This document shows, in pieces, positions 1 through 64,000 of a stretch of 64,000 nt of DNA. This stretch comes from an uncultured Chloroflexia bacterium (GTDB lineage: Bacteria; Chloroflexota; Limnocylindria; Limnocylindrales; CSP1-4). Each line of letters begins with the position of its first letter. The stretch's first letter is position 1. Location of the stretch: the NCBI GenBank assembly GCA_963813535.1, contig CAWEZH010000002.1, forward strand, positions 1,248,001-1,312,000. The letters run 5' to 3'. The notes below the pieces were generated by a model that was not told the DNA's origin, made no database searches, and was given only the letters and a program-made list of their open reading frames with translations. A program made the position numbers and the translations under genes.

Positions 1-250
1 CGGGCCAGAACAACTTCCACGAGCCGCACCATTCCTCGCCGATCTCGGGACGACGACCCCAGAAATCGGCCGCCGCCTCATTGAAGAATGTGATGCGGCC
101 GTCGGCGTCGGTCGTGTACACGGCAACCCCGAGTGCCTCCAGGAACTGGCGGTAGCTCGGGCTGTCGATCGACGGCGCGTCGAACATGGGACCGAGCCTG
201 GGATCGGCATCGGCCGGCCGGACGGCGGTCGTCGCCGGTTCGGGGGTCAC
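1..250 (-). CDS. PAS-domain sensor protein, probably a histidine kinase; only the N-terminus is in the window
   Basis: Hand translation (absent from the ORF track): MFDAPSIDSPSYRQFLEALGVAVYTTDADGRITFFNEAAADFWGRRPEIGEEWCGSWKLFWP, a typical PAS start. ATG at 187, in-frame GTG at 250. Confidence 0.8.
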   Translation of the reverse strand, partial: MTPEPATTAVRPADADPRLGPMFDAPSIDSPSYRQFLEALGVAVYTTDADGRITFFNEAAADFWGRRPEIGEEWCGSWKLFWP

Positions 251-300
251 CCGCGGTGCATACCACACGCCCCCCGGCTGCGATAGCCCTGGCGACGCGT

Positions 301-317
301 TGCGATGCGCCTGCAAC
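301..317 (+). promoter_or_regulatory. 11-bp direct-repeat box TGCGAT-gcgcc-TGCAAC
   Basis: Matches the motif shared by other intergenic regions; lies between divergent genes. Confidence 0.5.
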
Positions 318-547
318 GTTAGCCCCCGAGAACCCGGCGTGCGCGAGTACTCCCTAGCCACGCCGCTCGCTGCCGGTTCCGGGGCGGCGCATCGTGCGGC
401 TGTTGCCACGCGGTTCGACACGTTCTCGATCGCGCGCCATGTGCATGCACCTCATGGCGTCATCGTCAGCGAGAGGCGGCTACAGGCCGTCGCCACATCG
501 CAACCCCCCGCGGCTTGCAGGGGGCTGGCGGACGACCGTCACGTACG

Positions 548-946
548 ATGCGTCGCGTGCTTCGGATCCTCGTCGCATCCGTCATGGCGCTCGTTGTCGC
601 GGGATGCGGTCTCTCGTCGGTCGTCGTCGACGATGGCGGACCGCCGGTGCCGCCCGGCCCACTCGGCCCGGTCGTGCAACCCGATGGCGGCGGTCCGCCG
701 GTCGAATGCCGAGGTGTCCCGCTCGAGGAATGCAAGGGATTCGGCAACATGGATGGCGCGGGCGACGTCGTCCGCTACATCGTCACCTGCACGTCGGTCT
801 GCACACCCCAGAAGGGCGACGTCCGTATCGACGCATTGCGATCGAATGGGAGGACCGAGCAGCTCGGCCAGGGCACCTGGGAAGGGGCCGAAGCTGCGCC
901 GGAGGTCCCGCCGGCACCCGGATCCAGTCCGCCGGGTCCCAGCTAG
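548..946 (+). CDS. Hypothetical lipoprotein
   Basis: MRRVLRILVASVMALVVAGC is a signal peptide with lipobox; Pro-rich, four further Cys. Confidence 0.65.
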   Translation: MRRVLRILVASVMALVVAGCGLSSVVVDDGGPPVPPGPLGPVVQPDGGGPPVECRGVPLEECKGFGNMDGAGDVVRYIVTCTSVCTPQKGDVRIDALRSNGRTEQLGQGTWEGAEAAPEVPPAPGSSPPGPS

Positions 947-1779
947 GGTGAGTGTCGGCCCTGCAGCTCGATGGCCGCATCGGAGAACGCCGGCCAGCGT
1001 TCGAGTGCCCATGGTCCGAACTCGCGGTCCGTCAGGCAGACGAGTGCCACGTCGAGGACGGGGTCGACCCAGATGAATGTCCCCGCCCCGCCGAAATGAC
1101 CGAAGGTCGCCGCTGAGTTTCGGTCGCCTGTCCAGTGGGGAACCTTGCTGTCACGGATCTCGAACCCGAGCCCCCAATCGAGCGGGTCGAACGGGCCGAC
1201 GCCCGGCAGGACGCCCTTCAGGCCCGGGAATGCGACCGCCTTCGCAGCACTCGACGTGCCGCGACCCACGAGCGTCGGCCGGAGCAGCTCCAGAGCGAGG
1301 ACAGCAGCATCGCCGATCGGTCCCTGCAGGCCCTGGGACGGTCGCTCGACGAGCTCCGTGGCGGCCATACCCAGCGGAGCCAGCACGCGGTCCGCCAGGG
1401 CGACCGCGAATGGGCGGCGGTCGCGCTCCTCGAGGAGCGCCCCGAGCGCGTCGAACCCCGCGTTGGAATAGATCCGACGGGTCCCTGGCCGGGCGAGGAT
1501 CGTCGTGCCATCGAACGGGAGACCTGAGGCATGCGCGAGCAGGTGCCGTACGGTCGATCCCGGCGGTCCGGCGGGCTCGTCGAGATCGATGGTCCCGTCA
1601 TCGACGGCCGTCAGGAGCGCCAACGCCGTCGCGAGCTTCGTGACGGATGCCCAGCGAAAGCCTCGATCGGCGTCGCCGTGCTGGGCGAGCACACCGCTCG
1701 GGCCAACGAGAGCAGCGGCAGCATGCTCGGCGTCCCAATGGTCGATCGCGGCCAGGGCAGCATCGAGGTGGGTCGTCAC
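943..1779 (-). CDS. Serine hydrolase, beta-lactamase family
   Basis: SxxK (WASVTK), LLAHASG, YSN and GHFG motifs. Confidence 0.9.
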   Translation of the reverse strand: MTTHLDAALAAIDHWDAEHAAAALVGPSGVLAQHGDADRGFRWASVTKLATALALLTAVDDGTIDLDEPAGPPGSTVRHLLAHASGLPFDGTTILARPGTRRIYSNAGFDALGALLEERDRRPFAVALADRVLAPLGMAATELVERPSQGLQGPIGDAAVLALELLRPTLVGRGTSSAAKAVAFPGLKGVLPGVGPFDPLDWGLGFEIRDSKVPHWTGDRNSAATFGHFGGAGTFIWVDPVLDVALVCLTDREFGPWALERWPAFSDAAIELQGRHSP

Positions 1780-1839
1780 GGCCCCGGGATGCTAGCCCAC
1801 CGTCATGGGATCGACGCACGCCGGGAATAGACTTCGGGC

Positions 1840-2517
1840 ATGCAGTTCTTCGCTTCCAAGCCCAAGTCCATCCCATCCCCCGACAAGGCGCTGCCCGGCC
1901 GGCCCGATCCGATCATGGAGCCCGGGGTCCACACGATCCTCGGGACGCCCCTTGCCGGACCCTGGCCCGAGGGCACCAAGACCGCCATCTTCGGTCTCGG
2001 CTGCTTCTGGGGTGACGAGAAGGACTTCTGGCAGCTCCCCGGCGTGGTCACCACGGCGGTGGGCTATGCCGGCGGTTCGACGCCGAACCCGACCTACCAG
2101 GAGACATGCACCGGTCAGACCGGCCACGCCGAGGTCGTCCTGGTCGCGTACGACCCGCAGCGGATCTCCTACGAACAGCTTCTCAAGACGTTCTGGGAGC
2201 ATCACGACCCGACGCAGGGCATGCGCCAGGGGAACGATGTCGGCACCCAGTACCGATCGATCATCCTCGTCGCGGACGACGAGCAGCGGGCAGCCGCCGA
2301 GGCATCCAAGGCGATGTACCAGGAGCAGCTGTCGAAGGCGGGCTACGGGGAGATCAAGACCGAGATCGTCGACGCCGCGTCGAACCCGTTCTACTACGCC
2401 GAGGACTACCACCAGCAGTACCTCGACAAGAACCCTCGCGGCTATTGCCCCAACCACTCGACCGGCGTCAAGCTGCCGGCCGACTTCGTCGTCACCCCGC
2501 TGCAGTACGTGGACTGA
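1840..2517 (+). CDS. msrA: Peptide-methionine (S)-S-oxide reductase MsrA
   Basis: [30 protein letters not shown] and GYC motifs. Confidence 0.97.
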
Positions 2518-2660
2518 CTCGCTGCGGGTCGGCCGCGCATGGCTAGCCCACTGGGAGGCGTCCTCAGACGATGAACGCCCTGACCGCCGTTGGCCCTGCT
2601 CCAGTAGGTCCTTGGCGGTCTTGTCGCGTTGTGGGCGGAACTGAATCCCTATTGTGTGCG

Positions 2661-2699
2661 AAATCATATATTGACAAATCATATACCGCCTCCCATCGT
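2661..2699 (+). promoter_or_regulatory. Sigma70-type promoter with tandem operator
   Basis: TTGACA at 2671 flanked by two exact AAATCATATA copies (2661, 2676); CATCGT lies 17 bp after the -35. Confidence 0.6.
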
Positions 2700-2737
2700 G
2701 TCCTCGACAGGGGTCGCATCAGCACGGAGGCACGGAC

Positions 2738-3013
2738 ATGCAGGACATCCTCATCCGGATCGAGACCGACGACTTCGGGGCCTGGGCGGAGCAGCACTAC
2801 CTCCACGCCGTCAACCGAGCAACCTACGGAATCGAGGACGGACCGGCCTATCGGGACATGGACAATCCCAACGCGGCCATGTTCCACATCAGGACCGAGG
2901 ACGTCGATCGGGCGATGGGATGGTTCCAGTCCGATACCTTCAGGGCCGCGACCAAGCTGGCGAAGGTCACGGGCAGGTCCTTCTACGACGCCCAGCCTCG
3001 CAGCCGAACCTGA
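2738..3013 (+). CDS. Small hypothetical protein, possibly a dimeric alpha-beta barrel
   Basis: GGAGG RBS; 91 aa; F..W..R..G..YRD..NPN pattern. Confidence 0.75.
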   Translation: MQDILIRIETDDFGAWAEQHYLHAVNRATYGIEDGPAYRDMDNPNAAMFHIRTEDVDRAMGWFQSDTFRAATKLAKVTGRSFYDAQPRSRT

Positions 3014-3043
3014 CGCAACCCGATCGCGGAAAGGGAGCGACTC

Positions 3044-3523
3044 CTGGTTACACGCCGCGTCGGAGACGACGAACGCCTTTCGGCCTGGCGGGATCTGCAG
3101 TGGGCGACGAGTCTGATCATGAGCCGCTTCGCCCACGACCTCGCCGAAGAGGGCCTGACGCTCGAGGAGTTTGACGTCGTGGTCCACTTGGCGTGGGCTC
3201 GAGACGGCGTGCTGCCGTTGCGTGCACTGGTCGCCTCCATCGTCACGGGCTACCAGTTGAGTCGAAGTGGGCTCACCCGCCTGCTCGACCGGATGGAACG
3301 AGACGGCCTCGTCGAACGAAGCCTGAGTCGTGATGATCGGCGACAGTTCGACGTCGCGATCACCGGCCACGGCCGAGAGGTCTTCGACCGGGTTTGGCCC
3401 GGCCATCTGCAAGGGATCCAGAGCTCCTTCTCGGAGCCACTGACCGACCACGACGTGACCGTCTTGAAGCGGGTCCTTGCCAAGCTGATCCGCGCCAACG
3501 AGGGGCCGAACGGCCGGCGATAG
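3044..3523 (+). CDS. MarR family regulator, probable CTG start
   Basis: wHTH motif LSRSGLTRLLDRMERDGLVER..DDRR. The N-terminal helix ERLSAWRDL lies upstream of ATG 3119; AAGGGAG precedes CTG 3044. Confidence 0.85.
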   Translation: MVTRRVGDDERLSAWRDLQWATSLIMSRFAHDLAEEGLTLEEFDVVVHLAWARDGVLPLRALVASIVTGYQLSRSGLTRLLDRMERDGLVERSLSRDDRRQFDVAITGHGREVFDRVWPGHLQGIQSSFSEPLTDHDVTVLKRVLAKLIRANEGPNGRR

Positions 3524-3535
3524 GCTGACCTGTTT

Positions 3536-3624
3536 GAGAATCCGCGGGGCTATTGCCCGAACCACGCTACCGGCGTGCAGCTCCCGGATGCCTTCGTCGT
3601 CACGCCGCTTCAGTACTGGACTGA
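3536..3624 (+). repeat. Orphan diverged copy of the msrA 3' end (copy 2)
   Basis: Encodes [27 protein letters not shown], then a 1-bp deletion; compare msrA 2428-2517, [29 protein letters not shown]. Confidence 0.92.
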
Positions 3625-3650
3625 CAGTAGGCGCAACTATCCGGTGCTCG

Positions 3651-3680
3651 AACGGCTACTGCCCCGAACCGCGCAACCGG
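3651..3680 (+). repeat. Short degenerate msrA tail fragment (copy 3)
   Basis: aacggctactgccccgaaccgcgcaaccgg reads N-G-Y-C-(extra c)-P-N-R-A-T-G. Confidence 0.7.
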
Positions 3681-3860
3681 AATGATCCTTCCATCCAACT
3701 TCAAGGTCTCAGGGCTTCAATACCTGCAATGACCTTAGAGGAGTTCCTGGGAACCGGCGGCGGGGCTCGTCCATGGTCGAAGTCCAAGCCCGGGCGGACT
3801 CCAAGCTGCGCGTTAAACTCCTGCGAAACTCAAGTGTTCATCTAGAGGGAGCCCGCGGGC

Positions 3861-4697
3861 GTGGATGCGGATCGTCATGCCGAGGAGAGCGGTTCCGATC
3901 CCGACGCGAACCCGAACGAGGCCATGTGGCGGGCGATCCTCGACGGCACGGATCCCGTATATGCGCGAACTCGGGGCCGGCTGAAGCACCTCCCGGGAAC
4001 GCCGCGTTGCAAGATGTGTGCCGCGCCTTTCGGGGGCCCTGCCGGCATCCTGATGCGGTGGCGGGGTCGAGCGCCGTGGCCGAAGAACCCCGACTACTGC
4101 GGTGCCTGCTTCCAGCTGCTTGATCGATACCACGGCGGCGCGGAGATTGAATTGTCCTTCCTGTTCGCCGACATCCGCGGCTCGACGACCTTGGCGGAGG
4201 GGATCTCGCCGACGGCGTTTCGAACGCTTCTCGACCGCTTCTACGACGTCGCCGCGCGCGTCCTCGTCGCCCATGACGGCATCGTCGACAAGTTCGTCGG
4301 CGACGAGGTCGTTGGAATCTTCATTCCGGCGCTCGCCCACGGCGAGCATCCCGCGCAGGCAATCGCTGCTGGGCGGGCGCTGCTCGACGCGACGGGCCAC
4401 GGGGAACCCGATGGGCCGTGGCTGCCAGTTGGAGTCGGCGTGGCTACCGGAACCGCGTTCGTCGGGTCGGTCGGAGAGACGCACACGGCGGCGATGACGG
4501 CCCTCGGCGACATCGTGAACGTCACCGCGCGGCTTGCATCCGCCGCCGGGCCTGGCGAAATCCTCGTCAACGACAGGGCGGCAGAACGGGCCGGCCTTGA
4601 GACACGATCACTCGAGCTGCGCCGGCTCGGACTCAAGGGAAAGACGCAGCTGACTACCGTCTACGTCGTTCATGCCGGACGCGGATCAACCCCCTGA
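3861..4697 (+). CDS. Class III adenylate/guanylate cyclase with Cys-rich N-terminus
   Basis: FADIRGST, DKFVGDEV and TALGDIVNVTARL catalytic motifs; CKMC...CGAC upstream. Confidence 0.9.
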   Translation: MDADRHAEESGSDPDANPNEAMWRAILDGTDPVYARTRGRLKHLPGTPRCKMCAAPFGGPAGILMRWRGRAPWPKNPDYCGACFQLLDRYHGGAEIELSFLFADIRGSTTLAEGISPTAFRTLLDRFYDVAARVLVAHDGIVDKFVGDEVVGIFIPALAHGEHPAQAIAAGRALLDATGHGEPDGPWLPVGVGVATGTAFVGSVGETHTAAMTALGDIVNVTARLASAAGPGEILVNDRAAERAGLETRSLELRRLGLKGKTQLTTVYVVHAGRGSTP

Positions 4698-4722
4698 TGC
4701 CGACAGTAGCTTGAGCGGTTTC

Positions 4723-4810
4723 AGAACCCCGCGGCTATTGCCCCAACCACTCGACCGGCGTGAAGCTGCCGGATGACTTCAAGGCGACCCCGCTTCAATA
4801 CGTGGAATAG
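4723..4810 (+). repeat. Orphan diverged copy of the msrA 3' end (copy 4)
   Basis: NP(1-bp deletion)[26 protein letters not shown] followed by a stop. Confidence 0.92.
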
Positions 4811-4839
4811 GCCTCGTCACCCAGACGCTCCGACATGAA

Positions 4840-4866
4840 GAGACCCGCCCACGATGGGCGGGTCTC
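4840..4866. terminator. Hairpin between convergent genes
   Basis: GAGACCCGCCCA-cga-TGGGCGGGTCTC, perfect 12-bp stem. Confidence 0.75.
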
Positions 4867-4922
4867 GCCTTATCTTCGGGCTCGGTCAGGTCCCTTGAGA
4901 GTCGTTCGACTCGTCTGCGCGA

Positions 4923-5801
4923 TCACGCCATCGCGCCGTCGGCGACCTGGCGACCGATCGACGGCTCCGACCCATACCCCAGCCGGCCACGGGTGGCGAC
5001 GAGGACCGCCGCCGCGAGGACCGCGAAGCCCGCGTAGACGACCACCGGGTCGACCGACGGCGCGAGCACCGGGATGAATGCCGAGCCCGTGGCGACGCCA
5101 AGGCCCGCGTGGTACAGCCCGACGATCGGCACGCTACGACCCGAGCGGTTGTAGATCCAGGTCAGCACCAGCCGCACCGAGATCGGCAGGACGAACAGCG
5201 CGACGAGGTAGAACGGCACCTGCTCGGCGGTCACACGGCCATCGGTGACGCCGCCCGCGATGAACACCAGCGGGACGTGGATGAGGGCCTGCAGCCAGGT
5301 CGTCACGACGCTGGCGGCGATCGGGCCCAAACGCGGCTGGAGCCGCTCGAGCACGAACCCCGTCCACGCGGTCTCTTCCCACCAGTTGACGAGCGCGAAG
5401 GCGACGACAGCGCCGAGCACGATCGTCACGATGACGGCCGGGTTCGAGGCGAGGGCCGAGATCGGCGAGAGCCCTGCGACAGCGACCGCGGCCACCAGAC
5501 CGGCAGCCGGGAGGAGCAGGACGGCGACCGCATACCACGCCGGGTTGACTCGGAAATGGAAGACGCGGCGACGAAAGGCACGGACGCCTTCACGGCCTTC
5601 GGCGAGGGCGGTCGCGATGAACGCGGCGCCGGCGAGCGAGATGGCCGATAGGAGGATGAATGGCGCGATGCCCGGCAGCTCGAGATCGATGATCCCGATG
5701 CCGTTCGTCGATGCCAGTGGCACCGCGAAGATGGCCGCGCTCGCCGCGTAGGCGATGGTCAGGAAGACGGCGAGTGGATGCCGTCGTGCGATCGATCGCA
5801 T
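4923..5801 (-). CDS. CPBP (CAAX-like) intramembrane metalloprotease
   Basis: Multi-TM; EE(TAW)xG, HVP, YNRSGRS..H motifs; RBS before MRSIARRHPL. Confidence 0.85.
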   Translation of the reverse strand: MRSIARRHPLAVFLTIAYAASAAIFAVPLASTNGIGIIDLELPGIAPFILLSAISLAGAAFIATALAEGREGVRAFRRRVFHFRVNPAWYAVAVLLLPAAGLVAAVAVAGLSPISALASNPAVIVTIVLGAVVAFALVNWWEETAWTGFVLERLQPRLGPIAASVVTTWLQALIHVPLVFIAGGVTDGRVTAEQVPFYLVALFVLPISVRLVLTWIYNRSGRSVPIVGLYHAGLGVATGSAFIPVLAPSVDPVVVYAGFAVLAAAVLVATRGRLGYGSEPSIGRQVADGAMA

Positions 5802-5944
5802 CTGGTGTGTCCCCTTTCGTGGGCTTCTGTGGAGCTGCGGATCAAGCGATCCGTGTGCTTCCCAGACTCGCCTCGCGGGGACGCCACGTCGTCGGTCCAC
5901 GGGCCCGAACGGACACGCGACGTTCGGCGCGACGGGACCGTCCG

Positions 5945-5964
5945 AGCGATACCCGGGTATCGCT
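5945..5964. promoter_or_regulatory. Perfect 20-bp palindrome, candidate site for the NarL-family regulator
   Basis: AGCGATACCC|GGGTATCGCT between the divergent CPBP and kinase genes. Confidence 0.55.
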
Positions 5965-6046
5965 GCGATCTCATCCCACAGGCGGACGCCGAACTCCTGC
6001 CCGAGCGCTACCGTTCGGCACTGGAACCAGCCCTACCGAGGTGTCG

Positions 6047-7240
6047 ATGCTCGACCGACAACCGTCACCGATCGATCGGATACGCCGTGCGCACACCGAG
6101 TCGCCGCGACCCATCGATGTGGCGGTCGCACTCGGCCTCGCCGCGCTGTCCTTTGCCTCGTTCGTCGCTGGCGCGACGACGATCGGCCCTCGCGATGGCA
6201 TCACGGTCGTGCTGCTGCTCCTCGAGAGCCTTCCGCTCATGGTCCGTCGGCGCTATCCCCTCGAGGTGTTCCTGGTCGTGGTCGCCGCCAGCATCGCCCA
6301 CATCGCGATCCTGCCGTCGGATCAGGAACTGCAGTCCGGGCTGGGCATCCTCGTCGCGATGTACACGATCGGAGAGCGGCTCGACCGTCAGGTATCGATC
6401 CCGCTAGCCGTCCTGGCGGGGACGATGATCGCCGTGCTCCTGATCGGCCGCGCCGGTATCCCGGAGGGGCTCCAGAGCCTGATCCAGACCGAGCTCGTCC
6501 TCGGCGTCGCCTGGCTGGTCGGTGACACCTCGCGGATCCGCCACCTGTACACGAAGGCACTCGAGGAACGGGCTCGAATGCTCGATCGCGAACGCGAGGA
6601 GCGCACCAGACGCGCAGTCCTCGAGGAACGTGAGCGCATCGCGCGCGAGCTCCACGACGTCGTCGCCCACCACGTCAGCGTCATGGTCATCCAGGCCGGC
6701 GGCGCGTCGAGCGCCATCGACAAGCGACCCGACCAGGCACGGACCGCGTTGACCGCCATCGCAACGGCCGGGCGTCAGGCGCTGACCGACATGCGCCGGC
6801 TCGTCATGATGCCGGGGACAGGCGAGGCCGTCGAACCCATGCCGGGTCTGGGCCAGCTCGAAATCCTCGTCGACGAGGTCCGCTCGGCGGGGCTGCCGGT
6901 CGAAGTCACCATCCAGGGCGACCCGCGAGTGCTCGACCCCGGGCTCGACCTCTCTGCCTACCGGATCATCCAGGAGGGCCTGACGAACTCGCTCAAGCAC
7001 GCCGCGGGCGGCACGGCCAGGGCGACCGTCAACTACGCCACGGACGCCATCGAGATCACCGTCGAGGATGAGCGTGGCAGCGACAGCACGCCGCACCTGG
7101 AGCCCGACCATGAAGGCCGAGGGCTGCTCGGGATGCGCGAACGTGTCGCGATGTTCCGGGGCACCTTGGATGCCCGTCCGACCCCCACCGGCTATCGCAT
7201 CTTCGCGCGCCTCCCCGCCGCGGACGGAGGTACGCCGTGA
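6047..7240 (+). CDS. Membrane sensor histidine kinase (HisKA_3)
   Basis: EERERIARELHDVVAH, YRIIQEGLTNSLKHA, GRGLLGMRER; TM N-terminus. Confidence 0.95.
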   Translation: MLDRQPSPIDRIRRAHTESPRPIDVAVALGLAALSFASFVAGATTIGPRDGITVVLLLLESLPLMVRRRYPLEVFLVVVAASIAHIAILPSDQELQSGLGILVAMYTIGERLDRQVSIPLAVLAGTMIAVLLIGRAGIPEGLQSLIQTELVLGVAWLVGDTSRIRHLYTKALEERARMLDREREERTRRAVLEERERIARELHDVVAHHVSVMVIQAGGASSAIDKRPDQARTALTAIATAGRQALTDMRRLVMMPGTGEAVEPMPGLGQLEILVDEVRSAGLPVEVTIQGDPRVLDPGLDLSAYRIIQEGLTNSLKHAAGGTARATVNYATDAIEITVEDERGSDSTPHLEPDHEGRGLLGMRERVAMFRGTLDARPTPTGYRIFARLPAADGGTP

Positions 7241-7908
7241 CCATCCGCGTCCTCCTCGTCGACGATCAAGCACTCGTCAGGACGGGCTTCCGGATGATCC
7301 TCGAGGACGAAGCCGACATCGACGTGGTCGGCGAAGCCGCGAACGGGCGCGAGGCCGTCGAGGCGAGCGCGCGCCTTCGCCCGGACGTCATCGTCATGGA
7401 TATCCGCATGCCGGTCATGGATGGCGTCGAGGCCACCCGCAGCTTAGCCGGCGACGAAGCGACGTCCGGGGCCCGCGTCCTCATCCTGACGACGTTCGAC
7501 GCCGACGAGCTCGTCGTCGAGGCATTGCGGGCCGGCGCCAGCGGTTTCCTCCTGAAGGACGTGACACCGGAGGAATTCGTTCGCGCGATCCGCGTCGTCG
7601 CGACTGGCGAGGCGCTACTCGCCCCATCCGTGACGCGCCGCCTCATCGCCCGCTTCGCGCGCCTTCCGGTCCCTGCCGACGAGGTCCACGCGGACGCCTT
7701 GCGCGAGCTGACCGATCGCGAGAGGGAGGTGCTCAAGCTCGTGGCGCTCGGCCTCTCGAACCGGGAGATCGCCGGGCACCTCACGCTGGCCGAACCCACC
7801 GTGAAGACGCACGTCTCGCACCTTCTGCTCAAGCTCGACCTGCGAGATCGGGCGCAGCTGGTGGCATTGGCCTACGAGACCGGCGTCGTCCGTCCCGGCT
7901 CGGGCTAG
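7237..7908 (+). CDS. NarL/LuxR family response regulator
   Basis: REC domain (LVDD, MDIRMP, LLK) plus LTDREREVL..SNREIA HTH; GTGA overlap with the kinase. Confidence 0.95.
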   Translation: MTIRVLLVDDQALVRTGFRMILEDEADIDVVGEAANGREAVEASARLRPDVIVMDIRMPVMDGVEATRSLAGDEATSGARVLILTTFDADELVVEALRAGASGFLLKDVTPEEFVRAIRVVATGEALLAPSVTRRLIARFARLPVPADEVHADALRELTDREREVLKLVALGLSNREIAGHLTLAEPTVKTHVSHLLLKLDLRDRAQLVALAYETGVVRPGSG

Positions 7909-7958
7909 GGGCCCTCGCTCGGCCGGCCACTCGGCGCGCCGCCGGTTCGCATGCGACG

Positions 7959-8192
7959 ATGGCGTCCACCATGACCGGAAAGCATTCGCGCGAGCTGGGC
8001 CCGAAGATCGCCGCCGACTACCGGCTGCTCAACTACCTGCGGGGACGGTCGACGTCGTCGGTCGATGCGATCGAGCCCGGGAGCACTCGGATCGACGTCG
8101 AAGGTGGGGTCCTCGCGAGTCGCTGCGAGGAGGACCACGACGAGGTCCTCGAGTGCTGGTACTTCTACCGACGCTCGGGGAAGCCGAACTAG
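7959..8192 (+). CDS. Small hypothetical protein
   Basis: 77-aa ORF filling an otherwise empty gap; no recognisable motif. Confidence 0.35.
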   Translation: MASTMTGKHSRELGPKIAADYRLLNYLRGRSTSSVDAIEPGSTRIDVEGGVLASRCEEDHDEVLECWYFYRRSGKPN

Positions 8193-8249
8193 GTCCACCT
8201 TGGCTCGGCCGCGTGCGTCACGGGCGGGTCGGTCGGTCATGATGCATGT

Positions 8250-9233
8250 ATGGGCGACGGTGGGCCGGAGGTCATCACCCTTGGCGAGTGCCTTGCCTCG
8301 CTCCTGGCCTCCACGCCCGGATCGCTGGCCGAGGCGACCTCGTTCGAGCGCCATGTCGCCGGAGCCGAAGCGAACGTCGCGGTCGGGCTCGCGCGGCTCG
8401 GACATACGGTGGGGTTCATCGGCCGCGTGGGTGACGATGGCTTCGGGACGGCGATCGTACGCAAGCTCCGCGGCGAGGGCGTCGATGTGGCCCATCTGGT
8501 CGTCGACCCGGCTGCGACCGGCGTCATGTTCCGCGAGCGCCGGCTCCTCGGGACGAGCGCGGTCGTGTATCACCGCGCGGGTTCCGCCGGGTCTCGGCTG
8601 GCCGTCGATGACGTCGAACGAGCGGCGAATGACGGCGCGTTCGAGGCCGCCAGGTGGCTCCATCTCACGGGCATCACGCCAGCCCTGTCGGCCACGGCTC
8701 GAGCGGCAACGTTTCGGGCACGCGAGCTGGCGCGGGCAGCGGGCCTCACGATCAGCCTCGATATCAACCTGCGGCGCCGCCTCTGGTCGGACGAAGAGGC
8801 CGCGTCGGTCCTGCGCGAGCTGGCGGCAGGCGTGGACGTCGTCCTCGGCGGCGATGAGGAGCTCGCAGTCCTGACAGGCCTGGATCCCGCTGCGGCGGCT
8901 GAGGAGTCGGTCGCGGCGGTCACCCGACTCGGGCCGTCGATCGCCATCGCCAAGCTCGGAGCCGAAGGTGCCCTCGCGCTCGAGACCGGCGCGACGCCCA
9001 TCCTCGAACCGGCGATCATGGTCGGGACGGTGGTCGACCCTGTCGGGGCCGGCGATGCCTTCTGCGCCGGCTTCATCGCAGGCCGCCTCGATGGCACGGA
9101 CCTGCCCACGGCCGTCCGGATGGGCAACGCCTGCGGCGCACTCGCCGTCGCCGCCAGCGGCGATCAGGCGGGCTTGCCCGACCGAGCCGAGTTGGCGCGG
9201 CTCCTCGGCGGAGGACCGGACACGCTGCGCTGA
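8250..9233 (+). CDS. PfkB family sugar kinase (KDG-kinase-like)
   Basis: GAEANVAVGLARLG, DINLR, DPVGAGDAF. Confidence 0.92.
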   Translation: MGDGGPEVITLGECLASLLASTPGSLAEATSFERHVAGAEANVAVGLARLGHTVGFIGRVGDDGFGTAIVRKLRGEGVDVAHLVVDPAATGVMFRERRLLGTSAVVYHRAGSAGSRLAVDDVERAANDGAFEAARWLHLTGITPALSATARAATFRARELARAAGLTISLDINLRRRLWSDEEAASVLRELAAGVDVVLGGDEELAVLTGLDPAAAAEESVAAVTRLGPSIAIAKLGAEGALALETGATPILEPAIMVGTVVDPVGAGDAFCAGFIAGRLDGTDLPTAVRMGNACGALAVAASGDQAGLPDRAELARLLGGGPDTLR

Positions 9234-10219
9234 ACATCGGCGTCCCAGGCGCCGATCGCATCACGGACAGCCGCGGAGATGGATCCCGACGCCGTCGCAC
9301 CCGTCAGTCGATCGAGCCCGAGCAAGGCCGACCCCGCGACGGGCGGCGCCATCAGCCCCGTCACATCGGCAGCCGGCGCGATCGCCGCGATCCCGGCCGC
9401 GATGCGTTCCCGAAAGGCGGCGTCGCGCGTCCGGAACACGCCTCCTGCCAACACGACGTCGGGGTCGCGGCGCGTCAGATGCAGTCGCCGGATCATCGCT
9501 CCGGCCATCACGACGATCTCGTCGGCGAGGCGGTCGACGATGCGGCGGGCGGCCGCATCTCCGGCTCCCGCCGCCGCGAACACGACGGGTGACAGCTCTC
9601 CGATACGTGCCTCGGCGATGCGGCCCGTGTACATCGCCGATGTCACCGCGGCCGGCGACGACAGACCGAAATGGGCCGGGACGTCCTGCTCCAGGCGAGT
9701 GCGCGGTCCCCGGCCGTCACGTGCCCGGACGGCCGCCGCCAGACCCTCCCAGCCCACGTCCGTCCCGCCGCCCCAGTCACCCGAGATATCGCCAAGCGCG
9801 TCGAGGCGGACACTCCGGCCGTCCGGCGCGACCCCGGCGGCGTTGACGCCCTGGCCGCAGATGACCACGACGCCCCACGAGCGATCCGTTCCGGCACGTA
9901 GCGCTCCGAACGCATCGTTGAGCACCACGAGCTGCTCGGCGAAACCGCGCTCGTCGAGGGCGGCCGTCAGGGTGTTGACATCGTCACGGGTGTCCGCGCC
10001 CGCGAGCGTGTACACCGCGATGTCGGGGCGCGCGTCCAGCCGGGCCCCAGCGGACGCCTCCGCCACGAGCCCCGCCATCCGCTCCATGCCCGCGCCCAGG
10101 CCGACCGCCTGGTGCGAGCTCGTCGACCCGCGTGCCGCCGCCAGCAGGCGCCCGTCCTCGTCGACGATCGCCACATCCGTCTTCGAGTTCCCGCCGTCGA
10201 CGGCGAGGACCGTCCTCAC
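9164..10219 (-). CDS. BadF/BadG/BcrA/BcrD (GlcNAc-kinase-like) sugar kinase
   Basis: VLAVDGGNSKT, VLND, GDWGGG, VLAGGV; GTG start overlaps the deacetylase stop. Confidence 0.9.
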   Translation of the reverse strand: MRTVLAVDGGNSKTDVAIVDEDGRLLAAARGSTSSHQAVGLGAGMERMAGLVAEASAGARLDARPDIAVYTLAGADTRDDVNTLTAALDERGFAEQLVVLNDAFGALRAGTDRSWGVVVICGQGVNAAGVAPDGRSVRLDALGDISGDWGGGTDVGWEGLAAAVRARDGRGPRTRLEQDVPAHFGLSSPAAVTSAMYTGRIAEARIGELSPVVFAAAGAGDAAARRIVDRLADEIVVMAGAMIRRLHLTRRDPDVVLAGGVFRTRDAAFRERIAAGIAAIAPAADVTGLMAPPVAGSALLGLDRLTGATASGSISAAVRDAIGAWDADVQRSVSGPPPRSRANSARSGKPA

Positions 10220-10818
10220 CCCAGCGCGTCCAGCCGTACGAAGCTGGCACCGGCATCTCGCAGACCGCTGATGAGCGGCGCGAGGCCGAGGCCCGTGGCC
10301 ATCGTCCAGGGGTGGAGCAGAAGGATCGCACCGTCGCCACGCGCGACCGCATCTCGCGTCATCTGGCGGGCCATCCCCCGCCCGCGCATGCTCGGGCGCC
10401 AGTCGGCGCCGTCCACGTCCCAATGGACCTCGCGGTAGCCCAGCCGCTCGATACCGGCCCGTACCCTCGCATCGTCGGTCCCGGCGCCGAACGGGCAGCG
10501 GAACCAGGGTTTGGGGTCGACCCCCGTGGCCGCGACGATCGCCCGTTCCGCGGCGCGGATATCGGTGGCCAGACCGGACGGTGACAGGAGCGGCATCCGC
10601 GCATGGTAGAAGGAGTGGTTGCCGATGAGGTGGCCTCGCTCCGCGACCGAGCGCGCCAGGTCCGGGTAGGCCTCCGCCCAGCGACCCTGGATGAAGAACG
10701 TGGCCTTGACGCGCTCTTTGTCGAGCAGGTCCAGGACGCCCTCGGTCCCGCCGGAGTTGTGCGGGCGGTCGGGATGCTCGGCGTCGAAGGTCAGCGCGAC
10801 GCGGAACGTCATCGCCAC
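10216..10818 (-). CDS. Polysaccharide deacetylase (NodB/CE4)
   Basis: VALTFD, ATFF, GNHSFYH, FRCPFG, ILLLH. Confidence 0.92.
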   Translation of the reverse strand: MAMTFRVALTFDAEHPDRPHNSGGTEGVLDLLDKERVKATFFIQGRWAEAYPDLARSVAERGHLIGNHSFYHARMPLLSPSGLATDIRAAERAIVAATGVDPKPWFRCPFGAGTDDARVRAGIERLGYREVHWDVDGADWRPSMRGRGMARQMTRDAVARGDGAILLLHPWTMATGLGLAPLISGLRDAGASFVRLDALG

Positions 10819-10842
10819 ATCGCTCGAGAGGTCACCCCGGCG

Positions 10843-11946
10843 TCACTTCTCGACGCCGGTGATGACGATGCCGCGGGTGAAGAACCGCTGGGTCAGCAGG
10901 AAGGCGACGACCGGGATGATGAGCGTCATCAGGGTGCCAGCCTGGATCAGCCCGGGCTCGCGATAGTAGATCCCGTTGAACCGCTGCAGGCCCAGAGCGA
11001 CGGTCTGCAGATCGACCCGCCCGGCCGTGTACAGCAGCGGCCCGAAGAAATCGTTCCACGAGTAGACGAGGTGGAAGACCGCGACGGCCACCACGACCGG
11101 CCATGCCTGCGGCAGGACGACCGAGATCAGGGTCCGGAACGGACCGGCACCGTCGATGGCTGCCGCCTCGTCCATGTCGGTCGGGATCGTCATGAAGTAC
11201 TGGCGCATCAGGAACACGTCGTAGGCGTTCGCGAAGAAGGCCGGTACGAGCAATGGCAGCCAGGTCCCGACCCAGCCGATCTTCTGGAACACGGTGTAGG
11301 TCGGGATGATCGTCACAGCCGCCGGCAGGAAGATCGTCGCGATCAGGAGTGTGAAGAGAAAGCCCCTGCCCGGGAACCGGAACCGGGCGAATCCGTACGC
11401 CACGAGGATGCACGAGATGAGCGTGCCGATGGTCGACACGACCGCGATGAAGATCGTGTTGAACAGCAGCCGCGGGTAGTCGATCAGGTCCCAGACCTCG
11501 GCGAAGTTCTCCCAATGCGGCGCGAACTGCCAGGCGGGCTCCAGCGTCCGCCACGATCCCACCCATTCGATGGGCGGGGCTGTCGGAGCCACCGGGTCGA
11601 TGAACGTGCTGCGCCGGCGCGCCGGCTCGAACAACGCGAGCTGGCGCGTCGTGCCGTCCGGCAGCGGGACGTTGAGGATGGGCAGTTGCTCGCCCTGGTA
11701 CTCGAACGTCACCGGGTCGGCCGGGTAGAGCGGCGAATGTGCTTGCGTGATCTGGTCGAGGCTCTTGAGCGAGTACGAGATCGAGCGGAGCATCGGCGAG
11801 AGGAATGCGGCCACCGTGAGGACCGCGATCAGCGTCAGCAGGAAGGACTTCGTGTTGTCGCCCTTCTCGCGCGGGGGCCGGCTACCGGCGGCTCTCCTGC
11901 CCCGCCGTCCCACGAGGCCACGACCGGCCACCGAGAAGGCGGTCAT
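10843..11946 (-). CDS. Carbohydrate ABC transporter permease
   Basis: EAAAIDGA loop, AYGFARFRFPG, WNDFFGPLLY. Confidence 0.95.
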   Translation of the reverse strand: MTAFSVAGRGLVGRRGRRAAGSRPPREKGDNTKSFLLTLIAVLTVAAFLSPMLRSISYSLKSLDQITQAHSPLYPADPVTFEYQGEQLPILNVPLPDGTTRQLALFEPARRRSTFIDPVAPTAPPIEWVGSWRTLEPAWQFAPHWENFAEVWDLIDYPRLLFNTIFIAVVSTIGTLISCILVAYGFARFRFPGRGFLFTLLIATIFLPAAVTIIPTYTVFQKIGWVGTWLPLLVPAFFANAYDVFLMRQYFMTIPTDMDEAAAIDGAGPFRTLISVVLPQAWPVVVAVAVFHLVYSWNDFFGPLLYTAGRVDLQTVALGLQRFNGIYYREPGLIQAGTLMTLIIPVVAFLLTQRFFTRGIVITGVEK

Positions 11947-12890
11947 CGTGCGTCACCCGCGTAGTAGACCCATCGCCGGGCGGTCCCGAACAGCAGCAAG
12001 GTGATCGCCAGGGTGATCACGAACAGGAGCCACGCCAGCGTCGCGCCGTACGACATGTTCTGGAACGTGAAGAAGTTCTTGTAGAGATAGAGGTTGTAGA
12101 ACATCGTCGAGCCGCCCGGTTCGCCGGTGCCCTCCTGCAGGACGAGCGGCACGAGGAAGTATTGGAGCACCTCCACGACCGACAGCACGATCGTGTAGAA
12201 GATGACCGGGGTGAGCATCGGCACCGTGATATGGCGCAGCGACTGCCAGGCGCCGGCCCCGTCGATCTTGGCCGCCTCGTACAGGTCCGTCGGGATCCCC
12301 TTGAGCGCGGCCAGGTAGACGATCATCCCGGCGCCGATCCCCCACACGCCGATGAGCGCCAATCCCGGGTAGACCCACGACGGGTCCTCGAGCCAGCCGG
12401 GCGGGTCCTGCACGCCGATGGCCTCGAGCGCAGCGTTGATCCAACCGGTCTCCGGGTTGAGCATCCCGCCCCAGATGAACACGGTCGCCACGAATGGCAC
12501 CACGAAGGGCAGGAAGAACAGGATCCGGAAGGCGCCGGATCCGCGGAGATGCCGCGAATGCAGCATCAGCGCGACCAGCAGGGGCAGGATCACGGCGAGT
12601 GGCAGGGCCAGCGCCGCGAACTTGAACGTGATCCCCAGGGAGGTCCACGTCTGCTGGTCGCGCAGCAGCGTCTCGTAGTTCTTGAGCCCCACGAACTGGA
12701 GCGGCTGGGACTGGGTGAGATTGATATTGGTGAACGAGAAGACGAGCGTCGCGACCATCGGGAAGGCCGTGAACAGCACGAACCCGATGAGCCAGGGCGC
12801 GATGAAGACGTACCCCCAGCGCGCGCGCCGCCAGCCGAGACCGGAGAAGCGGGGCAGGCTGCGCGGGCGCGCGACGCTGGGGGCGACCAT
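11943..12890 (-). CDS. Sugar ABC transporter permease
   Basis: FVGLKNY, LYEAAKIDGA, GYGATLAW-like segment. Confidence 0.95.
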   Translation of the reverse strand: MVAPSVARPRSLPRFSGLGWRRARWGYVFIAPWLIGFVLFTAFPMVATLVFSFTNINLTQSQPLQFVGLKNYETLLRDQQTWTSLGITFKFAALALPLAVILPLLVALMLHSRHLRGSGAFRILFFLPFVVPFVATVFIWGGMLNPETGWINAALEAIGVQDPPGWLEDPSWVYPGLALIGVWGIGAGMIVYLAALKGIPTDLYEAAKIDGAGAWQSLRHITVPMLTPVIFYTIVLSVVEVLQYFLVPLVLQEGTGEPGGSTMFYNLYLYKNFFTFQNMSYGATLAWLLFVITLAITLLLFGTARRWVYYAGDAR

Positions 12891-12893
12891 CGA

Positions 12894-14381
12894 TCAGCTG
12901 CCGCCCGCGTCCCAGGCGGCTTGCATCTCCTTACGCATCGCCTCGATCTCGGCCGTCAGGTCGAGACCGGGCGTGGTCTGCCACTTGGTGCCGTACGTAT
13001 TGATCAGGTCCAGCGTCTTGTTGTACGCCGGCATGTAGGACTCGAAGTTCGGGACGTCGGCGAACGCAACGCCCTCCTTCGGGACTTTCGTGTCGATGCC
13101 CTGTGCGTAGTCCTTGAACTGGGCCTCCAGGAACGCATCCTGCTTGGACTCGACGGCCGGCATGCCGCCGTACAGCGACAACAGGTCCTCGTTGGCCAGC
13201 AGGTACTGGAGCACCTCGAACGCCTGATCCGGATTCTTGGTGGTCTTCATGATCCGCCACGTATCGGCGTTGAACGCCGCGGTGGTCTTGCCCTTGTAGG
13301 CGGGCGTGGCCGCCATGTTCCAGTCGTCGCCCGCGTCGGAGACGCAGTAGGTCGACCACAGGTAGTTCGTGCTCATCGCGACTTTGCCCGCGCAGAACGG
13401 ATAGCCCGCGGGGTTGAGGTCGGTGGTCTCGAACTGCGGACCGGTCATGCTGAAATGGTCGGTCCAGATGCCGTCATAGAAGTGCTTCCACGCCGCCGCC
13501 CACGCCTCTGGGATCTGGGCGGTCTTGCCGTCCGCGGCCATGAACCCGCCGGCTCCGAAGTAGGCGCCCGTCTGACGCAGGTCGTCACGCTGTGGCTCGA
13601 AGCCCCACTGGACGATCTTCTCAGGATCGAAGTCAGCCTCGGAGGCATCCGCGCCGTTCTCGTCGACGGTCAGGATCTTGGCGATCTCGCGGATCGTGTC
13701 GTAGTCCCACGGCCGCTTCGAGCCGTCGGGCATCGTGTACTCGGCGTTCCAGGCGTGGGGCGGCTCTTCGAGACCCGCCTCCTTGAACATGTCGGCCTTG
13801 TAGAACAGGACGGATGGGTAGATCGCATACGGGATGCCGACCTGGCCTTCGCCGCCGGCGTTGTAGAGCTCGACCGTCGACTCGGGGAACTGCGACATGT
13901 CGAAACCGGCCTTGTCGATGTACGGCTGGAGATCGAGCCACTGGCCGTGGAAGGCCTCGGCACCACCGATGCCCACCGGGCCGACGATATCGGGACCGTT
14001 TCCGGCTCCGAGCTGGACCGCGAGCGCGTCACGCGCGGCCGCGTAGACGAATCCCTCGAACTGGAGATGGATGCCTGGGTGCGAGGCATTGAAGTCCTCG
14101 GCCACCTTGCGTTCCACCTCGACCTGTTCTGGCGCGTCTCCGGTGCCCAGGCAGCAGTACCAGCGGATGATCACGTCACCCGGCTTGGCCTGCGAGTCCG
14201 TGTTGGGCAGCGGCGTCGGCGGCGGCGGACTACCCGACGCGGACGCGCCGGCGGACGGGTCGACCGATGCGACCGCCGTCGAGCCCGACGGCGCCACGCT
14301 CGACGTCGGCTGTCCGCAGGCCGCGAACAGAAGCGCCAGCACGGCTAGAAGGACGGCGAACCGTCCCAGACCCACTCTCAT
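12894..14381 (-). CDS. Sugar ABC substrate-binding lipoprotein
   Basis: Lipobox LFAAC, Pro/Ser linker, GNGPDIV, LFYKADMFKEAGL. Confidence 0.92.
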   Translation of the reverse strand: MRVGLGRFAVLLAVLALLFAACGQPTSSVAPSGSTAVASVDPSAGASASGSPPPPTPLPNTDSQAKPGDVIIRWYCCLGTGDAPEQVEVERKVAEDFNASHPGIHLQFEGFVYAAARDALAVQLGAGNGPDIVGPVGIGGAEAFHGQWLDLQPYIDKAGFDMSQFPESTVELYNAGGEGQVGIPYAIYPSVLFYKADMFKEAGLEEPPHAWNAEYTMPDGSKRPWDYDTIREIAKILTVDENGADASEADFDPEKIVQWGFEPQRDDLRQTGAYFGAGGFMAADGKTAQIPEAWAAAWKHFYDGIWTDHFSMTGPQFETTDLNPAGYPFCAGKVAMSTNYLWSTYCVSDAGDDWNMAATPAYKGKTTAAFNADTWRIMKTTKNPDQAFEVLQYLLANEDLLSLYGGMPAVESKQDAFLEAQFKDYAQGIDTKVPKEGVAFADVPNFESYMPAYNKTLDLINTYGTKWQTTPGLDLTAEIEAMRKEMQAAWDAGGS

Positions 14382-14421
14382 GATCCGTTCCTCCGAATGC
14401 GATGGCCGATGGATCTCGTCG

Positions 14422-15216
14422 TCATTCGCTCGCTCCTCCGATGCGTGCCATGGCTTCGACCGCGACCGACCGGATCGGCCGGTCGACCTCACGTTCGACG
14501 TAGTACCTGGAGCGATCGCCGCGGACGAACGTCCGGCCGAACTCGACCGGATCGCCGTCGGCGTCGAACGCGATGCCTTCGATGAGCAGCGCCGGCGAAC
14601 CCGGTCGCTGATCCAGGAGGCGAGATTCTCGAGCCCGGAGGAGGACGGGCTCGAGAGCCTCGCGTGCGCGAACGACCTGCGTCGAATAGCGCGTGGACAG
14701 GAGTTCGTAGAGGGAGCCGTGCTCGAGGTCGCTCGCGAGAAGACCGGGGAAGCGCTCCGCCGACAGGTGGACCTGCTCGAGCAGGTAGGGCTCGCCGCTG
14801 GCCAGACGGAGACGCTCGAGGTACAGGATCGGCGAACCGGTCTCGAGAGCGAGCGCACCGGCCACCGTGACGGATGCCGACTCGGGTCGAGCCGAGATCA
14901 GCCGTGTCTCGGGATCCAGGCCACGCTGACGCATCTCCTCGGAGAAGCTGGCACGACCGGCGATGTCGCGATCCATCCGTGGATGGAGCACGAACGTGCC
15001 GCGGCCGCGGGTCCGTTCGATGCGGCCCTCGCGCACGAGCTCATCGAGCGCTCGCCTGATGGTGATCAGGCTGCAGCCGTAGTCCTGGGCGAGCTCGCGT
15101 TCGGTCGGCAGTTGATGGCCTGGCGCCCATCGACCCGAATCGAGGGAGGCGCGCAGGTCGAGATAGACCTGGTGGTGCATCGGGACGGGGCCGAGCTCGA
15201 GCCGGAACCGAGCCAA
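14422..15216 (-). CDS. GntR (HutC/UTRA) family regulator
   Basis: LPTERELA..SLITIRRAL..RGRGTFV plus UTRA domain. Confidence 0.93.
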   Translation of the reverse strand: MARFRLELGPVPMHHQVYLDLRASLDSGRWAPGHQLPTERELAQDYGCSLITIRRALDELVREGRIERTRGRGTFVLHPRMDRDIAGRASFSEEMRQRGLDPETRLISARPESASVTVAGALALETGSPILYLERLRLASGEPYLLEQVHLSAERFPGLLASDLEHGSLYELLSTRYSTQVVRAREALEPVLLRARESRLLDQRPGSPALLIEGIAFDADGDPVEFGRTFVRGDRSRYYVEREVDRPIRSVAVEAMARIGGASE

Positions 15217-15277
15217 CGGAAGCGCTCCTCCTCCTGGATCCGACCGTCCATCTGATGGGTATTGCGCGAGGTCCGAA

Positions 15278-15297
15278 TGCTGATAACGTTATAAGCA
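15278..15297. promoter_or_regulatory. Near-perfect palindrome, candidate GntR operator
   Basis: TGCTGATAACGTTATAAGCA in the AT-rich divergent gap; TTGACA on the minus strand at 15302-15307. Confidence 0.65.
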
Positions 15298-15323
15298 ATC
15301 GTGTCAAGACCCCCGGAGGTGGG

Positions 15324-16592
15324 ATGGGGACGAAGATCACGGTCGTCGGGGCCGGGAGCACGTACACGCCCGAGTTGGTCGAGGGCTTCGCGCGTCGTGG
15401 GGACCGTCTGCCCATCGACGAGCTCGTGCTGCTGGACATCGATCCCGAGCGCCTCGAGATCGTGGGCGGTCTGGCGCAGCGCATGCTCGACCGGCTGGGC
15501 TGGACGGGTCGGGTGACGCTCACCGGCGATCGAGACGCAGCGATCGACGGGGCCGACTTCGTGCTCCTCCAACTGCGGGTCGGCGGTCAGGCCGCACGTC
15601 TGGTCGACGAGACGCTGCCGCTTCGGTACGGGGTCATCGGTCAGGAGACGACCGGGGCGGGCGGGTTCGCCAAGGCGCTGCGGACCGTGCCGCGCGTGCT
15701 CGAGCTCGCGGAGCTCACCGCGAAGCGGGCGGCCAAGGACGCGTGGATCGTCGACTTCACCAATCCGGTCGGGATCGTCACCCAGGCACTCATCGACGAT
15801 GGCCATCGAGCGCTCGGGCTGTGCAACGTGGCCATCACGCTCCAGCGTCGCCTTGCGGCACGGTTCAACGTGGCCCCGGAGCGGGTCGAGCTCGAACACG
15901 TCGGGCTGAACCACCTGAGCTGGGAGCGGGCCGTCCGCGTCGATGGGGAGGACCGACTCGCGGACCTGCTCGACGAGGATGCGGACGAGCTCGCCGAGGA
16001 ACTGCGGATGCCGGCGGACATGATCCGCTGGATGCGCGCGATCCCGTCCTCCTACATCCGCTACTACTACATGACGCGGACCGTGCTCGCTGAGCAGCAG
16101 GACGGCCACACTCGAGCTCGTGATGTGATGGACATCGAGGCTCGTCTCCTCGAGATGTACCGCGACCCGGCGCTCAACGAGAAGCCCGAGCTCCTCGATC
16201 ATCGCGGCGGGGCGTTCTACAGCGAGGCCGCGGCGCAGCTCATCGCATCCCTCCACGACGGCGCCGGCGACGTGCAGGTCGTCGACGTTCGGAACGACGG
16301 CGCGATCCCGGACCTGCCCGACGACGCGGTCGTCGAGATCCCGGCCGTCATCGACCGTGATGGCGCCCATCCCATCCGGCTCGCGCCGCTGGCGCCCGAG
16401 CAGCGCGCACTCGTGCAGGCCGTCAAGGCCTACGAGGAGCTGACGATCGAGGCAGCGAAGAGCGGCGACCGAACGGTGGCATTGCGCGCGCTGGCCACGA
16501 ACCCGCTCGTCGGAGCTGAGGTCGCGGGACCCCTCCTCGAGGCGATCCTCGAGGCCGACGCCCACCATCTGGAGCGGTTCGCCACCCGCTGA
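15324..16592 (+). CDS. GH4 6-phospho-beta-glucosidase
   Basis: KITVVGAGSTYTPEL, GQETTGAGG, FTNP, GLCN, GLNH; GGAGG RBS. Confidence 0.93.
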   Translation: MGTKITVVGAGSTYTPELVEGFARRGDRLPIDELVLLDIDPERLEIVGGLAQRMLDRLGWTGRVTLTGDRDAAIDGADFVLLQLRVGGQAARLVDETLPLRYGVIGQETTGAGGFAKALRTVPRVLELAELTAKRAAKDAWIVDFTNPVGIVTQALIDDGHRALGLCNVAITLQRRLAARFNVAPERVELEHVGLNHLSWERAVRVDGEDRLADLLDEDADELAEELRMPADMIRWMRAIPSSYIRYYYMTRTVLAEQQDGHTRARDVMDIEARLLEMYRDPALNEKPELLDHRGGAFYSEAAAQLIASLHDGAGDVQVVDVRNDGAIPDLPDDAVVEIPAVIDRDGAHPIRLAPLAPEQRALVQAVKAYEELTIEAAKSGDRTVALRALATNPLVGAEVAGPLLEAILEADAHHLERFATR

Positions 16593-16720
16593 CGGGACGT
16601 CGGGACGCAGGCTGCCGATAGACATCCGTCACGAAGCGGGGGCCCGGCTCGTCCACCTCTTCGCGTGTCTTGCGCCATCCTATGCGCCGACATCGCCCCT
16701 TCCGCCGCCCGGAGATCCTC

Positions 16721-19523
16721 TTGTCATCCAGCTCTCGTTCGCACGCCTACCCGCGCCGCCCGGACCGTCCCTACGCCCCCCGCCGGTCGACCACCGGCTG
16801 GCTGGCGGTCATCGTCTTCGTCTTCCTCGCCGGCATCGGCATCATCGGCGCACTCTCGGCAGTCAGCGTCTATGCGGCCCTGGCGAACGGCCTCCCGCCC
16901 GTCTCCCGCCTCGAGGAGCTGCGCCTGCCCCAGGAGATCGTCGTTCTCGACCGGACCGGCACGACCGAGCTCGCACGGTTCGGTGAGTTCAAGCGCGAGG
17001 TCGTCCCGTTCGAGGAGATCCCGCCGGTGCTGCTCGACGCGACCACGGCAGTGGAGGACAAGACGTTCTGGGAGAACGCGGGCTTCGACCCGGCGGCCAT
17101 CGTGGCGGCCGGCCTGGATTCGATCCGAGGCGACAGCCGTGGTGCCTCCACCATCACGCAGCAGCTCGTCCGCGCCCGCCTGCTCGAGGACGATCTCGTC
17201 CAGGATCCCACGCGGACGGTCGAGCGGAAGCTCAAGGAGATCATCCAGTCGATCCGCCTGACCCGGGCGTATCCGGACGATGCGGGCAAGCGCCGGATCA
17301 TCGCGGCCTACCTGAACAACAACTACTACGGCAACCAGAGCTATGGCGTGAAGGCCGCCGCTCAGTCGTACTTCGGCAAGTCGCTCGACGAGCTGACGCC
17401 GGGCGAGGCGGCGACCCTCGCGGCCCTGCCGCAGTCCCCGTCGAACTACGACCTGGTGCGGAATGCGGTGTCGACCTGCGACGTCGAGCTGAACGACGAA
17501 GGTGTGTGCCCGCCTGCCGAAGAGCACCTGACCCTCGAACCGGACACCAAGATCGCCCAGCGGCGGGACGCCGTGCTCGAGCTGATGGCGGGCGGCCGCA
17601 TGCCGATGTCGGACGGGCAGTTCACCCCGGAGCAGCTCGAGGCCGAGAAGGGCAAGCCGATGGAGCTGGCGCGCCAGACGACACCGCCCTGGAAGGCGCC
17701 CCATTTCGTGTGGGCCGTCCAGGCGGAGCTCGCGAGGAAGGTCTGCGGCCCCGACACGCCGACCTGCACGCCGCTCGAGGAAGGCGGGCTCCGCGTCACG
17801 ACCACCCTCGATTGGGGACTGCAGCAGATCGCCGAGAAGTGGGTCAAGGCGTCGACCATCGCCCCGCACAACCGCAACCCGGAGCGGTTCGCGACGCGCG
17901 GCCTAGGATTTCGACGAGTATCCCGCCTGGATACGCAATCTCGAGAACAAGGACGTCCGCAACGGGGCGCTCGTCGCGATGGACTACCAGAGCGGCGAGA
18001 TCGTGGCCCACGTCGGTTCGGCGAACTACTACGCGTCGTCGAACAACCCGAAGTTCCAGCCGCAGTACGACGTCGTGACCCAGGGCTTCCGACAGCCGGG
18101 ATCCGCGTTCAAGCCGTTCAACTATGCCGTCGGCATCGACGAAGGCGCATTCACTGCCGGCGACATGCTGATGGACGTCGCGACCGACTTCGGTGGTGGC
18201 TACTCACCGACCGATGCCGACAACCTCGAGCGAGGCCCGGTCAGGGTCCGCGACGCGCTGCAGTTCTCGCTCAACATCCCCGCCGTCAAGGCCATGGCGC
18301 TCAATAGTCCCGAGCACATGTTCGCGCGGGCCAAGGACTTCGGGATGACCTTCCAGAGCGAGACCACCGATGCCGGCCTCGCGCTCGCGCTCGGCGTGGC
18401 GGAGACCCGCCCGATCGACCTCGTCGGTGCGTACGGCACGCTGGCCAATGGCGGCGTCCGCGTGGAGCAGACCTCGATCCTTCGCATCCAGGACGCCTCG
18501 GGCGAGGACATCGAGCTTCCCGCGCAACGTGAGCCGGTCCAGGTCATCAAGCCGCAATCGGCCTTCATCCTCACGGACATCCTCAGTGGCAACACCAACC
18601 AGCGCATCAACCCGTTCTGGGGCAAGTTCCGGGTCGTGGGCCCGGAGGGAGCGCGCCGGCCGGCCACTCTCAAGACCGGCACCAACAACGACGCCAAGGA
18701 CCTCAACGCCTACGGCTACATCGCGCCACCGACCGAGCAGGGCCGGCAGGACGGGGCGTACGCGCTGGCGGTCGGTGTGTGGAACGGCAACAGCGACAAC
18801 ACGCCGGTGTCGACCCCGGCTCGACCCGTGTTCTCGATCGACGTCTCCACGTTCGTCTGGCAGGGCTTCCTCCAGGAGGCGACCGAGAAGTGGGAGATCA
18901 CCCGCTTCTCCCGACCGGACAACGGGCTGACCCAGGTCGCTGTCGACCCGCTCACCGGGATGCTCCCCTCCGGGCAGACCGAGGGCGTCGACGAGTGGTT
19001 CCTGGCCGGCTCCGAGCCGACCACCAGGCTGCCGGCGGCTCGGTGCGGGATCCAGGCGCTGGAGGCCACCCGGCACGAGCCCAAGTTCCCGAACTGGATG
19101 GATGCGGACCGCGACTGGTTGCGACGCGCCCAGCGTGGTGTGGGGGTCGCCGGTGGCCCGGATCGGACCAGGACGGCGTACTTCTACAACGGCCAGTTCA
19201 GCCCCTACGGGCGGACGTGGCGCCCGTTCGTGACCCGCAACAACTGCGGCGCGTCTCCCAGCCCGACGCCGAGCTGCATCCCGTTGCCCACCCCGGACGA
19301 GAATGGCGTGATCCCATCGATCGCGATCCCGTCGCCATCCGGTTCCGAGGTCGCGGCGATCCCGTGCCCACCGGCATCGGGGGAGCCCAGCCCGAGCGAG
19401 GAGGTGCCTCCGACCCCGGAGCCCACCTCGGAGCCGACGCCCGAACCGACTCCGGAACCGACGGCCGAGCCGACCCCGGAGCCCACACCCGAGCCGACCG
19501 AGCCACCGGCCGAACCCTCCTGA
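16721..19523 (+). CDS. Class A penicillin-binding protein (transglycosylase plus transpeptidase), frameshift near 17910
   Basis: EDKTF, GASTITQQL and RKLKE in frame 1; GSAFKP, SLN and KTGT in frame 2; removing one T in ggatttcgac joins them (GLGFDEYPAWIRN). Confidence 0.9.
19405..19505 (+). repeat. PTPE tandem repeat in the PBP C-terminus
   Basis: About 8 degenerate 12-bp units. Confidence 0.75.
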
Positions 19524-19564
19524 CGCGTCACGCGACCGTCATCGGGTGACGCCACGATGAGCGC

Positions 19565-21093
19565 GTGAACGGATCAGCTCGACCCATCGCGCTCGCCGGG
19601 CTCGCCGGCGCGGCCGCGGCCGCACTCGGCATCGGCGTGTCCGAGGCGATCGCGGGGGTGATCGCCGGCGCGACGTCTCTGGTGGACGCCATCGGCCAGG
19701 TGGTGATCGACCTCCAGCCGCCCGGTGCCAAGGACTTCGTCGTCGAGATATTCGGGACGAACGACAAGCTCGCCCTCGAGATCGTGGTGACGCTCGTCGC
19801 GCTCGCGCTCGGCGCGGCGTTCGGCATCCTGGCCGCGCGTCGGTTCCTGTTCGGCGCCCTGGGCTTCGCCGCGTTCGGTGTGGTCGGGTTCCTGGCTGCA
19901 CTCGGCCAGCCGCTGGCGATGCCCGCCATCGTGGCGGTCCAGGCCGCTGCCGCGACGGCGATCGCGATCCAGACGTTGTCGTGGCTGCTCGGCCGCCTCA
20001 TGTCGGCACCGTCCGCGCCGAGCATCCCGGACCCGGCGCGCCGGTCGTTCCTGCTACGGACCAGCGCGGTGGGCATCGGCGCCGTGGCTGCCGGGGTGTT
20101 CGGTCGGAACGCCATCGCGTCGGGCAACTCCGCGCCGGCACCGACGATCCCGCTGCCGCCGCCCGCCGAGGTGGTGCCGCCATTTCGGCGGCCGCCGACC
20201 TCTCCCCGACCACAGCGGGCCTCACACCGATCGTCGTACCCAATGACCAGTTCTACCGGATCGACACGGCGCTCCTGGTGCCCTCGCTCGATACCGCGAC
20301 GTGGCAACTCCGTATCCACGGCCTCGTCGATCGTGAGACCACGCTCACGTGGGATCAGCTGATCTCGCTGCCGATGTTCGAGCAGTACTGCACGATCGCC
20401 TGTGTCAGCAACGAGGTCGGTGGTCACCTGGTCGGCAACGCCAAGTGGACCGGCGTCCGGTTGCGGGACGTGCTCGATATCGCCGGCCCGACGTCGTCGG
20501 CGACGCAGCTCGTCGGCCGGTCGGTCGACGGCTGGACCGCCGGGATGCCGATGGCCTGGGTCACCGATCCGGATCGCGAGCCGATGATCGCCGTCGAGAT
20601 GAACGACGAGCCGCTGCCACGCGCCCACGGCTATCCCGCACGCCTCATCATCCCGGGGCTGTACGGCTACGTGTCGGCCACGAAATGGCTCTGGGAGCTC
20701 GAGCTGACCACGTGGGAGTCGTACGACGCGTACTGGGTGCCGCTCGGCTGGTCGAAGGAGGGCCCGATCCTGACGCAGTCGCGCATCGACACCCCCCGCG
20801 GGAACATCTCGCCCGGACGCGTTCCGATCGCGGGTGTCGCGTGGGCCCCCGACCGCGGCATCAGCAAGGTCGAGGTGGGGATCGACGGGGAGTGGCGCGA
20901 AGCGCAGCTGTCCGCACCCATCACCGACGCGACATGGGTCCAGTGGGTCTACACGTGGGACGCGACCCCGGGTCCGCACGACATCTCGGTCCGGGCCACC
21001 GACGGCACCGGAGCGCTCCAGGAGGAGATCCCGTCGCGACCGGCACCCGACGGGGCGCGCGGCTGGCACGCGGTCTCCGTCGACGTCGCCTGA
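19565..21093 (+). CDS. Membrane-anchored molybdopterin oxidoreductase (sulfite oxidase-like), frameshift near 20180
   Basis: TM N-terminus and RRSFL; FYRID, CVSN, GNAKWTGV, HGYPARL, YGYVSATKW in the second frame. Confidence 0.88.
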
Positions 21094-21124
21094 CCCACGG
21101 GGCGTTTGGGTATAGAGTCGAGTC

Positions 21125-21706
21125 ATGCCGCGACGGCGCTACATCTTCGACCCGCCCGACCGATTCGTGGCCGGAACCGTCGGCCAACCGGGCGATCGGA
21201 CCTTCTTCCTCCAGGCCCGTGAGGGCGGTCGGGTCGTCTCGGTGGCACTCGAGAAGGTGCAGGTCGCGGTGCTTGCCGAGCGGCTTGGTGCCCTCCTCGA
21301 CGAGCTCGACCTGCGGGGCATCGCCGACCCCACCGACGACGAGCCGGTCGCCACATCGCCGGCCGAGGCCACCCTCGAAAGTGAGACGCTCGACGAGCCA
21401 CTGAACGAAGCGTTCCGGGCCGGGTCATTGACCCTCGGCTGGGACGGCGGGGCGGAGCGCGTCCTGGTCGAGGCACGCGCACAGGACGACGACGGCGAAG
21501 CCATCGATCCCGACGATGATGACGACGAGGACGACGATGGCCCGGACCTGCTGCGTGTCCGCATGACCGCCGCGGCGGCGCGCACGTTCGTCGCTCGCGC
21601 GACGCAGGTCGTGGCGTCGGGCCGTCCACCGTGCCCGCTGTGCGGCGCGCCGCTCGATCCGCGAGGGCACATCTGCCCGCGGCGCAACGGCCACTACGTG
21701 AACTAG
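21125..21706 (+). CDS. DUF3090 family protein
   Basis: FVAGTVGQPGDRTFFLQA, LEKVQV, GRPPCPLCGAPLDPRGHICPRRNGH. Confidence 0.9.
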   Translation: MPRRRYIFDPPDRFVAGTVGQPGDRTFFLQAREGGRVVSVALEKVQVAVLAERLGALLDELDLRGIADPTDDEPVATSPAEATLESETLDEPLNEAFRAGSLTLGWDGGAERVLVEARAQDDDGEAIDPDDDDDEDDDGPDLLRVRMTAAAARTFVARATQVVASGRPPCPLCGAPLDPRGHICPRRNGHYVN

Positions 21707-21825
21707 CTTCTTGTCGCGACGGATGTCGCGAATGTCGAACAGAGCCTCAGGAGGCGGCTGCGATCGTCGGCCGGCCGCTCATTCGAGTCGGGGTCCCGGC
21801 GTCGAGACGATCCCCGCAGCGCCGC

Positions 21826-23163
21826 GTGAAGTACGATGCAACAACCGTGGCACTGCGCGTCCTCCGGCTAGTCGCCGTCGCATCGATCTTCGCCTTTGTG
21901 CTCACCGCGCGCACGGTCATGCCGACCTACGCAAACACGGATGACCCGGCCGCCGACCCGTTGCCCGCAGACGTCGATGTGTCTTCGACCGATCTCGGTC
22001 AGGAGCCACCGCCGCCCGATCCAACGCCGGTCGAGGAGGAGCCGCCTCCCGAAGACCCCGTCGAGCCGGCCCCGACGGACCCGCCACCCACCGACACGCC
22101 AGGGACTGTCTTGGTGCCGACGGATCCTCCGGTCGCGGCGGAGCCGCCACCCGCCGACATGGTCGAGCCGGCCCCGACCGACCCGCCACTCCCCGACGCG
22201 GTCGAGGCTGTCGAGCCGCCGCCGGTCGCGGCGGAGCCGCCACCCGCCGACATGGTCGAGCCGGCCCCGACCGACCCGCCACCCACCGACACGCCAGGGA
22301 CTGACTTGCTGCCGACCGATCCTCCGGTCGCGGCGGAGCCGCCTCCCGCAGACGCCGTCGAGCCGGCCCTGGCGGACCCGGCGGAATCGGACCCGACCCG
22401 ATCGCCAGTCCCCGACCCGGCCACCGCCATCCCCGATCCGGCTGACTCCGACCCGTCGGCGGCCGAGCCGGCTCCGCGGGTCCCGTCGACTCATCGGTCG
22501 CCCGAGCCTATCCCGCCCGTCGCCGACGATCCGGCGCAAACAGCGACGGCGCCCGTCACTGCCAACGCGAGCACCCTGGCGAAAGCGACGGACGGCGGGT
22601 CAGATGTACCAGCCCACACGATGACCCTCGATTCGGCGGTCGCCGCTGGGGCCGGGCTCGCGGTCGGATTTGTGGTCACGAACCAAGCCCCAAGCAGCGT
22701 GGCGGTCGCCATCGAGTTCGGACGCGCGGGCGGTGGGTGGGCCGGCGCGATCGTGTTCAACGTCTGGCTTCGCCGGCAGATGCGCATGCGTCGCATCAGC
22801 CAGCGTCAGCTCGCGGCCCTCGCCGGCATCGACCACTCCACGATCTCGCGGCTGCTCCGGGAGGATCGACGGCCGTCGCTCACGACGGCGACGAAGCTCG
22901 CCGGGGCCCTCAAGAAGGTGCCAGGCGAGCAAGCTGAGCCCGAAACGGCCGACTACTTCGAACGCAACCCGGAAGAAACGGTCTTCCCGGCGAGAAGGGT
23001 GGAGTTGGCCCTCAGGGCGGACGAGCTGCTCGACGAGGAACAGGTCCGGCGTCTGATGAACATCTATCTTGACGCCCGTCGGAGGCACCAGGCATTGGGG
23101 ACGAGCCCGTCCGCGCCCACCCGCGCCGGGCCAGCGCGCGCCGCCCCCGACCCGCGCCGCTGA
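21826..23163 (+). CDS. Signal-peptide-like, Pro-rich repeat protein fused to an XRE-family HTH
   Basis: Hydrophobic N-terminus, Pro/Asp/Glu repeats, a second weakly hydrophobic segment, then SQRQLAALAGIDHSTISRLLREDRRPSL. Confidence 0.7.
   Translation: MKYDATTVALRVLRLVAVASIFAFVLTARTVMPTYANTDDPAADPLPADVDVSSTDLGQEPPPPDPTPVEEEPPPEDPVEPAPTDPPPTDTPGTVLVPTDPPVAAEPPPADMVEPAPTDPPLPDAVEAVEPPPVAAEPPPADMVEPAPTDPPPTDTPGTDLLPTDPPVAAEPPPADAVEPALADPAESDPTRSPVPDPATAIPDPADSDPSAAEPAPRVPSTHRSPEPIPPVADDPAQTATAPVTANASTLAKATDGGSDVPAHTMTLDSAVAAGAGLAVGFVVTNQAPSSVAVAIEFGRAGGGWAGAIVFNVWLRRQMRMRRISQRQLAALAGIDHSTISRLLREDRRPSLTTATKLAGALKKVPGEQAEPETADYFERNPEETVFPARRVELALRADELLDEEQVRRLMNIYLDARRRHQALGTSPSAPTRAGPARAAPDPRR
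22060..22372 (+). repeat. Internal tandem repeats, about 93-102 bp units
   Basis: Recurrent VEPAPTDPP...PPVAAEPPPAD units with near-identical DNA. Confidence 0.85.
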
Positions 23164-23336
23164 GCGCGGCGCACTGCGATCGTTCTGGGACGTCCGCCAT
23201 CCTTTCCCTCAGTGCCCGGTCGGCCCGGACCCGTTGGCCGCCGAGACGGGCCTAGGACGGCCCAAGGCGCTGTGCTGTGCCGTGAGTTCGTCTTCGCAGA
23301 TATGATGCTGGAAGTGATGCAAACGGCTCATCCCCG

Positions 23337-23360
23337 CACGATGCCCAGTACGTGACCTAG
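23337..23360 (+). repeat. Degenerate copy of the DUF3090 3' end
   Basis: cacgatgcccagtacgtgacctag vs 21683-21706 cgcaacggccactacgtgaactag; 18/24 identical, stop codons aligned. Confidence 0.55.
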
Positions 23361-23368
23361 GCGACCGC

Positions 23369-24106
23369 GTGCTCGATCGCGCTTCGGCGCTTGAGGTGCT
23401 CCGCGACGGCGAGATCGAGGTCGTCGGGCGCATCCTGGGGTCGAGCAACAACGCGCTCTTCGTGACCGTGTCGCTGCCCTGCCCGGATCCCGCCGAGCCG
23501 CCGCGCGTCCTCGAGGCGATCCACAAGCCGACGATCGGCGAGCGGCCGCTCGACGATTTCCCCGACGGGACGCTCACCCGCCGGGAGGTCGCCGCCTACC
23601 TGGTCTCGGAGGCGAGCGGATGGGACGTCGTGCCACCGACCGTCTTGCGCGACGGGCCGTTCGGCGAGGGCATGGTCCAAACCTTCATCGAGCCGGACCC
23701 CAGCGTCGATGTCATCGGCTGGATCAACGACGACGACCCTCGGCTGCGCCGGATGGCGACGTTCGACGCGGCCGTGAACAACACGGATCGCAAGGGTGGC
23801 CACATCCTGCCGGTCGACGGCGGACAGCACGTCTACGGCGTCGATCACGGGGTGTGCTTCTCGGTGGTGCCGAAGCTACGGACCGTGCTGTGGGCCTGGC
23901 GCGGCGACCCGATGCTCCCCGACGAGCTGGCAGGGCTCGAACGGATCCGCGATGCACTCGACGGCGGTCTTGGCGCGGACCTGCGGTCGCTCCTCAGCCG
24001 GGCCGAGGTACGGGCGACGATCAGGCGGGTCGACGACCTGCTCGCCCGGAAGGTGTTCCCGCTCCCCTCCCCCACCTGGCCGGCGATCCCCTGGCCGCCG
24101 ATCTGA
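23369..24106 (+). CDS. SCO1664 family protein (kinase-like)
   Basis: GERPLDDFPDGTL..REVAAY, VPPTVLRDGPFG, NNTDRKGGH, GVDHG, WPAIPWPP. Confidence 0.92.
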   Translation: MLDRASALEVLRDGEIEVVGRILGSSNNALFVTVSLPCPDPAEPPRVLEAIHKPTIGERPLDDFPDGTLTRREVAAYLVSEASGWDVVPPTVLRDGPFGEGMVQTFIEPDPSVDVIGWINDDDPRLRRMATFDAAVNNTDRKGGHILPVDGGQHVYGVDHGVCFSVVPKLRTVLWAWRGDPMLPDELAGLERIRDALDGGLGADLRSLLSRAEVRATIRRVDDLLARKVFPLPSPTWPAIPWPPI

Positions 24107-24140
24107 CGGTTCGTCCAGGAAAGGTCCCCGGAAACGAAGA

Positions 24141-24170
24141 GACCCGGCGGACTTGGGCGTCCGCCGGGTC
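24141..24170. terminator. Hairpin between convergent genes
   Basis: GACCCGGCGGAC-ttgggc-GTCCGCCGGGTC. Confidence 0.75.
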
Positions 24171-24184
24171 GTCGTTGCTGCGGA

Positions 24185-24657
24185 TCAGGCCCGACCGAAG
24201 AGGGCCTTGATGTTCGACTGGAACAGGTAGTACAGGATGATCACATTGATGGCGACGCTGATGACCTGGCCCGAGATGTCGCCTCCGCCGACGATGGTGG
24301 CGGCGGACAGCCCCAGGCTGATGATGGACAGCGCCACGCCCAGGGGCCACGCCCAAGGCTGGAGGGTCCACGCGCCGTAGGCGAAGGCCAGGCTCGCGAT
24401 ACCCGTGACCAGGGCGACGATGCCGAAGACGGCCCCGAGGCCGAACAGGCCCGCGGTGCCGGTCGAGGCAGCGAGGAACCCGCCGAGTCCCACGAGGGCG
24501 ACGCCGCCGAGGATCCCGAGCACGCCGCCGATCGCGGAGAGGACCGCCAGTACGGTGATGCCGGTCGGGCGAGCGGACGTCGATGCAGGTGCAGGAGTAG
24601 GCGTTGGTGTCGATGAAGGTGTGGCGTAGGCGTAGGCGTAGGCGTAGGTTCGGCCAT
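24185..24657 (-). CDS. Small multi-TM membrane protein, frameshift near 24624
   Basis: GGAGG RBS then [12 protein letters not shown], shifting to SSTPTP..RPTGITVLAVL..ILYYLFQSNIKALFG. Confidence 0.75.
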
Positions 24658-24772
24658 GCTGTGTTGTGCCTCCCTCTGATGACCGCGCTGTGGCGGCCTC
24701 CGGGCATGGTAGACCCAAGTCCCGGTCTGACAAGGCCCTCTTCGGGGCCCGACGATGGTCCTGTGGTAGCGA

Positions 24773-25282
24773 TCAGTCGATGAGCTCGTCCGCCAGGAGT
24801 TCCATCAGCATGGCGTCGACCCACGTGCCGTCGGCCATGCGCTGATAGCGACGCATCCGCCCGACCAGCCGGAATCCGACCTTCTCGTACGCGCTGATCG
24901 CACGTTCGTTGTCGGCGGCCGGGTCGATGGTGATCCGATGGTGGCCGTCCTCGTCGATGAGGCGGCGTGCGAGGAGCCGGATCGCGGTGGGGCCGATGCC
25001 GTGACCCTGGGTCTCCTCGTCGAGGAACAAGTCGATCCCCGCGTGGCGGAACTCCGGTTCGGTCTCCTCGGCGCTCTGGATGGCCCCGACCAGGCGGCCA
25101 TCGACCTCGATGGCGTACACGCGCACGTCGGGCTCGCCGACGATGATCTCGCGCTCGACGCGTTCGTCGTCCCATTCGCCCCACCAGCGCGCCACGCTGG
25201 GCTGCGCGAGCATGGTCGCGAGGGCTGGCGCATCCTCGGGCAGGATGGGACGGATCGTGATGGCGGGTGCGAAGACGGTCAT
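24773..25282 (-). CDS. GNAT N-acetyltransferase (AAC(6')-like)
   Basis: VARWW, GIDLFL, QGHGIG, IDPAADNERAISAYEKVGF. Confidence 0.92.
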   Translation of the reverse strand: MTVFAPAITIRPILPEDAPALATMLAQPSVARWWGEWDDERVEREIIVGEPDVRVYAIEVDGRLVGAIQSAEETEPEFRHAGIDLFLDEETQGHGIGPTAIRLLARRLIDEDGHHRITIDPAADNERAISAYEKVGFRLVGRMRRYQRMADGTWVDAMLMELLADELID

Positions 25283-25561
25283 GCCCGGCAGGGTAGCGGG
25301 TCGATGCAAGTCCCGACGATCGAGCATGGGACGATGGTCCCGGAGCGTCGAAGCTGCGCATGCGCTATAGTCGTTAGGTCACCGGTCCGCAGCGACGGCC
25401 CCGGTCGAGCGCCTCGATAACGGACGCTCCCGGTACTCCGCCCGGACCACCACTACCGCTCCGCCCCCGATATCGGCATGCGATGCGGAGAAACAACCAG
25501 GGTCGCTGCCCAGGCACAGATCGCCTGAGGCGCGCCAGAAAGAACGAAGAACAACACTCGA

Positions 25562-25777
25562 ATGATGACCCGAACAGCGACGGCGACGTACGCCGGTCGC
25601 GCCAGTTCCATGCGTCGATTGCGCCGCCGCGCCGGCGCCGCCCACACCAACCCGGATCGACCCTTCTGTCGCACCAATGGCTGCGCCAGTTTCCTTGAGG
25701 TCGATGCCTCCGCCGGTACGGCTACGTGCGCCGTCTGCGGCTCGACGCAGCGATCGCGCTCGCGTCGCACTGACTAG
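25562..25777 (+). CDS. Small basic Zn-ribbon-like protein
   Basis: CRTNGC...CAVCG motif; A-rich initiation region; TATAGT -10-like hexamer at 25366. Confidence 0.55.
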   Translation: MMTRTATATYAGRASSMRRLRRRAGAAHTNPDRPFCRTNGCASFLEVDASAGTATCAVCGSTQRSRSRRTD

Positions 25778-25885
25778 TACCAAGGATCCGTCCCGCGCGA
25801 TGTTGACGCAGGCGGCAGACCTCGCCAGCATCCTCGCATCGACGCATGCCGCCTCAGCGCATGCTGCAACGATCGAGGTGGCCCG

Positions 25886-26197
25886 ATGACCGACCCCACG
25901 CGTGACCCGGCAGCACCTGCGGATGGCGCCATGGACGACTTCGTCCAGTCGGCCAAGGATGCGGTCTCCGGCGTCGCGGATGCTGTCGGTGGTGCGGTGC
26001 ACGACACCGCCGGCGGCGCCGGCGGCGCGATCGATCAGGCCGGCGACGCGGCACAGGACATCGCCACAGACGCAGGCGCAACGGCGCAGGGCGCAGCTGC
26101 CAAGGCCGGCGACATCGCTCAGGACGCCGCGGGCTCCGCGCAGGAGGCTGCGGGCGGCTTCATGGGCTGGTTGCGCGGCCTCTTCGGCGGTCGCTGA
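25886..26197 (+). CDS. Ala/Asp-rich small protein, stress-protein-like
   Basis: GAGG RBS, amphipathic repeats, C-terminal GFMGWLRGLFG. Confidence 0.7.
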   Translation: MTDPTRDPAAPADGAMDDFVQSAKDAVSGVADAVGGAVHDTAGGAGGAIDQAGDAAQDIATDAGATAQGAAAKAGDIAQDAAGSAQEAAGGFMGWLRGLFGGR

Positions 26198-26451
26198 CCG
26201 GCCCTACTCCGACCCGGGCGGCTCGCCCCGGCCGGCGCGACGCCGGCATTCCTGAGTATCCGATGGGCCAGCGCGCGGTCCCCGGCCGCTGTGTCGTCCT
26301 CGAGCGGGAGTCGCTGCCCCGTATACGGCAGGTCGTCGAATCGGCCGTCATCCATGGCCTCGCGGATCTGCCGTTCGACCAACGTCTCTCGCACCCTCTC
26401 GCGCGACGGTTCGGTGGGGTCGGGGCGCTCGGGATCCCGTTCGAAACCCAT
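26119..26451 (-). CDS. DUF1992 domain protein, C-terminus uncertain
   Basis: VERQIREAMDDGRFDDLPYTGQRL...RILRNAGVAP. Confidence 0.75.
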   Translation of the reverse strand: MGFERDPERPDPTEPSRERVRETLVERQIREAMDDGRFDDLPYTGQRLPLEDDTAAGDRALAHRILRNAGVAPAGASRPGRSRAGQRPPKRPRNQPMKPPAASCAEPAAS

Positions 26452-26514
26452 GGCCCGAGCGTAGCGCAGGGCGCCGACAGGCAACCTGTCGCTGAGCGAG
26501 GCTAAGGTTTCGGC

Positions 26515-29500
26515 GTGCAGTCGATCGACGGACGACCCGTCTACGCCGCCACGGACCTGGTCGCCTATCTCGCCTGCGAGCACCTCACGGAGCTCGAACG
26601 CGCGGCGATGGCGGGCCTGGTGAAGCGGCCGATGCGTGCCGATCCCGAGCTCGACGTGATCCGCAAGCGCGGCTTCGAGCACGAGCAACGCTATCTCGGC
26701 GAGCTCGAGGCGGCCGGGCGGACGATCAGACGCATCGAGCTCGATGGCTCGATCGAGGACGATGGCACTCGACTCCGTGCTGCGGCCGACCAGACGATCG
26801 CGGCGATGGCCTCGGGCGTGGACGTCGTCTTCCAGGCGACGTTCTTCGACGGCACGTGGCGCGGTCACGCCGACTTCCTGCTCCGCGTCGACGATGTCGA
26901 CCGGCCGTCGGTCTGGGGCGATTTCCACTACGAGGTGGCGGACACCAAGCTGGCCCGACACGTCAAGGCGAGCGCGGTGCTCCAGATCTGCTCGTATGTC
27001 GACCAACTCGAGCGGATCCAGGGCGTGCGGCCCGAGTGGTTGCGTGTGGTGCTGGGCGGGTCGGCGCGGGCCGTCGAGCGGCTCCGGGTCGACGACTACA
27101 TGGCGTATTACCGGGGTGCACGCGATCGGTTCCTCGCCGCCGTCTCCGATGGCCGGCCCGTGGCGTACCCGCCACCCGAGACCTACCCCGAGCCCGTCGA
27201 TCATTGCGATGTCTGCCGGTGGGCCGCGGAATGCGCCCAGCGACGCAGGGACGACGATCACCTCAGCCTCGTCGCCGGGATCTCGGCGCGTCAGCGTCGC
27301 GCGCTCGGCGAGCGCGGGATCGCGACGCTCGAGGCCCTGGGCGACCTCGAGCTGCCGATGACCCCGCGGCTCGACGGGACGTCGGAGGGTGCCCTGACCC
27401 GGGTCCGGGAGCAGGCGCGCATCCAGCTGGAGGGCCGGCGCCAACGCCGGATGCGCTACGAGCTGCTGTTGCCGCCACCGGGCGAGCCGTACGAGGCCGA
27501 GCGCGGTCTCGCCTCGCTTCCGCCGCCGTCGCCCGGTGACCTCTTCTTCGACATCGAAGGGGACCCCTATGCGTTCGAAGACGGCCTCGACTACCTCTTC
27601 GGTGTCCTCGACGTCGACGGCCAATTCGAGGCCATCTGGTCGCGCGATCCCGACGGGGAGTTCACACTCCAGGCCGAACGCACGGCGTTCGAATCCTTGA
27701 TGGATCTCCTGATGGCGCGGCTCGATGCCGACCCGTCGATGCACGTCTACCACTACGCACCGTACGAGCCGACCGCGCTCAAGCGCCTGATGGGTCGCTA
27801 CGGGACGCGCGAAGCGGAGGTCGATCGACTGCTCCGCGAGGGTGTGCTGGTCGACCTGTTGCGCGGAGTCCGCCAATCCCTGCGGGCGTCGGTCGAGAGC
27901 TACTCGATCAAGAAGATGGAGGCCTTCTACGATTTCGAGCGCGAGGTCGACCTCCGCGATGCCGGCTCGAGCGTGGTGGCGTTCGAGACGTGGCTGGAGC
28001 TGGGCGAAGGGGAACGGCCCGAGACGGACATCCTCGAACGGATCCAGCGCTACAACCGCGACGACGTCGTGTCGAACCAGCGATTGCGCGACTGGTTGGA
28101 ACAACGGCGCGACGAGCTGATCGCCACCGGAATCGACGTGCCCCGCCCGGCACCTCGCGAGACGCCTCTGCCGGAGGACGTGACGGAGACGCAGGCACGC
28201 GTCGAGGCGCTGGCCGCACGTCTGATCGACCGGGACTATGTGCCCGGGGATGGCGACGAGCGACCGACACACGTCCATGCTCGCTGGCTCCTGGCACAGT
28301 TGCTGAGCTGGCATCGGCGCGAGGACAAGGCGATGTGGTGGGACTTCCATCGGCTGATGGACCTCACGCCCGAGCAGCTCGTCGACGAGTCGGATCCCAT
28401 CGGCCTCCTCGAGCCGGTCGCTGCGCTCGACGAGGAGGTGAAGGGCAAGCAGACGTGGCGGTACGCGTTCCCGCCACAGGATTTCGATCTGACGCGCGAG
28501 GTGTACGACCCTGCCCAGAAGCAGGCCCGACCGGATGACTCGCCGTTCCGCTGGGACGTCGGCGAGGTCGTCGCGCACGACATCGCCTCTGGCACCGTCG
28601 ACATCAAGCGTGACACGAGCAAGCCGCATCCGCGGGCGATCGTTCCGCTGCCGTGGGTCCGGGCCAAGGCGCACCAGGAACGGCTCATCGAGATCGGCGA
28701 GTGGGTCGCCGAGCACGGGATCGAAGGTCCCGGGGCACACCGCGCGATCCGCGAGCTCCTCCACGGCATGCCGCCACGCGCGGGCCAGTCGCCTGGTGAG
28801 TCCCTCGCCCGACCGGACGAGTCAAACGTCGAGGCCGCCCGACGGCTTGTGCTCGCTCTCGACCACTCGACGCTGGCGATCCAGGGCCCACCCGGGTCGG
28901 GCAAGACGTTCAGCGGTGCCCGGATGATCTGCACCCTGCTCGCTGCCGGAAAGCGGGTCGGCATCACCGGGACGAGTCACAAGGTTATCGGCAACCTGCT
29001 CGCGGAGGTGCTGCGTGCCGCCGTCGATGAGGGCATCGAGGTCCGCCCCGTCCAGCACGGCCAGCCGCACCAGCTGCTGGAAGACGAGCGGGTCGTCCGG
29101 GCCAAGGATGCCGACGACGTGCGCCATCGATTGGAGGACGGCCGCTCGAATCTCGCCGCGGGGACGTCATGGTTGTGGGCCTCGTCCAAGGTCGCCGATG
29201 GACTCGATGTGCTGTTCGTCGACGAGGCCGGCCAGATCTCGCTCGCCAACGTGGCTGCGATGTCGACGGCCACCGCGAGCATCGTCCTGCTGGGAGACCC
29301 GCAGCAGCTCGACCAGCCACTTCGCGGCTCGCACCCGCCCGGCGCCGAACGGTCGGCGCTCGCCCACGTCCTGGGCGGGGCAGCCACGATCGCCGCCGAT
29401 CGCGGCCTGTTCCTCGAACGGACGTGGCGGTTGCACCCGCGGCTGTGCGCCTTCACGTCCGAGGTCTTCTACGACGATCGGTTGGAGCCCGAACCGCACC

Positions 29501-30108
29501 TGGTCGCGCAGCGTGTCCGGAGCCCGCTCGACCTGGTCGACGGTGTCGGGCCGCGCGTGCTGCCACTCGCCACGGTCGGGGCGGACAGCGACTCGCCGGT
29601 CGAGGCGGCAGCGGTGGCCGACCTGGCGCGGTCGATCGTCGGCGGCTCGTGGACGGATGCCGCGGGCATGGCCCGGCCGCTCGAGTGGCGGGACATCCTG
29701 ATCGTCGCCCCGTACAACGCCCAGGTCGGCGCCATCCAGCGGCTGCTGCCGGCCGAGGCACGCGTCGGCACGGTCGACAAGTTCCAGGGGCAGGAGGCAC
29801 CGATCAGCATCTACTCCCTGACGACGTCTTCGCCCGAGCTGGCGCCGCGCGGCATGGACTTCCTCTACAGCCGGAACCGACTGAACGTCGCCACATCGAG
29901 GGCGCGCTGCGTGGCGATCGTCGTGGGCTCGCCGGACCTGTGGCGCGTGCGGGCCAGAACGCCCGCCCAGATGCGGCTCGCCAACGCCTTCTGCCGATTC
30001 GTCGAGCTCGCCGGCCACGTCGGCACCGGGCCAGCGCCCGGGGAGGATGCACTCGCCAGGGCGAGCGGCCGGGGCGACGTCGAGTACCTGACGCTCGACC
30101 TGGTCTGA
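26515..30108 (+). CDS. TM0106 family RecB-like nuclease fused to an SF1 helicase
   Basis: GHADFL..VADTK, FFDIE, QGPPGSGKT, DEAGQ, GDPQQL, TVDKFQGQE, NVATSRAR. Confidence 0.93.
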   Translation: MQSIDGRPVYAATDLVAYLACEHLTELERAAMAGLVKRPMRADPELDVIRKRGFEHEQRYLGELEAAGRTIRRIELDGSIEDDGTRLRAAADQTIAAMASGVDVVFQATFFDGTWRGHADFLLRVDDVDRPSVWGDFHYEVADTKLARHVKASAVLQICSYVDQLERIQGVRPEWLRVVLGGSARAVERLRVDDYMAYYRGARDRFLAAVSDGRPVAYPPPETYPEPVDHCDVCRWAAECAQRRRDDDHLSLVAGISARQRRALGERGIATLEALGDLELPMTPRLDGTSEGALTRVREQARIQLEGRRQRRMRYELLLPPPGEPYEAERGLASLPPPSPGDLFFDIEGDPYAFEDGLDYLFGVLDVDGQFEAIWSRDPDGEFTLQAERTAFESLMDLLMARLDADPSMHVYHYAPYEPTALKRLMGRYGTREAEVDRLLREGVLVDLLRGVRQSLRASVESYSIKKMEAFYDFEREVDLRDAGSSVVAFETWLELGEGERPETDILERIQRYNRDDVVSNQRLRDWLEQRRDELIATGIDVPRPAPRETPLPEDVTETQARVEALAARLIDRDYVPGDGDERPTHVHARWLLAQLLSWHRREDKAMWWDFHRLMDLTPEQLVDESDPIGLLEPVAALDEEVKGKQTWRYAFPPQDFDLTREVYDPAQKQARPDDSPFRWDVGEVVAHDIASGTVDIKRDTSKPHPRAIVPLPWVRAKAHQERLIEIGEWVAEHGIEGPGAHRAIRELLHGMPPRAGQSPGESLARPDESNVEAARRLVLALDHSTLAIQGPPGSGKTFSGARMICTLLAAGKRVGITGTSHKVIGNLLAEVLRAAVDEGIEVRPVQHGQPHQLLEDERVVRAKDADDVRHRLEDGRSNLAAGTSWLWASSKVADGLDVLFVDEAGQISLANVAAMSTATASIVLLGDPQQLDQPLRGSHPPGAERSALAHVLGGAATIAADRGLFLERTWRLHPRLCAFTSEVFYDDRLEPEPHLVAQRVRSPLDLVDGVGPRVLPLATVGADSDSPVEAAAVADLARSIVGGSWTDAAGMARPLEWRDILIVAPYNAQVGAIQRLLPAEARVGTVDKFQGQEAPISIYSLTTSSPELAPRGMDFLYSRNRLNVATSRARCVAIVVGSPDLWRVRARTPAQMRLANAFCRFVELAGHVGTGPAPGEDALARASGRGDVEYLTLDLV

Positions 30109-30133
30109 GTCGTCTCCCGTACCATCGGCCGTC

Positions 30134-31387
30134 ATGGTCGATGCCCGACAGCTGAGTCCCGCGGAACTCGAACGACTCCGCCGGCGCACGGTGGCGACCC
30201 TCATCGGTGGCGTGGCCCTTGGCAGCACCGGGCACATCGCAGCCGTGACGGTGGCGACGATCGTCGCCACGCACATCGCCGGCGGGACCACCATCTGGAG
30301 CGGGGCTCCGACGGCGACGGTCGTCCTCGGCGCTGCCGCCGGCGCGAGCGTCCTGTCGTGGCTGATGGTCCGTCGCGGGCGTCGGGCCGGACTGGCGACC
30401 GGCTACCTGGTAAGCGTGATCGGTGCCTTGATCGCTACGACCTCGGTCGTGATCCTGTCGCTGCCGTTGCTCTTGATCGGCACGGTGCTCATCGGCTTCG
30501 GGAACGCCTCGAACCAGCTGTCCCGCTACGTCGCGGCGGATCTCGCGCCGCCCGACAGGCGAGCATCGGCCATCGGGCTCGTCGTGTGGGGCGCGACCAT
30601 CGGGGCCGTCGCCGGGCCGAACCTCGCAGCACCCGCCGGCCAGGTCGCCGTGGCACTCGGACTCCCCGAGCTCAGCGGCCCATACCTCGTGCCGATCCTC
30701 TTCGTCGGTGCCGCTGCCGTCCTGTCGTTCGTGATGTTGCGACCCGATCCGTACGAGCTTGCCGATGTGTCGTCACGGCACGAGGACGCGGGCGAGCGAT
30801 CGGTCGCCGTCTCGCTGGCAAGCGTCCTCGCCCGCCCGAACGTGCCCGTCGCGATCGTCGCCCTGGTCGCGGGGCAATTCGTCATGGTGTTGATCATGAC
30901 GATGACCCCGCTCCACATGGCCGGCCATGGCCACGACCTGGCGGCTGTCGGGGTCGTCATCAGCGGCCATACCTTCGGGATGTTCGGGCTGTCACCGATC
31001 TCCGGCCGGCTGACCGATCGATTCGGGAGCGTCCCGGTCATCCTGGCCGGTCTCGGTGTGGTGGCGATCGCCTCGATCCTGGCCGCCGTGGCACCACCGT
31101 CGGGCGGCGTGCTGCTGTTTCTCGCGCTCTTCCTGCTGGGATACGGCTGGAACCTCGGGTACGTGGCGGGTTCGGCCCTCTTGACACACGGCCTGTCGCT
31201 CGCCGAGCGGACGCGCATCCAGGGATTGACCGACACGCTCATCTGGAGCTCGGCGGCGGTCGCGAGCCTGGGGTCTGGGATCGTCCTCGCGTACGCGGGC
31301 TACGCGATCCTGGGTCTCATGGGTGCTGCGCTGGTCATCGTGCCGGCCATGCTGGTCATGGCACGCCGCTCGGCCGTCACGGGCTAG
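30134..31387 (+). CDS. MFS transporter
   Basis: About 12 TM segments; RRGRR and GRLTDRFG motif A. Confidence 0.92.
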   Translation: MVDARQLSPAELERLRRRTVATLIGGVALGSTGHIAAVTVATIVATHIAGGTTIWSGAPTATVVLGAAAGASVLSWLMVRRGRRAGLATGYLVSVIGALIATTSVVILSLPLLLIGTVLIGFGNASNQLSRYVAADLAPPDRRASAIGLVVWGATIGAVAGPNLAAPAGQVAVALGLPELSGPYLVPILFVGAAAVLSFVMLRPDPYELADVSSRHEDAGERSVAVSLASVLARPNVPVAIVALVAGQFVMVLIMTMTPLHMAGHGHDLAAVGVVISGHTFGMFGLSPISGRLTDRFGSVPVILAGLGVVAIASILAAVAPPSGGVLLFLALFLLGYGWNLGYVAGSALLTHGLSLAERTRIQGLTDTLIWSSAAVASLGSGIVLAYAGYAILGLMGAALVIVPAMLVMARRSAVTG

Positions 31388-32635
31388 CCCGGCAACGAGC
31401 CGCCGATCTCGCTGCGGACCCACTCGACCAGCACGAGCGCGCAGGTTTCGACCTCGTCGAGCGGGACGAACTCGTCGGCGCTGTGCGCGACCCGGACATC
31501 CCCCGGCCCGAAGATCACGCACGGCGTGTCGCCGTGGTTAATGAACATCTGCATGTCGGCGCCGTACGGCTCCCCGAGCAACGCCGGTCGGCGGCCCGTG
31601 ACACGTTCGGCTGCTGCTGCCAGACCGACCGGCAACGGATGATCCGACGGAACCCTTGCCGACCCGAACCGCCCGCCCGTGATCTCGACCGTCGCCGGGT
31701 GATCCCGTAGGAAATCGTCGCTCGGCGCACGCCGTATCGACGGCCGACCGGAGATCGGCCTCGGCCTCGGCCGGGGTCTGGCCGAGTCGCACGCCATACC
31801 GACCGTATGCCACGACGCGGTCGAGGACGGTCGATGCCCACTCCCCGCCCTCGACGATGCCGATGATCGTGGGATACGGGAGGCCGAGCGCCGTCATCAG
31901 CGGATCCGTCTCGGCATCGTTCCGCTGTCGCTCGTCTGCTTCGAGCGCCTGCGTGAGCACGAAGAGCTTGTCGAGCGCTGATACCCCTTCGCGACGCTGC
32001 GAGGCATGCGCTGCGCGGCCGGGCACCGTGAGCCGGAATGTGATCGCACCCGCGTGGGCGATCACGACATCGAGCTGCGATGGCTCGGTGATCACGGCGA
32101 GGTCACCGACGGCGCCGGCACGGATCGCGGCGAGCGTGCCCTGTCCGCCGTCCTCCTCGGATGGCACGAGCACCACCACCAGCTCACCCGCGAGGTCGGT
32201 CAGGCCGCCGGCTTCGGAGGCCAGGGAACGGACCGCAGCCAGGATCGCCGCGACACCGCCCTTCATGTCGCACGCCCCGCGGCCGTACAGCCGTCCGTCG
32301 CGGATCTCGGCGGCCCACGGATCGACCGTCCACGTCGATGGATCGCCAGGTGGCACCACGTCGAGATGACCGGACAGGATCAGTCGTCGGCCACCCTGCT
32401 TCCCGCCGCGCCCAACGATGACCGGCAGCGTGGACCGTGTCATCTCCTCGCCCGGCCAGGCCGGATCCTGACGCGACGTGTCCAGGTCGGGCCGGATGAC
32501 TTCGACCCTGAGACCGAGCTCCTGGAGCGCGCCAGCGGCCCAGTCGGCGACGACTTCCTCGGACCCGGTGATGCTCCTGATCCGGACGAGTGTGGTCAGG
32601 TCGTCGAGGAGCCGATCCGGATCGATCTCAGCCAC
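31384..32635 (-). CDS. ArgE/DapE (M20) deacylase, frameshift near 31722
   Basis: GHLDVV, GRGACDMKGG, SEEDGG, GRAAHAS; C-terminus GPGDVRVAHSADEFV in a second frame. Confidence 0.88.
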
Positions 32636-33491
32636 GAAGGATCGGGCGGGTCATGCAGGTCGGTCCGCCGGAACCGTTGATGCCGATCTCGATCGCCGGA
32701 TACGTGTGGACTTCGCACCCAGCGGCCGCCAGCGCCGCAGACGTGACCGGGTTGCCCTCGGCGAGGATGACCACGCCTGGACGGACAGCGAGCACATTGC
32801 AGCCGAGCGTCGTGAACTCCTCATCCGGGACCTCGATCAGTCGGACACCCAGGTCCTGCAGCAGTTCCCATAGGCCGACCGGCAGCAGCGGCAGGTAGAC
32901 CACCGCGAGGTCGTCGGCGACCGGCGAGATCACGCTCAACAGGTGGATCAGCTCACCCGCTCCCTTCCAGTAGGGCACATCGAAGGTCCGGATGTCACCG
33001 CCGACCAGCTCCGCCAGCTGCGCCAGGCCTGACGAATTCGAGCGCAACGTGCGCCCGACACAGAAGAGGTCCGGCCGCAGCCAGAAGGTGTCGCCGCCCT
33101 CGACGGTGCCGGATGGCTCGATGCGGCCCAGGGTCGGGATGCCCGCAGCGGACATCCAGCGCTCGAGGACGGCCGGCTCGCCCGCCCGATTCGGCTTGCC
33201 CGGCCGCAACGGGATCGCGCCGCGATCCGTGACCAGCAACGGGTCGAAGGTGTAGACGAGGTCGGGGTCGTCCAACTCCTCATCGAGCACGTGGACGGTC
33301 GGCCCGAGCTTCGCCAGCACCTCCACGAAGGCTTCGTGCTCCCGACGCGCCACCTCGAGGTCGACCGCGTGCAGGAAGCCGTGGGCCGGATCGTCGAACG
33401 CGCGCCCGAATGCCTGGCCCGGTCGCTTGACGAGCACGTCCCGGAGCGGTGCGGTCATGCTCTGGGCGCCGTAGCCCTGGGCGGTGATCAT
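32628..33491 (-). CDS. Amidinotransferase / dimethylargininase family protein
   Basis: YTFD, EGGD, IHL, GCNVL, GSGGPTCMTRP. Confidence 0.92.
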   Translation of the reverse strand: MITAQGYGAQSMTAPLRDVLVKRPGQAFGRAFDDPAHGFLHAVDLEVARREHEAFVEVLAKLGPTVHVLDEELDDPDLVYTFDPLLVTDRGAIPLRPGKPNRAGEPAVLERWMSAAGIPTLGRIEPSGTVEGGDTFWLRPDLFCVGRTLRSNSSGLAQLAELVGGDIRTFDVPYWKGAGELIHLLSVISPVADDLAVVYLPLLPVGLWELLQDLGVRLIEVPDEEFTTLGCNVLAVRPGVVILAEGNPVTSAALAAAGCEVHTYPAIEIGINGSGGPTCMTRPILRG

Positions 33492-33558
33492 CGGCGAAGG
33501 ATAGCCGCGGGCCCGGCGGCCGGAGTACGCTGCCGGGACCATGGCCGCCTATGCCGTG

Positions 33559-33795
33559 ATGGCTCGCATCGACCGCGTCGATCCGCACCTCGCGCTGCGC
33601 GACGTCAAGCGGGTTGCCGATCGCGACGAGCCGCCCGCCGGGCTGTCGACCGGTGAGGCGAGCGACGACGTCGCTGCCATCGAGATCGACCGCGCGTCGG
33701 AGCCCGGCCCCATCGCCGAACGGCTCACCCGACTCCACGAGCTGTGGCGACAGACGACCTTCTACCTGTTCGATGCGGAGAGCTGGCGGACCTGA
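33559..33795 (+). CDS. Small hypothetical protein
   Basis: 78 aa with an ordered-looking C-terminus WRQTTFYLFDAESWR; good codon bias. Confidence 0.6.
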   Translation: MARIDRVDPHLALRDVKRVADRDEPPAGLSTGEASDDVAAIEIDRASEPGPIAERLTRLHELWRQTTFYLFDAESWRT

Positions 33796-33820
33796 TCCCG
33801 GACCAGCGCGGCGGGCCGGG

Positions 33821-36309
33821 TCAGCCCCAGCGTTCCTGCCGATCGACCGACTCGAGCCAGTCATGCGCGGCTGCCTCGGCCGCATCGTGTGACATGGGGT
33901 CGGCCATGGCGCGGTGGAGGGCAGTCCACGTCGCCTCCTTCGAACGCATGCCGGCGAGCTCCGCGTGGTCGGGCGACGGGACGGTCCCACCCGGATCGGT
34001 CGGCGCGTCGCCCGCGCTGGTCGCCGACCGACCGGACGTGCGCCGCCTCGGGAGGTTCATCACCAACGCGAACAGGACCACCACCAGGGTCATGATCGGG
34101 ACGGGCGTCTCGAAGACGTCCTGACCGAGCCGCATCGCCGCCGCAGCCGGGCCGTTCTGGACGCGGAAGGGTATGACCATGGCCCCGCTGCCGGTCCCGG
34201 ACGCGATCGTCGCATCGGTACGCAGGAAGAGCCTGTGGGGGCCGTCCGACAGCGTGGTCGTGTCGATCGTGATGGGGCCCTTGTACTGCGCGTTCTGCTC
34301 GAAGATCACGCGCCCGCGGTCGACCGGCTCGGCGTGGAACTTGGGATCGACCGAGACGAGCACGTGGGTGACGGGCGATCCGCCGGACCCCTTGGCGAGA
34401 CTCACGCCGAAGGTCCACAAACCCGAAACCGGTCCGCTCGGCAGGTTCGAGGTGAGCCGCGCATTCTCGTAGTCCGTGCCCGTGTACCAGCCGCGCGCCT
34501 CGATGTGTGGCGGCGTTCGGTAGTTGCGGACGGGTCGGCCGCCGCCGTTGGCCAGGGTCGCCGACCACCCGGTGGACGTATAGCCGATGGTGCCGTCAGG
34601 GGACGTCACCTTTGCGTGGAAACGGAACTCCAGGTAGCCGTCCACCGGGACCCTGGTCGTGTCGTAGTCGAGGTGGTACCAGAGATCGCATTGGGCGGTC
34701 GGGCACCGGTAATTCGGCAGGGCCGCGACCTGGTTGACGTCGAGGCTGTCGCCGAACACCGAGACATCGACCTCGTTCAGGGTGCCCGGATTCATGTGGA
34801 GCTGGACATGCATGTCGAGCGGGACGATCCCCCTGATCGGTTGGTCCAGCGGGAAGCACGTCGACAGGTGGACGTGCTGGCTCATCCCCTCCACGGGCAC
34901 GCCTGGCACCGCCCACCAGTCCTGGGTTTCGAGCATCACTCGCGGCTCGGCGTAGCCCGTGCAGTTCACGGGGTCGGGCCCGGACGGCGGTGTCGGCGTC
35001 GGCGTGGCGGTCGGGGTCGGCGTCGGTTCAGGCGTGGGCGTCGGCGTCGGGACCGGTGTCGGTGTGGGCGTCGGAGTCGAGGTCGGGGTCGGCTCCGGTG
35101 TCGCCGTCGGGGTCGGTTCGGCGGTCGCCGTCGGCGTCGGGGTCGGGGTCGCAAGGGCGGCGTCGAGGACCTCGATCCTCGTGGTGATCGCGACCTGGGG
35201 CCTCACGCCATCGCCGACGGTCAACGTGACGTCGTAGAAGCCCGGTGTCGCGTACGTGTGCAGCGGGTTCGCCGATGTGCCGTGCGGGGACGAATCGCCG
35301 TAGTCCCAGTCCCAGATCGTCGGTGCGCCTGATGACGTGTCCGTGAACTGCATGTCGAGCGACGACGGCACCTGACCGAAACCGAAGCTCGCGGCCAGCG
35401 GTGGCGGGGTCGGTGTCGCGGTGGGCGTCGGTGTCGGTGTCGGGGTCGGCGTCGGGGTCGGCGTCGGTGTCGGTGTCGGGGTCGGCGTCGGGGTTGGTGT
35501 TGCGGTCGGTGTGGGCGTCGGTGTGGCTGTTGGTGTCGGCGTGGGTGTCGGGGTCGGTGTCGGGGTGGGTGTCGGCGGTGGGCGTCGGTCGGTGTGGGCG
35601 TCGGTGTCGGCGTTGCGGTCGGTGTGGGCGTCGGTGTCGGCGTTGGTGTCGGGGTCGGTGTCGGGGTTGGTGTCGGAGTCGGAGCCGCGGTCGGTGTCGG
35701 CGTCGGGGTCGGAGTAGCCGTCGCTGTGGTCAGCACGAGCTGTGGCGGGTTCGCCCCCTCGCGGCTCGAGAAGATCACGCTGTTCGTGTTCGTCGTCGTG
35801 ATCCCGATCGAGTACGTACCGTTGCCGGGGAATGACGCGGGAGGTAGGACCAGCTCGGCCCAGGTGTTGGCAGTGACGGCCCCGATCGTGCCCAGCGCAG
35901 CACCCATCGCCGGCTTGTTGTTCCAGGTCACCGTGGTCTCCGCCCAGGTGGCCGTGACCGCGAAGAACCGGCCACCCACCGGACTCGCGTCGGTGACGAA
36001 GAGGCGCAAGCGCGCAGCCGTCATCGTTCCGGTCATGCCGGAGACGGCGAAACGCATGTAGACCCGATACTCGGGTGTGGGAGCACGGACCTGAAGGGTC
36101 GGCTGGGTGCCCTTGTTGCTCGTCGGCCCCGATGTCGTCACGAGGGCATCGGCGTTGCTGAGGAACGTCGACGTGGCGGCGTATGTGACCCGGGCGCCAC
36201 CGAACCCCACGCTCCATCCGATCAGGATCGTGACGATGACAGCCGTCACGGCATTCCTGTTCGGTCGGACCGGCTGGGGACGCGCTGCTCGGGGCTCGTG
36301 CTGGGGCAT
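33821..36309 (-). CDS. Secreted or membrane-anchored protein: DNRLRE-like, PT linker, PKD, PT linker, unknown domain, TM; frameshift within the PT repeat near 35580
   Basis: Signal peptide; [32 protein letters not shown]; [33 protein letters not shown]; C-terminal hydrophobic segment. Confidence 0.8.
34985..35152 (-). repeat. Pro-Thr low-complexity coding repeat
   Basis: Degenerate 6-bp periodicity. Confidence 0.85.
35400..35720 (-). repeat. Long Pro-Thr coding repeat
   Basis: Degenerate GTCGG[TCG] 6-bp periodicity over about 320 bp. Confidence 0.9.
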
Positions 36310-36376
36310 GAGCCAAGATCCCCCTGTTTCCAGCCGTCAACACCGTAACACGCCCATATCGCCGACACGTGGCGAT

Positions 36377-36393
36377 ATCGCAAACGCATAACA
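36377..36393 (-). promoter_or_regulatory. Direct-repeat box TGTTAT-gcgtt-TGCGAT
   Basis: Upstream of the PT surface protein; TACGGT on the minus strand at 36347-36342. Confidence 0.5.
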
Positions 36394-36395
36394 GG

Positions 36396-37523
36396 CTATG
36401 TAGGCGGCTCCCCGAATCGGGCCGGATCGAGCGCGGCCGGGATCGGTGATCCGATACCCGCCACGAGGTCGGCGATCAGGCGTCCCGAAGCAGGTCCGGT
36501 CGAGATGCCCCACGGTCCGTGGCCGGCCGCGACCCACAGCCCATGCGTCCCAGGGACTCGCCCGATCAGCGGCCGCCCGTCAAGGCTGAGTGGTCGGGCG
36601 CATAGGCGGGGCAGATCGCGCGGGGCGTCGCCGATGGCCGGGACGAACGACGCTCCACGCCGCACGATGGACGACACCAGCGCCAACGGGTCCGGCTCCT
36701 CGACCAGGAAGGTCGAGCCCAATGAGCTGGAACCCGCCGCGGTGACGAGGCTGAACGCGTGGGCGGCGTCATCGTCTTCCTCGATGTCGGGCTCGATCGA
36801 GATCTCCGCTTCCTCGAGCACATGCCGCGGTGGTTCGGCCAGCCGTACCGGCACCACCACGCCCCAGCGACGAACGATCGGCTGCCAGGCGCCACTCGGA
36901 TCGACGATCCCCGGCGTCCATGGGCCCGCGGCCACCACCACGTCACTCGCGGCGAGGCGCTCTCCATCGGCGATGCCGACGCCGAGCACCCGCTCGCCGT
37001 CGCGCCAGATCCGCGCGTCACCGAACCGGATCTCGACACCGCGGTGCTCGGCCAGCAGGCGGTACGCGTGCGTCGCGGCCGCCGGCGCCACGGGGTACCC
37101 GATCGATAGACGGCACGCGGCCACCCCATCCGCGAGTGACGGCTCGAGCCGTCGGACCTCGGATGGTGCGAGAAAGGACGGCTCGAGTTGGGGATACATC
37201 GATGCCAGCTCGGCCGCCACGCGTCGCACACCGTCGACGTCGCGGGTGACGCTCAGCAAGCCCGCGGGCTCTGGGGCGATGTCGAGCCCGTCCAGCTCGC
37301 GATACATCGCGAGCGTCTCGACATACAACTCGATCAGGACGCTGTCGAAGGGGTGCTGGACGACACCCGAGTTCCGACCCGATGCACCCGCCGCGATGGC
37401 GGTCTTCTCGACGAGCACGACCCGCCGACCGCCTTCCGCAAGATGCGCCGCGGCCGAGACACCGACGATACCGCCGCCGATGACGACGACATCGACCGTC
37501 GGGCGGGTGCGCTGCGCAGGCAT
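36396..37523 (-). CDS. FAD-dependent oxidoreductase (DAO/glycine oxidase family)
   Basis: [35 protein letters not shown]. Confidence 0.92.
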
Positions 37524-37589
37524 CGGCCGATGATGGCATGGACCAACCCCCGTGGATCCGGCGGTCCGATGCGGAGCCGCCGAGCGGTG

Positions 37590-37603
37590 GTTGCGTTGTC
37601 AAC
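37590..37603. promoter_or_regulatory. GTTG-N6-CAAC inverted repeat, candidate MarR operator
   Basis: gttgcgttgtcaac about 30 bp upstream of the MarR gene. Confidence 0.4.
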
Positions 37604-37634
37604 GACTACGGGAACGTGTACCATCCCGGACGGC

Positions 37635-38132
37635 ATGACCCTCACCGACCACGCTGACGCGCGGCCCCTCTCGTCGCGCGACCCGAGACTGGAGCCCTGG
37701 CGCGCCTTCCTTACCGCCCATGCCCGCGTCACGCGTCGGCTGGACGAGGAGCTGCGTGCCGAGCACGACCTCTCGCTGGCTGAGTACGACGCGCTCCTGA
37801 CGATCGCCGATGCACCAGAACGCCGGATCCGGATGCGACAACTCGCCGATCGCGTGATCCTCAGCAAGAGCGGTGTCACGCGGTTGATCGACCGTCTCGT
37901 GCTCGATGGCCTGGTGGAGCGCAAGGCCTGCGCAAGTGACGCTCGTGGTGCCGAGGCGGTCTTGACGTCGGCGGGTCTCGAGCGCCTCCGCCGAGCGTCG
38001 CGGACCCATCTGCGAGGGATCGCCCAGCACTTCCTCGCCGCCGTCGAAGACGCCGACATCCCGACCATCCAGCGGTCGATGCTGGCGGTCGCCGACCATG
38101 CCGGTCCGGGCAGCGGCGACGCCTCCGACTGA
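37635..38132 (+). CDS. MarR family regulator
   Basis: WRAFLTAHARV..LSLAEYDAL..LSKSGVTRLIDRL..DARG. Confidence 0.93.
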   Translation: MTLTDHADARPLSSRDPRLEPWRAFLTAHARVTRRLDEELRAEHDLSLAEYDALLTIADAPERRIRMRQLADRVILSKSGVTRLIDRLVLDGLVERKACASDARGAEAVLTSAGLERLRRASRTHLRGIAQHFLAAVEDADIPTIQRSMLAVADHAGPGSGDASD

Positions 38133-38862
38133 CGACGCCGGCTCGTCCGGTCGGGGCCGGCTGTACGTTGGCACGAGCGGGTTCGCCTATCCAGGCTGGA
38201 GCCCGCGCTTCTACCCGCGTGGACTGAAGGGCGACGGCTTCCTCCGCCACTACGCGTCCCTGTTGCCGGCGGTCGAGCTCAACAACACGTTCTACCAATC
38301 GCCATCGCCGTCGAAGGTCGCGACCTGGCTCGACGCGACCCCGCCCGACTTCCGCTTCAGCGTCAAGGCCCAGCGCGGCGGGTCGTGGAGGGCCATGGGC
38401 GGGTCACCCGATCAGGGGCTGCCCTGGCTCACGGACCCGATCCGGAAGTTCGGCGACAAGCTCGGGACCATCCTGTTCCGCGTCCCGGACACGGCGAAGC
38501 GCGATGACGACCGACTCGGGGCGCTGCTGGAGGCGTGGCCCAGGGAGCTGCCCTTGACCATCGAGTTCAGGGATCCCACCTGGGCCGTCGACGAGGTCAC
38601 GACGCTGTTGCGAGATGCGGGGGCCGTGCTCTGCACGACGGAGGCCGCCGAGGACGAGGGACCGCCGACACTTCGGCGCACCGGCTCATTCCTCTATCTC
38701 CGTCTCCGCCGACACGACTACGCACCGGTCGAGGTCGCCGCGTGGCACGACCGGCTCGAGCCGTTCCTCGCCGCAGGCGACGACGCGTTCGTCTTCTTTC
38801 GCCACGATGAGACGGGTCGTGGCGCCGAGCTGGCTCTCGAGCTCGGCGCGACCTTCGATTAG
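38098..38862 (+). CDS. DUF72 family protein
   Basis: VGTSGFAY, VELNNTFY, FRFSVKA, IEFRDPTW, YLRLR. Confidence 0.92.
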   Translation: MPVRAAATPPTDDAGSSGRGRLYVGTSGFAYPGWSPRFYPRGLKGDGFLRHYASLLPAVELNNTFYQSPSPSKVATWLDATPPDFRFSVKAQRGGSWRAMGGSPDQGLPWLTDPIRKFGDKLGTILFRVPDTAKRDDDRLGALLEAWPRELPLTIEFRDPTWAVDEVTTLLRDAGAVLCTTEAAEDEGPPTLRRTGSFLYLRLRRHDYAPVEVAAWHDRLEPFLAAGDDAFVFFRHDETGRGAELALELGATFD

Positions 38863-39194
38863 CCCGTGCCGCGCGAGTACTCCGCCGGCCCGAACATCAC
38901 GAGCAGGACCAGGCGCTCCTCGATGTCGAGGAAGCGATGCTCGACGGCCGCACCGACGAAGACGACGGATCCGCTTCGGATGGGCCGCACCTCGCCACCG
39001 ACCATGACCTTTGCGCGGCCGGACATCACCACGTACAGCTCGTCCTCGGTGTGGGGCGACTGCGGATCGGTCGCACCGGCATCGAGGACATACAGGCCAC
39101 CCGACAGGTCGGGGACGGAGACGAACTCGTGATAGAGGCGACCGCTCGCCGTCCGAGCCGACTCGAGCTCGTCGAGCTCCCATGCATCCATCAC
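38859..39194 (-). CDS. Cupin domain protein
   Basis: QSPHTEDELYVV..VFVGAAVEHRF. Confidence 0.88.
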   Translation of the reverse strand: MMDAWELDELESARTASGRLYHEFVSVPDLSGGLYVLDAGATDPQSPHTEDELYVVMSGRAKVMVGGEVRPIRSGSVVFVGAAVEHRFLDIEERLVLLVMFGPAEYSRGTG

Positions 39195-39278
39195 CCGAGC
39201 CTACTGCCCAAGCCGGCACCGCGGGGCGGCGAGGTCCGCCTGACGACCCATCCGGACGATCCCCGCTAGCATCCGCCG

Positions 39279-40541
39279 ATGCGAACGGCGCTCGCCACCT
39301 CGTTGCTCGCGATCGTCGTCGTGGGCGCCTGTGCGAACCCCGTGCCGTCCCCCGCCACTCCCGGCGCCTCCGCGCCGGCCAGCTCCTCCGAGGCGGCAGC
39401 CCCGAGCAGCGCGGCGCCGTCCCCGACTACGGTGCCTTCGGGCGGACCGGCCGTCGGCGAGCCGCCCCGACTCTCGATCGAACCGGTCATCGACTCGCTG
39501 ACAACACCGGTCGACATCGCCTGGCGACCTGATGACCCGGACACGCTGTTCATCGTCGAACAGGTCGGCCGCATCCGCATCTTCCGCGACGGCCGACTCA
39601 TCGAGCGGCCGTTCCTCGACATCGGCGGGCTGGTCCGCGCCGGCGGGGAGCAGGGGCTGCTCGGCCTGGCATTCCTTCCGAGCGGCGAGGCAGGTCGCTT
39701 CTTCGTCTACTACACCGACGCCGAAAACCAACAGGTCGTCGCTTCGTACGACACCGATCCGGATGATCCGGACGTGGCCGCGCCGAGCACGGCCACGATC
39801 TGGCTTCGCATGGCGGATCGCTTCGGCAACCACAACGGTGGTTCGCTGGCGTTCGGGCCGGATGGCTACCTCTATATCGGGACGGGCGATGGTGGCGGTG
39901 CGGGCGACCCGCTCGACTCCGGTCGGCACCTCGATACGCTGCTCGCCAAGGTCCTCCGGATCGACGTGGCCGGTGCTCCCTCAGACGGCGATCCGCGCTA
40001 TGGCATCCCGCCGGACAATCCGTTCGCCACGACCGCCGGTGCGCGCCCCGAGATCTGGTTGACCGGCCTGCGCAACCCGTGGCGGATCCGGTTCGATCGC
40101 GCGAACGGCGACCTGTGGATCGGCGACGTCGGGCAAGGCGATCGCGAGGAGATCGACGTCGCGCGGACCGGGGTCGGTGGCCTCGACTACGGATGGAACC
40201 TCATGGAAGGCACCGCCTGCTTCCGCTCGGCCGACTGCGATACGACGGGCCTTACCCTGCCGGTCACGGAGTACGACCACGACCTGGGTTGCTCCGTCAC
40301 CGGCGGGACCGTGTACCGCGGCGCGGGCGATCCCACGCTCCGAGGCTGGTACATCTTCTCGGACTACTGCTCGGGCGAGTTCTGGGCCATCGATGCCGCG
40401 CGTGACACGACCGAGCAGCCGGCGATCGTCGCCGAGACCGATCTGTCGATCAGTGCGATCGCCGAGGATGCCGCGGGGGGGCTCTACGCAACCGACCTGT
40501 CGACCGGCCAGCTGCTCAGGATCACTGCCCGCGGCGGTTGA
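39279..40541 (+). CDS. PQQ-dependent sugar dehydrogenase (GSDH family) lipoprotein
   Basis: Lipobox, EQGLLGLAF, NHNGG..FGPDGYLYIGTGDGG, GLRNPWR. Confidence 0.93.
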   Translation: MRTALATSLLAIVVVGACANPVPSPATPGASAPASSSEAAAPSSAAPSPTTVPSGGPAVGEPPRLSIEPVIDSLTTPVDIAWRPDDPDTLFIVEQVGRIRIFRDGRLIERPFLDIGGLVRAGGEQGLLGLAFLPSGEAGRFFVYYTDAENQQVVASYDTDPDDPDVAAPSTATIWLRMADRFGNHNGGSLAFGPDGYLYIGTGDGGGAGDPLDSGRHLDTLLAKVLRIDVAGAPSDGDPRYGIPPDNPFATTAGARPEIWLTGLRNPWRIRFDRANGDLWIGDVGQGDREEIDVARTGVGGLDYGWNLMEGTACFRSADCDTTGLTLPVTEYDHDLGCSVTGGTVYRGAGDPTLRGWYIFSDYCSGEFWAIDAARDTTEQPAIVAETDLSISAIAEDAAGGLYATDLSTGQLLRITARGG

Positions 40542-40547
40542 TCCGCG

Positions 40548-41195
40548 CTAACTGGCGCGGTAGGTCACGGTCACCGTGACGGCGACTTCGAGCATGCCGG
40601 CCTCGACCGGGGTGGCCACGTCGGCGGCCATGGCCATCCGCTCGGCTTTCGGAAAGGGTCCGGGCGGGCGGGGTGGTCCACCTTCCAGGATGTCGGTCAC
40701 GCCCTGGATCGTCAGGCCCGCAGCCTCGGCGAGGACGTCGGCACGGGCGCGCGCCTCGCCCATCGCCGCGACCCTGGCTTCCCGCTCCGGGAGCGCCGGG
40801 TCCGAGACTCGGAACGTGAGGCCGTCCATGCTCGTCGCCCCGGCCGCCAGTGCGGCGTCGACCACGGCCCCGAGCGTCGCAAGATCACGAACCGTGACCT
40901 CGACGACGTTCGCGACCTCGTAGCCGGTCAGCGTCGGGGCACGACCGTCGCGGTAGTCGTAGCGCGGTTGCACGGAGAGGAGCGAGGTCCGTACATCGGG
41001 GTGGGCGACACCGGCGCCTTCGACCGCGGAGAGGATGGCGTCCATCTGCACGCCGGCCTGGGCACGGGCTGCTTCGACCGAGGGCTTGGCGACGGTGACG
41101 CCCAAGCGCAGGTCGGCGACGTCGGGCTGCACCGCGATGCGACCTGTGCCGCTTACGACGATCGTGCCGGCGGCCGACGTCTTCGTCTCGGGCAT
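40548..41195 (-). CDS. SIMPL (DUF541) domain protein
   Basis: IVVSGTGRIAVQPD, VQPRYDY, ARARADVLA; GGAGG RBS. Confidence 0.9.
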   Translation of the reverse strand: MPETKTSAAGTIVVSGTGRIAVQPDVADLRLGVTVAKPSVEAARAQAGVQMDAILSAVEGAGVAHPDVRTSLLSVQPRYDYRDGRAPTLTGYEVANVVEVTVRDLATLGAVVDAALAAGATSMDGLTFRVSDPALPEREARVAAMGEARARADVLAEAAGLTIQGVTDILEGGPPRPPGPFPKAERMAMAADVATPVEAGMLEVAVTVTVTYRAS

Positions 41196-41357
41196 GGATA
41201 CAGGCCTCCTTGCGGGACGGGCCCACGATGGTAGCGGTAGACCGAGATCGATGGTCCTGAGGTGGTGCGTGGACGCGCCACGAGCGAGCGCGTGCCATGC
41301 GCCACCGGAGCCCCGGTCGGACCCGCCTGCCTTTCCCGTCTCGGGCCCGCGCGTCAT

Positions 41358-41374
41358 TGTCACGGCGTTGCAAT
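41358..41374 (+). promoter_or_regulatory. Direct-repeat box TGTCAC-ggcgt-TGCAAT
   Basis: Upstream of the GAF-PAS kinase. Confidence 0.65.
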
Positions 41375-41518
41375 CCCGCCTCGAGGGGACGCCACGGCGT
41401 CGCAATCCCATCGGTAGTGCACTCGCGGTTCCGGACATGAAGCCAGGGCAGGCTGCGTGCTGGTCTCCGCGCGATACCCCGCGCACCCGTCATCCGCCCC
41501 TGATCCAGACGAGGTGCC

Positions 41519-43579
41519 GTGACCGCTCTACCGCCGATCACCCAAGAGACGGATGACGGCCGCCGCGCGCCGACGACCGACATCCCCACGCGCGGTGACA
41601 CGCTCCTCGACAAGGACGACGTGGCGCTTGCCACGTTCCTGGCCGATGCCGGCCGGATCCTCGGATCCTCGCTCGACAGTGCGGCGACGCTGCGACAGAT
41701 CGCCGACCTGATCGTCCCCGGCGTCGCCGATTGGTGCGCCATCGACATGCTCGATGCGGAGGGTCGGCTGATCCCTCTCGCGCTCGCCCACCGCGACCCG
41801 GAACGGGTCCGTCTCGTGGAGGAGCTTCGCACGAGGTATCCAGCCGACCCGGACGCCGATGTCGGAACGTACGCGGTCGCCCGCACCGGCCAGGCCATGG
41901 TCATCCCCATCATCGACGAGGCGACGATCGCAACCTCCGCCCGCGACGACGGCCACCAGGAGTTGCTCCGTCGGTTGCAGCTCCACTCGTGGATGTGCGC
42001 TCCGATGACGGTCGCCGGGAGGGTGCTGGGCACGATCGGATTCGCCGCTGCCGAAAGTGGTCGCACGTTCGAGGCACGACATGTCGCGTTCGCAGTCGAC
42101 CTTGCAGCGCGGGCTGGTGCCGCCATCGAGAATGCCCGCGCATTCCAGACGGCCGACCGTTTCCGCCAGATCCTCGACGCGGTCGCCGAGGCCGTCTTCG
42201 TCCTCGAGCCAGCGACCGAGATCATCCAGGGCACGAATCACGGCGCCAGCGTCCTGCTCGGGCGGTCCGCCCGCGAGCTCGCCGGCCACCGCCTCTCGGA
42301 CCTTGTCGAGGAGGGCGAGGACGGCCTGTCGCGGATCATCCGCGCCGTCAGGGAGGGTCGTTCGGAGGCGCGCACGATCCCGCTCCACTTCCTGCGCGAC
42401 GGAGCGCCATCTGTGCCGGCGGAGGTCCTGCTCCAACGAGTCGACCTGCCCGGCGAGCCACCCACGACCGTCGCGATCGCCCGCGACGTCCGCGAGCGAC
42501 AGGAGGCGCAGGGCCGGCTTAGGCGACTCGCGGAGGCCGAGCACGCTCGGGCGGCGGAGCTCAACGCGGTCATCCGGGCCATGGGCGATGGCGTCATCGT
42601 GTGCGGGCCGGACGGCAAGACCATCCTCGCCAACCCGGCCGGCCAGGCCATGTTCCCGGGTGGAGCCGAGACGAGCTATGCCAGCATCCTGTCCCGGCTG
42701 CACGATCCGGACGGCGATGCTCCCCCGCTGGGCACTCGCGCCGGGCCGGTGGTCCTCCGGACTCTCGCGGAGCCGGAGCGTTGGATCGAGGTCGCGACAT
42801 ACCCCGTCGCCGACAGGACCAACGACGGCGAGCCTGGCGGCGAGACGATCCTCGTCCTCCGCGACGTGACCGAGCAGCGGCAACGAGAGGCCGTCCGAGA
42901 GACGTTCATCGGTGTGTTGTCGCACGAACTGCGAACGCCGGTCACCACGATCTTCGGCGGCGCGCGCGTCCTCGCGCGTGAGGACAGCGGCCTGGATGAG
43001 GCGACACGACGCGAGATCCTCGTCGACGTGGCCGAGGAGGCCGAGCGGCTCAAGCGACTCGTCGAAGATGTCGTCGCGCTGAACCGCTTCGGCGAGAGCG
43101 ACGGGGACCTCGGGCGAGAACCGGTCCTGCTCCAGCGCATCGTGCCGAGCGTCGTCGCCTCGGAGGAGGAGCGCTGGCCGGGCGTCTCCTTCACGCTCGA
43201 GATGGTCCCCGGCCTGCCCACCGTGGTCGCCGACCCGACGTACCTCGAGCAGGTGATCCGGAACCTGCTCGCCAACGCTGCGAAGTACGGCGGTCCCGGC
43301 GCGGCGGTGGAGGTCGTGGTCGAATACGACCGGGTCGTCGACGAGGTCGCGGTATGCGTTCGCGACGATGGGCCGGGCATCGAGTTGCAGGAGGCCGAGC
43401 GGCTCTTCGAACTGTTCTACCGCTCTCCGAATACCGCGACCGCCACGACCGGCGCCGGGATCGGCCTGTTCGTCTGTGCGCGGCTGGTCCGCGCCATGGG
43501 CGGGCGTGTCTGGGCGAGGCCGCTGCCCGCGGGTGGCGCCGAGTTCGCCTTCGCGCTCCGCGTGATGCCCGACGACTGA
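41519..43579 (+). CDS. Orphan soluble GAF-PAS-PAS histidine kinase
   Basis: VPGVADWCAID (GAF), SHELRTP, NLLANAAKY, DDGPGI, GAGIGL. Confidence 0.95.
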   Translation: MTALPPITQETDDGRRAPTTDIPTRGDTLLDKDDVALATFLADAGRILGSSLDSAATLRQIADLIVPGVADWCAIDMLDAEGRLIPLALAHRDPERVRLVEELRTRYPADPDADVGTYAVARTGQAMVIPIIDEATIATSARDDGHQELLRRLQLHSWMCAPMTVAGRVLGTIGFAAAESGRTFEARHVAFAVDLAARAGAAIENARAFQTADRFRQILDAVAEAVFVLEPATEIIQGTNHGASVLLGRSARELAGHRLSDLVEEGEDGLSRIIRAVREGRSEARTIPLHFLRDGAPSVPAEVLLQRVDLPGEPPTTVAIARDVRERQEAQGRLRRLAEAEHARAAELNAVIRAMGDGVIVCGPDGKTILANPAGQAMFPGGAETSYASILSRLHDPDGDAPPLGTRAGPVVLRTLAEPERWIEVATYPVADRTNDGEPGGETILVLRDVTEQRQREAVRETFIGVLSHELRTPVTTIFGGARVLAREDSGLDEATRREILVDVAEEAERLKRLVEDVVALNRFGESDGDLGREPVLLQRIVPSVVASEEERWPGVSFTLEMVPGLPTVVADPTYLEQVIRNLLANAAKYGGPGAAVEVVVEYDRVVDEVAVCVRDDGPGIELQEAERLFELFYRSPNTATATTGAGIGLFVCARLVRAMGGRVWARPLPAGGAEFAFALRVMPDD

Positions 43580-43582
43580 CGC

Positions 43583-44557
43583 CTAGAGCCAGTGGCGCCA
43601 GCGGGCGACGCCGATGATCCCCACGGCGAGGCCCACCATGCCACCGATCACCAGCAGGAAGTTCGAGGGCTCGTCGAAGAACCCGAGCTTGAAGTTCATG
43701 CCCATGATCCCGGCCAGGACGACCGCGGGCAGCAGGACGGCCGACAGGAGCGTCAGCGTCCGCATCACGTCGTTCGCGCGCTGGGACACCCGACCCATGT
43801 GGATGTCGAACGTCCCGAGGAGGCGGTCGCGCAGTCCCTCGACGGAGGACATCGCGGCCTCGAGACGGTCGACCAGCCCGGGCCACGGCTTGCCGATCGC
43901 ATCGTCGATGCCGATCCTCGGCAGACCGAGCGTCGAGAAGGCGTCGCGATGGGGAGCGAGCGTCCGGCGCACCTCCCCGATCCGAAGGCGTAGCGCGACG
44001 ATGGCCGTCAGGATGTCGTCGCCGTGCCGCCCGTGGAGTGCACGCTCGTCAAGCTCGTCGATCTCTCGCTCGATCTGCTCCACCAAGAGGAAATAGCCGA
44101 CAAGCACTTCGTCCACGAGGGCCGACACCAGGTCGCCCGCAGCGAGGTGGCCGAGGGCGGTCTCGCCGTCGAGGCCGTCGCGGAAGCGCTTGAGGGCCTC
44201 GACGTGCCCCTCGTGGACGGTCACCACCACGTCCTTCCCGGCCAGCAGGTCGATCTCGCGACGGACCAGTCGACCGGGATCCTTCTCGTCAGGCTCCATG
44301 GCCTGGAGCGTGATGTGGAGCAGGTCGGCGGTCCGGGTCAGGCGCGCGCGCCCTTCATCCGTGGTCAGTCGCTCCATGTCCGCTTCGCGCAGGCCGAGCA
44401 ACTCGACCGTATCCACGAGCTCCCTTTCCTCCTCGCGGCTGTCGATGTCGACCCACAGCAGCCGTTTCGGGCCGAGCGAGCGGACGATCTCTTCGGTCAG
44501 CTCGACCCGGCGATCGCGTGCATCCGCGTCGAAAAGGCGGGCGCTGACGCTGCTCAG
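43583..44557 (-). CDS. corA: CorA family divalent cation transporter, probable CTG start
   Basis: GMNF signature between two TM helices; LLWVDI segment upstream of GTG 44416; CTG overlaps the upstream stop (CTGA). Confidence 0.88.
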   Translation of the reverse strand: MSSVSARLFDADARDRRVELTEEIVRSLGPKRLLWVDIDSREEERELVDTVELLGLREADMERLTTDEGRARLTRTADLLHITLQAMEPDEKDPGRLVRREIDLLAGKDVVVTVHEGHVEALKRFRDGLDGETALGHLAAGDLVSALVDEVLVGYFLLVEQIEREIDELDERALHGRHGDDILTAIVALRLRIGEVRRTLAPHRDAFSTLGLPRIGIDDAIGKPWPGLVDRLEAAMSSVEGLRDRLLGTFDIHMGRVSQRANDVMRTLTLLSAVLLPAVVLAGIMGMNFKLGFFDEPSNFLLVIGGMVGLAVGIIGVARWRHWL

Positions 44558-44691
44558 CGTACGAAGCTCAGCAGGCCGGCAGCGACGACGGCGACGACGG
44601 CGACCAGGTACTGCAGCGCGAGCATCGTCCGGTCATGGGGTGGATCGACGTCCCATGAGCCGGTCGGCGTGGCGGCGGGATCGAACAGCAT
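44554..44691 (-). CDS. Small single-TM protein coupled to corA
   Basis: MLFDPAATPTGSWDVDPPHDRTMLALQYLVAVVAVVAAGLLSFVR; alternative start at 44625. Confidence 0.6.
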   Translation of the reverse strand: MLFDPAATPTGSWDVDPPHDRTMLALQYLVAVVAVVAAGLLSFVR

Positions 44692-44776
44692 CGATGTAGG
44701 GCCCTCATGCGTCCGTGGTCGACGGCATCGTGCTGGTCGCCGCCATGCGACGAGGGCAGTTAGCGGAGCGTAGCGC

Positions 44777-44793
44777 ATCGCGTCCGCATGACA
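44777..44793 (-). promoter_or_regulatory. Direct-repeat box TGTCAT-gcgga-CGCGAT
   Basis: CACGAT 50 bp downstream of the second half-site. Confidence 0.55.
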
Positions 44794-44854
44794 ACGCCGC
44801 AGTCGTGGCGCGTGCGGGCACCACCCCGCCGCTTCGTGTCCGCATCACTCGGAA

Positions 44855-44920
44855 TGCGAGCAGCCTGCAACGTCACTCGGCATCGCGCTGGCATCCCCGA
44901 CGCGTGCTTCCCCGTACGGT
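44855..44920 (+). promoter_or_regulatory. Direct-repeat box TGCGAG-cagcc-TGCAAC plus -10 TACGGT
   Basis: Second half-site at 44866; TACGGT at 44915 (49 bp). Confidence 0.65.
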
Positions 44921-44993
44921 CGGAACGGCCCACGGATGGCCGACCGGTGACGGCCTCATATCGGTCGCGCCTGGAACCCCAGGAGGTATACCC

Positions 44994-45155
44994 ATGCTTA
45001 AGCGACTTCTTCTTTTGGTGGCCCTAGGGGCTGCCCTCGCGGCCTGCTCGCCGTCCGGTAGCGCGAGCTCGCCGGGAACGGAGACCATCGCGCCGGTCGA
45101 GTCCGGCGTGCCGTCGGCCAGCGAGATGCCGAGCGAGTCCGCCTCGCCGTCCTGA
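44994..45155 (+). CDS. Small Ser/Pro-rich lipoprotein
   Basis: AGGAGG RBS; MLKRLLLLVALGAALAAC lipobox. Confidence 0.8.
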   Translation: MLKRLLLLVALGAALAACSPSGSASSPGTETIAPVESGVPSASEMPSESASPS

Positions 45156-45170
45156 TCGACCACAGCTACC

Positions 45171-45207
45171 GACGCCGGGCCCCGCAGTGGGGTCCGGCGT
45201 CTTCGTG
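45171..45207 (+). terminator. Intrinsic terminator
   Basis: GACGCCGGGCCCC-gcagt-GGGGTCCGGCGTC followed by TTCGTG. Confidence 0.7.
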
Positions 45208-45378
45208 TCCGGATCCCCGCGACCACGAAGTCACGCGGCGGATTCATGCCGTTGTTACGCGCCGGCCCCCGTCCGTTGTCCGAAGACTTCGTGACGACGA
45301 CGACAGTGGCGCCGAACCCCGAACGGGTCATAACCCCAGCAAGCGGGTGAGACGCCCGCAAGGGGAAGGAGGTAGATC

Positions 45379-45660
45379 GTGAGCATCATCGCGTGGATCG
45401 TGCTCGGTGCAATCGCCGGGTACTTGGCCGGTTTTCTCGTCAAGGGTGACGAGGGGCTTGGGATCATCGGGCACATCGTGCTCGGGATCGTCGGCGCGCT
45501 CATCGGCGGGTTCGTCGCCGGGGCACTGTTCAACAGCGATCCCATCAACGGGGCGCTCGACATCAGCTCCATCGTCGTCGCGACGATCGGTGCCGTCGCC
45601 ACGGTCGTGGTCGTGAGTGCCGTGATGGGCCGGAGCCGCGTGGGTCGCGGGCCCATCTGA
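45379..45660 (+). CDS. GlsB/YeaQ/YmgE stress response membrane protein
   Basis: IIAWIVLGAIAGYLA..IVLGIVGALIGG..ATIGAV. Confidence 0.92.
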   Translation: MSIIAWIVLGAIAGYLAGFLVKGDEGLGIIGHIVLGIVGALIGGFVAGALFNSDPINGALDISSIVVATIGAVATVVVVSAVMGRSRVGRGPI

Positions 45661-45696
45661 GCCCCCAGTCCGGGCCACCGCCCGGACGCCTGAATG

Positions 45697-45732
45697 ACGG
45701 AGCCCACCTCGCCAGGTGGGCTCCGTTGCTTT
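45697..45732 (+). terminator. Hairpin with short T tract
   Basis: ACGGAGCCCACCT-cgcc-AGGTGGGCTCCGT-TGCTTT. Confidence 0.7.
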
Positions 45733-45762
45733 CACCATCAACGCACAGGAAGGAATCACCAG

Positions 45763-46239
45763 ATGTCGAGGATCGTCGAATCCATCGATGTGGACGTCCC
45801 CGTCCGCATGTCGTACGCCCAGTGGACGCAGTTCGAGGAGTTCCCGCGCTTCATGGAGGGCGTGAAGGAGGTCCGCCAGGTCGACGACACGACGATCGAG
45901 TGGACTGCTGAGATCAAGAGCATCGAACGATCGTGGAAGGCTGAGATCACCGAGCAGGAGCCGGACACCGTCATCGCATGGCGCTCCACGAGCGGCGCCA
46001 CGAACGACGGGCGAGTCACGTTCGAGCCGCTGGGCGAGAACCGGACGAGAGTCACCCTGCAGCTCGACGTCGAGCCCGATGATCCGATCGAGAAGGCCGG
46101 GGACGCGCTGGGCTTCGTCGAGCGCCAGGTGGAGGGAGATCTGCGCCGGTTCAAGGAGTTCATCGAAGCGCGAGGAACGCCGACCGGCGGCTGGCGGGGC
46201 GAGGTCGGGGGCGGCCAGAAGGTTGGGAGCAGCCGCTGA
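45763..46239 (+). CDS. SRPBCC (cyclase/dehydrase) family protein
   Basis: YAQWTQFEEFPRFMEGV, AEITEQ, DLRRFKEFIE..TGGWRG. Confidence 0.93.
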   Translation: MSRIVESIDVDVPVRMSYAQWTQFEEFPRFMEGVKEVRQVDDTTIEWTAEIKSIERSWKAEITEQEPDTVIAWRSTSGATNDGRVTFEPLGENRTRVTLQLDVEPDDPIEKAGDALGFVERQVEGDLRRFKEFIEARGTPTGGWRGEVGGGQKVGSSR

Positions 46240-46371
46240 GCCGCGAGGCCCATGCAAGGGCCAGCAGGCCGAGTGCACGGACGACCGTGACGTGAATGGG
46301 CCCACGCTGCTCATGTGGCTCCTGTACCACTGGGGGTCCGGGAGCCACATCTACGCTATGAGGACGACCCG

Positions 46372-46674
46372 ATGATGGACGCACCCGCCATCGAGCAGAC
46401 ACCAGGGACGCACCGCGCGCTCTTCGCGTGGTTCTCGAGTCCGCGCGTCGCGGTCCGGACCGCCGTCCGCCTCGGCGAGACGGTGCCTGGGGCCCGTGTC
46501 TGCATCCGACCGTCCGAGGATCACGGAGCTGAAGGGCCGGTCGTAGCGCTGAGCGCCCAGATCCCGTGGTCGTTGTCGACCATGGTGACCCGCCAGCTCA
46601 GCGGTCTCGGCGTCGCCGTCCTGTGGGATGCCGACGACATCGTTGACGAGCCGACTCTCCGAGCGGCCGTATGA
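46372..46674 (+). CDS. Hypothetical protein
   Basis: GAGG RBS; 100 aa; preceded by a hairpin at 46313-46350. Confidence 0.5.
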   Translation: MMDAPAIEQTPGTHRALFAWFSSPRVAVRTAVRLGETVPGARVCIRPSEDHGAEGPVVALSAQIPWSLSTMVTRQLSGLGVAVLWDADDIVDEPTLRAAV

Positions 46675-46680
46675 CCGCCT

Positions 46681-46746
46681 TGTCATGCGTCTGTAATGTC
46701 GCGAGCCTGCGACATGGCGGCAACGGGACACGCGCTGGCCTACGGT
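46681..46746 (+). promoter_or_regulatory. Direct-repeat box TGTCAT-gcgtc-TGTAAT plus -10 TACGGT
   Basis: Second half-site at 46692; TACGGT at 46741 (49 bp). Confidence 0.7.
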
Positions 46747-46752
46747 CAGCCG

Positions 46753-46851
46753 AACAGAAAGATCACCACAAGGCGGGCGCTTGTGACGGGGCGCACCTCC
46801 TTTAGCACGGACGGTTCGGGTCCCCTCCCCGGGCCGTCCGTCGCCTTTTCT
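46753..46851 (+). ncRNA. Candidate sRNA with anti-Shine-Dalgarno sequence
   Basis: Promoter, hairpin 46767-46785, CACCTCCTTT at 46794-46803, terminator stem 46807-46841 then CTTTTCT. Confidence 0.5.
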
Positions 46852-46885
46852 GCGTCAGATACCAGCACACACGAGAGGTCATGAC

Positions 46886-47239
46886 ATGAGCGCGACGACA
46901 TCCGGCCGCGGGAACTCCGCGGCGACAGACAACGATCCGAAGGAACGCCTGGCATCGACTGCCCGCCAGGCCGCCGATACGGTCGGCGGTGTGGCCGGTG
47001 AGGTCGCCGCTCGCCTGCCCGAGGCGGCCACGACGACACGGGACGCGCTCGAAGAAGCGAATCGCCGGGTCCGAGCGGGGTCTGACGAGACGCTCAAGCT
47101 CGTGGGCGCCGCGTCACTGGCATTCGCCACAGGCCTGCTCTTCGGCGGCGCCAATCGACTGCTGGTGATCGCCGCCCTCGTGCCTGCCGCGCTGGTCGGC
47201 TCGGAGTACGCCCAGCGCCAGACGTCGACCACCAAGTAG
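46886..47239 (+). CDS. Hypothetical membrane-anchored protein
   Basis: GAGG RBS; helical N-terminus and C-terminal TM segments. Confidence 0.7.
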   Translation: MSATTSGRGNSAATDNDPKERLASTARQAADTVGGVAGEVAARLPEAATTTRDALEEANRRVRAGSDETLKLVGAASLAFATGLLFGGANRLLVIAALVPAALVGSEYAQRQTSTTK

Positions 47240-47379
47240 CGGTCACGTCCACGGCTTCGTCGCGCGGCGCAACGGCACTGATAGCAGCCGGCCGCCGCGA
47301 TGGGACATCCCGCAACACGCCCGGCCGTAAGTTCGACCCGACCCGCGACCTGCGGGGGCGCGAAGGAGGTATCGAGCTG

Positions 47380-47583
47380 ATGGATGACGTGAAGCGCACC
47401 GCGCGTGAAGCGGAGAACGAGGCGAAGGAACAGGCTCGCCGAGCCGATGGCGATGAGAGCCTGGCCGACAAGGCCGCCAACGTTGGTGACGACGTCCGCA
47501 CAGGCCTTGGCAATGCCGGCGACAAGATCGACGAAGAGGTCGATCGCGCCAAGTTCCGCCAGGAGCACGGCGACGACGTCTGA
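47380..47583 (+). CDS. CsbD-like small acidic stress protein
   Basis: AAGGAGG RBS; hydrophilic ADKAANVGDD..NAGDKI. Confidence 0.75.
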   Translation: MDDVKRTAREAENEAKEQARRADGDESLADKAANVGDDVRTGLGNAGDKIDEEVDRAKFRQEHGDDV

Positions 47584-47606
47584 TCGCCGACCCTGACCTC
47601 GAGATA

Positions 47607-47639
47607 GACGAAGCCCCGGCTCGCGGCCGGGGCTTCGTC
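47607..47639. terminator. Hairpin between convergent genes
   Basis: GACGAAGCCCCGGC-tcgcg-GCCGGGGCTTCGTC. Confidence 0.8.
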
Positions 47640-47661
47640 GCGTTTGACGACCGAAACCCCT

Positions 47662-48771
47662 TCACCTCGCCTTGCGTCGGCGGCTCGAACCTGCGGCCGT
47701 CCGTGCTCGCTGGCGGAGCAACCGCACGACCGCCATCTCTTCCGTCCGGTCAGCCTCGGTGGGCGGCGCCTGCTGCTGCTCGGCCGCGTCGACGAGGGCG
47801 CCACCGAGGCTCCCATCCAGATACGCATCGAGCACGGCGGGGTGGACGTAGCTGCCGCGAGCGACCGCCGGGGTGTTCCCGAGCTTCTCCGCCGTCAGCC
47901 GCATCGCCTCGACCACGTTCCGACGCGCTGCGGGCCCATGGTCCTCCGGCTGGAGGGCCCGAAGTGCGCGATAGGCGAGCAGCGTGCCGGCCCACGTTCG
48001 GAAGTCCTTGGCCGTGAAGTCGCCACCCGACGCCTCGCGCAGGTACTCGTTCACGTCGTCCGACGTGACGTCACGGAGCTCACCGTCCTCGTCCACGTAC
48101 TGGAAGAGGTCCTGCCCGGGCAGATCCTGGCAGCGGCGGACGATCGTCGCCAGGCGTCGGTCACGCAGCCCGACCTCGTGCATGGTCCCGCCCTTGCCCC
48201 GGAACCGGAAGCGCACGCTCGACCCGCGGACCTTGGCGTGTCGGTCGCGCATCGTCGTGAGGCCGAAGGATCTGTTGAGGCGTGCATATTCGTCGTTCCC
48301 GACCCGGATCAGCGTCAGTTCGAGCAGTCGGACGACAGTGGCAAGCACCTTCGCGCGCGACAGACCACGGCGAGCGAGGTCCCGCTCGCACCGACGGCGG
48401 ATGTGGGGCAACGCCTTGGCGAAGGCGATCATCCGCGCGAAGTTGTCGGTGCCGCGCTCGGCATGCCAGCGCGAGTGGTAGCGGTACTGCTTGCGCCCTC
48501 GTGCGTCGCGACCGGTCGCCTGCAGGTGCCCGTTGGGCCACGGGCAGATCCAGACGTCCGTCCACGCGGGTGGGATGACGATCGTGCGGATCCGCTCGAG
48601 GACGTCCGGATCGCGGATGGTTGCGCCGTCCGTGTCGCGGTACGTGAAGCCACGTCCGGCGCGGCGGCGGGTGAAGCCTGGGCGGCTGTCGGTCGAGTAG
48701 CGCAGGCCGCTGGCGCGTGCGACCTCACGCGGATCGGGGCGGCTGGCTGCAGTCGTCGGTGCGTCGGTCAT
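47662..48771 (-). CDS. DNA topoisomerase IB
   Basis: IPPAWTDVWIC, GRKQYRY, IRVGN, FRGKGG, AKDFRTW, GNTPAVARGSYVHP. Confidence 0.96.
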   Translation of the reverse strand: MTDAPTTAASRPDPREVARASGLRYSTDSRPGFTRRRAGRGFTYRDTDGATIRDPDVLERIRTIVIPPAWTDVWICPWPNGHLQATGRDARGRKQYRYHSRWHAERGTDNFARMIAFAKALPHIRRRCERDLARRGLSRAKVLATVVRLLELTLIRVGNDEYARLNRSFGLTTMRDRHAKVRGSSVRFRFRGKGGTMHEVGLRDRRLATIVRRCQDLPGQDLFQYVDEDGELRDVTSDDVNEYLREASGGDFTAKDFRTWAGTLLAYRALRALQPEDHGPAARRNVVEAMRLTAEKLGNTPAVARGSYVHPAVLDAYLDGSLGGALVDAAEQQQAPPTEADRTEEMAVVRLLRQRARTAAGSSRRRKAR

Positions 48772-48822
48772 GACGGCCACGGTACGGGTGCCCGCCTCGC
48801 ACGGATACGGGTCGAGGGGCTT

Positions 48823-48888
48823 CGCTACATGCCTGCAATCTCGCATCCAAGCCGGGTTCGGCTTGCCGATAGGGACCATGCCGATACT
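48823..48888 (+). promoter_or_regulatory. Direct-repeat box CGCTAC-atgcc-TGCAAT plus -10-like GATACT
   Basis: Second half-site at 48834; GATACT at 48883 (49 bp). Confidence 0.55.
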
Positions 48889-49004
48889 GGAAGTCGGTCC
48901 TGTCGCGACTCCTGCTCTGGGGGACGGTCGCGATAGGACTCCTTTCTACTCGGCGAACCGAGCCCGCAGGCGACGGTCGACCGGCCCCGCAGGAGACCCC
49001 GGTC

Positions 49005-49976
49005 ATGGACGCAGTCACCATCGACGGAGCATCGAAGCACTTCGGCGACGAGGTCGTCTTGAGCGACGTCACGATCTCCGTCCAGGAAGGTTCGATCCTC
49101 GGGATCATCGGGCCGTCCGGCGCGGGCAAGACCACACTGGTTCGCCTCATGACCGGTGCGCTCGCCCCGACCGAGGGCGAGATCCGGGTCATGGGCGAGG
49201 ACCCGCAGCACCTGAAGCGGCGCACACGCGAGCGGATCGGCTACATGCCCCAGCTGTTCGCTCTCTACCCCGACCTCACGGCCCGCGAGAACGTCGATTT
49301 CGTGGCTTCTCTGTTCGGCCTGCTGTGGTGGCGCCGCCGACGGCGGACGCGTCAGGTGCTCGAGCTGGTGGACCTGTGGGACGTGCGCAAGAGACGCGCG
49401 GGCCGACTATCGGGCGGCATGCAGCGACGCCTCGAGCTTGCCTCGGCCCTGGTGCACGACCCACAGATCCTGTTCCTCGACGAGCCGACCGCCGGGATCG
49501 ACCCGCTGCTCCGTGCCGCGATCTGGCACGAGCTGACGCGGCTCCGCGACGCCGGCCGGACCCTGCTGGTGACCACCCAATACGTCGGCGAAGCCGAGCG
49601 CTGCGACGCCGTGCTCCTCATCTCGGACGGCAGGGTCATCGCGACCGGCACGCCCGACGAACTGCGCCGGTCGGCGATCGGCGGCGACCTGGTGGAGATC
49701 GAGACATCCGAGCCGATCGACGCCAGCGCCCTCCGCAGCATCGGCGGAATCCGGCGCATCGAGCAGCGCGGGCCGAACGAGATCCGGGCGACCGTCGACG
49801 AAGCGTCCAAGGTCCTCCCGGAGATCGTCGAGGCGATCAATGCGCTCGGGATCGACGTCGATTCTGCTGCTGAGGCGCGCCCGTCCTACGATGAGGTCTT
49901 CGCCATCCTCGTCGAGCGGGCGCGGTCATCCCCGCCGGATGGCGAACGCACCGCCGGCGGCGAGCGAGCCGCCTGA
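49005..49976 (+). CDS. ABC-2 type transporter ATP-binding protein
   Basis: GPSGAGKT, LSGGM, LFLDEPT. Confidence 0.95.
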   Translation: MDAVTIDGASKHFGDEVVLSDVTISVQEGSILGIIGPSGAGKTTLVRLMTGALAPTEGEIRVMGEDPQHLKRRTRERIGYMPQLFALYPDLTARENVDFVASLFGLLWWRRRRRTRQVLELVDLWDVRKRRAGRLSGGMQRRLELASALVHDPQILFLDEPTAGIDPLLRAAIWHELTRLRDAGRTLLVTTQYVGEAERCDAVLLISDGRVIATGTPDELRRSAIGGDLVEIETSEPIDASALRSIGGIRRIEQRGPNEIRATVDEASKVLPEIVEAINALGIDVDSAAEARPSYDEVFAILVERARSSPPDGERTAGGERAA

Positions 49977-51169
49977 TGCGGACCATCCTCACCACCATCT
50001 GGCGGCTGCTCGCCTTCGTCGGCAAGGAGCTCGTCGAGACCGTTCGGCGACCAGGCGCGATCGTGAGCCTCGTGGTCGGCCCATTCCTGATCATGGCCGT
50101 GTTCGGGCTGGGATTCAGCGGCATCCGGCGCCCGCTCGAAACGATCGTCGTGATCCCGCCAGCGAGCCAGCTCCCCGCCACCGAGGCCGACTACCAGGAA
50201 CTCGCCGGACCTGCCCTCCACATCGCCGGCGTCGTCGGGGATCGGACCGAGGCAGAGGCGAGCCTGCGAGCCGGTGACATCGACCTCGTGGTGGTCGCCC
50301 CCGAGGATCCCGAGGGCGCCTTCCGGGCGGGCGAGCGCTCGACGATCGAGATCCTGGTCGACGAGGTCGACCCCGTGGCCGAGAACTACGCCACCATCCT
50401 CGGCGGCGCCCTGGCGAATGCGGTGAACCGACAGATCATCGAGCAGGCCGTCGAGGAGGGTCAGGGCTACGCGGTCCAGGCCGGCGAGGAGGCGGTGGAG
50501 GCACTGTCACCGGAGGTGGTCGCCGCGCCGACCGAGGCCCGCCTTGCCAACCTCGCACCACAGAGCCCGACCGTCACGTCGTACTTCGGACCGGCCGTCC
50601 TCGCGCTGATCCTCCAACACCTCGCCGTGACCCTCGTCTCGATGTCGCTCGTGCGCGAACGCTCCAGCGGTGTGATGGAACTGTTCCGGATCGCCCCGGT
50701 CACCGCCTCCGAGGTGCTCGCGGGCAAGGTGCTGGCCTTCGGCCTGCTCGGTTTCGTGGTCGCCGGACTGACGATCGTGCTGATGGTGACTTTCCTTGGC
50801 GTGCCGTCACTGGCCGATCCGGGGGCGCTCGCAGGGGTCGTGGGTCTGCTGCTCCTGGCGTCTCTCGGGTTCGGGCTGCTGATCGCCGTCGTCTCCGACT
50901 CGGAGCGGCAAGCCGTGCAGCTGTCCCTGCTGGTGCTGCTCGCCTCGGTGTTCTTCAGCGGCTTCGTCCTGGCCATCGACCAGTTCACGCCACCCGTGCG
51001 CGCGCTCGCGTATGCGCTACCGGTGACCCACGGGATCCAGCTGCTGCAGGACGTGATGCTGCGCGGGTCGACGAACAACCTATGGCAGGCCGGCGCGCTC
51101 GGCGTGATCGCCGCGGTGACGCTGATCGCGGCCTGGCTCCTGTTGCGCCGCAATATGCGAACGGCCTAG
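49976..51169 (+). CDS. ABC-2 type permease
   Basis: TM pattern, VRERSSGVME, AGK, FFSG. Confidence 0.92.
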   Translation: MRTILTTIWRLLAFVGKELVETVRRPGAIVSLVVGPFLIMAVFGLGFSGIRRPLETIVVIPPASQLPATEADYQELAGPALHIAGVVGDRTEAEASLRAGDIDLVVVAPEDPEGAFRAGERSTIEILVDEVDPVAENYATILGGALANAVNRQIIEQAVEEGQGYAVQAGEEAVEALSPEVVAAPTEARLANLAPQSPTVTSYFGPAVLALILQHLAVTLVSMSLVRERSSGVMELFRIAPVTASEVLAGKVLAFGLLGFVVAGLTIVLMVTFLGVPSLADPGALAGVVGLLLLASLGFGLLIAVVSDSERQAVQLSLLVLLASVFFSGFVLAIDQFTPPVRALAYALPVTHGIQLLQDVMLRGSTNNLWQAGALGVIAAVTLIAAWLLLRRNMRTA

Positions 51170-51183
51170 TAGCTCCGCAGCGC

Positions 51184-51249
51184 TGCCACGGGCCTGCAAC
51201 GCCCGCTCGCGCGATGCGCGCCAAGCCGTTGCGGCCTCACTGCCACCCT
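51184..51249 (+). promoter_or_regulatory. Direct-repeat box TGCCAC-gggcc-TGCAAC plus TGn-CACCCT
   Basis: Second half-site at 51195; CACCCT at 51244 (49 bp). Confidence 0.6.
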
Positions 51250-51281
51250 GTGATCAGCGACCTCCCGCATGGAGAAGCCCG

Positions 51282-51467
51282 ATGACCGACGAACGAACCA
51301 ACGAGTTCCCGGGGACGCATACGGATGACGACGAGACGGGCGACGACGCCAGGGACGCCGTCGACCGCGAGCCGCAGCCCGACAAGGATGAGCCGAACCC
51401 GCTGCTGCGCGAGGGCGCGAGCGCCCCGGACGCCGCGGACATCGAGGACCCTGACGAGCAGCTGTGA
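51282..51467 (+). CDS. Small acidic hydrophilic protein
   Basis: GGAG RBS; 61 aa, D/E-rich. Confidence 0.6.
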   Translation: MTDERTNEFPGTHTDDDETGDDARDAVDREPQPDKDEPNPLLREGASAPDAADIEDPDEQL

Positions 51468-51492
51468 GAGCGGCGGCCTCGACGTCGCAGCG

Positions 51493-52623
51493 TCAGGCGG
51501 GGACTTCGGCCGCTCCGGTCGGCTCGATCTGGGGCTCCGCGATGATCGGGACCGTGACGCGACGGCGCGGCGACGACTCGTTGCCGAGCATCTCGCGGTA
51601 GATCGCCTCATAACCGTCGGTCATCCGCTCCACCGAGAACCGCTCGATGACCGAATCCCGGATCGCCTGGCGATCAAGATCGGCGACGCGGTCGACGCGG
51701 AACGCCATGGCGCGCACGTCGTCTCCGAAGAAGCCATCGACACCATCGCGAACGAGCTCCGGTAGTGCGCCCGTCGGCCGCGCGATGACCGGGGTGCCGC
51801 AGGCCAGTGCCTCGATGGCGACGAGACCGAACGGCTCCGGCCACGACCCGGGCATCAGCGCCGCGTAGCTCTCGGCGAAGAGCTGGTCCCGATCGGCCTG
51901 CGAGATCTCGCCCACGTACTCCACAGAGTCGCCGGCGGCCTTGAGGGCCGGATGGAAGACCTCATCGTAGTATTCGCGCTCGATGCCGCCGGCGGCGACC
52001 TTGGCGGCGATCTTCAGGCGACGCCCAGCCGCCTGGGCGATCTCGATCGACTCGACGATCCCCTTCTCGGGAGCGACCCGCCCGACGAAGCACAGCGCGT
52101 CCGAGCGCGCCTTGCCGAACGGCGACTCAGCGAGTCGAAGCCCGTTGTATACGACGCCCGCCCATGGGATGTCTGGATGGGTCGACGCCTGGTTCTGGCT
52201 GATGGCCACGAGCCCCTGTGGCGGATCCGCCAACAGCTCCTCGGCCCATGGCAGATCGAGACGACCGTGGAATGTGGACACGACCGGCACCGGCGAGATC
52301 CGCGCCAGCAGCAAGCTCATCCACTCGAGGTGACTGTGGATCAGGTCGAACTCGCGCACGTGAGCGAGGACCGCGTGCAACGTCTGCTGAAAGTACGGCA
52401 ACGAGTCACCCGTGTAGCCGATCGGCCGCAGGGCATTCGGGACCGTCTCGATGTGGCGCCCGGGCACGATCGAATCGCCGCTGGCGAACGTCGTGACGGC
52501 GTGTCCGCGCCGGTCGAGCTCGGTGACGAGGCCGTGCACGATCCTCTCCGTCCCGCCGTACGCGGCGGGCGGGACACGTTCGAACGGTGGTGCGACCTGG
52601 GCGATCCGAAGGGGAACTGACAA
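51493..52623 (-). CDS. Glycosyltransferase family 4
   Basis: RIAQVAP..VPP..YGGTER, GRVAPEKG, EPFGLVAIEALACGTPV. Confidence 0.95.
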   Translation of the reverse strand: MSVPLRIAQVAPPFERVPPAAYGGTERIVHGLVTELDRRGHAVTTFASGDSIVPGRHIETVPNALRPIGYTGDSLPYFQQTLHAVLAHVREFDLIHSHLEWMSLLLARISPVPVVSTFHGRLDLPWAEELLADPPQGLVAISQNQASTHPDIPWAGVVYNGLRLAESPFGKARSDALCFVGRVAPEKGIVESIEIAQAAGRRLKIAAKVAAGGIEREYYDEVFHPALKAAGDSVEYVGEISQADRDQLFAESYAALMPGSWPEPFGLVAIEALACGTPVIARPTGALPELVRDGVDGFFGDDVRAMAFRVDRVADLDRQAIRDSVIERFSVERMTDGYEAIYREMLGNESSPRRRVTVPIIAEPQIEPTGAAEVPA

Positions 52624-52716
52624 CGGTGGCTCCGAAAAACGAGGTTGACCGCGAACCCCTCGAGGGAGCCCGCGGTCATAGTGTCTCACTCCCGGTCCGA
52701 CCGGGAGTCCTAGGCG

Positions 52717-53163
52717 TTAGCGATCGGGATCGAGATCCGGCCGACGGCCTTCCTTGAGGTCCTCTTCGGTCTTGTCGCCGACGCCGGCGCCACCGGCAGC
52801 GCCGACCGCACCGCCAACGACCGCGCCGGGAGGCCCGGCCACCGCGGCACCGATGGCGGCGCCGGCGGCACCTCCGCCCAGTGCGCCGGTCCCGGAACCC
52901 GTCTCGTCGTCGCCTTCCGCGGCCTCACCGGCGACGGCACCACCGACCGCGCCGATCGCGCCACCGACGACGGCACCCGGAGGGCCGCCGACCGCCGCGC
53001 CGACCGCCGCACCCGCGAGGGCCCCGCCACCAGCGCCGAGCGCTTCGGCACCAACCTCGTCGTCGTCGTCGACGGCATCACGGCGATCCATCGCCTCCCT
53101 GTCGAGGGTGGGGTCGAGCGGGTCGACGTCACCATCGATGCGGTCCCTGTCAGTCCTATCCAT
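52717..53163 (-). CDS. Glycine-zipper protein with internal duplication
   Basis: AGGAGG RBS; two GAAxGAAVxGPPGAVVGGAxGA repeats. Confidence 0.8.
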   Translation of the reverse strand: MDRTDRDRIDGDVDPLDPTLDREAMDRRDAVDDDDEVGAEALGAGGGALAGAAVGAAVGGPPGAVVGGAIGAVGGAVAGEAAEGDDETGSGTGALGGGAAGAAIGAAVAGPPGAVVGGAVGAAGGAGVGDKTEEDLKEGRRPDLDPDR

Positions 53164-53374
53164 CGTCGATCGGCCTCCTTGACCTGGGGGTCCAGCGGAC
53201 CGTACGGGACCGTTCCACGGCCGGATGTCATCGCCACTGGGTGCGGTGTATCACCCGGATATCAGCGGTCCGTGTGTGCTTCACGAGCGGTGTCACCTGT
53301 CACCGTCGAGCCGGCCTCGGACCGGCGTGGGTCATACTTCCTGCCGACCTCGTGGACCCGCAGGGAGGAGCGCG

Positions 53375-55030
53375 TTGACGGACCACGAACCGGGAACGGC
53401 AGCCACAGCTTCAGGCCGCGCCAAGGGCGAGATCGCGCGGACGCGCGACGTTCGCCTCGAGACCGGGCAGGCCATCCTCGCCGGTCTGTTCATCGCGTGG
53501 CTTGCGATCGCGACGAAGGCGGCGATCAACGAGGCAGTCGGGGCCAACTCCTATTACGTGATCCTGATGGCCGCGGCCGTGCTCGCGGCCTGGTTCGGCG
53601 GGCTCTCCGGCGGCATCACCGCAGTCGTCGCGACGGTCGTCCTGAACCAGGTCATCTTCGTCGGCAGAGAGAGCGCCCCGAATGCCGCCCAGTTCCTGCA
53701 GGCGCTCTACCTCGTCACTGCGACGGCGACGGTCCTCCTGGTGGCATCGCGCCGTGCCGCCACCGATCGCCTGGCAGATGCGCTGGCGGAGGTTGCGGCT
53801 CTGGCGGAGGAGGTCGAGGCGCGGGACGCCCGGCTCGAGCTGATGCTGTCGGCGTCCGGCACAGGCTTCTGGGAATGGGACATCGACACCGGTGTGCTGA
53901 CCTGGTCCGAGGCCATCTTCCGACAGCACGGCCTCGAGCCCGGTCCCGAGGCGCCGGAGTTCGCCGCCTACCTGGACATGATCCATCCGGACGACCGCGG
54001 GACGTTCGAGAGTGCCATCGCTTCAGCGCTCGACGATGTCGGCGGCTTCTCACTCGATTTCCGCGTCGTCTGGCCCGACGGCTCGATCCACTGGACCCAT
54101 GGCGCCGGCAGGATCTTCAAGGACGATGCGGGGCGGCCGATCCGGATGATCGGCACCGGCCAGGACATCACCGACCGTCGACGGATCTCCGACGAGCGCG
54201 ACCGACTCCTTGACGACGAGCGACGGGCCGGGGCATTCCGCGAGGCCTTCGTTGACGTCATCAGCCATGAGCTTCGAACGCCGATCACGACGATCATGGG
54301 GCTCGCCCAGATCCTGGCTCGGCCCGGACGCACCGATGACGAGGCGTCGCGGATGGCGCTCCTCGAGGACGTCCGCTCCGAATCGGAGCGATTGCATCGA
54401 CTCGTGGAGGATCTGGTCGTTCTCAGCCGCGTCGAACGCGGGCGCCTCGAGGTGGAGGCCGAGCCCATCGAAGCGCGCCGGCTCATCGACCGCATCGTCA
54501 CGCAGGAAGCGCGCGAGCTTCCGACCATCACGGTGGAGACGGATCTCGACCTCGACCTGCCGATCGTCGCGGGCGAGACCACCTATGTCGAGCAGATCGT
54601 GCGCAACCTGTTGAACAACGCCGCGAAGTACACGCCGGCGGGAACGCGGGTCGTGGTGTCGGCGAAGAAAGCCGACGGCGCCGTCGAGATCCGGGTGAGC
54701 GACGAAGGGCCGGGCATCCCGCGCTCCTCGCTCGATCGGATCTTCGAGCTCTTCTACCGGGACCCGACCAGCTCGCGCATCGTGGCCGGCTCGGGCATCG
54801 GCCTCTTCGTCTGCGCCAGCCTGGTCGAGGCGATGGGCGGGCGGATCTGGGCGCGGCGGCCGGAGGGAGGCGGCACGGAAATCGGCTTCGCCTTGCGGGT
54901 CCTCGAGCCGGATCCGTCGGACGACCATGATTGGGTGGCGGCCAAGCCACCGACCGCGACGCTGAGTGCGCCACTGGCGGCCCCGGATCCGACACCGGCC
55001 CTCAGCGAGGGAACGACCCAGGCCACCTGA
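53375..55030 (+). CDS. Orphan membrane (DUF4118-like) PAS histidine kinase
   Basis: TM region, GFWEWD..IHPDDR (PAS), SHELRTP, NLLNNAAKY, GSGIGL; GGAGGAG RBS with TTG start. Confidence 0.93.
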   Translation: MTDHEPGTAATASGRAKGEIARTRDVRLETGQAILAGLFIAWLAIATKAAINEAVGANSYYVILMAAAVLAAWFGGLSGGITAVVATVVLNQVIFVGRESAPNAAQFLQALYLVTATATVLLVASRRAATDRLADALAEVAALAEEVEARDARLELMLSASGTGFWEWDIDTGVLTWSEAIFRQHGLEPGPEAPEFAAYLDMIHPDDRGTFESAIASALDDVGGFSLDFRVVWPDGSIHWTHGAGRIFKDDAGRPIRMIGTGQDITDRRRISDERDRLLDDERRAGAFREAFVDVISHELRTPITTIMGLAQILARPGRTDDEASRMALLEDVRSESERLHRLVEDLVVLSRVERGRLEVEAEPIEARRLIDRIVTQEARELPTITVETDLDLDLPIVAGETTYVEQIVRNLLNNAAKYTPAGTRVVVSAKKADGAVEIRVSDEGPGIPRSSLDRIFELFYRDPTSSRIVAGSGIGLFVCASLVEAMGGRIWARRPEGGGTEIGFALRVLEPDPSDDHDWVAAKPPTATLSAPLAAPDPTPALSEGTTQAT

Positions 55031-55045
55031 GTCCGTCGCCGGCGG

Positions 55046-57736
55046 TCAGAGAGCGGCCGGGTCGACCTTGTCGGGATCGAGACCGAGATCACGCACCGCC
55101 TTCGCGGCCTTGGCCGGCGGGAGCGCCCCGCAGCGCGCAAGGGCGACCATGGTCGCGGCGGCGATGTGCTTCGGGTCGATCTCGAACAGCGCACGCAGGT
55201 CTTCGCGGGTGCCGCTGCGACCGAAGCCATCGGTGCCGAGCGAGAGGTAGTGATCCGGTAGCCAGCGCGCGACCATGTCCGGCAGAGCCTTCAGCCAGTC
55301 GGTCGCAACGACGATCGGGCCACCCTCGAACGGCAGGATCTGGCTGACGTACGGAACGCGCGGCTTGCGCGCGTCGGGGTGGAAGCGGTTCCACCGTTCA
55401 GCCTCGAGCGCCTCCCGTCGGAGGAGCGGGAATGACGGCGCGCTGAAGATCTCGGCCGCGACGCCGAACCGCTCGGCCAGCAGGTCGCGCGCAGCGATGG
55501 ACTGCTCGAGGATGGCTCCCGACCCGACCAATCGCGCCAGATGGGCGTCCTTGCCGATCGAGGGTGCCTCGGCGAAGCGGTACAGGCCGCGCAGGATCTG
55601 CTCGTCCGTCAGGCCCTCGGGTCGCGCCGGCTGCTTGTAGTTCTCGTTGTGGATGGTGATGTAGTAGAAGACGTCCTCGGGCTTCGCGCCGTACATCCGC
55701 TCGATGCCGTCGCGCACGATCGCTGCCAGCTCGTAGGCGTACGCCGGGTCGTAGCCGCGCACATTCGGGATATTCGCTGCGAGCAGGTGCGAGTGCCCGT
55801 CATCGTGCTGCAGTCCCTCGCCGGCGAGAGTCGTCCGTCCGGATGTCGCGCCCATCAGGAAGCCGCGGCCACGTGCATCGCCGAACTGCCACATCTGGTC
55901 GCCGGTCCGCTGGAAGCCGAACATCGAGTAGAAGATGTAGAACGGGATCATCGAGAGACCGTGCGTGGCATATGACGTGCCGGCCGCCTGGAACGACGCC
56001 ATCGAGCCGGCTTCGGTGATGCCCTCCTCGAGGACCTGCCCGTCGGTCGCCTCGCGATACGACAGCACCAGGTCGGAGTCGACCGGCTCGTAGCGCTGAC
56101 CCAGCGCGGCGTAGATCCCGACCTCCTTGAACAACGGGTCCATCCCGAACGTGCGCGCTTCGTCGGGGATGATCGGCACGATGCGCGGACCGAGCTCCTT
56201 GTCGCGGATCAGGTTCCGCAGGATGCGGCTGAAGACCATCGTCGTCGAGACCGGCGTCTGGCTGCCGCCCTCGAACTCGGCGTCGACCTCGGGCGCTGGA
56301 GCTGGCAGTGGCTTCGAGCGGACGACTCGCTTGGGGATCTCGCCGCCGAGTGCCACGCGTCGTTCGCGCAGGTACTGGACTTCCTCGGAGTCGGGGCCGG
56401 GGTGGTAGTACGGCGCGTCCTTGAGCTTGTCGTCCGGGATCGGGAGCTGGAGTCGATCGCGGAAGACCGTCAGCTCCTTCTCCGATAGCTTCTTGGCCTG
56501 GTGGGTGATGTTGCGGGCCTCGACGCCCGGACCGAGCGTCCACCCCTTCACGGTCTTGGCGAGGATGACCGTCGGGGCGCCCTTGAACTCCACCGCGGCC
56601 TTGTAGGCGGCGTACAGCTTCCGGTAGTCGTGACCGCCTCGGCGCAGCTTGGCAAGGTCGTCGTCGGAGAGGTGCTCGACGAGCTTCCGCAGCCGCTGGT
56701 CGGGGCCGAAGAAGTGCTCGCGGATGTAGCCACCGCCGGCGACGCTGAACTTCTGGAACTCTCCGTCGAGTGTGTCGTTCATCTGCTGGACGAGGACCCC
56801 GTCCACGTCGCGCGCAAGCAACTCGTCCCACTCGCGGGCCCAGATGACCTTGATGACGTTCCAGCCGGAGCCTCGGAAGACCGCCTCGAGCTCCTGGATG
56901 ATCTTGCCGTTGCCACGAACCGGCCCGTCGAGTCGCTGCAGGTTGCAGTTGACGACGAAGGTCAGGTTGTCGAGCCCTTCGCGAGCGGCGACATGGAGCG
57001 CGCCGAGCGACTCCGGCTCGTCCGTCTCGCCGTCGCCGAGGAAGGCCCACACGCGCGAACCCGACGTATCGAGCAGGCCGCGGTTCTGGAGATACCGATT
57101 GAAGCGAGCCTGGTAGATCGCACTGATCGGCCCGAGACCCATCGAGACCGTCGGGTATTCCCAGAAGTCGGGCATCAGACGGGGATGCGGATAGGAGCTG
57201 AGCCCCACGCCCGGCTTGCCCTCACGGCGGAAGTGGTCCAGCTGGCTCTCGCTCAGGCGTCCCTCCAGGAACGCGCGGGCATAGATGCCGGGGGCCGCGT
57301 GACCCTGGTAGAAGATCTGGTCGCCCGCCGCGCCGTCGTCCTTGCCACGGAAGAAATGGTTGAACCCGACCTCGTACAGGCTGGCCGAGCTGGCATACGT
57401 GGACAGGTGACCGCCGATGCCCGCGAACTGGTTGTTCGCGCGAAGCACCATCGCGACCGCGTTCCAGCGCACGATGCGACGGATGCGAAGTTCCATCGCC
57501 TCGTCGCCCGGGAAGGCCGGTTCCTGCTCCGGGCTGATGGTGTTGATGTAGCGCGTCTGCGTCAGCGGCGGCAGACCGATCTGCAACTGCCGGGCGCGCT
57601 TGAGCAACTTGTAGACGAGGAACCTGGCGCGGGTCTCACCCTCCTGCTCGACCACCTGGTCGAGCGACGTCATCCAGTCCTCGGTCTCCGCGGGGTCGAT
57701 GTCGGGCAGCTGGTGCTTGAACTCGTCGAAATACAT
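55046..57736 (-). CDS. aceE: Pyruvate dehydrogenase E1, homodimeric type
   Basis: GGHLSTYAS, YPHP, TVSMGLG, GDGETDEPES, DEARTFG, YSMFGFQR, GEGLQH. Confidence 0.97.
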   Translation of the reverse strand: MYFDEFKHQLPDIDPAETEDWMTSLDQVVEQEGETRARFLVYKLLKRARQLQIGLPPLTQTRYINTISPEQEPAFPGDEAMELRIRRIVRWNAVAMVLRANNQFAGIGGHLSTYASSASLYEVGFNHFFRGKDDGAAGDQIFYQGHAAPGIYARAFLEGRLSESQLDHFRREGKPGVGLSSYPHPRLMPDFWEYPTVSMGLGPISAIYQARFNRYLQNRGLLDTSGSRVWAFLGDGETDEPESLGALHVAAREGLDNLTFVVNCNLQRLDGPVRGNGKIIQELEAVFRGSGWNVIKVIWAREWDELLARDVDGVLVQQMNDTLDGEFQKFSVAGGGYIREHFFGPDQRLRKLVEHLSDDDLAKLRRGGHDYRKLYAAYKAAVEFKGAPTVILAKTVKGWTLGPGVEARNITHQAKKLSEKELTVFRDRLQLPIPDDKLKDAPYYHPGPDSEEVQYLRERRVALGGEIPKRVVRSKPLPAPAPEVDAEFEGGSQTPVSTTMVFSRILRNLIRDKELGPRIVPIIPDEARTFGMDPLFKEVGIYAALGQRYEPVDSDLVLSYREATDGQVLEEGITEAGSMASFQAAGTSYATHGLSMIPFYIFYSMFGFQRTGDQMWQFGDARGRGFLMGATSGRTTLAGEGLQHDDGHSHLLAANIPNVRGYDPAYAYELAAIVRDGIERMYGAKPEDVFYYITIHNENYKQPARPEGLTDEQILRGLYRFAEAPSIGKDAHLARLVGSGAILEQSIAARDLLAERFGVAAEIFSAPSFPLLRREALEAERWNRFHPDARKPRVPYVSQILPFEGGPIVVATDWLKALPDMVARWLPDHYLSLGTDGFGRSGTREDLRALFEIDPKHIAAATMVALARCGALPPAKAAKAVRDLGLDPDKVDPAAL

Positions 57737-57789
57737 GCTCGTGTCTATCGTAGGGCGCTCCGTCCTCGGGCGGAGGTTGCGGGTGGGAA

Positions 57790-58179
57790 CTACTCCGTTT
57801 CGAGACCCTCCTGCGCCACGCCCTCCAGGCGGAGGGTGGTGTCGAGGATCTCGTCGCGGACCATCGACCGAGTCGACGGATCGCCCGCGTACTTGCGCTC
57901 CAACGCGGCCGAGGTTCGGGCGGTGGATCCGGGATCGTGGGCCGGGATCGCCCGTGCGGGTATCCGCCGCTTGCCGACGTGGATCGCGATCTCGGGGTTC
58001 GCCACCGCCTCCCGATACCACCTAGCCGTCGGACCACGCCAGGATCGGACGAACACATCGTCGCCGTCGACGACGGCCCAGATGGTCGTCCGATGGATCG
58101 GACCAGCGCCGCGGGACGTCTCGATGCGGACGGTCTTCGCCCGGTCGATGAGGTCCAGGTCGTCCTTCGTCATGGCCAT
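57790..58179 (-). CDS. DUF2255 family protein
   Basis: TTIWAVVDGDDVFVRSWRG..WYR..RKY. Confidence 0.8.
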   Translation of the reverse strand: MAMTKDDLDLIDRAKTVRIETSRGAGPIHRTTIWAVVDGDDVFVRSWRGPTARWYREAVANPEIAIHVGKRRIPARAIPAHDPGSTARTSAALERKYAGDPSTRSMVRDEILDTTLRLEGVAQEGLETE

Positions 58180-58248
58180 GGCTGCAGGGTAGCGGCGCCC
58201 GATGGCACGTGTCGCTGGGCTCGTCGCGGTCTGCGCGAGCGGCCGTCC

Positions 58249-58276
58249 TGTAATGCCGATGTATCGGTTTTGCAAT
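58249..58276 (+). promoter_or_regulatory. Triple 11-bp direct repeat TGTAAT/TGTATC/TGCAAT
   Basis: Half-sites at 58249, 58260 and 58271, upstream of the small protein and OmpR regulator. Confidence 0.65.
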
Positions 58277-58339
58277 GTCGGTCGGCCATCGGCGGCAGGG
58301 GTCGGCCGGGATGCTGGCCTCCTAGGAGGTTCGACAGAC

Positions 58340-58531
58340 ATGACCGATCATCACGACACCGTGGTCGTCAAGGACGGCGGCTCCAACACCGGGGTGATCC
58401 TCGGGATCATCGCGATCATCATCGTGCTCGCCCTCGGGTGGTATTTTCTGATGGGCCCTGGCGCGGGTTCCACCAGCCAGCCCAGCGACGTCAACGTCAA
58501 CGTCGAGCTGCCGAGCGTCGCGCCGTCCTGA
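58340..58531 (+). CDS. Small single-TM protein
   Basis: AGGAGG RBS; GVILGIIAIIIVLALGWYFL. Confidence 0.8.
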   Translation: MTDHHDTVVVKDGGSNTGVILGIIAIIIVLALGWYFLMGPGAGSTSQPSDVNVNVELPSVAPS

Positions 58532-58590
58532 GCGACGGTCCGCTGACGTTCGGACGCCTCGTCCGGCACCATTGACCCAGGAGGTGCCAT

Positions 58591-59346
58591 GTGAGTACCC
58601 AACCCCTCGTTCTCGTCGCCGACGACGAGCCTCGCATCACGAAGCTTGTTTCGATCGCGCTCGGCGAGGAAGGGTTCCGCGTCGTGACCGCGAGTGGTGG
58701 TGAGGACGCCCTCCAGAAAGCCGAGGAGGTTCGGCCCGATATCGTCCTCCTCGACATCGTCATGCCCGACCTCGACGGGATCGAGGTCATGCGCCAGCTG
58801 CGCGAGCGTCGGCCCGTGGCGGTCATCCTGCTGACGGCCAAGGGCTCGACCGCCGACAAGGCCAAGGGCCTCGACCTCGGCGCCGACGACTACATCGCCA
58901 AGCCGTTCCACCCCGACGAGCTCGCGGCACGCGTGCGTGCGGTGCTGCGCCGATCATCGGGCGCCAGCCCGGGCTCGGGCGTGCTCGCGTTCGACGACAT
59001 CGAGATCGACCTCGAGCGGCGGATGGTGACCCGCAACGGGGAACTGGTGCAGCTTTCCCGCACGGAATGGTTGCTGTTGCAGCACCTGGCCGCGAATGCC
59101 GGCAAGGTCGTCCTGCACACCGAGCTGCTCACCAAGGTGTGGGGCCCGGAGTACCGCGACGACCTGCAGTACCTGCGGGTCTGGGTGTCGCGCGTCCGCC
59201 GTAAGCTAGGCGCCGAGCCCGGCGAGCCGGGTCGGATCAAGACCTTCCAGGGCATCGGCTACTTGCTCGATGTCCAGCCGCCGACGCCACCCGAGACGGT
59301 CCAGGCGACACCGACCCAGGACGAGGAGTCCGCGCTCATCGGCTAG
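58591..59346 (+). CDS. Orphan OmpR/PhoB family response regulator
   Basis: LVADDE, LDIVMP, GADDYIAKPF; wHTH LSRTEW..VWG..LRVWVSRVRRKLG..GIGY. Confidence 0.95.
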   Translation: MSTQPLVLVADDEPRITKLVSIALGEEGFRVVTASGGEDALQKAEEVRPDIVLLDIVMPDLDGIEVMRQLRERRPVAVILLTAKGSTADKAKGLDLGADDYIAKPFHPDELAARVRAVLRRSSGASPGSGVLAFDDIEIDLERRMVTRNGELVQLSRTEWLLLQHLAANAGKVVLHTELLTKVWGPEYRDDLQYLRVWVSRVRRKLGAEPGEPGRIKTFQGIGYLLDVQPPTPPETVQATPTQDEESALIG

Positions 59347-59355
59347 GCTCCATCG

Positions 59356-59961
59356 ATGCAGCGCTACTCGCCCACGACGGCGCTCGTCATCGTCGACGTC
59401 CAGAACGACTTCGCCGACCCGAAGGGCAGCCTGTATGTCAGGGGCGGTGAGGCCGTCGCCGGCATCATCAACGGCGAGATCGCCATGGCGGCGTCGGCGG
59501 GTGCGTCGATCGTCGCCACACAGGACTGGCATCCCGAGTCGACGCCCCATTTCGAGAAGGACGGGGGCATCTGGCCGGTCCACTGCGTCGGCGACACGTG
59601 GGGCGCCGAGCTGCATCCGGATCTCGCCCTGCCGGAAGAATCGCCACGGGTCCGCAAGGGCACCAACGGCGAGGACGGCTACTCGGGCTTCACGATGCGC
59701 GATCCGACATCCGGCGAGGAGATGCCGACGGAGCTCGACCGGCTCCTCCGCGACCGTGGGGTCGCTCAAGTCGTGGTCGTCGGCCTCGCGACCGACTACT
59801 GCGTCTCCGCTACGGCCCTCGACGCGGTGCGGCTCGGCTACGACACCTCCGTGCTGAGTGACGCGGTCGCGGCGGTCGATCTCAAGGAGGGCGACGGCGA
59901 TCGGGCGCTCCAGACCATGCGCGACGCTGGTGTCGTGATGTGGCAGACGCGGATGCGCTGA
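59356..59961 (+). CDS. pncA: Nicotinamidase/pyrazinamidase
   Basis: VDVQNDF, DWH, WPVHC, GLATDYCV. Confidence 0.92.
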   Translation: MQRYSPTTALVIVDVQNDFADPKGSLYVRGGEAVAGIINGEIAMAASAGASIVATQDWHPESTPHFEKDGGIWPVHCVGDTWGAELHPDLALPEESPRVRKGTNGEDGYSGFTMRDPTSGEEMPTELDRLLRDRGVAQVVVVGLATDYCVSATALDAVRLGYDTSVLSDAVAAVDLKEGDGDRALQTMRDAGVVMWQTRMR

Positions 59962-59971
59962 CCGACGACGC

Positions 59972-60874
59972 GTGCAGCTTCACCTCGTCGACGCCACCTA
60001 CGAGCTCTTCCGGGCCCACTACGCACCCCGGCCGCCCGTTCTCGGGCGTGATGGCGTGGTGCTGTCCGGCGTGTCGGGGCTGGCGGAGCAGATGCTGTAC
60101 CTGCTCCGCGAGGAGGGCGCGACCCACCTCGGTTGCGCGACCGACCGTGTCATCGAGTCGTTCCGCAACGACCTCTTCGCGGCGTACAAGTCGTCGGCTG
60201 GTATGCCCCGCGACCTGCTCGCCCAGTTCCCGATCGCCGAGGCCGCGGTCGAGGCGCTCGGGATCACCCTCTGGCCGATGGTCGAATGGGAGGCCGACGA
60301 CGCGATCGCAGCCGCTGCGGTCCGCTTCGCGGCCGACCCGCGAGTCGAACGGATCCTCATCTGCACGCCGGACAAGGACATGGCCCAGCTGGTCCAGGAC
60401 GACCGGGTCGTGCTGTGGGACCGGCGCCGCAACCTCACCTACGACGACGCAGGTGTTCGCACCAAGTGGGGCGTGCCACCGGCCTCGATCCCGGACTACC
60501 TCGCCGTCGTCGGCGACTCGTCGGACGGCTATCCGGGGATCCCCGGCTGGGGCGCGAAAGGCGCTGCCGCGGTGCTGGCCACGTACGGACATCTCGAAGG
60601 GATACCCGAGCGGGCATCGACCTGGGAGGTGCCCGGCGTCACTGGTGGTCGGGCGATGACGCTAGCCGCCTCACTCCGCGATCACATGGACGAGGCGTTC
60701 CTGTACCGCGACCTTGCCCGCCTGCGAACGACCGACGACGGTGTCCAGATCCGCCAGACCGATCCCGAGGAGCTGCGCTGGGATGGAGCACCCCGCGCGA
60801 CCTGGGAAGCCTTCTGCGACGAATGGGGTCTGGACCGGCTGCGCAAGCGCCCCCATCGCTGGCTGGACGAGTAG
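59972..60874 (+). CDS. Standalone 5'-3' exonuclease (flap endonuclease)
   Basis: LVD, SFRND..YK, EADD, DKD, GDSSDGYPGIPGWGAK (H3TH). Confidence 0.93.
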   Translation: MQLHLVDATYELFRAHYAPRPPVLGRDGVVLSGVSGLAEQMLYLLREEGATHLGCATDRVIESFRNDLFAAYKSSAGMPRDLLAQFPIAEAAVEALGITLWPMVEWEADDAIAAAAVRFAADPRVERILICTPDKDMAQLVQDDRVVLWDRRRNLTYDDAGVRTKWGVPPASIPDYLAVVGDSSDGYPGIPGWGAKGAAAVLATYGHLEGIPERASTWEVPGVTGGRAMTLAASLRDHMDEAFLYRDLARLRTTDDGVQIRQTDPEELRWDGAPRATWEAFCDEWGLDRLRKRPHRWLDE

Positions 60875-60876
60875 CG

Positions 60877-61701
60877 CTACTTCACCAGGTCGAGCAACGT
60901 CCCGTGATGCGGATCCGGGGCGGCGATCACCCCGATCGACTTCGGCACGTGCGAGATGTCGAACCACGGGCCGCCGTCCATCGCCGTCACCCGTGCGCCA
61001 CCCCGCTCGGCGATCAGCCCCGCCGCCGCGATGTCCCACGCCGACAGGCCGCCCTGCTGGATGAATGCATCGAACCGACCGTTGCCGACATAGGCCAACG
61101 CGAGCGCCGCGGAGCCCATCGAGCGCGGGATACGGATCGCCTTGCGCACGTTCCGGATCCGCCCCGCCACCGAGCGGCCGGAGAGCGCCATCGAGACGAC
61201 GAAATCGATCAGGTTCTCCTTGTCCGACGCCCGCATGGCCTGGCTCTCCGTCCCCAGCGTCGACATGTGGATGGCCGGCCCATCGGCTCTGGCGGCGAAC
61301 GTCTCGGCTCGGGTCGGGTCGTGTACGACACCCACCCGCGGCTCGCCATCGACGACCAGGGCGATCGAGACACAGAAGAAGGGGATGCCGTTCGCGTAGT
61401 TCACGGTGCCGTCGAGCGGATCGATGATCCACACCCTCCCCCGCCCCGAGGTCGGTGCCTCGCCCGCGACCGCGTGATGCTCGCCACTCTCCTCGGCCAG
61501 GATCGCGTCTGTCGGGTGGTAGGTCCGGATCGACTCGATGATGAGTTCCTCGGAGAGGTGATCAGCTTCTGTCACGACGTCCCGGGCACTCTTGTAGTCG
61601 ATGCGCTCGAGACGCTCGTAGCGATCCATCAGGATCTCGCCGGCCCGCGCCGCCAGGGCGACGGCGAACTCGAGGTCCTCGGGCGGACGCGAGCTGGTCA
61701 C
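60877..61701 (-). CDS. Inositol monophosphatase family protein
   Basis: VTEAD, AEES, WIIDPLDGTVNY, WDIAAAGLI. Confidence 0.93.
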   Translation of the reverse strand: MTSSRPPEDLEFAVALAARAGEILMDRYERLERIDYKSARDVVTEADHLSEELIIESIRTYHPTDAILAEESGEHHAVAGEAPTSGRGRVWIIDPLDGTVNYANGIPFFCVSIALVVDGEPRVGVVHDPTRAETFAARADGPAIHMSTLGTESQAMRASDKENLIDFVVSMALSGRSVAGRIRNVRKAIRIPRSMGSAALALAYVGNGRFDAFIQQGGLSAWDIAAAGLIAERGGARVTAMDGGPWFDISHVPKSIGVIAAPDPHHGTLLDLVK

Positions 61702-62183
61702 GGCGTCCGGCACGTGACCTCCAGTTCGGTGGGCGTGGAGCCGAATTCGGTGACGATTGCCTCGAAGGTGCGCCGCTCGTGGGATCCCAGCCGCGGGCTC
61801 GTCACGAAGGCCGCGGCCCCGGTGCCGCCATCCCCGGCCCGGTTGATCCGGCACGTCGTCTGTCCGCCCGAATCCCCGTCGTTCGTGACGCTCAGCGTGA
61901 CGGCGAGCCCGTCACCTGCAGTCGTCACGGCGTCGACCGTCGCGGGGAACGGCCCGATCCCGGCGACCGACAGGCGCGCGGCGACGGCCAACAGGGCGAT
62001 GGCCACCGCGACGGCGACGAACACCGATCCGTGGACCTGACCGGACGCCACATCGCGCAGCCCGAGGGGGTTGCACTCATCGCACAGGCCGACCCCGGGA
62101 CCGACCGGAGCGCCACAGCGGGCGCATGGATGGGTCGGTTCGGCCGGACCCGCAGCGCGTGGAGCCGAGGTCGTCGGGGTCAC
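61698..62183 (-). CDS. Hypothetical Zn-ribbon plus TM protein
   Basis: CARCG...LCDEC followed by a hydrophobic helix. Confidence 0.7.
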   Translation of the reverse strand: MTPTTSAPRAAGPAEPTHPCARCGAPVGPGVGLCDECNPLGLRDVASGQVHGSVFVAVAVAIALLAVAARLSVAGIGPFPATVDAVTTAGDGLAVTLSVTNDGDSGGQTTCRINRAGDGGTGAAAFVTSPRLGSHERRTFEAIVTEFGSTPTELEVTCRTP

Positions 62184-62234
62184 GGTCCGATGGTGCCACG
62201 AAACGGTCGCTCGCCCTCGACCGGGCGAGTCGTG

Positions 62235-63083
62235 TCACCAGCGCGCGACGGACTCCACGAGCGCGTCGATGTCAGCGGTCGAGCGGGCGGTGACGATCGC
62301 ACCATCGGCGCCGGCCTCCCGCCAGCGCTCCCATTCGTCGCGCGGTTCGTGTACCCACGGCGAGTCCAGGATCGTGCTGGGGTCCTTGTCCCAGGTGCTT
62401 CCCTGGAACCCGACGAGGACGGTCTGGTCATCGCGTTCTTTGCCCGCCGCCTCGAGGCCCTCGAGGTACACGGGCAGGTTCTCCACGAAGTTGTCGTCGA
62501 ACGCGGTCCAGCCATCGCCGATGCGTGCCGCGAGCGCGGCACCCGCCCGCGTCTCGCCGCCGACGATGATCGGCGGCGGCGGATCGGGGACCGGGAACGC
62601 CACGGCATCGCGGAGCGGATAGTGGGGCGACGGCCGCGAAACCGGCCCGCCCGTCCACAGCGCCCGGATGACCCCGACGGCCTCCTCCAGTCGGACCACG
62701 CGTTCGGGTGCGGGCGGAAAGTCGATGCCGTAGGCCTCGTGCTCCTTCGGGGCGCCGCCGATGCCGATGCCCAGCACCAGCCGGCCTCCCGTCGCGATCT
62801 GGAGCGTGGACGCCATGCGGGCGACCACGGCCGGGTGTCGGTTCATGACATTCATGACGAACGTGCCGACCGTTGCCCGGCGCGTTTGCGCCGCAGCGAG
62901 GGTCAGGATGGTCCACGACTCGACGACGGGTACGGTCGGATCGCCTCTGCCGACGAAGTGGTCCCAGCACCACAGGCCCGCGAACCCCGCTTCGTCGAGC
63001 CGGCGCGCGCTCTCAAGCCACCAACCCGGCGTGGCACGGATCGACCGGATGCAGACCCCGATGGGCAGGCGCTCGTCGGTCAC
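62235..63083 (-). CDS. LLM-class flavin-dependent oxidoreductase
   Basis: WCWDHF, RHPAVVA, GRLVLGIG, PPIIVGG. Confidence 0.92.
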   Translation of the reverse strand: MTDERLPIGVCIRSIRATPGWWLESARRLDEAGFAGLWCWDHFVGRGDPTVPVVESWTILTLAAAQTRRATVGTFVMNVMNRHPAVVARMASTLQIATGGRLVLGIGIGGAPKEHEAYGIDFPPAPERVVRLEEAVGVIRALWTGGPVSRPSPHYPLRDAVAFPVPDPPPPIIVGGETRAGAALAARIGDGWTAFDDNFVENLPVYLEGLEAAGKERDDQTVLVGFQGSTWDKDPSTILDSPWVHEPRDEWERWREAGADGAIVTARSTADIDALVESVARW

Positions 63084-63988
63084 CGACGCGAGAGATCCGT
63101 CTCGAACAACCGCACGTCCTCGGCGGCGATGGCGTGGCCGTCGCCGCGCGTCGGACCGAGCGCGGCGCGCGCGCCCAGCGAGTCGAGATCCGCCGGGAAC
63201 CGCCCGATCAGGTCGAGGACGACCTTCTGGATCCGCTCGGCGTTCGCCTGGAAGACCTCGAGGACATCGGTCGCATTGACCGCGTCGGTGCCTTCGTGCA
63301 CGCCTGCGTCGTAGTCGGTGATCAGGCTGATGTTCACGACCGCGATCCCGAGCTCGCGGCACAGCCACGCCTCGGGATACTGGGTCATGTTGATGACCTC
63401 CCAGCCCGCATCGGAGAACCACTTCGACTCGGCCTTGGTCGAGAACCGCGGACCCTGGATGACCACCACCGTGCCACGCTCGTGGACCTCGATGCCGTGG
63501 TCGCGGATGGTCTCGATCGTCAACTGGCGCAGGACGGGGTCGTACGTCTCGGCCGAGGACAGGTGCGTGACGATCGGCCCGTCGTAGAAGGTATCCGCAC
63601 GGCCGGACGTGCGATCGACGAACTGGTCGCACACGACGAAGTCGCCCGGCTTGACGTCGAGCGCGAGCGACCCGGCGGCACATGGTGAGATCGCCGCCTT
63701 GACTCCGAGTGACTTCATGGCCCAGACATTCGCGCGGTAGTTGATGCGGTGGGGCGGGATCGTATGGCGACGCCCGTGGCGCGGGAGGAAGGCCACCCGC
63801 CGGCCGCCAACGTCGGCCAGGAACAGTGAATCGGACGGAGCGCCATACGGGGTGTCGACCTTGATCTCGCGCACGTCGTCGAGCAGCGCGTAGAACCCCG
63901 AACCTCCGAAGACGCCGATCTCCGCCGTGTCCGCCACCCGTCCCTCCGTTCGTGCTGGTCGGTCCCCCGTCGAGGTCGCCTGCGTCAA
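63080..63988 (-). CDS. mtnP: S-methyl-5'-thioadenosine phosphorylase
   Basis: GVFGGSGFY, TPYGAPS, FLPRHG, INYRAN, GPRFSTKAES, NMT, TDYD. Confidence 0.95.
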   Translation of the reverse strand: MTQATSTGDRPARTEGRVADTAEIGVFGGSGFYALLDDVREIKVDTPYGAPSDSLFLADVGGRRVAFLPRHGRRHTIPPHRINYRANVWAMKSLGVKAAISPCAAGSLALDVKPGDFVVCDQFVDRTSGRADTFYDGPIVTHLSSAETYDPVLRQLTIETIRDHGIEVHERGTVVVIQGPRFSTKAESKWFSDAGWEVINMTQYPEAWLCRELGIAVVNISLITDYDAGVHEGTDAVNATDVLEVFQANAERIQKVVLDLIGRFPADLDSLGARAALGPTRGDGHAIAAEDVRLFETDLSRR

Positions 63989-64000
63989 GTATGCCGGGCT

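Follow-up and report, generated by a model that had tools for sequence, protein, structure and literature searches.

In this work, we examined a 64-kb window from an uncultured Chloroflexia bacterium (GCA_963813535.1 CAWEZH010000002.1:1248001-1312000); all positions are counted from the first base of this stretch. The host organism is known solely through metagenome assemblies, and the nearest relatives of the window are Chloroflexota MAGs, labelled Limnocylindria for the most part. An actinobacterial origin, suspected at first on account of the Pfam content, was rejected in view of these relatives. A tandem-repeat box of 17 bases lies at a set distance ahead of the promoters of a dozen or so small stress-type genes; it is real and conserved in related uncultured Chloroflexota. 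At every site, the box consists of hexamers in direct repeat, 11 bp apart (6-5-6 geometry), and every box in the window points toward its downstream gene. Judged by the motif, a dozen operons or more are involved in the window, 12 of these between 41.3 and 58.3 kb, and in related Chloroflexota the same operons carry the same promoter. No Rfam family was matched anywhere in the window at gathering thresholds.

The best site occupies 46681-46746 (+), with the box TGTCAT-gcgtc-TGTAAT (46681-46697), a middle element CGGGAC (46724-46729), and the -10 hexamer TACGGT (46741-46746). It precedes the gene of a 117-aa membrane-anchored protein (46886-47239); box and -10 are kept in 10 genomes, and the spacers have diverged. 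Further upstream, two promoters stand back to back, each kept in six genomes. The site at 44855-44920 (+; box TGCGAG-cagcc-TGCAAC, middle CGACGC, -10 TACGGT at 44915-44920) faces a 53-aa lipoprotein-like gene (44994-45155). Its neighbor at 44727-44793 (-; box TGTCAT-gcgga-CGCGAT at 44793-44777, middle CGCATG, -10 CACGAT at 44732-44727, offset 50) serves a 45-aa membrane peptide (44691-44554) followed by CorA (44416-43583, Pfam match). A degenerate box at 45242-45307 (+; ATTCAT-gccgt-TGTTAC, -10 GACAGT at 45302-45307) scores below the matrix threshold and is followed by GlsB/Transgly_assoc (45379-45660) and an SRPBCC protein (about 45763-46239). This box and its -10 are kept upstream of the GlsB orthologue in L005, L041, L002, L006, L007, and L013.

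Four window sites had escaped the original prediction: those at 46242(+), 47268(+), and 53264(-), and the weak site 48845(-). The first (46242-46308; box CGCGAG-gccca-TGCAAG, middle CGTGAC, -10 CACGCT at offset 50) precedes a 100-aa protein without known family (46372-46674). It has an orthologous counterpart at L005 12620 and a similar one at L041 12937, where no ORF was called; other boxes lie at L001 4802, before the orthologue of this gene, and at L041 12579. The second (47268-47333; box CGCAAC-ggcac-TGATAG, middle CGCAAC, -10 TAAGTT at 47328-47333) precedes the gene of a 67-aa hydrophilic protein (47380-47583) and has counterparts at L001 3790 and L041 11547; in L006 and L008, too, the homologous gene follows a box. 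The third (53199-53264; box TGATAT-ccggg-TGATAC at 53264-53248, -10 TACGGT at 53204-53199) precedes the gene of a protein of roughly 150 aa (ATG 53162, end 52710). This protein is homologous to glycine-zipper proteins of the relatives, including L041 5266-5748 (49% identity) and an L007 homologue with a Gly-zipper Pfam match, and boxes precede these genes too (L041 5171 and L007 5516).

The ABC-2 exporter genes (49005-51169, Pfam matches) follow a site at 48823-48888 (+; box CGCTAC-atgcc-TGCAAT, middle CGATAG, -10 GATACT at 48883-48888) that is kept in nine genomes with 100% identity of the -10. The weak fourth site (48779-48845, -; box TGCGAG-attgc-AGGCAT, -10 TACCGT at 48784-48779) overlaps this box on the opposite strand. 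Its target is topoisomerase IB, whose true gene spans 48771-47662, with the -10 only 7 nt before the ATG at 48771, a leaderless layout. Downstream of the exporter, a site at 51184-51249 (+; box TGCCAC-gggcc-TGCAAC, middle CGTTGC, -10 CACCCT at 51244-51249), kept in six genomes, precedes the gene of a 61-aa acidic protein (51282-51467).

Two regulatory genes are also preceded by boxes. A GAF-PAS histidine kinase gene (41519-43579) follows the site at 41358-41423 (+; box TGTCAC-ggcgt-TGCAAT), which has a second box-like copy at 41390 (CGCCAC-ggcgt-CGCAAT) and a -10-like TAGTGC at offset 46 (41415-41420). The site is kept in L005, L002, and L041 (hexamer TAGTGC in L005 and L002, ATGTGC in L041), and related kinases in L004, L007, and L013 are box-preceded as well. 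At 58249-58315 (+), a triple repeat TGTAAT/TGTATC/TGCAAT with an 11-bp period (58249-58276) has the -10 GATGCT (58310-58315) 50 bp after its second repeat; the next genes encode a 63-aa membrane protein (58340-58531) and, after it, a response regulator of the OmpR/PhoB family without adjoining kinase gene (58591-59346, +; Pfam Response_reg and Trans_reg_C). One box-preceded protein of the relatives ('MPQKAW...' in L003, L004, L006, and L008) has no homologue in the window according to tblastn.

All ten sites listed in the original prediction are present at the positions and on the strands it gave. It had called for controls with shuffled and with coding DNA, and the box stands out in both. The strict motif TGYNAY-N5-TGYAAY has four matches in the window (301, 41358, 46681, and 51184), where 100 dinucleotide shuffles give an expectation of 0.06; with at most one mismatch there are 11 matches, a number reached in 0 of 100 shuffles, against 2.41 expected. 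According to our own gene map, based on GC3, Pfam, and ORFs, intergenic DNA makes up 9.9% of the window; all four strict matches (binomial P = 1e-4) and 10 of the 11 one-mismatch matches (P = 9e-10) fall into it, the sole coding match being 24229(-). Site 301 was counted as intergenic, and this status is uncertain because the site lies close to one end of the window, at a place without a gene call. First-order Markov simulation of the intergenic DNA alone gave means of 0.008 strict and 0.25 one-mismatch matches, compared with 4 and 10 observed.

For the spacing between box and -10, we compared the window with 16 related loci, which together hold 65 boxes with at most one mismatch; orthologous sites among these are not independent, and the independent units are about 14 promoter families. 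A hexamer nAnnnT starts 49 bp after the second half-site in 35 boxes and 50 bp after it in 12 (47/65 together), and no other offset from 6 to 109 has one in more than five boxes. With no -10 filter applied, few downstream columns are informative; they include C43 (54/65), G44 (47/65), A61 (36/65), and T65 (40/65), with columns 17, 18, and 24 weakly so. Within the hexamer, the A and T positions alone are conserved, giving a minimal -10 of the form (T/G/C)AnnnT.

The original prediction had placed the hexamer at offset 49 at five sites (44915, 45302, 46741, 48883, and 51244) and at offset 50 at two (44732(-) and 58310), and these seven hold. As a rule for all listed sites, the fixed spacing applies to most; two of the ten lack nAnnnT at 49 or 50. 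One of these is the perfect box at 301-317 (+; TGCGAT-gcgcc-TGCAAC), after which nothing -10-like occurs at either offset. The other is the box at 36377-36393 (-; TGTTAT-gcgtt-TGCGAT) before a PKD-domain protein gene (36309-33821); here, a palindrome lies between the box and a TACGGT at offset 35. The related loci cover neither of these two sites. At 41358, the -10-like hexamer lies 3 bp early relative to offset 49. The transcription start had been predicted about 61 bp after the second half-site. This fits the leaderless topoisomerase IB genes, a layout also found in L004, L007, L010, and L013. We take the -10 as real because in these five genomes it ends only 6-7 nt before the topoisomerase IB start codon.

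A third conserved element, overlooked before, resembles a half-site and lies 11 nt upstream of the -10. Its signature YGnnA starts at +43 in 25 of 48 sites and at +44 in the offset-50 sites, and the element therefore moves together with the -10. Its consensus is CG(A/T)N(A/G)C, and a gap of 26 nt separates it from the distal pair, for which the consensus is T-TGTnATG-N4-TGnAAT. If the -10 hexamer is set at -12 to -7, the box falls at about -72 to -56 and the middle element at about -29 to -24. The information profile has no conserved column at the -35 position. No half-site signal was found at +22 or +33, and a continuous repeat array from box to -10 was rejected for this reason.

Matrix scans and comparisons across genomes agree with this architecture. 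Scanning with a composite matrix at a score of at least 18 yielded 104 sites in the 268 kb of 14 related sources (2-12 per source) and none in 493 kb of equally GC-rich loci of other phyla. Training of the composite matrices drew on the same lineage, and a single scan is cross-validated, that with a matrix built from 83 sites in 12 other genomes, with the window and L005 left out. This matrix finds 12 window sites scoring at least 15, four of them absent from the original prediction, compared with a mean of 0.375 in simulated sequence. In phylogenetic footprints of five orthologous promoter families (6-10 genomes each), identity is 0.73-0.91 for the box, 0.70-1.0 for the -10, and 0.49-0.94 for the middle element, compared with 0.31-0.54 for flanks and spacers. 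Orthologous promoters thus keep the box, the -10, and the element 11 nt upstream of it, with diverged spacers.

The targets comprise GlsB, SRPBCC, a glycine-zipper homologue, the ABC-2 exporter, CorA, topoisomerase IB, and small hydrophilic or membrane proteins without family. In its GlsB/Transgly_assoc, its glycine-zipper protein, and its many small hydrophilic or membrane-anchored proteins, this set presumably resembles general stress regulons in kind. Of the labels behind the claim of a general-stress regulon, GlsB is borne out by PF04226, 'CsbD-like' for 47380-47583 is supported by neither Pfam nor NCBIfam, and most targets have no family. CsbD and DUF883 were undetected in 47380-47583 and 46886-47239 even at E up to 0.05. 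Six small targets (44554-44691, 44994-45155, 46372-46674, 46886-47239, 47380-47583, and 51282-51467) have no Pfam match and, at most, NCBIfam matches far below threshold. Pfam support among the stress-type targets comes from GlsB/Transgly_assoc and SRPBCC, and from the glycine zipper of a relative's homologue. Because most targets have no family at all, 'general stress' is a label by resemblance of gene content. The target set points to a response of the stress or dormancy type, a label with few annotated targets behind it.

The regulator at 58591 was proposed in the original prediction as an OmpR/PhoB-type protein whose own operon carries the triple box, and both points hold. Its domains score above the Pfam cut-offs (PF00072, 106.8 bits against 30.2; PF00486, 70.5 bits against 26.2), and the triple box recurs at L007 2235 and L015 2999. 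A box stands ahead of the regulator operon in all four genomes that cover the region, in L013 directly before the regulator gene. The orthologues in L013, L015, and L007 are 88-91% identical, compared with 65-68% for topoisomerase IB in the same loci, and the recognition helix and wing are near-identical across the three readable copies (window, L007, and L015). Regulator 58591 stays below every NCBIfam equivalog cut-off compared: RpaB (211 of 330 bits, the best), MtrA (201/300), PhoB (186/296), YycF (185/340), KdpE (181/325), and OmpR (154/331). Its DNA-binding domain aligns to that of Escherichia coli KdpE (E = 5e-13), and in this alignment residues R, R, and T correspond to R193, R200, and T215, which are named for KdpE in the abstract of PMC3264566.

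Taken together, the box, the bare -10, and the regulator suggest that these are -35-less, activator-dependent promoters, probably driven by an OmpR/PhoB-family response regulator, for which 58591 is the best candidate. The phosphorylated regulator would bind the distal pair head to tail, could also occupy the proximal half-site at the position of a promoter-proximal Pho-box repeat, and would then recruit RNA polymerase with a housekeeping-type sigma factor. Through the triple repeat, 58591 would activate its own operon as well. A continuous protein array along the promoter is unsupported because half-site signal is lacking at +22 and +33. The proximal element could also belong to the polymerase or the sigma factor, as its distance is kept to the -10 and not to the box. 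Of the OmpR-type activation originally proposed, the 6-5-6 direct repeats, the domains of 58591, and the conserved linkage agree with the claim, and the binding itself is a prediction. As to the sensor, the GAF-PAS kinase at 41519 is our guess at a partner for 58591, from its regulon membership.

Membership in the regulon is not by itself proof that 58591 is its regulator. The box might be bound by another protein encoded elsewhere, whether OmpR-family, SARP-like, or unrelated, with 58591 merely a target. The visible portion of the genome is 64 kb, the window also encodes a LuxR-type pair (5711-7908) and an HTH protein (21631-23163), and what ties protein to DNA is family-level expectation and conserved linkage. 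However, the 6-5-6 direct repeats point to OmpR/PhoB and not to proteins of LuxR or Xre type. Among such regulators, the 58591 orthologue alone stands behind a box in every covering genome (4/4), and its conservation is unusually high. We consider this alternative rather unlikely.

An alternative sigma factor might instead read the proximal element and the -10, with the distal box as an accessory upstream element or a modulator site. General stress regulons are usually sigma-controlled (SigB, RpoS, and EcfG), and the proximal element is fixed at 11 nt from the -10 and shifts along with it in the offset-50 sites. However, with a gap of 11 nt this element falls at about -29 to -24, closer to the -10 by 6 bp than in any -35/-10 pair known from the sigma-70 family. 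The -10 is conserved at A and T only, as in housekeeping-type promoters, and the proximal element resembles a box half-site, YGnnA(C). The consensus sequences of EcfG, SigB/SigF, and sigma-54 are not enriched, and none coincides with a box site. For SigB/SigF- and EcfG-type promoters (GTTT..GGGTA and GGAAC..CGTT, with about 14-17 nt spacing), there are zero and one window matches (expected 0.13 and 1.32), away from the box promoters. Sigma-factor genes were not seen among those of the window, and an ECF-type reading with the second half-site as -35 was rejected, as no conserved element lies 16-18 nt downstream. Control by an alternative sigma factor is improbable.

The box is very unlikely to act as a repressor operator, or to have arisen by chance or from a repeat and have no role in activation. 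Nothing specific speaks for this reading, although operators can be conserved too. A repressor has no need for a fixed distance and orientation to the -10 far upstream of the polymerase footprint. Chance is excluded by the shuffles, the intergenic restriction, and the cross-validated matrix, and since the spacers are unrelated between promoter families, the box is not a dispersed repeat. Finally, TGGCAC first half-sites (L003 7684, L041 7693, and L025 1419) and a TGCA in the second half recall a sigma-54 (-24/-12) promoter (TGGCAC-N5-TTGCW, with transcription starting about 12 nt downstream), but this is extremely improbable, as the G..GC spacing falls one base short of the invariant GG-N10-GC, the third position of the first half-site can be T, C, G, or A, the conserved -10 lies 43 nt further downstream with leaderless start codons just beyond, and the canonical pattern has 13 matches against 13.5 expected, with 0 at boxes.

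Under activation by an OmpR/PhoB-family regulator, a bolder reading can be put forward tentatively, and we regard it as possible but doubtful. In this uncultured class of Chloroflexota, a general-stress or dormancy program may be run by a two-component response regulator, not by an alternative sigma factor, through a split architecture. In it, a lone proximal half-site would replace the -35, and a high-affinity tandem pair would sit upstream of this half-site at a distance of exactly three helical turns. With a half-site in place of the -35, the regulator would be both an upstream recruiter and the stand-in for the -35 contact. If this is true, the strict 32/33-bp gap without intervening repeats implies a bridging or DNA-bending assembly, which is undescribed for the OmpR/PhoB family.

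Limnocylindria-type Chloroflexota abound in soil and fresh water and are known almost only from metagenomes. We found nothing on promoters or regulons of Limnocylindria in the literature searched, in which the papers on this class are, by title, genomic or ecological. The result obtained here is a cross-validated promoter model for the lineage, which combines an activator box with a minimal -10, lacks a -35, and predicts the start site. With it come a regulon that comprises 14 gene families or more, most without assigned function, and a named candidate regulator and kinase. The model makes it testable whether a response regulator rather than a sigma factor can organize a stress program, and the motif can guide the annotation of transcription starts and stress genes in MAGs of this lineage.

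As in the PhoB/PhoP systems (E. coli PhoB; Streptomyces and Mycobacterium tuberculosis PhoP), the promoters have direct repeats with an 11-bp period and no -35, and the E. coli Pho-box repeat resembles the half-site TGTCAT. Pho boxes sit 10 bp upstream of the -10 (PMC1906773, in excerpt); here as there, about 10-11 bp separate the end of a repeat from a TAnnnT -10. Several tandem PhoP dimers can line up and replace the contact of sigma region 4 to the -35 (PMC11825685, in excerpt). In the promoters described here, the strong pair is 43 nt upstream of the -10 instead of 10, a single weak half-site occupies the Pho-box position, and no repeat signal lies in between. No phosphate-acquisition genes (pst, pho, or ugp type) are among the targets, and a Pho regulon was rejected on target content and on the PhoB equivalog score.

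The KdpE site lies far upstream, at roughly -72 to -50. It consists of a pair of 6-bp direct repeats that lie 5 bp apart (PMC3264566, in excerpt), the same 6-5-6 geometry as in the box described here. Its half-sites are TTTATA and TTTACA, from which the box differs. Moreover, KdpE has essentially one target operon and is encoded next to KdpD, whereas 58591 has no adjoining kinase and at least 12 predicted targets in 64 kb.

RpaB of cyanobacteria is the best NCBIfam match of 58591, yet it reaches 211 bits against a cut-off of 330. RpaB acts globally, on more than 150 promoters, and its HLR1 repeat (G/T)TTACA resembles the second half-site on the other strand (RTTRCA; PMC6525291, in excerpt). 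HLR1 has 8-nt repeats 2 nt apart with a 10-bp period, and sites centered about 51 nt upstream (about -51) activate (PMC6525291, in excerpt); here, the period is 11 bp and the center lies at about -64. Unlike those of RpaB, the targets found here are not photosynthesis genes. The sigma-run stress regulons (SigB, RpoS, EcfG, and mycobacterial SigF) use a -35/-10 pair, whereas the promoters of this lineage combine a direct repeat with a bare -10.

We found the strict form of the direct-repeat box, TGYNAY-N5-TGYAAY, in which two hexameric half-sites recur with an 11-bp period, four times in the window (0.06 expected), and 11 matches when one mismatch is allowed (2.41 expected). All 10 box sites listed by eye in the original prediction are present in the sequence, and the distances given there from box to -10 hexamer were correct on checking. 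The prediction had also called for coding DNA as a control. On a gene map based on GC3, Pfam, and ORFs, in which 9.9% of the window is intergenic, all four strict matches and 10 of the 11 one-mismatch matches are intergenic; simulated intergenic DNA alone would be expected to hold 0.008 and 0.25, respectively.

The window has a G+C content of 69%. An actinobacterial origin, first taken from Pfam content, was dropped because the nearest relatives in a genome scan that took the topoisomerase IB gene, at the center of the motif cluster, as its anchor are Chloroflexota metagenome-assembled genomes. The majority of these are labeled Candidatus Limnocylindrales, Limnocylindria, or "uncultured Chloroflexia," and depositor labels are inconsistent (Patescibacteria for locus L001 and Anaerolineaceae for L015). 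Topoisomerase IB identity to the window is 92% in the related locus L005, 80% in L041, L002, and L025, 79% in L001, 75% in L008, 74% in L010, 72% in L004 and L006, 71% in L003, 68% in L015, and 65% in L007 and L013. Near the anchor, gene order is mostly common to these loci and the window, such that they can be used for phylogenetic footprinting of eight of the 10 predicted sites.

For the spacing between box and promoter, we compared 65 boxes (at most one mismatch) from the window plus 16 Chloroflexota-like loci and left the downstream sequence unfiltered. The hexamer nAnnnT starts at offset 49 (in bp from the second half-site) in 35 of the 65 boxes and at offset 50 in 12, while each remaining offset within 6–109 accounts for zero to five boxes. 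The clearly informative downstream columns are +43/+44 and the -10 (C at +43, 54/65; G at +44, 47/65; A at +61, 36/65; T at +65, 40/65), and no conserved -35 was found in this column profile. The topoisomerase IB start codon is 6–7 nt past the -10 hexamer in L004, L007, L010, and L013; in the window, 7 nt separate TACCGT from the ATG at 48771. Leaderless mRNAs have this layout, and these start-codon positions identify the -10 of the box promoters as a real -10. Transcription starts had been predicted about 61 bp past the second half-site, which is compatible with this layout.

The element at +43 has the consensus CG(A/T)N(A/G)C (e.g., CGATAC, CGATGC, CGTTGC, CGTGAC, and CGCAAT) and matches the half-site signature YGnnA in 25 of the 48 sites with offset 49. 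Where the offset is 50, this third element is found at +44; it is therefore the 11 nt to the -10 that is constant, not the distance to the box. No comparable element was found at +22 or +33. If the -10 hexamer is placed at -12 to -7, the distal pair occupies -72 to -56 and the +43 element -29 to -24. Being 11 bp and 32–33 bp apart, the three half-sites are on the same face of the helix.

Footprints were compared in five orthologous promoter families, each from 6–10 genomes, namely, those of the 117-aa protein, the ABC exporter, the 61-aa acidic protein, the 53-aa lipoprotein, and the 45-aa peptide with CorA. Mean pairwise identity is 0.73–0.91 for the box, 0.70–1.0 for the -10, 0.49–0.94 for the +43 element, and 0.31–0.54 for flanks and spacers. 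The degenerate GlsB box at 45242 and its -10 are both kept in six relatives. A first composite matrix (score of at least 18) found 60 sites in the related loci and no site in 493 kb of loci from other phyla with equally high G+C. With a refined matrix, 14 sources totaling 268 kb gave 104 sites at the same threshold (2–12 per source), the GC-rich outgroup and the more distant loci L023, L032, and L036 gave none, and an Opitutus locus with a GC content of 0.61 gave one. Because these counts are partly circular, we ran a cross-validation with a matrix from 83 sites in 12 genomes, leaving out the window and its 92% relative. At a score of at least 15, this matrix found 12 sites in the window, compared with a mean of 0.375 in simulated windows: 301, 41358, 44793(-), 44855, 46242, 46681, 47268, 48823, 48845(-), 51184, 53264(-), and 58249. 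Four of them (46242, 47268, 48845(-), and 53264(-)) are new relative to the original prediction.

Several sites have individual peculiarities. The divergent promoters of the ABC exporter and topoisomerase IB have boxes that overlap, one on each strand (48823–48845 in the window and 9982/10004 in L004), and a single bound protein might serve, or choose between, both promoters. In several relatives, the first half-site is TGGCAC, the sigma-54 -24 motif (L003 7684, L041 7693, L025 1419, L008 5976, and L004 6575); the distance to the second half falls one base short of sigma-54 spacing. On the minus strand, a near-perfect palindrome at 36350–36376, GATATCGCC..GGCGATAT, separates the box at 36393 from a TACGGT hexamer. 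This palindrome may be the site of a second regulator and may account for the odd spacing there.

The families preceded by a box include a 113–133-aa membrane-anchored protein (10 genomes), an ABC-2 exporter (nine), GlsB with SRPBCC (seven), and a 61-aa acidic protein, a small lipoprotein, and a 45-aa peptide with CorA (six each). Also found in several genomes are a GAF/PAS histidine kinase, a 100-aa protein, a 67–110-aa hydrophilic protein, a glycine-zipper protein, topoisomerase IB, and a small membrane protein with a response regulator. A class A penicillin-binding protein is box-preceded in L002 and L041. A 56–65-aa protein preceded by boxes at L003 5273, L004 6575, L006 6013, and L008 5976 has an N-terminus conserved in these four relatives (MPQKAW.DKRERQYEHIK), belongs to no Pfam or NCBIfam family, and has no homolog in the window. 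Among the targets, only GlsB, SRPBCC, the glycine zipper, transporters, kinases, and enzymes have family support; the earlier label GlsB is thereby upheld, and "CsbD-like" is left without such support.

In the window, the class A penicillin-binding protein gene (16670–19523, plus strand) is interrupted, its transglycosylase part (16670–18307) and transpeptidase part (17979–19523) lying in two overlapping ORFs that differ in frame, and no box was found 5' of it. The box-preceded homolog in L002 is a single 869-aa ORF. The split in the window reflects either a frameshift or an assembly error. Two leaders also have conserved segments. Directly 5' of the GlsB ribosome-binding site, at 45330–45375 (plus strand), is a hairpin-like leader, CCCCAGC..GCGGGTGAGAnGCCCGC..GGGAAGGAGG; it is downstream of the predicted start, is kept in L005, L041, L002, L006, and L013, and matches no Rfam family. 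Leaders of the 117-aa protein contain a ACCACAAGGCGGG stretch about 20–30 nt past the -10 (window 46770–46790, plus strand), which is kept in six genomes.

The protein encoded at 58591–59346 has receiver and winged-helix domains and scores under all NCBIfam equivalog cut-offs, with RpaB as its top match. Its orthologs in L013, L015, and L007 have 88–91% identity, compared with 65–68% for topoisomerase IB from the same loci. Among the window, L007, and L015, the recognition-helix/wing segment differs only by conservative changes outside the helix core. These three also have the same gene order: pyruvate dehydrogenase E1 and, divergently from it, a triple box, a small membrane protein, and the regulator; in L013, a box is immediately 5' of the regulator gene. 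The DNA-binding domain aligns with that of KdpE and has R, R, and T where KdpE has R193, R200, and T215, residues named in PMC3264566. Judged from sequence, the domains, conservation, linkage, and KdpE alignment are consistent with an autoregulated activator that binds the box. The ortholog in L007 (992–1886, minus strand) is frameshifted into two ORFs.

Two further features of the window were observed. The M20 peptidase gene at 31384–32635 (minus strand) is split into overlapping ORFs (31538–32635 and 31384–31797) that match successive parts of the Pfam profile. A strongly skewed stretch at 34001–36000 (local GC skew +0.147 and AT skew -0.195) coincides with the minus-strand gene of an 840-aa PKD-domain protein.

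The box is a real, conserved, and lineage-specific feature, and it is very probably part of a promoter. Its binder is likely an activator of the OmpR/PhoB type, and the balance tips slightly toward the 58591 regulator specifically. The split promoter layout is unusual and would merit attention if one protein were proven by experiment to read the distal pair as well as the proximal half-site. In titles and abstract openings, nothing on promoters or stress regulation was found for Limnocylindria, and among the papers listed for the general stress response and response regulators of Chloroflexi none was relevant.

The 6-5-6 repeat geometry resembles that of KdpE (PMC3264566), and Pho box repeats likewise end 10–11 bp before a TAnnnT -10 without a -35 (PMC1906773). 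In Mycobacterium tuberculosis, PhoP activation complexes are described as tandem dimers that replace the contact of sigma region 4 with the -35 and also contact the alpha and beta-flap domains (PMC11825685). RpaB is presented in PMC6525291 as a global regulator that activates from upstream-centered sites. Unlike in the Pho box, the strong pair here is 43 nt from the -10, and the position of the Pho box holds only one weak half-site. The repeat-free gap between pair and half-site also differs from the known systems, and the targets resemble stress-type genes rather than the phosphate, potassium, or photosynthesis genes of Pho, KdpE, and RpaB.

Follow-up and report, generated by a model that had tools for sequence, protein, structure and literature searches.

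How the last bases of a conserved gene come to recur several times behind that gene, with unrelated genes between the copies, is the question raised by the msrA locus of an uncultured, soil-type Chloroflexia bacterium. The window, as the whole stretch of DNA analysed is called here, is 64 kb long. A first-pass annotation had described it as carrying an array of orphan msrA ends interleaved with cargo genes; the recurrence of the tails stands, whereas their count had to be corrected, since full msrA 3′ ends occur in it four times and not three (T1 to T4), all in one orientation and of about 90 bases each. The reading preferred here, to which a probability of roughly 0.6 is given, is that small cassettes mobilised in trans were inserted serially and site-specifically at the msrA 3′ end, each of them restoring the gene.

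The msrA gene is intact and encodes 225 aa (1840-2517; Pfam PMSR, E 1.2e-62; NCBIfam TIGR00401, E 2.9e-64); this and all other window features described below lie on the plus strand. The tail that at present completes it, T1 (2428-2517), was delimited by repeat search, alignment, and codon-position counts. Repeat search, nhmmer, and codon counts place the displaced tail T2 at 3536-3624, with a 1-nt deletion near its end, and the last displaced tail, T4, at 4722-4810, with a 1-nt deletion at the junction. T3 (about 3642-3732, with 3654-3732 as its annotated span) had been reported as a fragment at 3651-3680 and is actually an old, decayed full-length tail: nhmmer aligns 3653-3731 (E 1e-4), tblastn recovers PNRATGMILPSNFKVSGLQYL, and the copy, which has a 1-nt insertion, about 62% identity, and no codon-position bias, ends at a TGA (3730-3732). 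The terminator expected after the last tail was found as a terminator-like hairpin at 4840-4866, with a 12-pair stem that includes 9 G-C pairs. The window is organised as T1-[91 aa, MarR]-T2-[empty]-T3-[cyclase]-T4-terminator.

The repeat search returned one direct-repeat family, formed by 2434-2513, 3542-3621 (79%), and 4727-4806 (86%). BLAST of the 64 kb against themselves gave 18 non-self pairs, three of which are tail pairs, the others being intragenic tandem repeats and one pair of kinase paralogues; T1 and T4 align at 87% over 85 nt (E 2e-21) and T1 and T2 at 83% over 90 nt (E 1e-18). Alignment and self-BLAST also confirm that the two long copies have a common start at AGAAYCC, position 2429 being aligned with 3537 and with 4723, and that their similarity to msrA extends no further than the stop codon. 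Of the codon differences between T2 and T1, the eight synonymous ones previously listed are all present, and five non-synonymous ones occur besides. Differences at codon positions 1, 2, and 3 number 3, 2, and 10 between T1 and T2 (p 0.0085), 4, 4, and 11 between T2 and T4 (p 0.024), and 2, 4, and 8 between T1 and T4, where the bias is marginal only (p 0.058). The view that these copies diverged as coding sequence is borne out by this third-position excess, and the variable residues of T2 and T4 (HATG, LPDDF) are frequently met with among functional MsrA alleles that belong to the same 90% cluster. The relations among the tails are expressed as pairwise counts, 90 nt with 10-20 differences being too few to resolve a tree.

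The cargo between T1 and T2 consists of two genes. The first encodes a 91-aa protein (2738-3013) with no Pfam or NCBIfam family, whose closest ESM Atlas clusters bear the automatic name "cyclase family protein," and the second a MarR-family regulator (3119-3523, in a frame open from 3047; Pfam MarR_2, E 3.5e-7). A promoter had been assigned to this cassette, but a promoter scan gave 0 sites; what can be read from the sequence is an AT-rich stretch at 2640-2700 with TTGACA (2672-2677) and two AATCATATA repeats, a possible promoter or operator. The spacer between T2 and T3 (3625-3653, CAGTAGGCGCAACTATCCGGTGCTCGAAC) measures 27-29 nt and is an empty cassette with junction-like sequence only. Between T3 and T4 lies the gene of a 278-aa class III adenylate/guanylate cyclase domain protein (3861-4697; Pfam Guanylate_cyc, E 2.1e-11). 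The 90%-identity clusters of the 91-aa protein, the MarR regulator, and the cyclase have 133, 70, and 40 members, respectively, and those of ten other window proteins have 1-10 members in nine cases and 1137 in one. The cargo clusters are thus unusually large, a point in favour of capture, though strong conservation instead of transfer could also account for it.

Arrays occur in four of ten related Chloroflexota sources, namely, the window and the loci L001, L007, and L011; cargo is different in each, and direct repeats derived from the 3′ end of the target gene flank the units in all four. The remaining six genomes (L002-L006 and L008) have a single tail and no array, and this is the variation in cargo and tail number among relatives that the first-pass annotation had predicted. 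L001 has two tails and cargo of the alcohol dehydrogenase type; L007 has two tails and a membrane protein; L011 has two tails and a 24-nt remnant, with a dienelactone hydrolase and others followed by a GYD protein. In L001 and L011, cargo is encoded on the minus strand. Altogether, the cargo families are MarR, cyclase, ADH, DLH, and GYD, with no recombinase or transfer genes, and none of the 80 loci matches the cargo of the window at E 1e-8. The tail-to-tail spaces, which comprise cargo and junction motif, are of 27, 666, about 800, 990, 1009, 1018, and 2579 bp, so that five of the seven units fall between 0.67 and 1.02 kb, and each cassette has 0-3 accessory genes.

Some further candidates were rejected. 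A candidate further tail of L003 (14976-15024, nhmmer E 0.11) is inside a GHMP-kinase gene, and a remnant after the GYD gene in L008 (ACAGGCTGAC ... AACCCGCGCGGC) is too weak to count; no tail remnant upstream of YecM was seen in the alignment of L002. Past the last tail, no homology was found among the window and L001-L003, which leaves no anchor for placing the ancestral end of the array or for reconstructing an ancestral empty site.

L007 and L011 constitute a natural before/after pair. Their msrA bodies are identical at 528 of 579 positions without gaps and their flanks at 89-97%, whereas their current tails agree at only 61 of 81 positions with 16 gap columns (Fisher p 1.4e-4). The old tail of L007 sits behind an inserted 162-aa gene, and its second tail is followed by the same downstream gene as in L011 (97% identity). 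L007 is L011 with one extra cassette, which brought a divergent tail. In the window, T1 agrees with the unoccupied L002 tail at 80 of 90 positions and the gene body with that of L002 at 524 of 584; T1 is therefore no closer to L002 and no farther from it than the msrA body, and nothing shows it as imported. T4, the expected original, agrees with the L002 tail at 74 of 89 positions, below the value of T1, and 90 nt do not decide which window tail is native. The proposal of serial capture, with each module bringing its own tail, finds its support in the relatives, the L007/L011 pair, the third-position bias, and the junction motif. This support does not reach to an import of T1 in the window, whose array has four tails and one empty unit.

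The displaced tails are preceded by a motif that does not belong to msrA. Comparison with L001 and L011 places it before T2 at 3510-3535 (the "P-arm," ...GGCGATAGGCTGACCTGTTTG); before T4 it lies at 4698-4721 (GCCGACAGTAGCTTGAGCGGTTTC), as indicated by motif comparison and by the T2-T4 BLAST alignment, which opens 23 nt before the tails (3513-3620 with 4699-4806). In the three genomes, whose cargoes all differ, the motif is identical at 19 (T2 and L001), 18, and 17 (T2 and L011) of 26 positions, values that 0, 0, and 22 of 20000 random pairs attained, respectively. The T4 and T2 motifs agree at 16 of 26 positions, as do or exceed 46 of 20000 random pairs, and the own upstream sequence of msrA matches the motif at only 8-10 of 26 (9-10 for the motif before T2). 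The packing around it is tight: the stop codon of the MarR gene falls within the motif that precedes T2, that of the cyclase gene lies 1-2 nt ahead of the T4 motif, and the cargo stop of L001 is 3 nt from the msrA stop, which leaves no room for integrase remnants. A conserved non-msrA motif ahead of displaced tails fits a site-specific mechanism, and these 26 nt have the look of a recombination half-site on the cassette side. Another type of junction, CGGTGCTC, seen at T3 of the window and T3 of L011, was discarded, as its 8-mer pattern occurs about 40 times in 1.4 Mb and alone is not significant. On plasmids and phages, the motif-plus-tail site (window 3498-3735) had no match in PLSDB or INPHARED (blastn "distant"), which, on our assumption, probably contain few Chloroflexota records.

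As to the enzyme, no integrase had been noticed in the window, and the scan of 67 ORF translations is in agreement, since it detected no integrase, recombinase, or transposase family in the 64 kb and no IntI- or Phage_integrase-type protein; these ORFs comprised a high-GC3 set of at least 80 aa, a set picked from all ORFs of at least 180 aa, and seven ORFs around the array. No recombinase lies within 10 kb at nine related Chloroflexota loci, no serine recombinase was found in the Chloroflexota loci examined, and no autonomous integrase-bearing element that uses the same att site was found in the window or within 10 kb at the nine loci. The enzyme is therefore hypothetical. A tRNA as integration target is ruled out by a 64-kb window without tRNA genes, and an RNA element in the region by the lack of any Rfam match in 1-9000 at E up to 1. 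A protein with Resolvase and Recombinase domains stands beside an att site only in L034 (Herbidospora cretacea, NZ_BBXG01000007.1) and not in the window, L001, L007, or L011. An 8.8-kb element is located there between msrA and a displaced tail (10881-10988); it encodes a pSAM2-type RepSA (E 9e-161) and a large serine recombinase of 507 aa. A bona fide integrative element of another phylum therefore uses the msrA 3′ end. For the cassettes, a large serine recombinase would be the leading candidate, and it is favoured because of the precedents in L034 and Dehalococcoides and of a 6-bp inverted repeat (GCAGTA 2415-2420/TAYTGC 2443-2448, centre 2431|2432) beside the homology boundary; the geometry involved is drawn from sequence together with general knowledge of such enzymes.

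In the preferred reading, the msrA 3′ end around the codons K-N-P-R-G-Y-C would be the attachment site for small integrative cassettes, each made of a replacement msrA tail running exactly to the stop codon, 0-3 tightly packed accessory genes with their own expression signals, and the conserved junction motif of about 26 nt at the far end. A recombinase encoded elsewhere would join the motif-plus-tail site of the cassette to msrA at AGAAYCC. After the exchange, the incoming tail would complete msrA, which would stay functional, and the earlier tail would be shifted downstream and end up behind the junction motif of the cassette. Repeated events would generate the order of the window, and the displaced tails would then decay through frameshifts and substitutions. 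We infer where the crossover falls, that a circle is the intermediate, that the enzyme acts in trans, and in which order the events took place, and likewise the mobility of the cassettes by circles and recombinase.

Alternatively, the units may be eroded leftovers of larger integrase-bearing elements (AICE, IME, or prophage-like) integrated serially at msrA, each having lost its integrase and the bulk of its genes through deletion, in which case their small size would be secondary and nothing would be mobile now. The full element at the msrA 3′ end of L034 lends weight to this explanation, and so do the empty T2-T3 unit and the first cassette of L011 (2.6 kb), whose DNA-methyltransferase C-terminal fragment and frameshifted gene indicate that some units are decayed larger pieces. 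A parallel is offered by the ssrA islands of Dehalococcoides, 15 of 31 of which, according to the excerpted text, are without integration module and proposed to be cis-mobilizable (McMurdie et al. 2011, PMC3146451). However, in the five units of 0.67-1.02 kb the genes lie within a few nt of tail and junction motif and no integrase fragment is seen, nor is there an integrase within 10 kb in the four array-bearing genomes; furthermore, the element of L034 has its boundary at YHQQYL, some 25 nt further upstream than the Chloroflexota one, and is therefore a different system. Erosion of larger elements is for these reasons considered unlikely.

A mechanism with no dedicated recombinase appears more doubtful still. 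Tail-bearing circles or fragments would enter by RecA-dependent single crossover in the 90-nt homology, and recombination between tails would reshuffle them. This agrees with a recombinase not having been found, with tails that, as direct repeats, have sufficient length for some homologous exchange, and with the match of every tail to the tail type of its host lineage (PNH..LQYVD in the window, L001, L002, and L003; PDHGTGV.CP in L007 and L011). On the other hand, the tails are only 75-87% identical to one another and hence poor RecA substrates. The left boundary is fixed to the same nucleotides across independent genomes and abutted by the conserved non-msrA motif, which homologous exchange neither needs nor maintains, and the origin of the first link between tail and cargo is left without explanation.

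It is very improbable that the locus is an integron-like array without integrase (CALIN) with its repeat units acting as attC. Mostly single-gene cassettes of about 1 kb, repeat units of about 115 nt, and the absence of an adjacent integrase recall such arrays, but eight single-strand DNA folds of 121-122-nt units, on both strands, gave z-scores of -1.80 to +0.20 versus shuffles; there is thus no attC-type hairpin, and the attC model was rejected because of these folds. In addition, what repeats is the coding 3′ terminus of a conserved gene that array-free relatives also possess, the cargo of L001 and L011 lies on the opposite strand, and no IntI-type protein was found among the window ORFs scanned. 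An assembly artefact or decayed tandem duplications of the whole msrA gene are scarcely credible, since, even if the assembly is of metagenome type and repeats are able to mislead assemblers, the copies are 13-38% different in pairwise comparison and therefore not collapsed or chimeric repeats, the same architecture with different cargo is found in four independent assemblies, and none of the displaced tails, whose similarity opens at one fixed point, is accompanied by anything recognisable from the first 590 nt of msrA.

Serial insertion of trans-mobilised cassettes can be extended to a broader proposal, which is tentative and held at somewhat below even odds. Limnocylindria-like Chloroflexota might possess an undescribed system parallel to integrons, in which single-gene cassettes of about 1 kb (msrA tail, cargo, and 26-nt arm), provided with expression signals of their own, would be moved in trans by an unlinked recombinase, both into the msrA 3′ end and out of it, and the msrA 3′ end might be a lineage-wide capture hotspot whose target is never inactivated. 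In the literature searched, as judged by titles and the openings of abstracts, no description of msrA as an attachment site was found. If the cassettes move, they would represent a compact gene-capture mechanism in an abundant, poorly studied phylum of soil and freshwater and would provide a ready attachment-site pair for finding the recombinase. Orphan 3′ ends of protein genes could also be used as gene-flow markers in metagenome-assembled genomes, as partial tRNAs are today.

Among known systems, the ssrA islands of Dehalococcoides, cis-mobilizable elements (CIMEs), SCC elements, and tycheposons come closest to the msrA arrays. Integrons capture cassettes of about 1 kb, often of one gene, serially at one site, and their arrays exist also without an adjacent integrase. 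Their markers are IntI and attI (absent in CALIN), attC hairpins, and cassettes that are mostly promoterless and co-oriented. The msrA arrays resemble them in cassette size, in serial capture at one site, and in the lack of an adjacent integrase. They differ in having no attC hairpin, intI, or attI, in a repeat that is a functional gene end, and in cargo of mixed orientation, with minus-strand genes in two relatives and, to judge from the AT-rich region upstream of the first window cassette, apparently its own expression signals.

In Streptococcus, ICEs and CIMEs accrete at fda, and in staphylococci SCC elements form composite arrays at the 3′ end of rlmH (orfX), some of their units being without recombinases; SCC elements measure tens of kb and have short direct repeats. 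The msrA arrays share with SCC the integration into a conserved housekeeping gene at its 3′ end, the composite arrays, and the recombinase-free units, and they differ in target, host, repeat length, and element size. The serine recombinase of SCC, CcrAB, is mentioned, and the concept of CIMEs as integrase-less units flanked by attL and attR and moved by the recombinase of a related element is quoted, in the excerpted text of PMC3146451. The msrA units are likewise integrase-less, bordered by gene-3′-end repeats, and accumulated in tandem; known CIMEs, unlike them, derive from and coreside with identifiable ICEs or IMEs, whereas the msrA units have single-gene size and no known parent.

The tycheposons of Prochlorococcus, as presented in the available portion of the preprint (bioRxiv 10.1101/2020.12.28.424599), target tRNA genes, use tyrosine recombinases, and carry cargo. 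As far as that portion goes, successive integrations at the same site displace older elements there too, and partial target copies lie among the cargo; msrA is instead a protein-gene target with no known recombinase, in a window that has neither tRNA nor recombinase genes. The L034 element uses the same conserved msrA stretch, replaces the gene 3′ end, and displaces the tail, and it differs in being single, 8.8 kb long, and autonomous-looking, with its boundary further upstream and no array.

The ssrA islands of Dehalococcoides belong to the same phylum. In the excerpted description, 16 of the 31 carry a DsiB/DsiA serine recombinase module, the islands target the tmRNA gene and have a 20-bp repeat, and the size range overlaps those of SCC elements and phage genomes (PMC3146451). 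On that description, they are similar to the msrA arrays in their tandem arrangement behind a single-copy gene, in direct repeats from the gene 3′ end, and in a number of units that varies per strain. The msrA arrays are distinguished from them by a protein-coding target, no RNA gene being found by Rfam in 1-9000, by a 90-nt tail that restores the frame, and by units of 0-2.6 kb with a recombinase in none of seven. That integrated elements accumulate in tandem at a housekeeping-gene end is known; what is found here is that the units are single-gene and recombinase-free and carry a coding tail and a junction motif.

The msrA gene of the window (1840-2517, + strand; Pfam PMSR, E 1.2e-62; NCBIfam msrA) is followed by repeats of its own last 90 nt in unchanged orientation, as the first-pass annotation had described and as both repeat search and self-BLAST confirm. 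Four such msrA 3' ends, here called tails, are present. T1 lies within the gene (2428-2517, + strand) and is separated from T2 (3536-3624) by genes for a 91-aa protein (2738-3013) and a MarR regulator (3119-3523). A geneless spacer of 27-29 nt lies between T2 and T3, which starts with GGCTACTGCCCC at 3654 and reaches a TGA at 3730-3732. A class III cyclase gene (3861-4697) leads to T4 (4722-4810), behind which a terminator-like hairpin was found (4840-4866), in keeping with the terminator already placed after the last tail. The repeat search returned one family (2434-2513; 3542-3621, 79%; 4727-4806, 86%), and self-BLAST of the whole window aligned T1 with T4 (87% over 85 nt, E 2e-21), T1 with T2 (83% over 90 nt, E 1e-18) and T2 with T4 (77% over 109 nt). 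Since the remaining 15 of 18 non-self pairs consist of tandem repeats within genes plus a single pair of kinase paralogues, the msrA tail is the sole dispersed gene-end repeat in the 64 kb. Two details of the first description had to be revised. The supposed fragment at 3651-3680 is part of T3, a complete fourth tail recovered by nhmmer (3653-3731, E 1e-4), tblastn and alignment, with one inserted base and ~62% identity. The promoter proposed ahead of the small protein gave no site in a promoter scan; an AT-rich stretch (2640-2700) with TTGACA and two AATCATATA repeats is all that can be seen at this position.

Elsewhere in the window, intragenic tandem repeats of ~100 nt and 74-86% identity occur at 22011-22380, inside an HTH-domain ORF (21631-23163), and at 34981-35729, inside an 840-aa PKD-domain protein (33821-36343). 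At 16670-19523, a class A penicillin-binding protein is apparently broken into a transglycosylase ORF (16670-18307) and a transpeptidase ORF (17979-19523) that overlap in different frames, owing either to a frameshift or to an indel of the assembly. A 1197-aa protein at 26515-30108 carries RNase_H_2 and superfamily-1 helicase domains (AAA_11/AAA_12).

The displaced tails appear to be formerly working gene ends that decayed after displacement. All eight synonymous codon differences reported for T2 are present, together with five non-synonymous ones, and the view that this copy diverged as coding sequence holds: T1 and T2 differ at 3/2/10 sites in codon positions 1/2/3 (p 0.0085, one-sided binomial for excess at position 3, as for the following p values). 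The corresponding counts are 4/4/11 for T2 and T4 (p 0.024) and 2/4/8 for T1 and T4 (p 0.058); the T1 and T3 counts show no bias (13/7/14). Where T2 and T4 depart from T1 in their residues (HATG, LPDDF), they carry the states that are common in functional MsrA proteins, as seen in 15 sequences of the same 90% cluster. Every displaced tail bears a one-base indel or worse: in the window, T2 near its end, T3 after TGCCCC and T4 at the junction; in related genomes, T2 of locus L001 and both T2 and the truncated T3 of locus L011. Compared with the unoccupied tail of a further relative, L002, identity is 80/90 for T1, 73/89 for T2 and 74/89 for T4, and 524/584 for the gene body; 90 nt are too short to tell which tail would be native to the window.

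The 26 nt right upstream of the displaced tails are conserved among genomes with different cargo. Window T2 and L001 T2 share 19/26 positions and L001 T2 and L011 T2 18/26, levels reached by none of 20000 random pairs; window T2 matches L011 T2 at 17/26 (22/20000 random pairs) and window T4 at 16/26 (46/20000). T4 is more weakly related to the L001 and L011 T2 motifs (14 and 12/26; 477 and 3695/20000). Against the sequence upstream of the tail in msrA itself, these junction motifs reach only 8-10/26. In the same way, the T2-T4 BLAST alignment starts 23 nt upstream of the tails, and alignments with T1 start at the tail. The core ATA[GC]GCTGA[CT] has eight occurrences in the 1.4 Mb examined (both strands), three of them at these junctions. 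A conserved non-msrA sequence abutting a fixed boundary looks like the element-side half of an attachment site. A second junction type, suggested by window T3 and L011 T3, was discarded, as the likeness comes down to a shared 8-mer and lacks significance.

An MsrA scan of species-representative genomes returned 80 loci, the closest being metagenome-assembled genomes that carry the label Chloroflexia, Chloroflexota, Limnocylindria or CSP1-4, at 92% (L001), 90% (L002), 82% (L003) and 67-73% (L004-L008 and L011). Extra tails were sought by tblastn with the window tail, by an nhmmer tail profile and by matching each locus to its own MsrA C-terminus. Counting the window, 81 sources were covered and five have convincing ones: three in the window, one each in L001, L007 and the Herbidospora cretacea locus L034, and one plus a 24-nt remnant in L011. 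Other own-C-terminus matches (E 1e-4 or weaker, away from any msrA context) were rejected as low-complexity or chance. Arrays are found in four of the ten closely related Chloroflexota sources and are absent in six (L002-L006 and L008), a set that includes the short contigs L005 and L006 and, in L008, a doubtful remnant. The latter (L008:11215-11290) consists of ACAGGCTGAC then AACCCGCGCGGC, downstream of a GYD gene directly behind msrA; it may be a decayed junction and tail and is too weak to count.

Cargo is different in every array-bearing genome: a zinc-type alcohol dehydrogenase on the opposite strand in L001, a 162-aa membrane protein in L007, and in L011 a first unit with dienelactone hydrolase, a frameshifted small gene (12005-12480) and a 131-aa protein, followed by a second with a GYD-domain protein. 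The window cargo is present in none of the 80 loci. The proposed comparison downstream of msrA has therefore revealed variation in both cargo and tail number. Further downstream, the stretch up to the pfkB kinase differs along its whole length among the three closest genomes, the window (4811-8250; CAAX protease and two-component pair), L001 (11776-13048; YecM and a 224-aa ORF) and L002 (10679-14911; a 1136-aa cyclase-ATPase and YecM); it is a variable island whose older parts carry no recognisable tails.

L007 and L011 serve as a before/after pair. Their flanks are shared (upstream region and msrA, 89% over 1748 nt; downstream hydrolase gene, 97% over 655 nt), and L007 has an extra unit between them. 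The msrA bodies are identical at 528/579 positions, gap-free, whereas from AAGAA on the current L007 tail matches L011 at only 61/81 with 16 gap columns (Fisher p 1.4e-4), and has two additional codons, NDGRPMYC where L011 has NPDGYC. The second L007 tail, behind the inserted gene, matches the L011 tail at 65/81. The pattern is what would be expected if an incoming unit brought its own tail and displaced the resident one.

Successive tails are 27, 666, ~800, 990, 1009, 1018 and 2579 bp apart, cargo and junction motif included. The junction motif takes in the MarR stop codon, the cyclase gene ends 1-2 nt ahead of the next motif, and in L001 the stop codons of cargo and msrA are 3 nt apart, with ~50 nt between the cargo start and the motif. 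Genes so tightly packed against the site parts leave no room for recombinase remnants, which speaks for units that are intrinsically small. The 2.6-kb L011 unit holds a broken gene and a methyltransferase fragment, so larger pieces also decay within cassettes; the fragment (10780-10970) is the C-terminal part of a cytosine DNA methyltransferase (…RECARLMGYPDDF…). At 90% identity, the clusters of the cargo proteins have 133 (91-aa protein), 70 (MarR) and 40 (cyclase) members; those of ten other window proteins have 2, 4, 1, 1, 10, 8, 6, 5 and 8, with an outlier of 1137, a highly conserved response regulator, and two more gave no match under the start codon chosen. Large cargo clusters fit spread beyond the host species, strong conservation being the alternative reading. 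Another MarR-family gene of the window (37680-38081) is 34% identical to that of the cassette.

Pfam scans of 67 window ORF translations (one set pre-filtered on length and GC3, another picked from the unfiltered list at ≥180 aa) contained no integrase, resolvase or transposase, in agreement with the first-pass annotation. Scans of the relatives covered 76 + 16 ORFs and detected none within 10 kb of the msrA genes of L001-L008 and L011. Rfam and tRNA scans gave no match. An integron attC model fails, since neither strand of the 121-122-nt units folds better as single-stranded DNA than shuffles do (z -1.80 to +0.20) and cargo orientation is mixed. The window also encodes a bacterial type IB topoisomerase (47662-48879, - strand; Topoisom_I E 4.6e-33; only six members in its 90% cluster), whose fold is akin to that of tyrosine recombinases; no evidence links it to the array.

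The sole recombinase among the scanned loci is in L034 (NZ_BBXG01000007.1), where msrA (1441-2094) is followed by an 8.8-kb integrative element in its 3' end (2095-10880). This element encodes a pSAM2-type RepSA (E 9e-161) together with a large serine recombinase of 507 aa (Resolvase and Recombinase domains) ending 24 nt from the displaced msrA tail (10881-10988); an Imm21 immunity-type protein and a DUF4365 protein are encoded as well. The duplicated stretch starts at YHQQYL, ~25 nt upstream of the Chloroflexota boundary. It is a separate system that makes use of the same highly conserved msrA segment, and an independent precedent for msrA as target.

Serial capture of cargo with tail displacement, each unit bringing its own tail, as first proposed, is supported at the level of sequence by the variable arrays and the L007/L011 pair; for unit mobility and a recombinase, we infer the following scheme. 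The region of msrA around AGAAYCC (2429-2435) would recombine site-specifically with a cassette site made of junction motif and tail, catalyzed by a recombinase acting in trans. At each event the incoming tail would complete msrA and the old tail would be shifted downstream, and repeated events would build the array. A 6-bp inverted repeat (GCAGTA 2415-2420/TATTGC 2443-2448, with TACTGC for TATTGC in L002 and L003) is centred at 2431|2432, beside the boundary, and as a possible site feature is only a lead. A serine recombinase would have precedents in L034 and Dehalococcoides DsiB.

SCC elements and integrons are familiar terms of comparison for the msrA array. In the literature searched, judged by titles and abstract openings, no description of msrA as an attachment site was found. 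The nearest described case is the Dehalococcoides ssrA islands, 16 of 31 of which have the DsiB/DsiA serine-recombinase module; for the 15 lacking it, a cis-mobilizable nature and spread by accretion have been proposed (PMC3146451). Tycheposons are alike in that older insertions are pushed along and partial target genes scattered (bioRxiv 10.1101/2020.12.28.424599). New with respect to known systems would be the msrA 3' end as target, a 90-nt tail that keeps the reading frame, single-gene-sized units without a recombinase, and a junction motif conserved across genomes.
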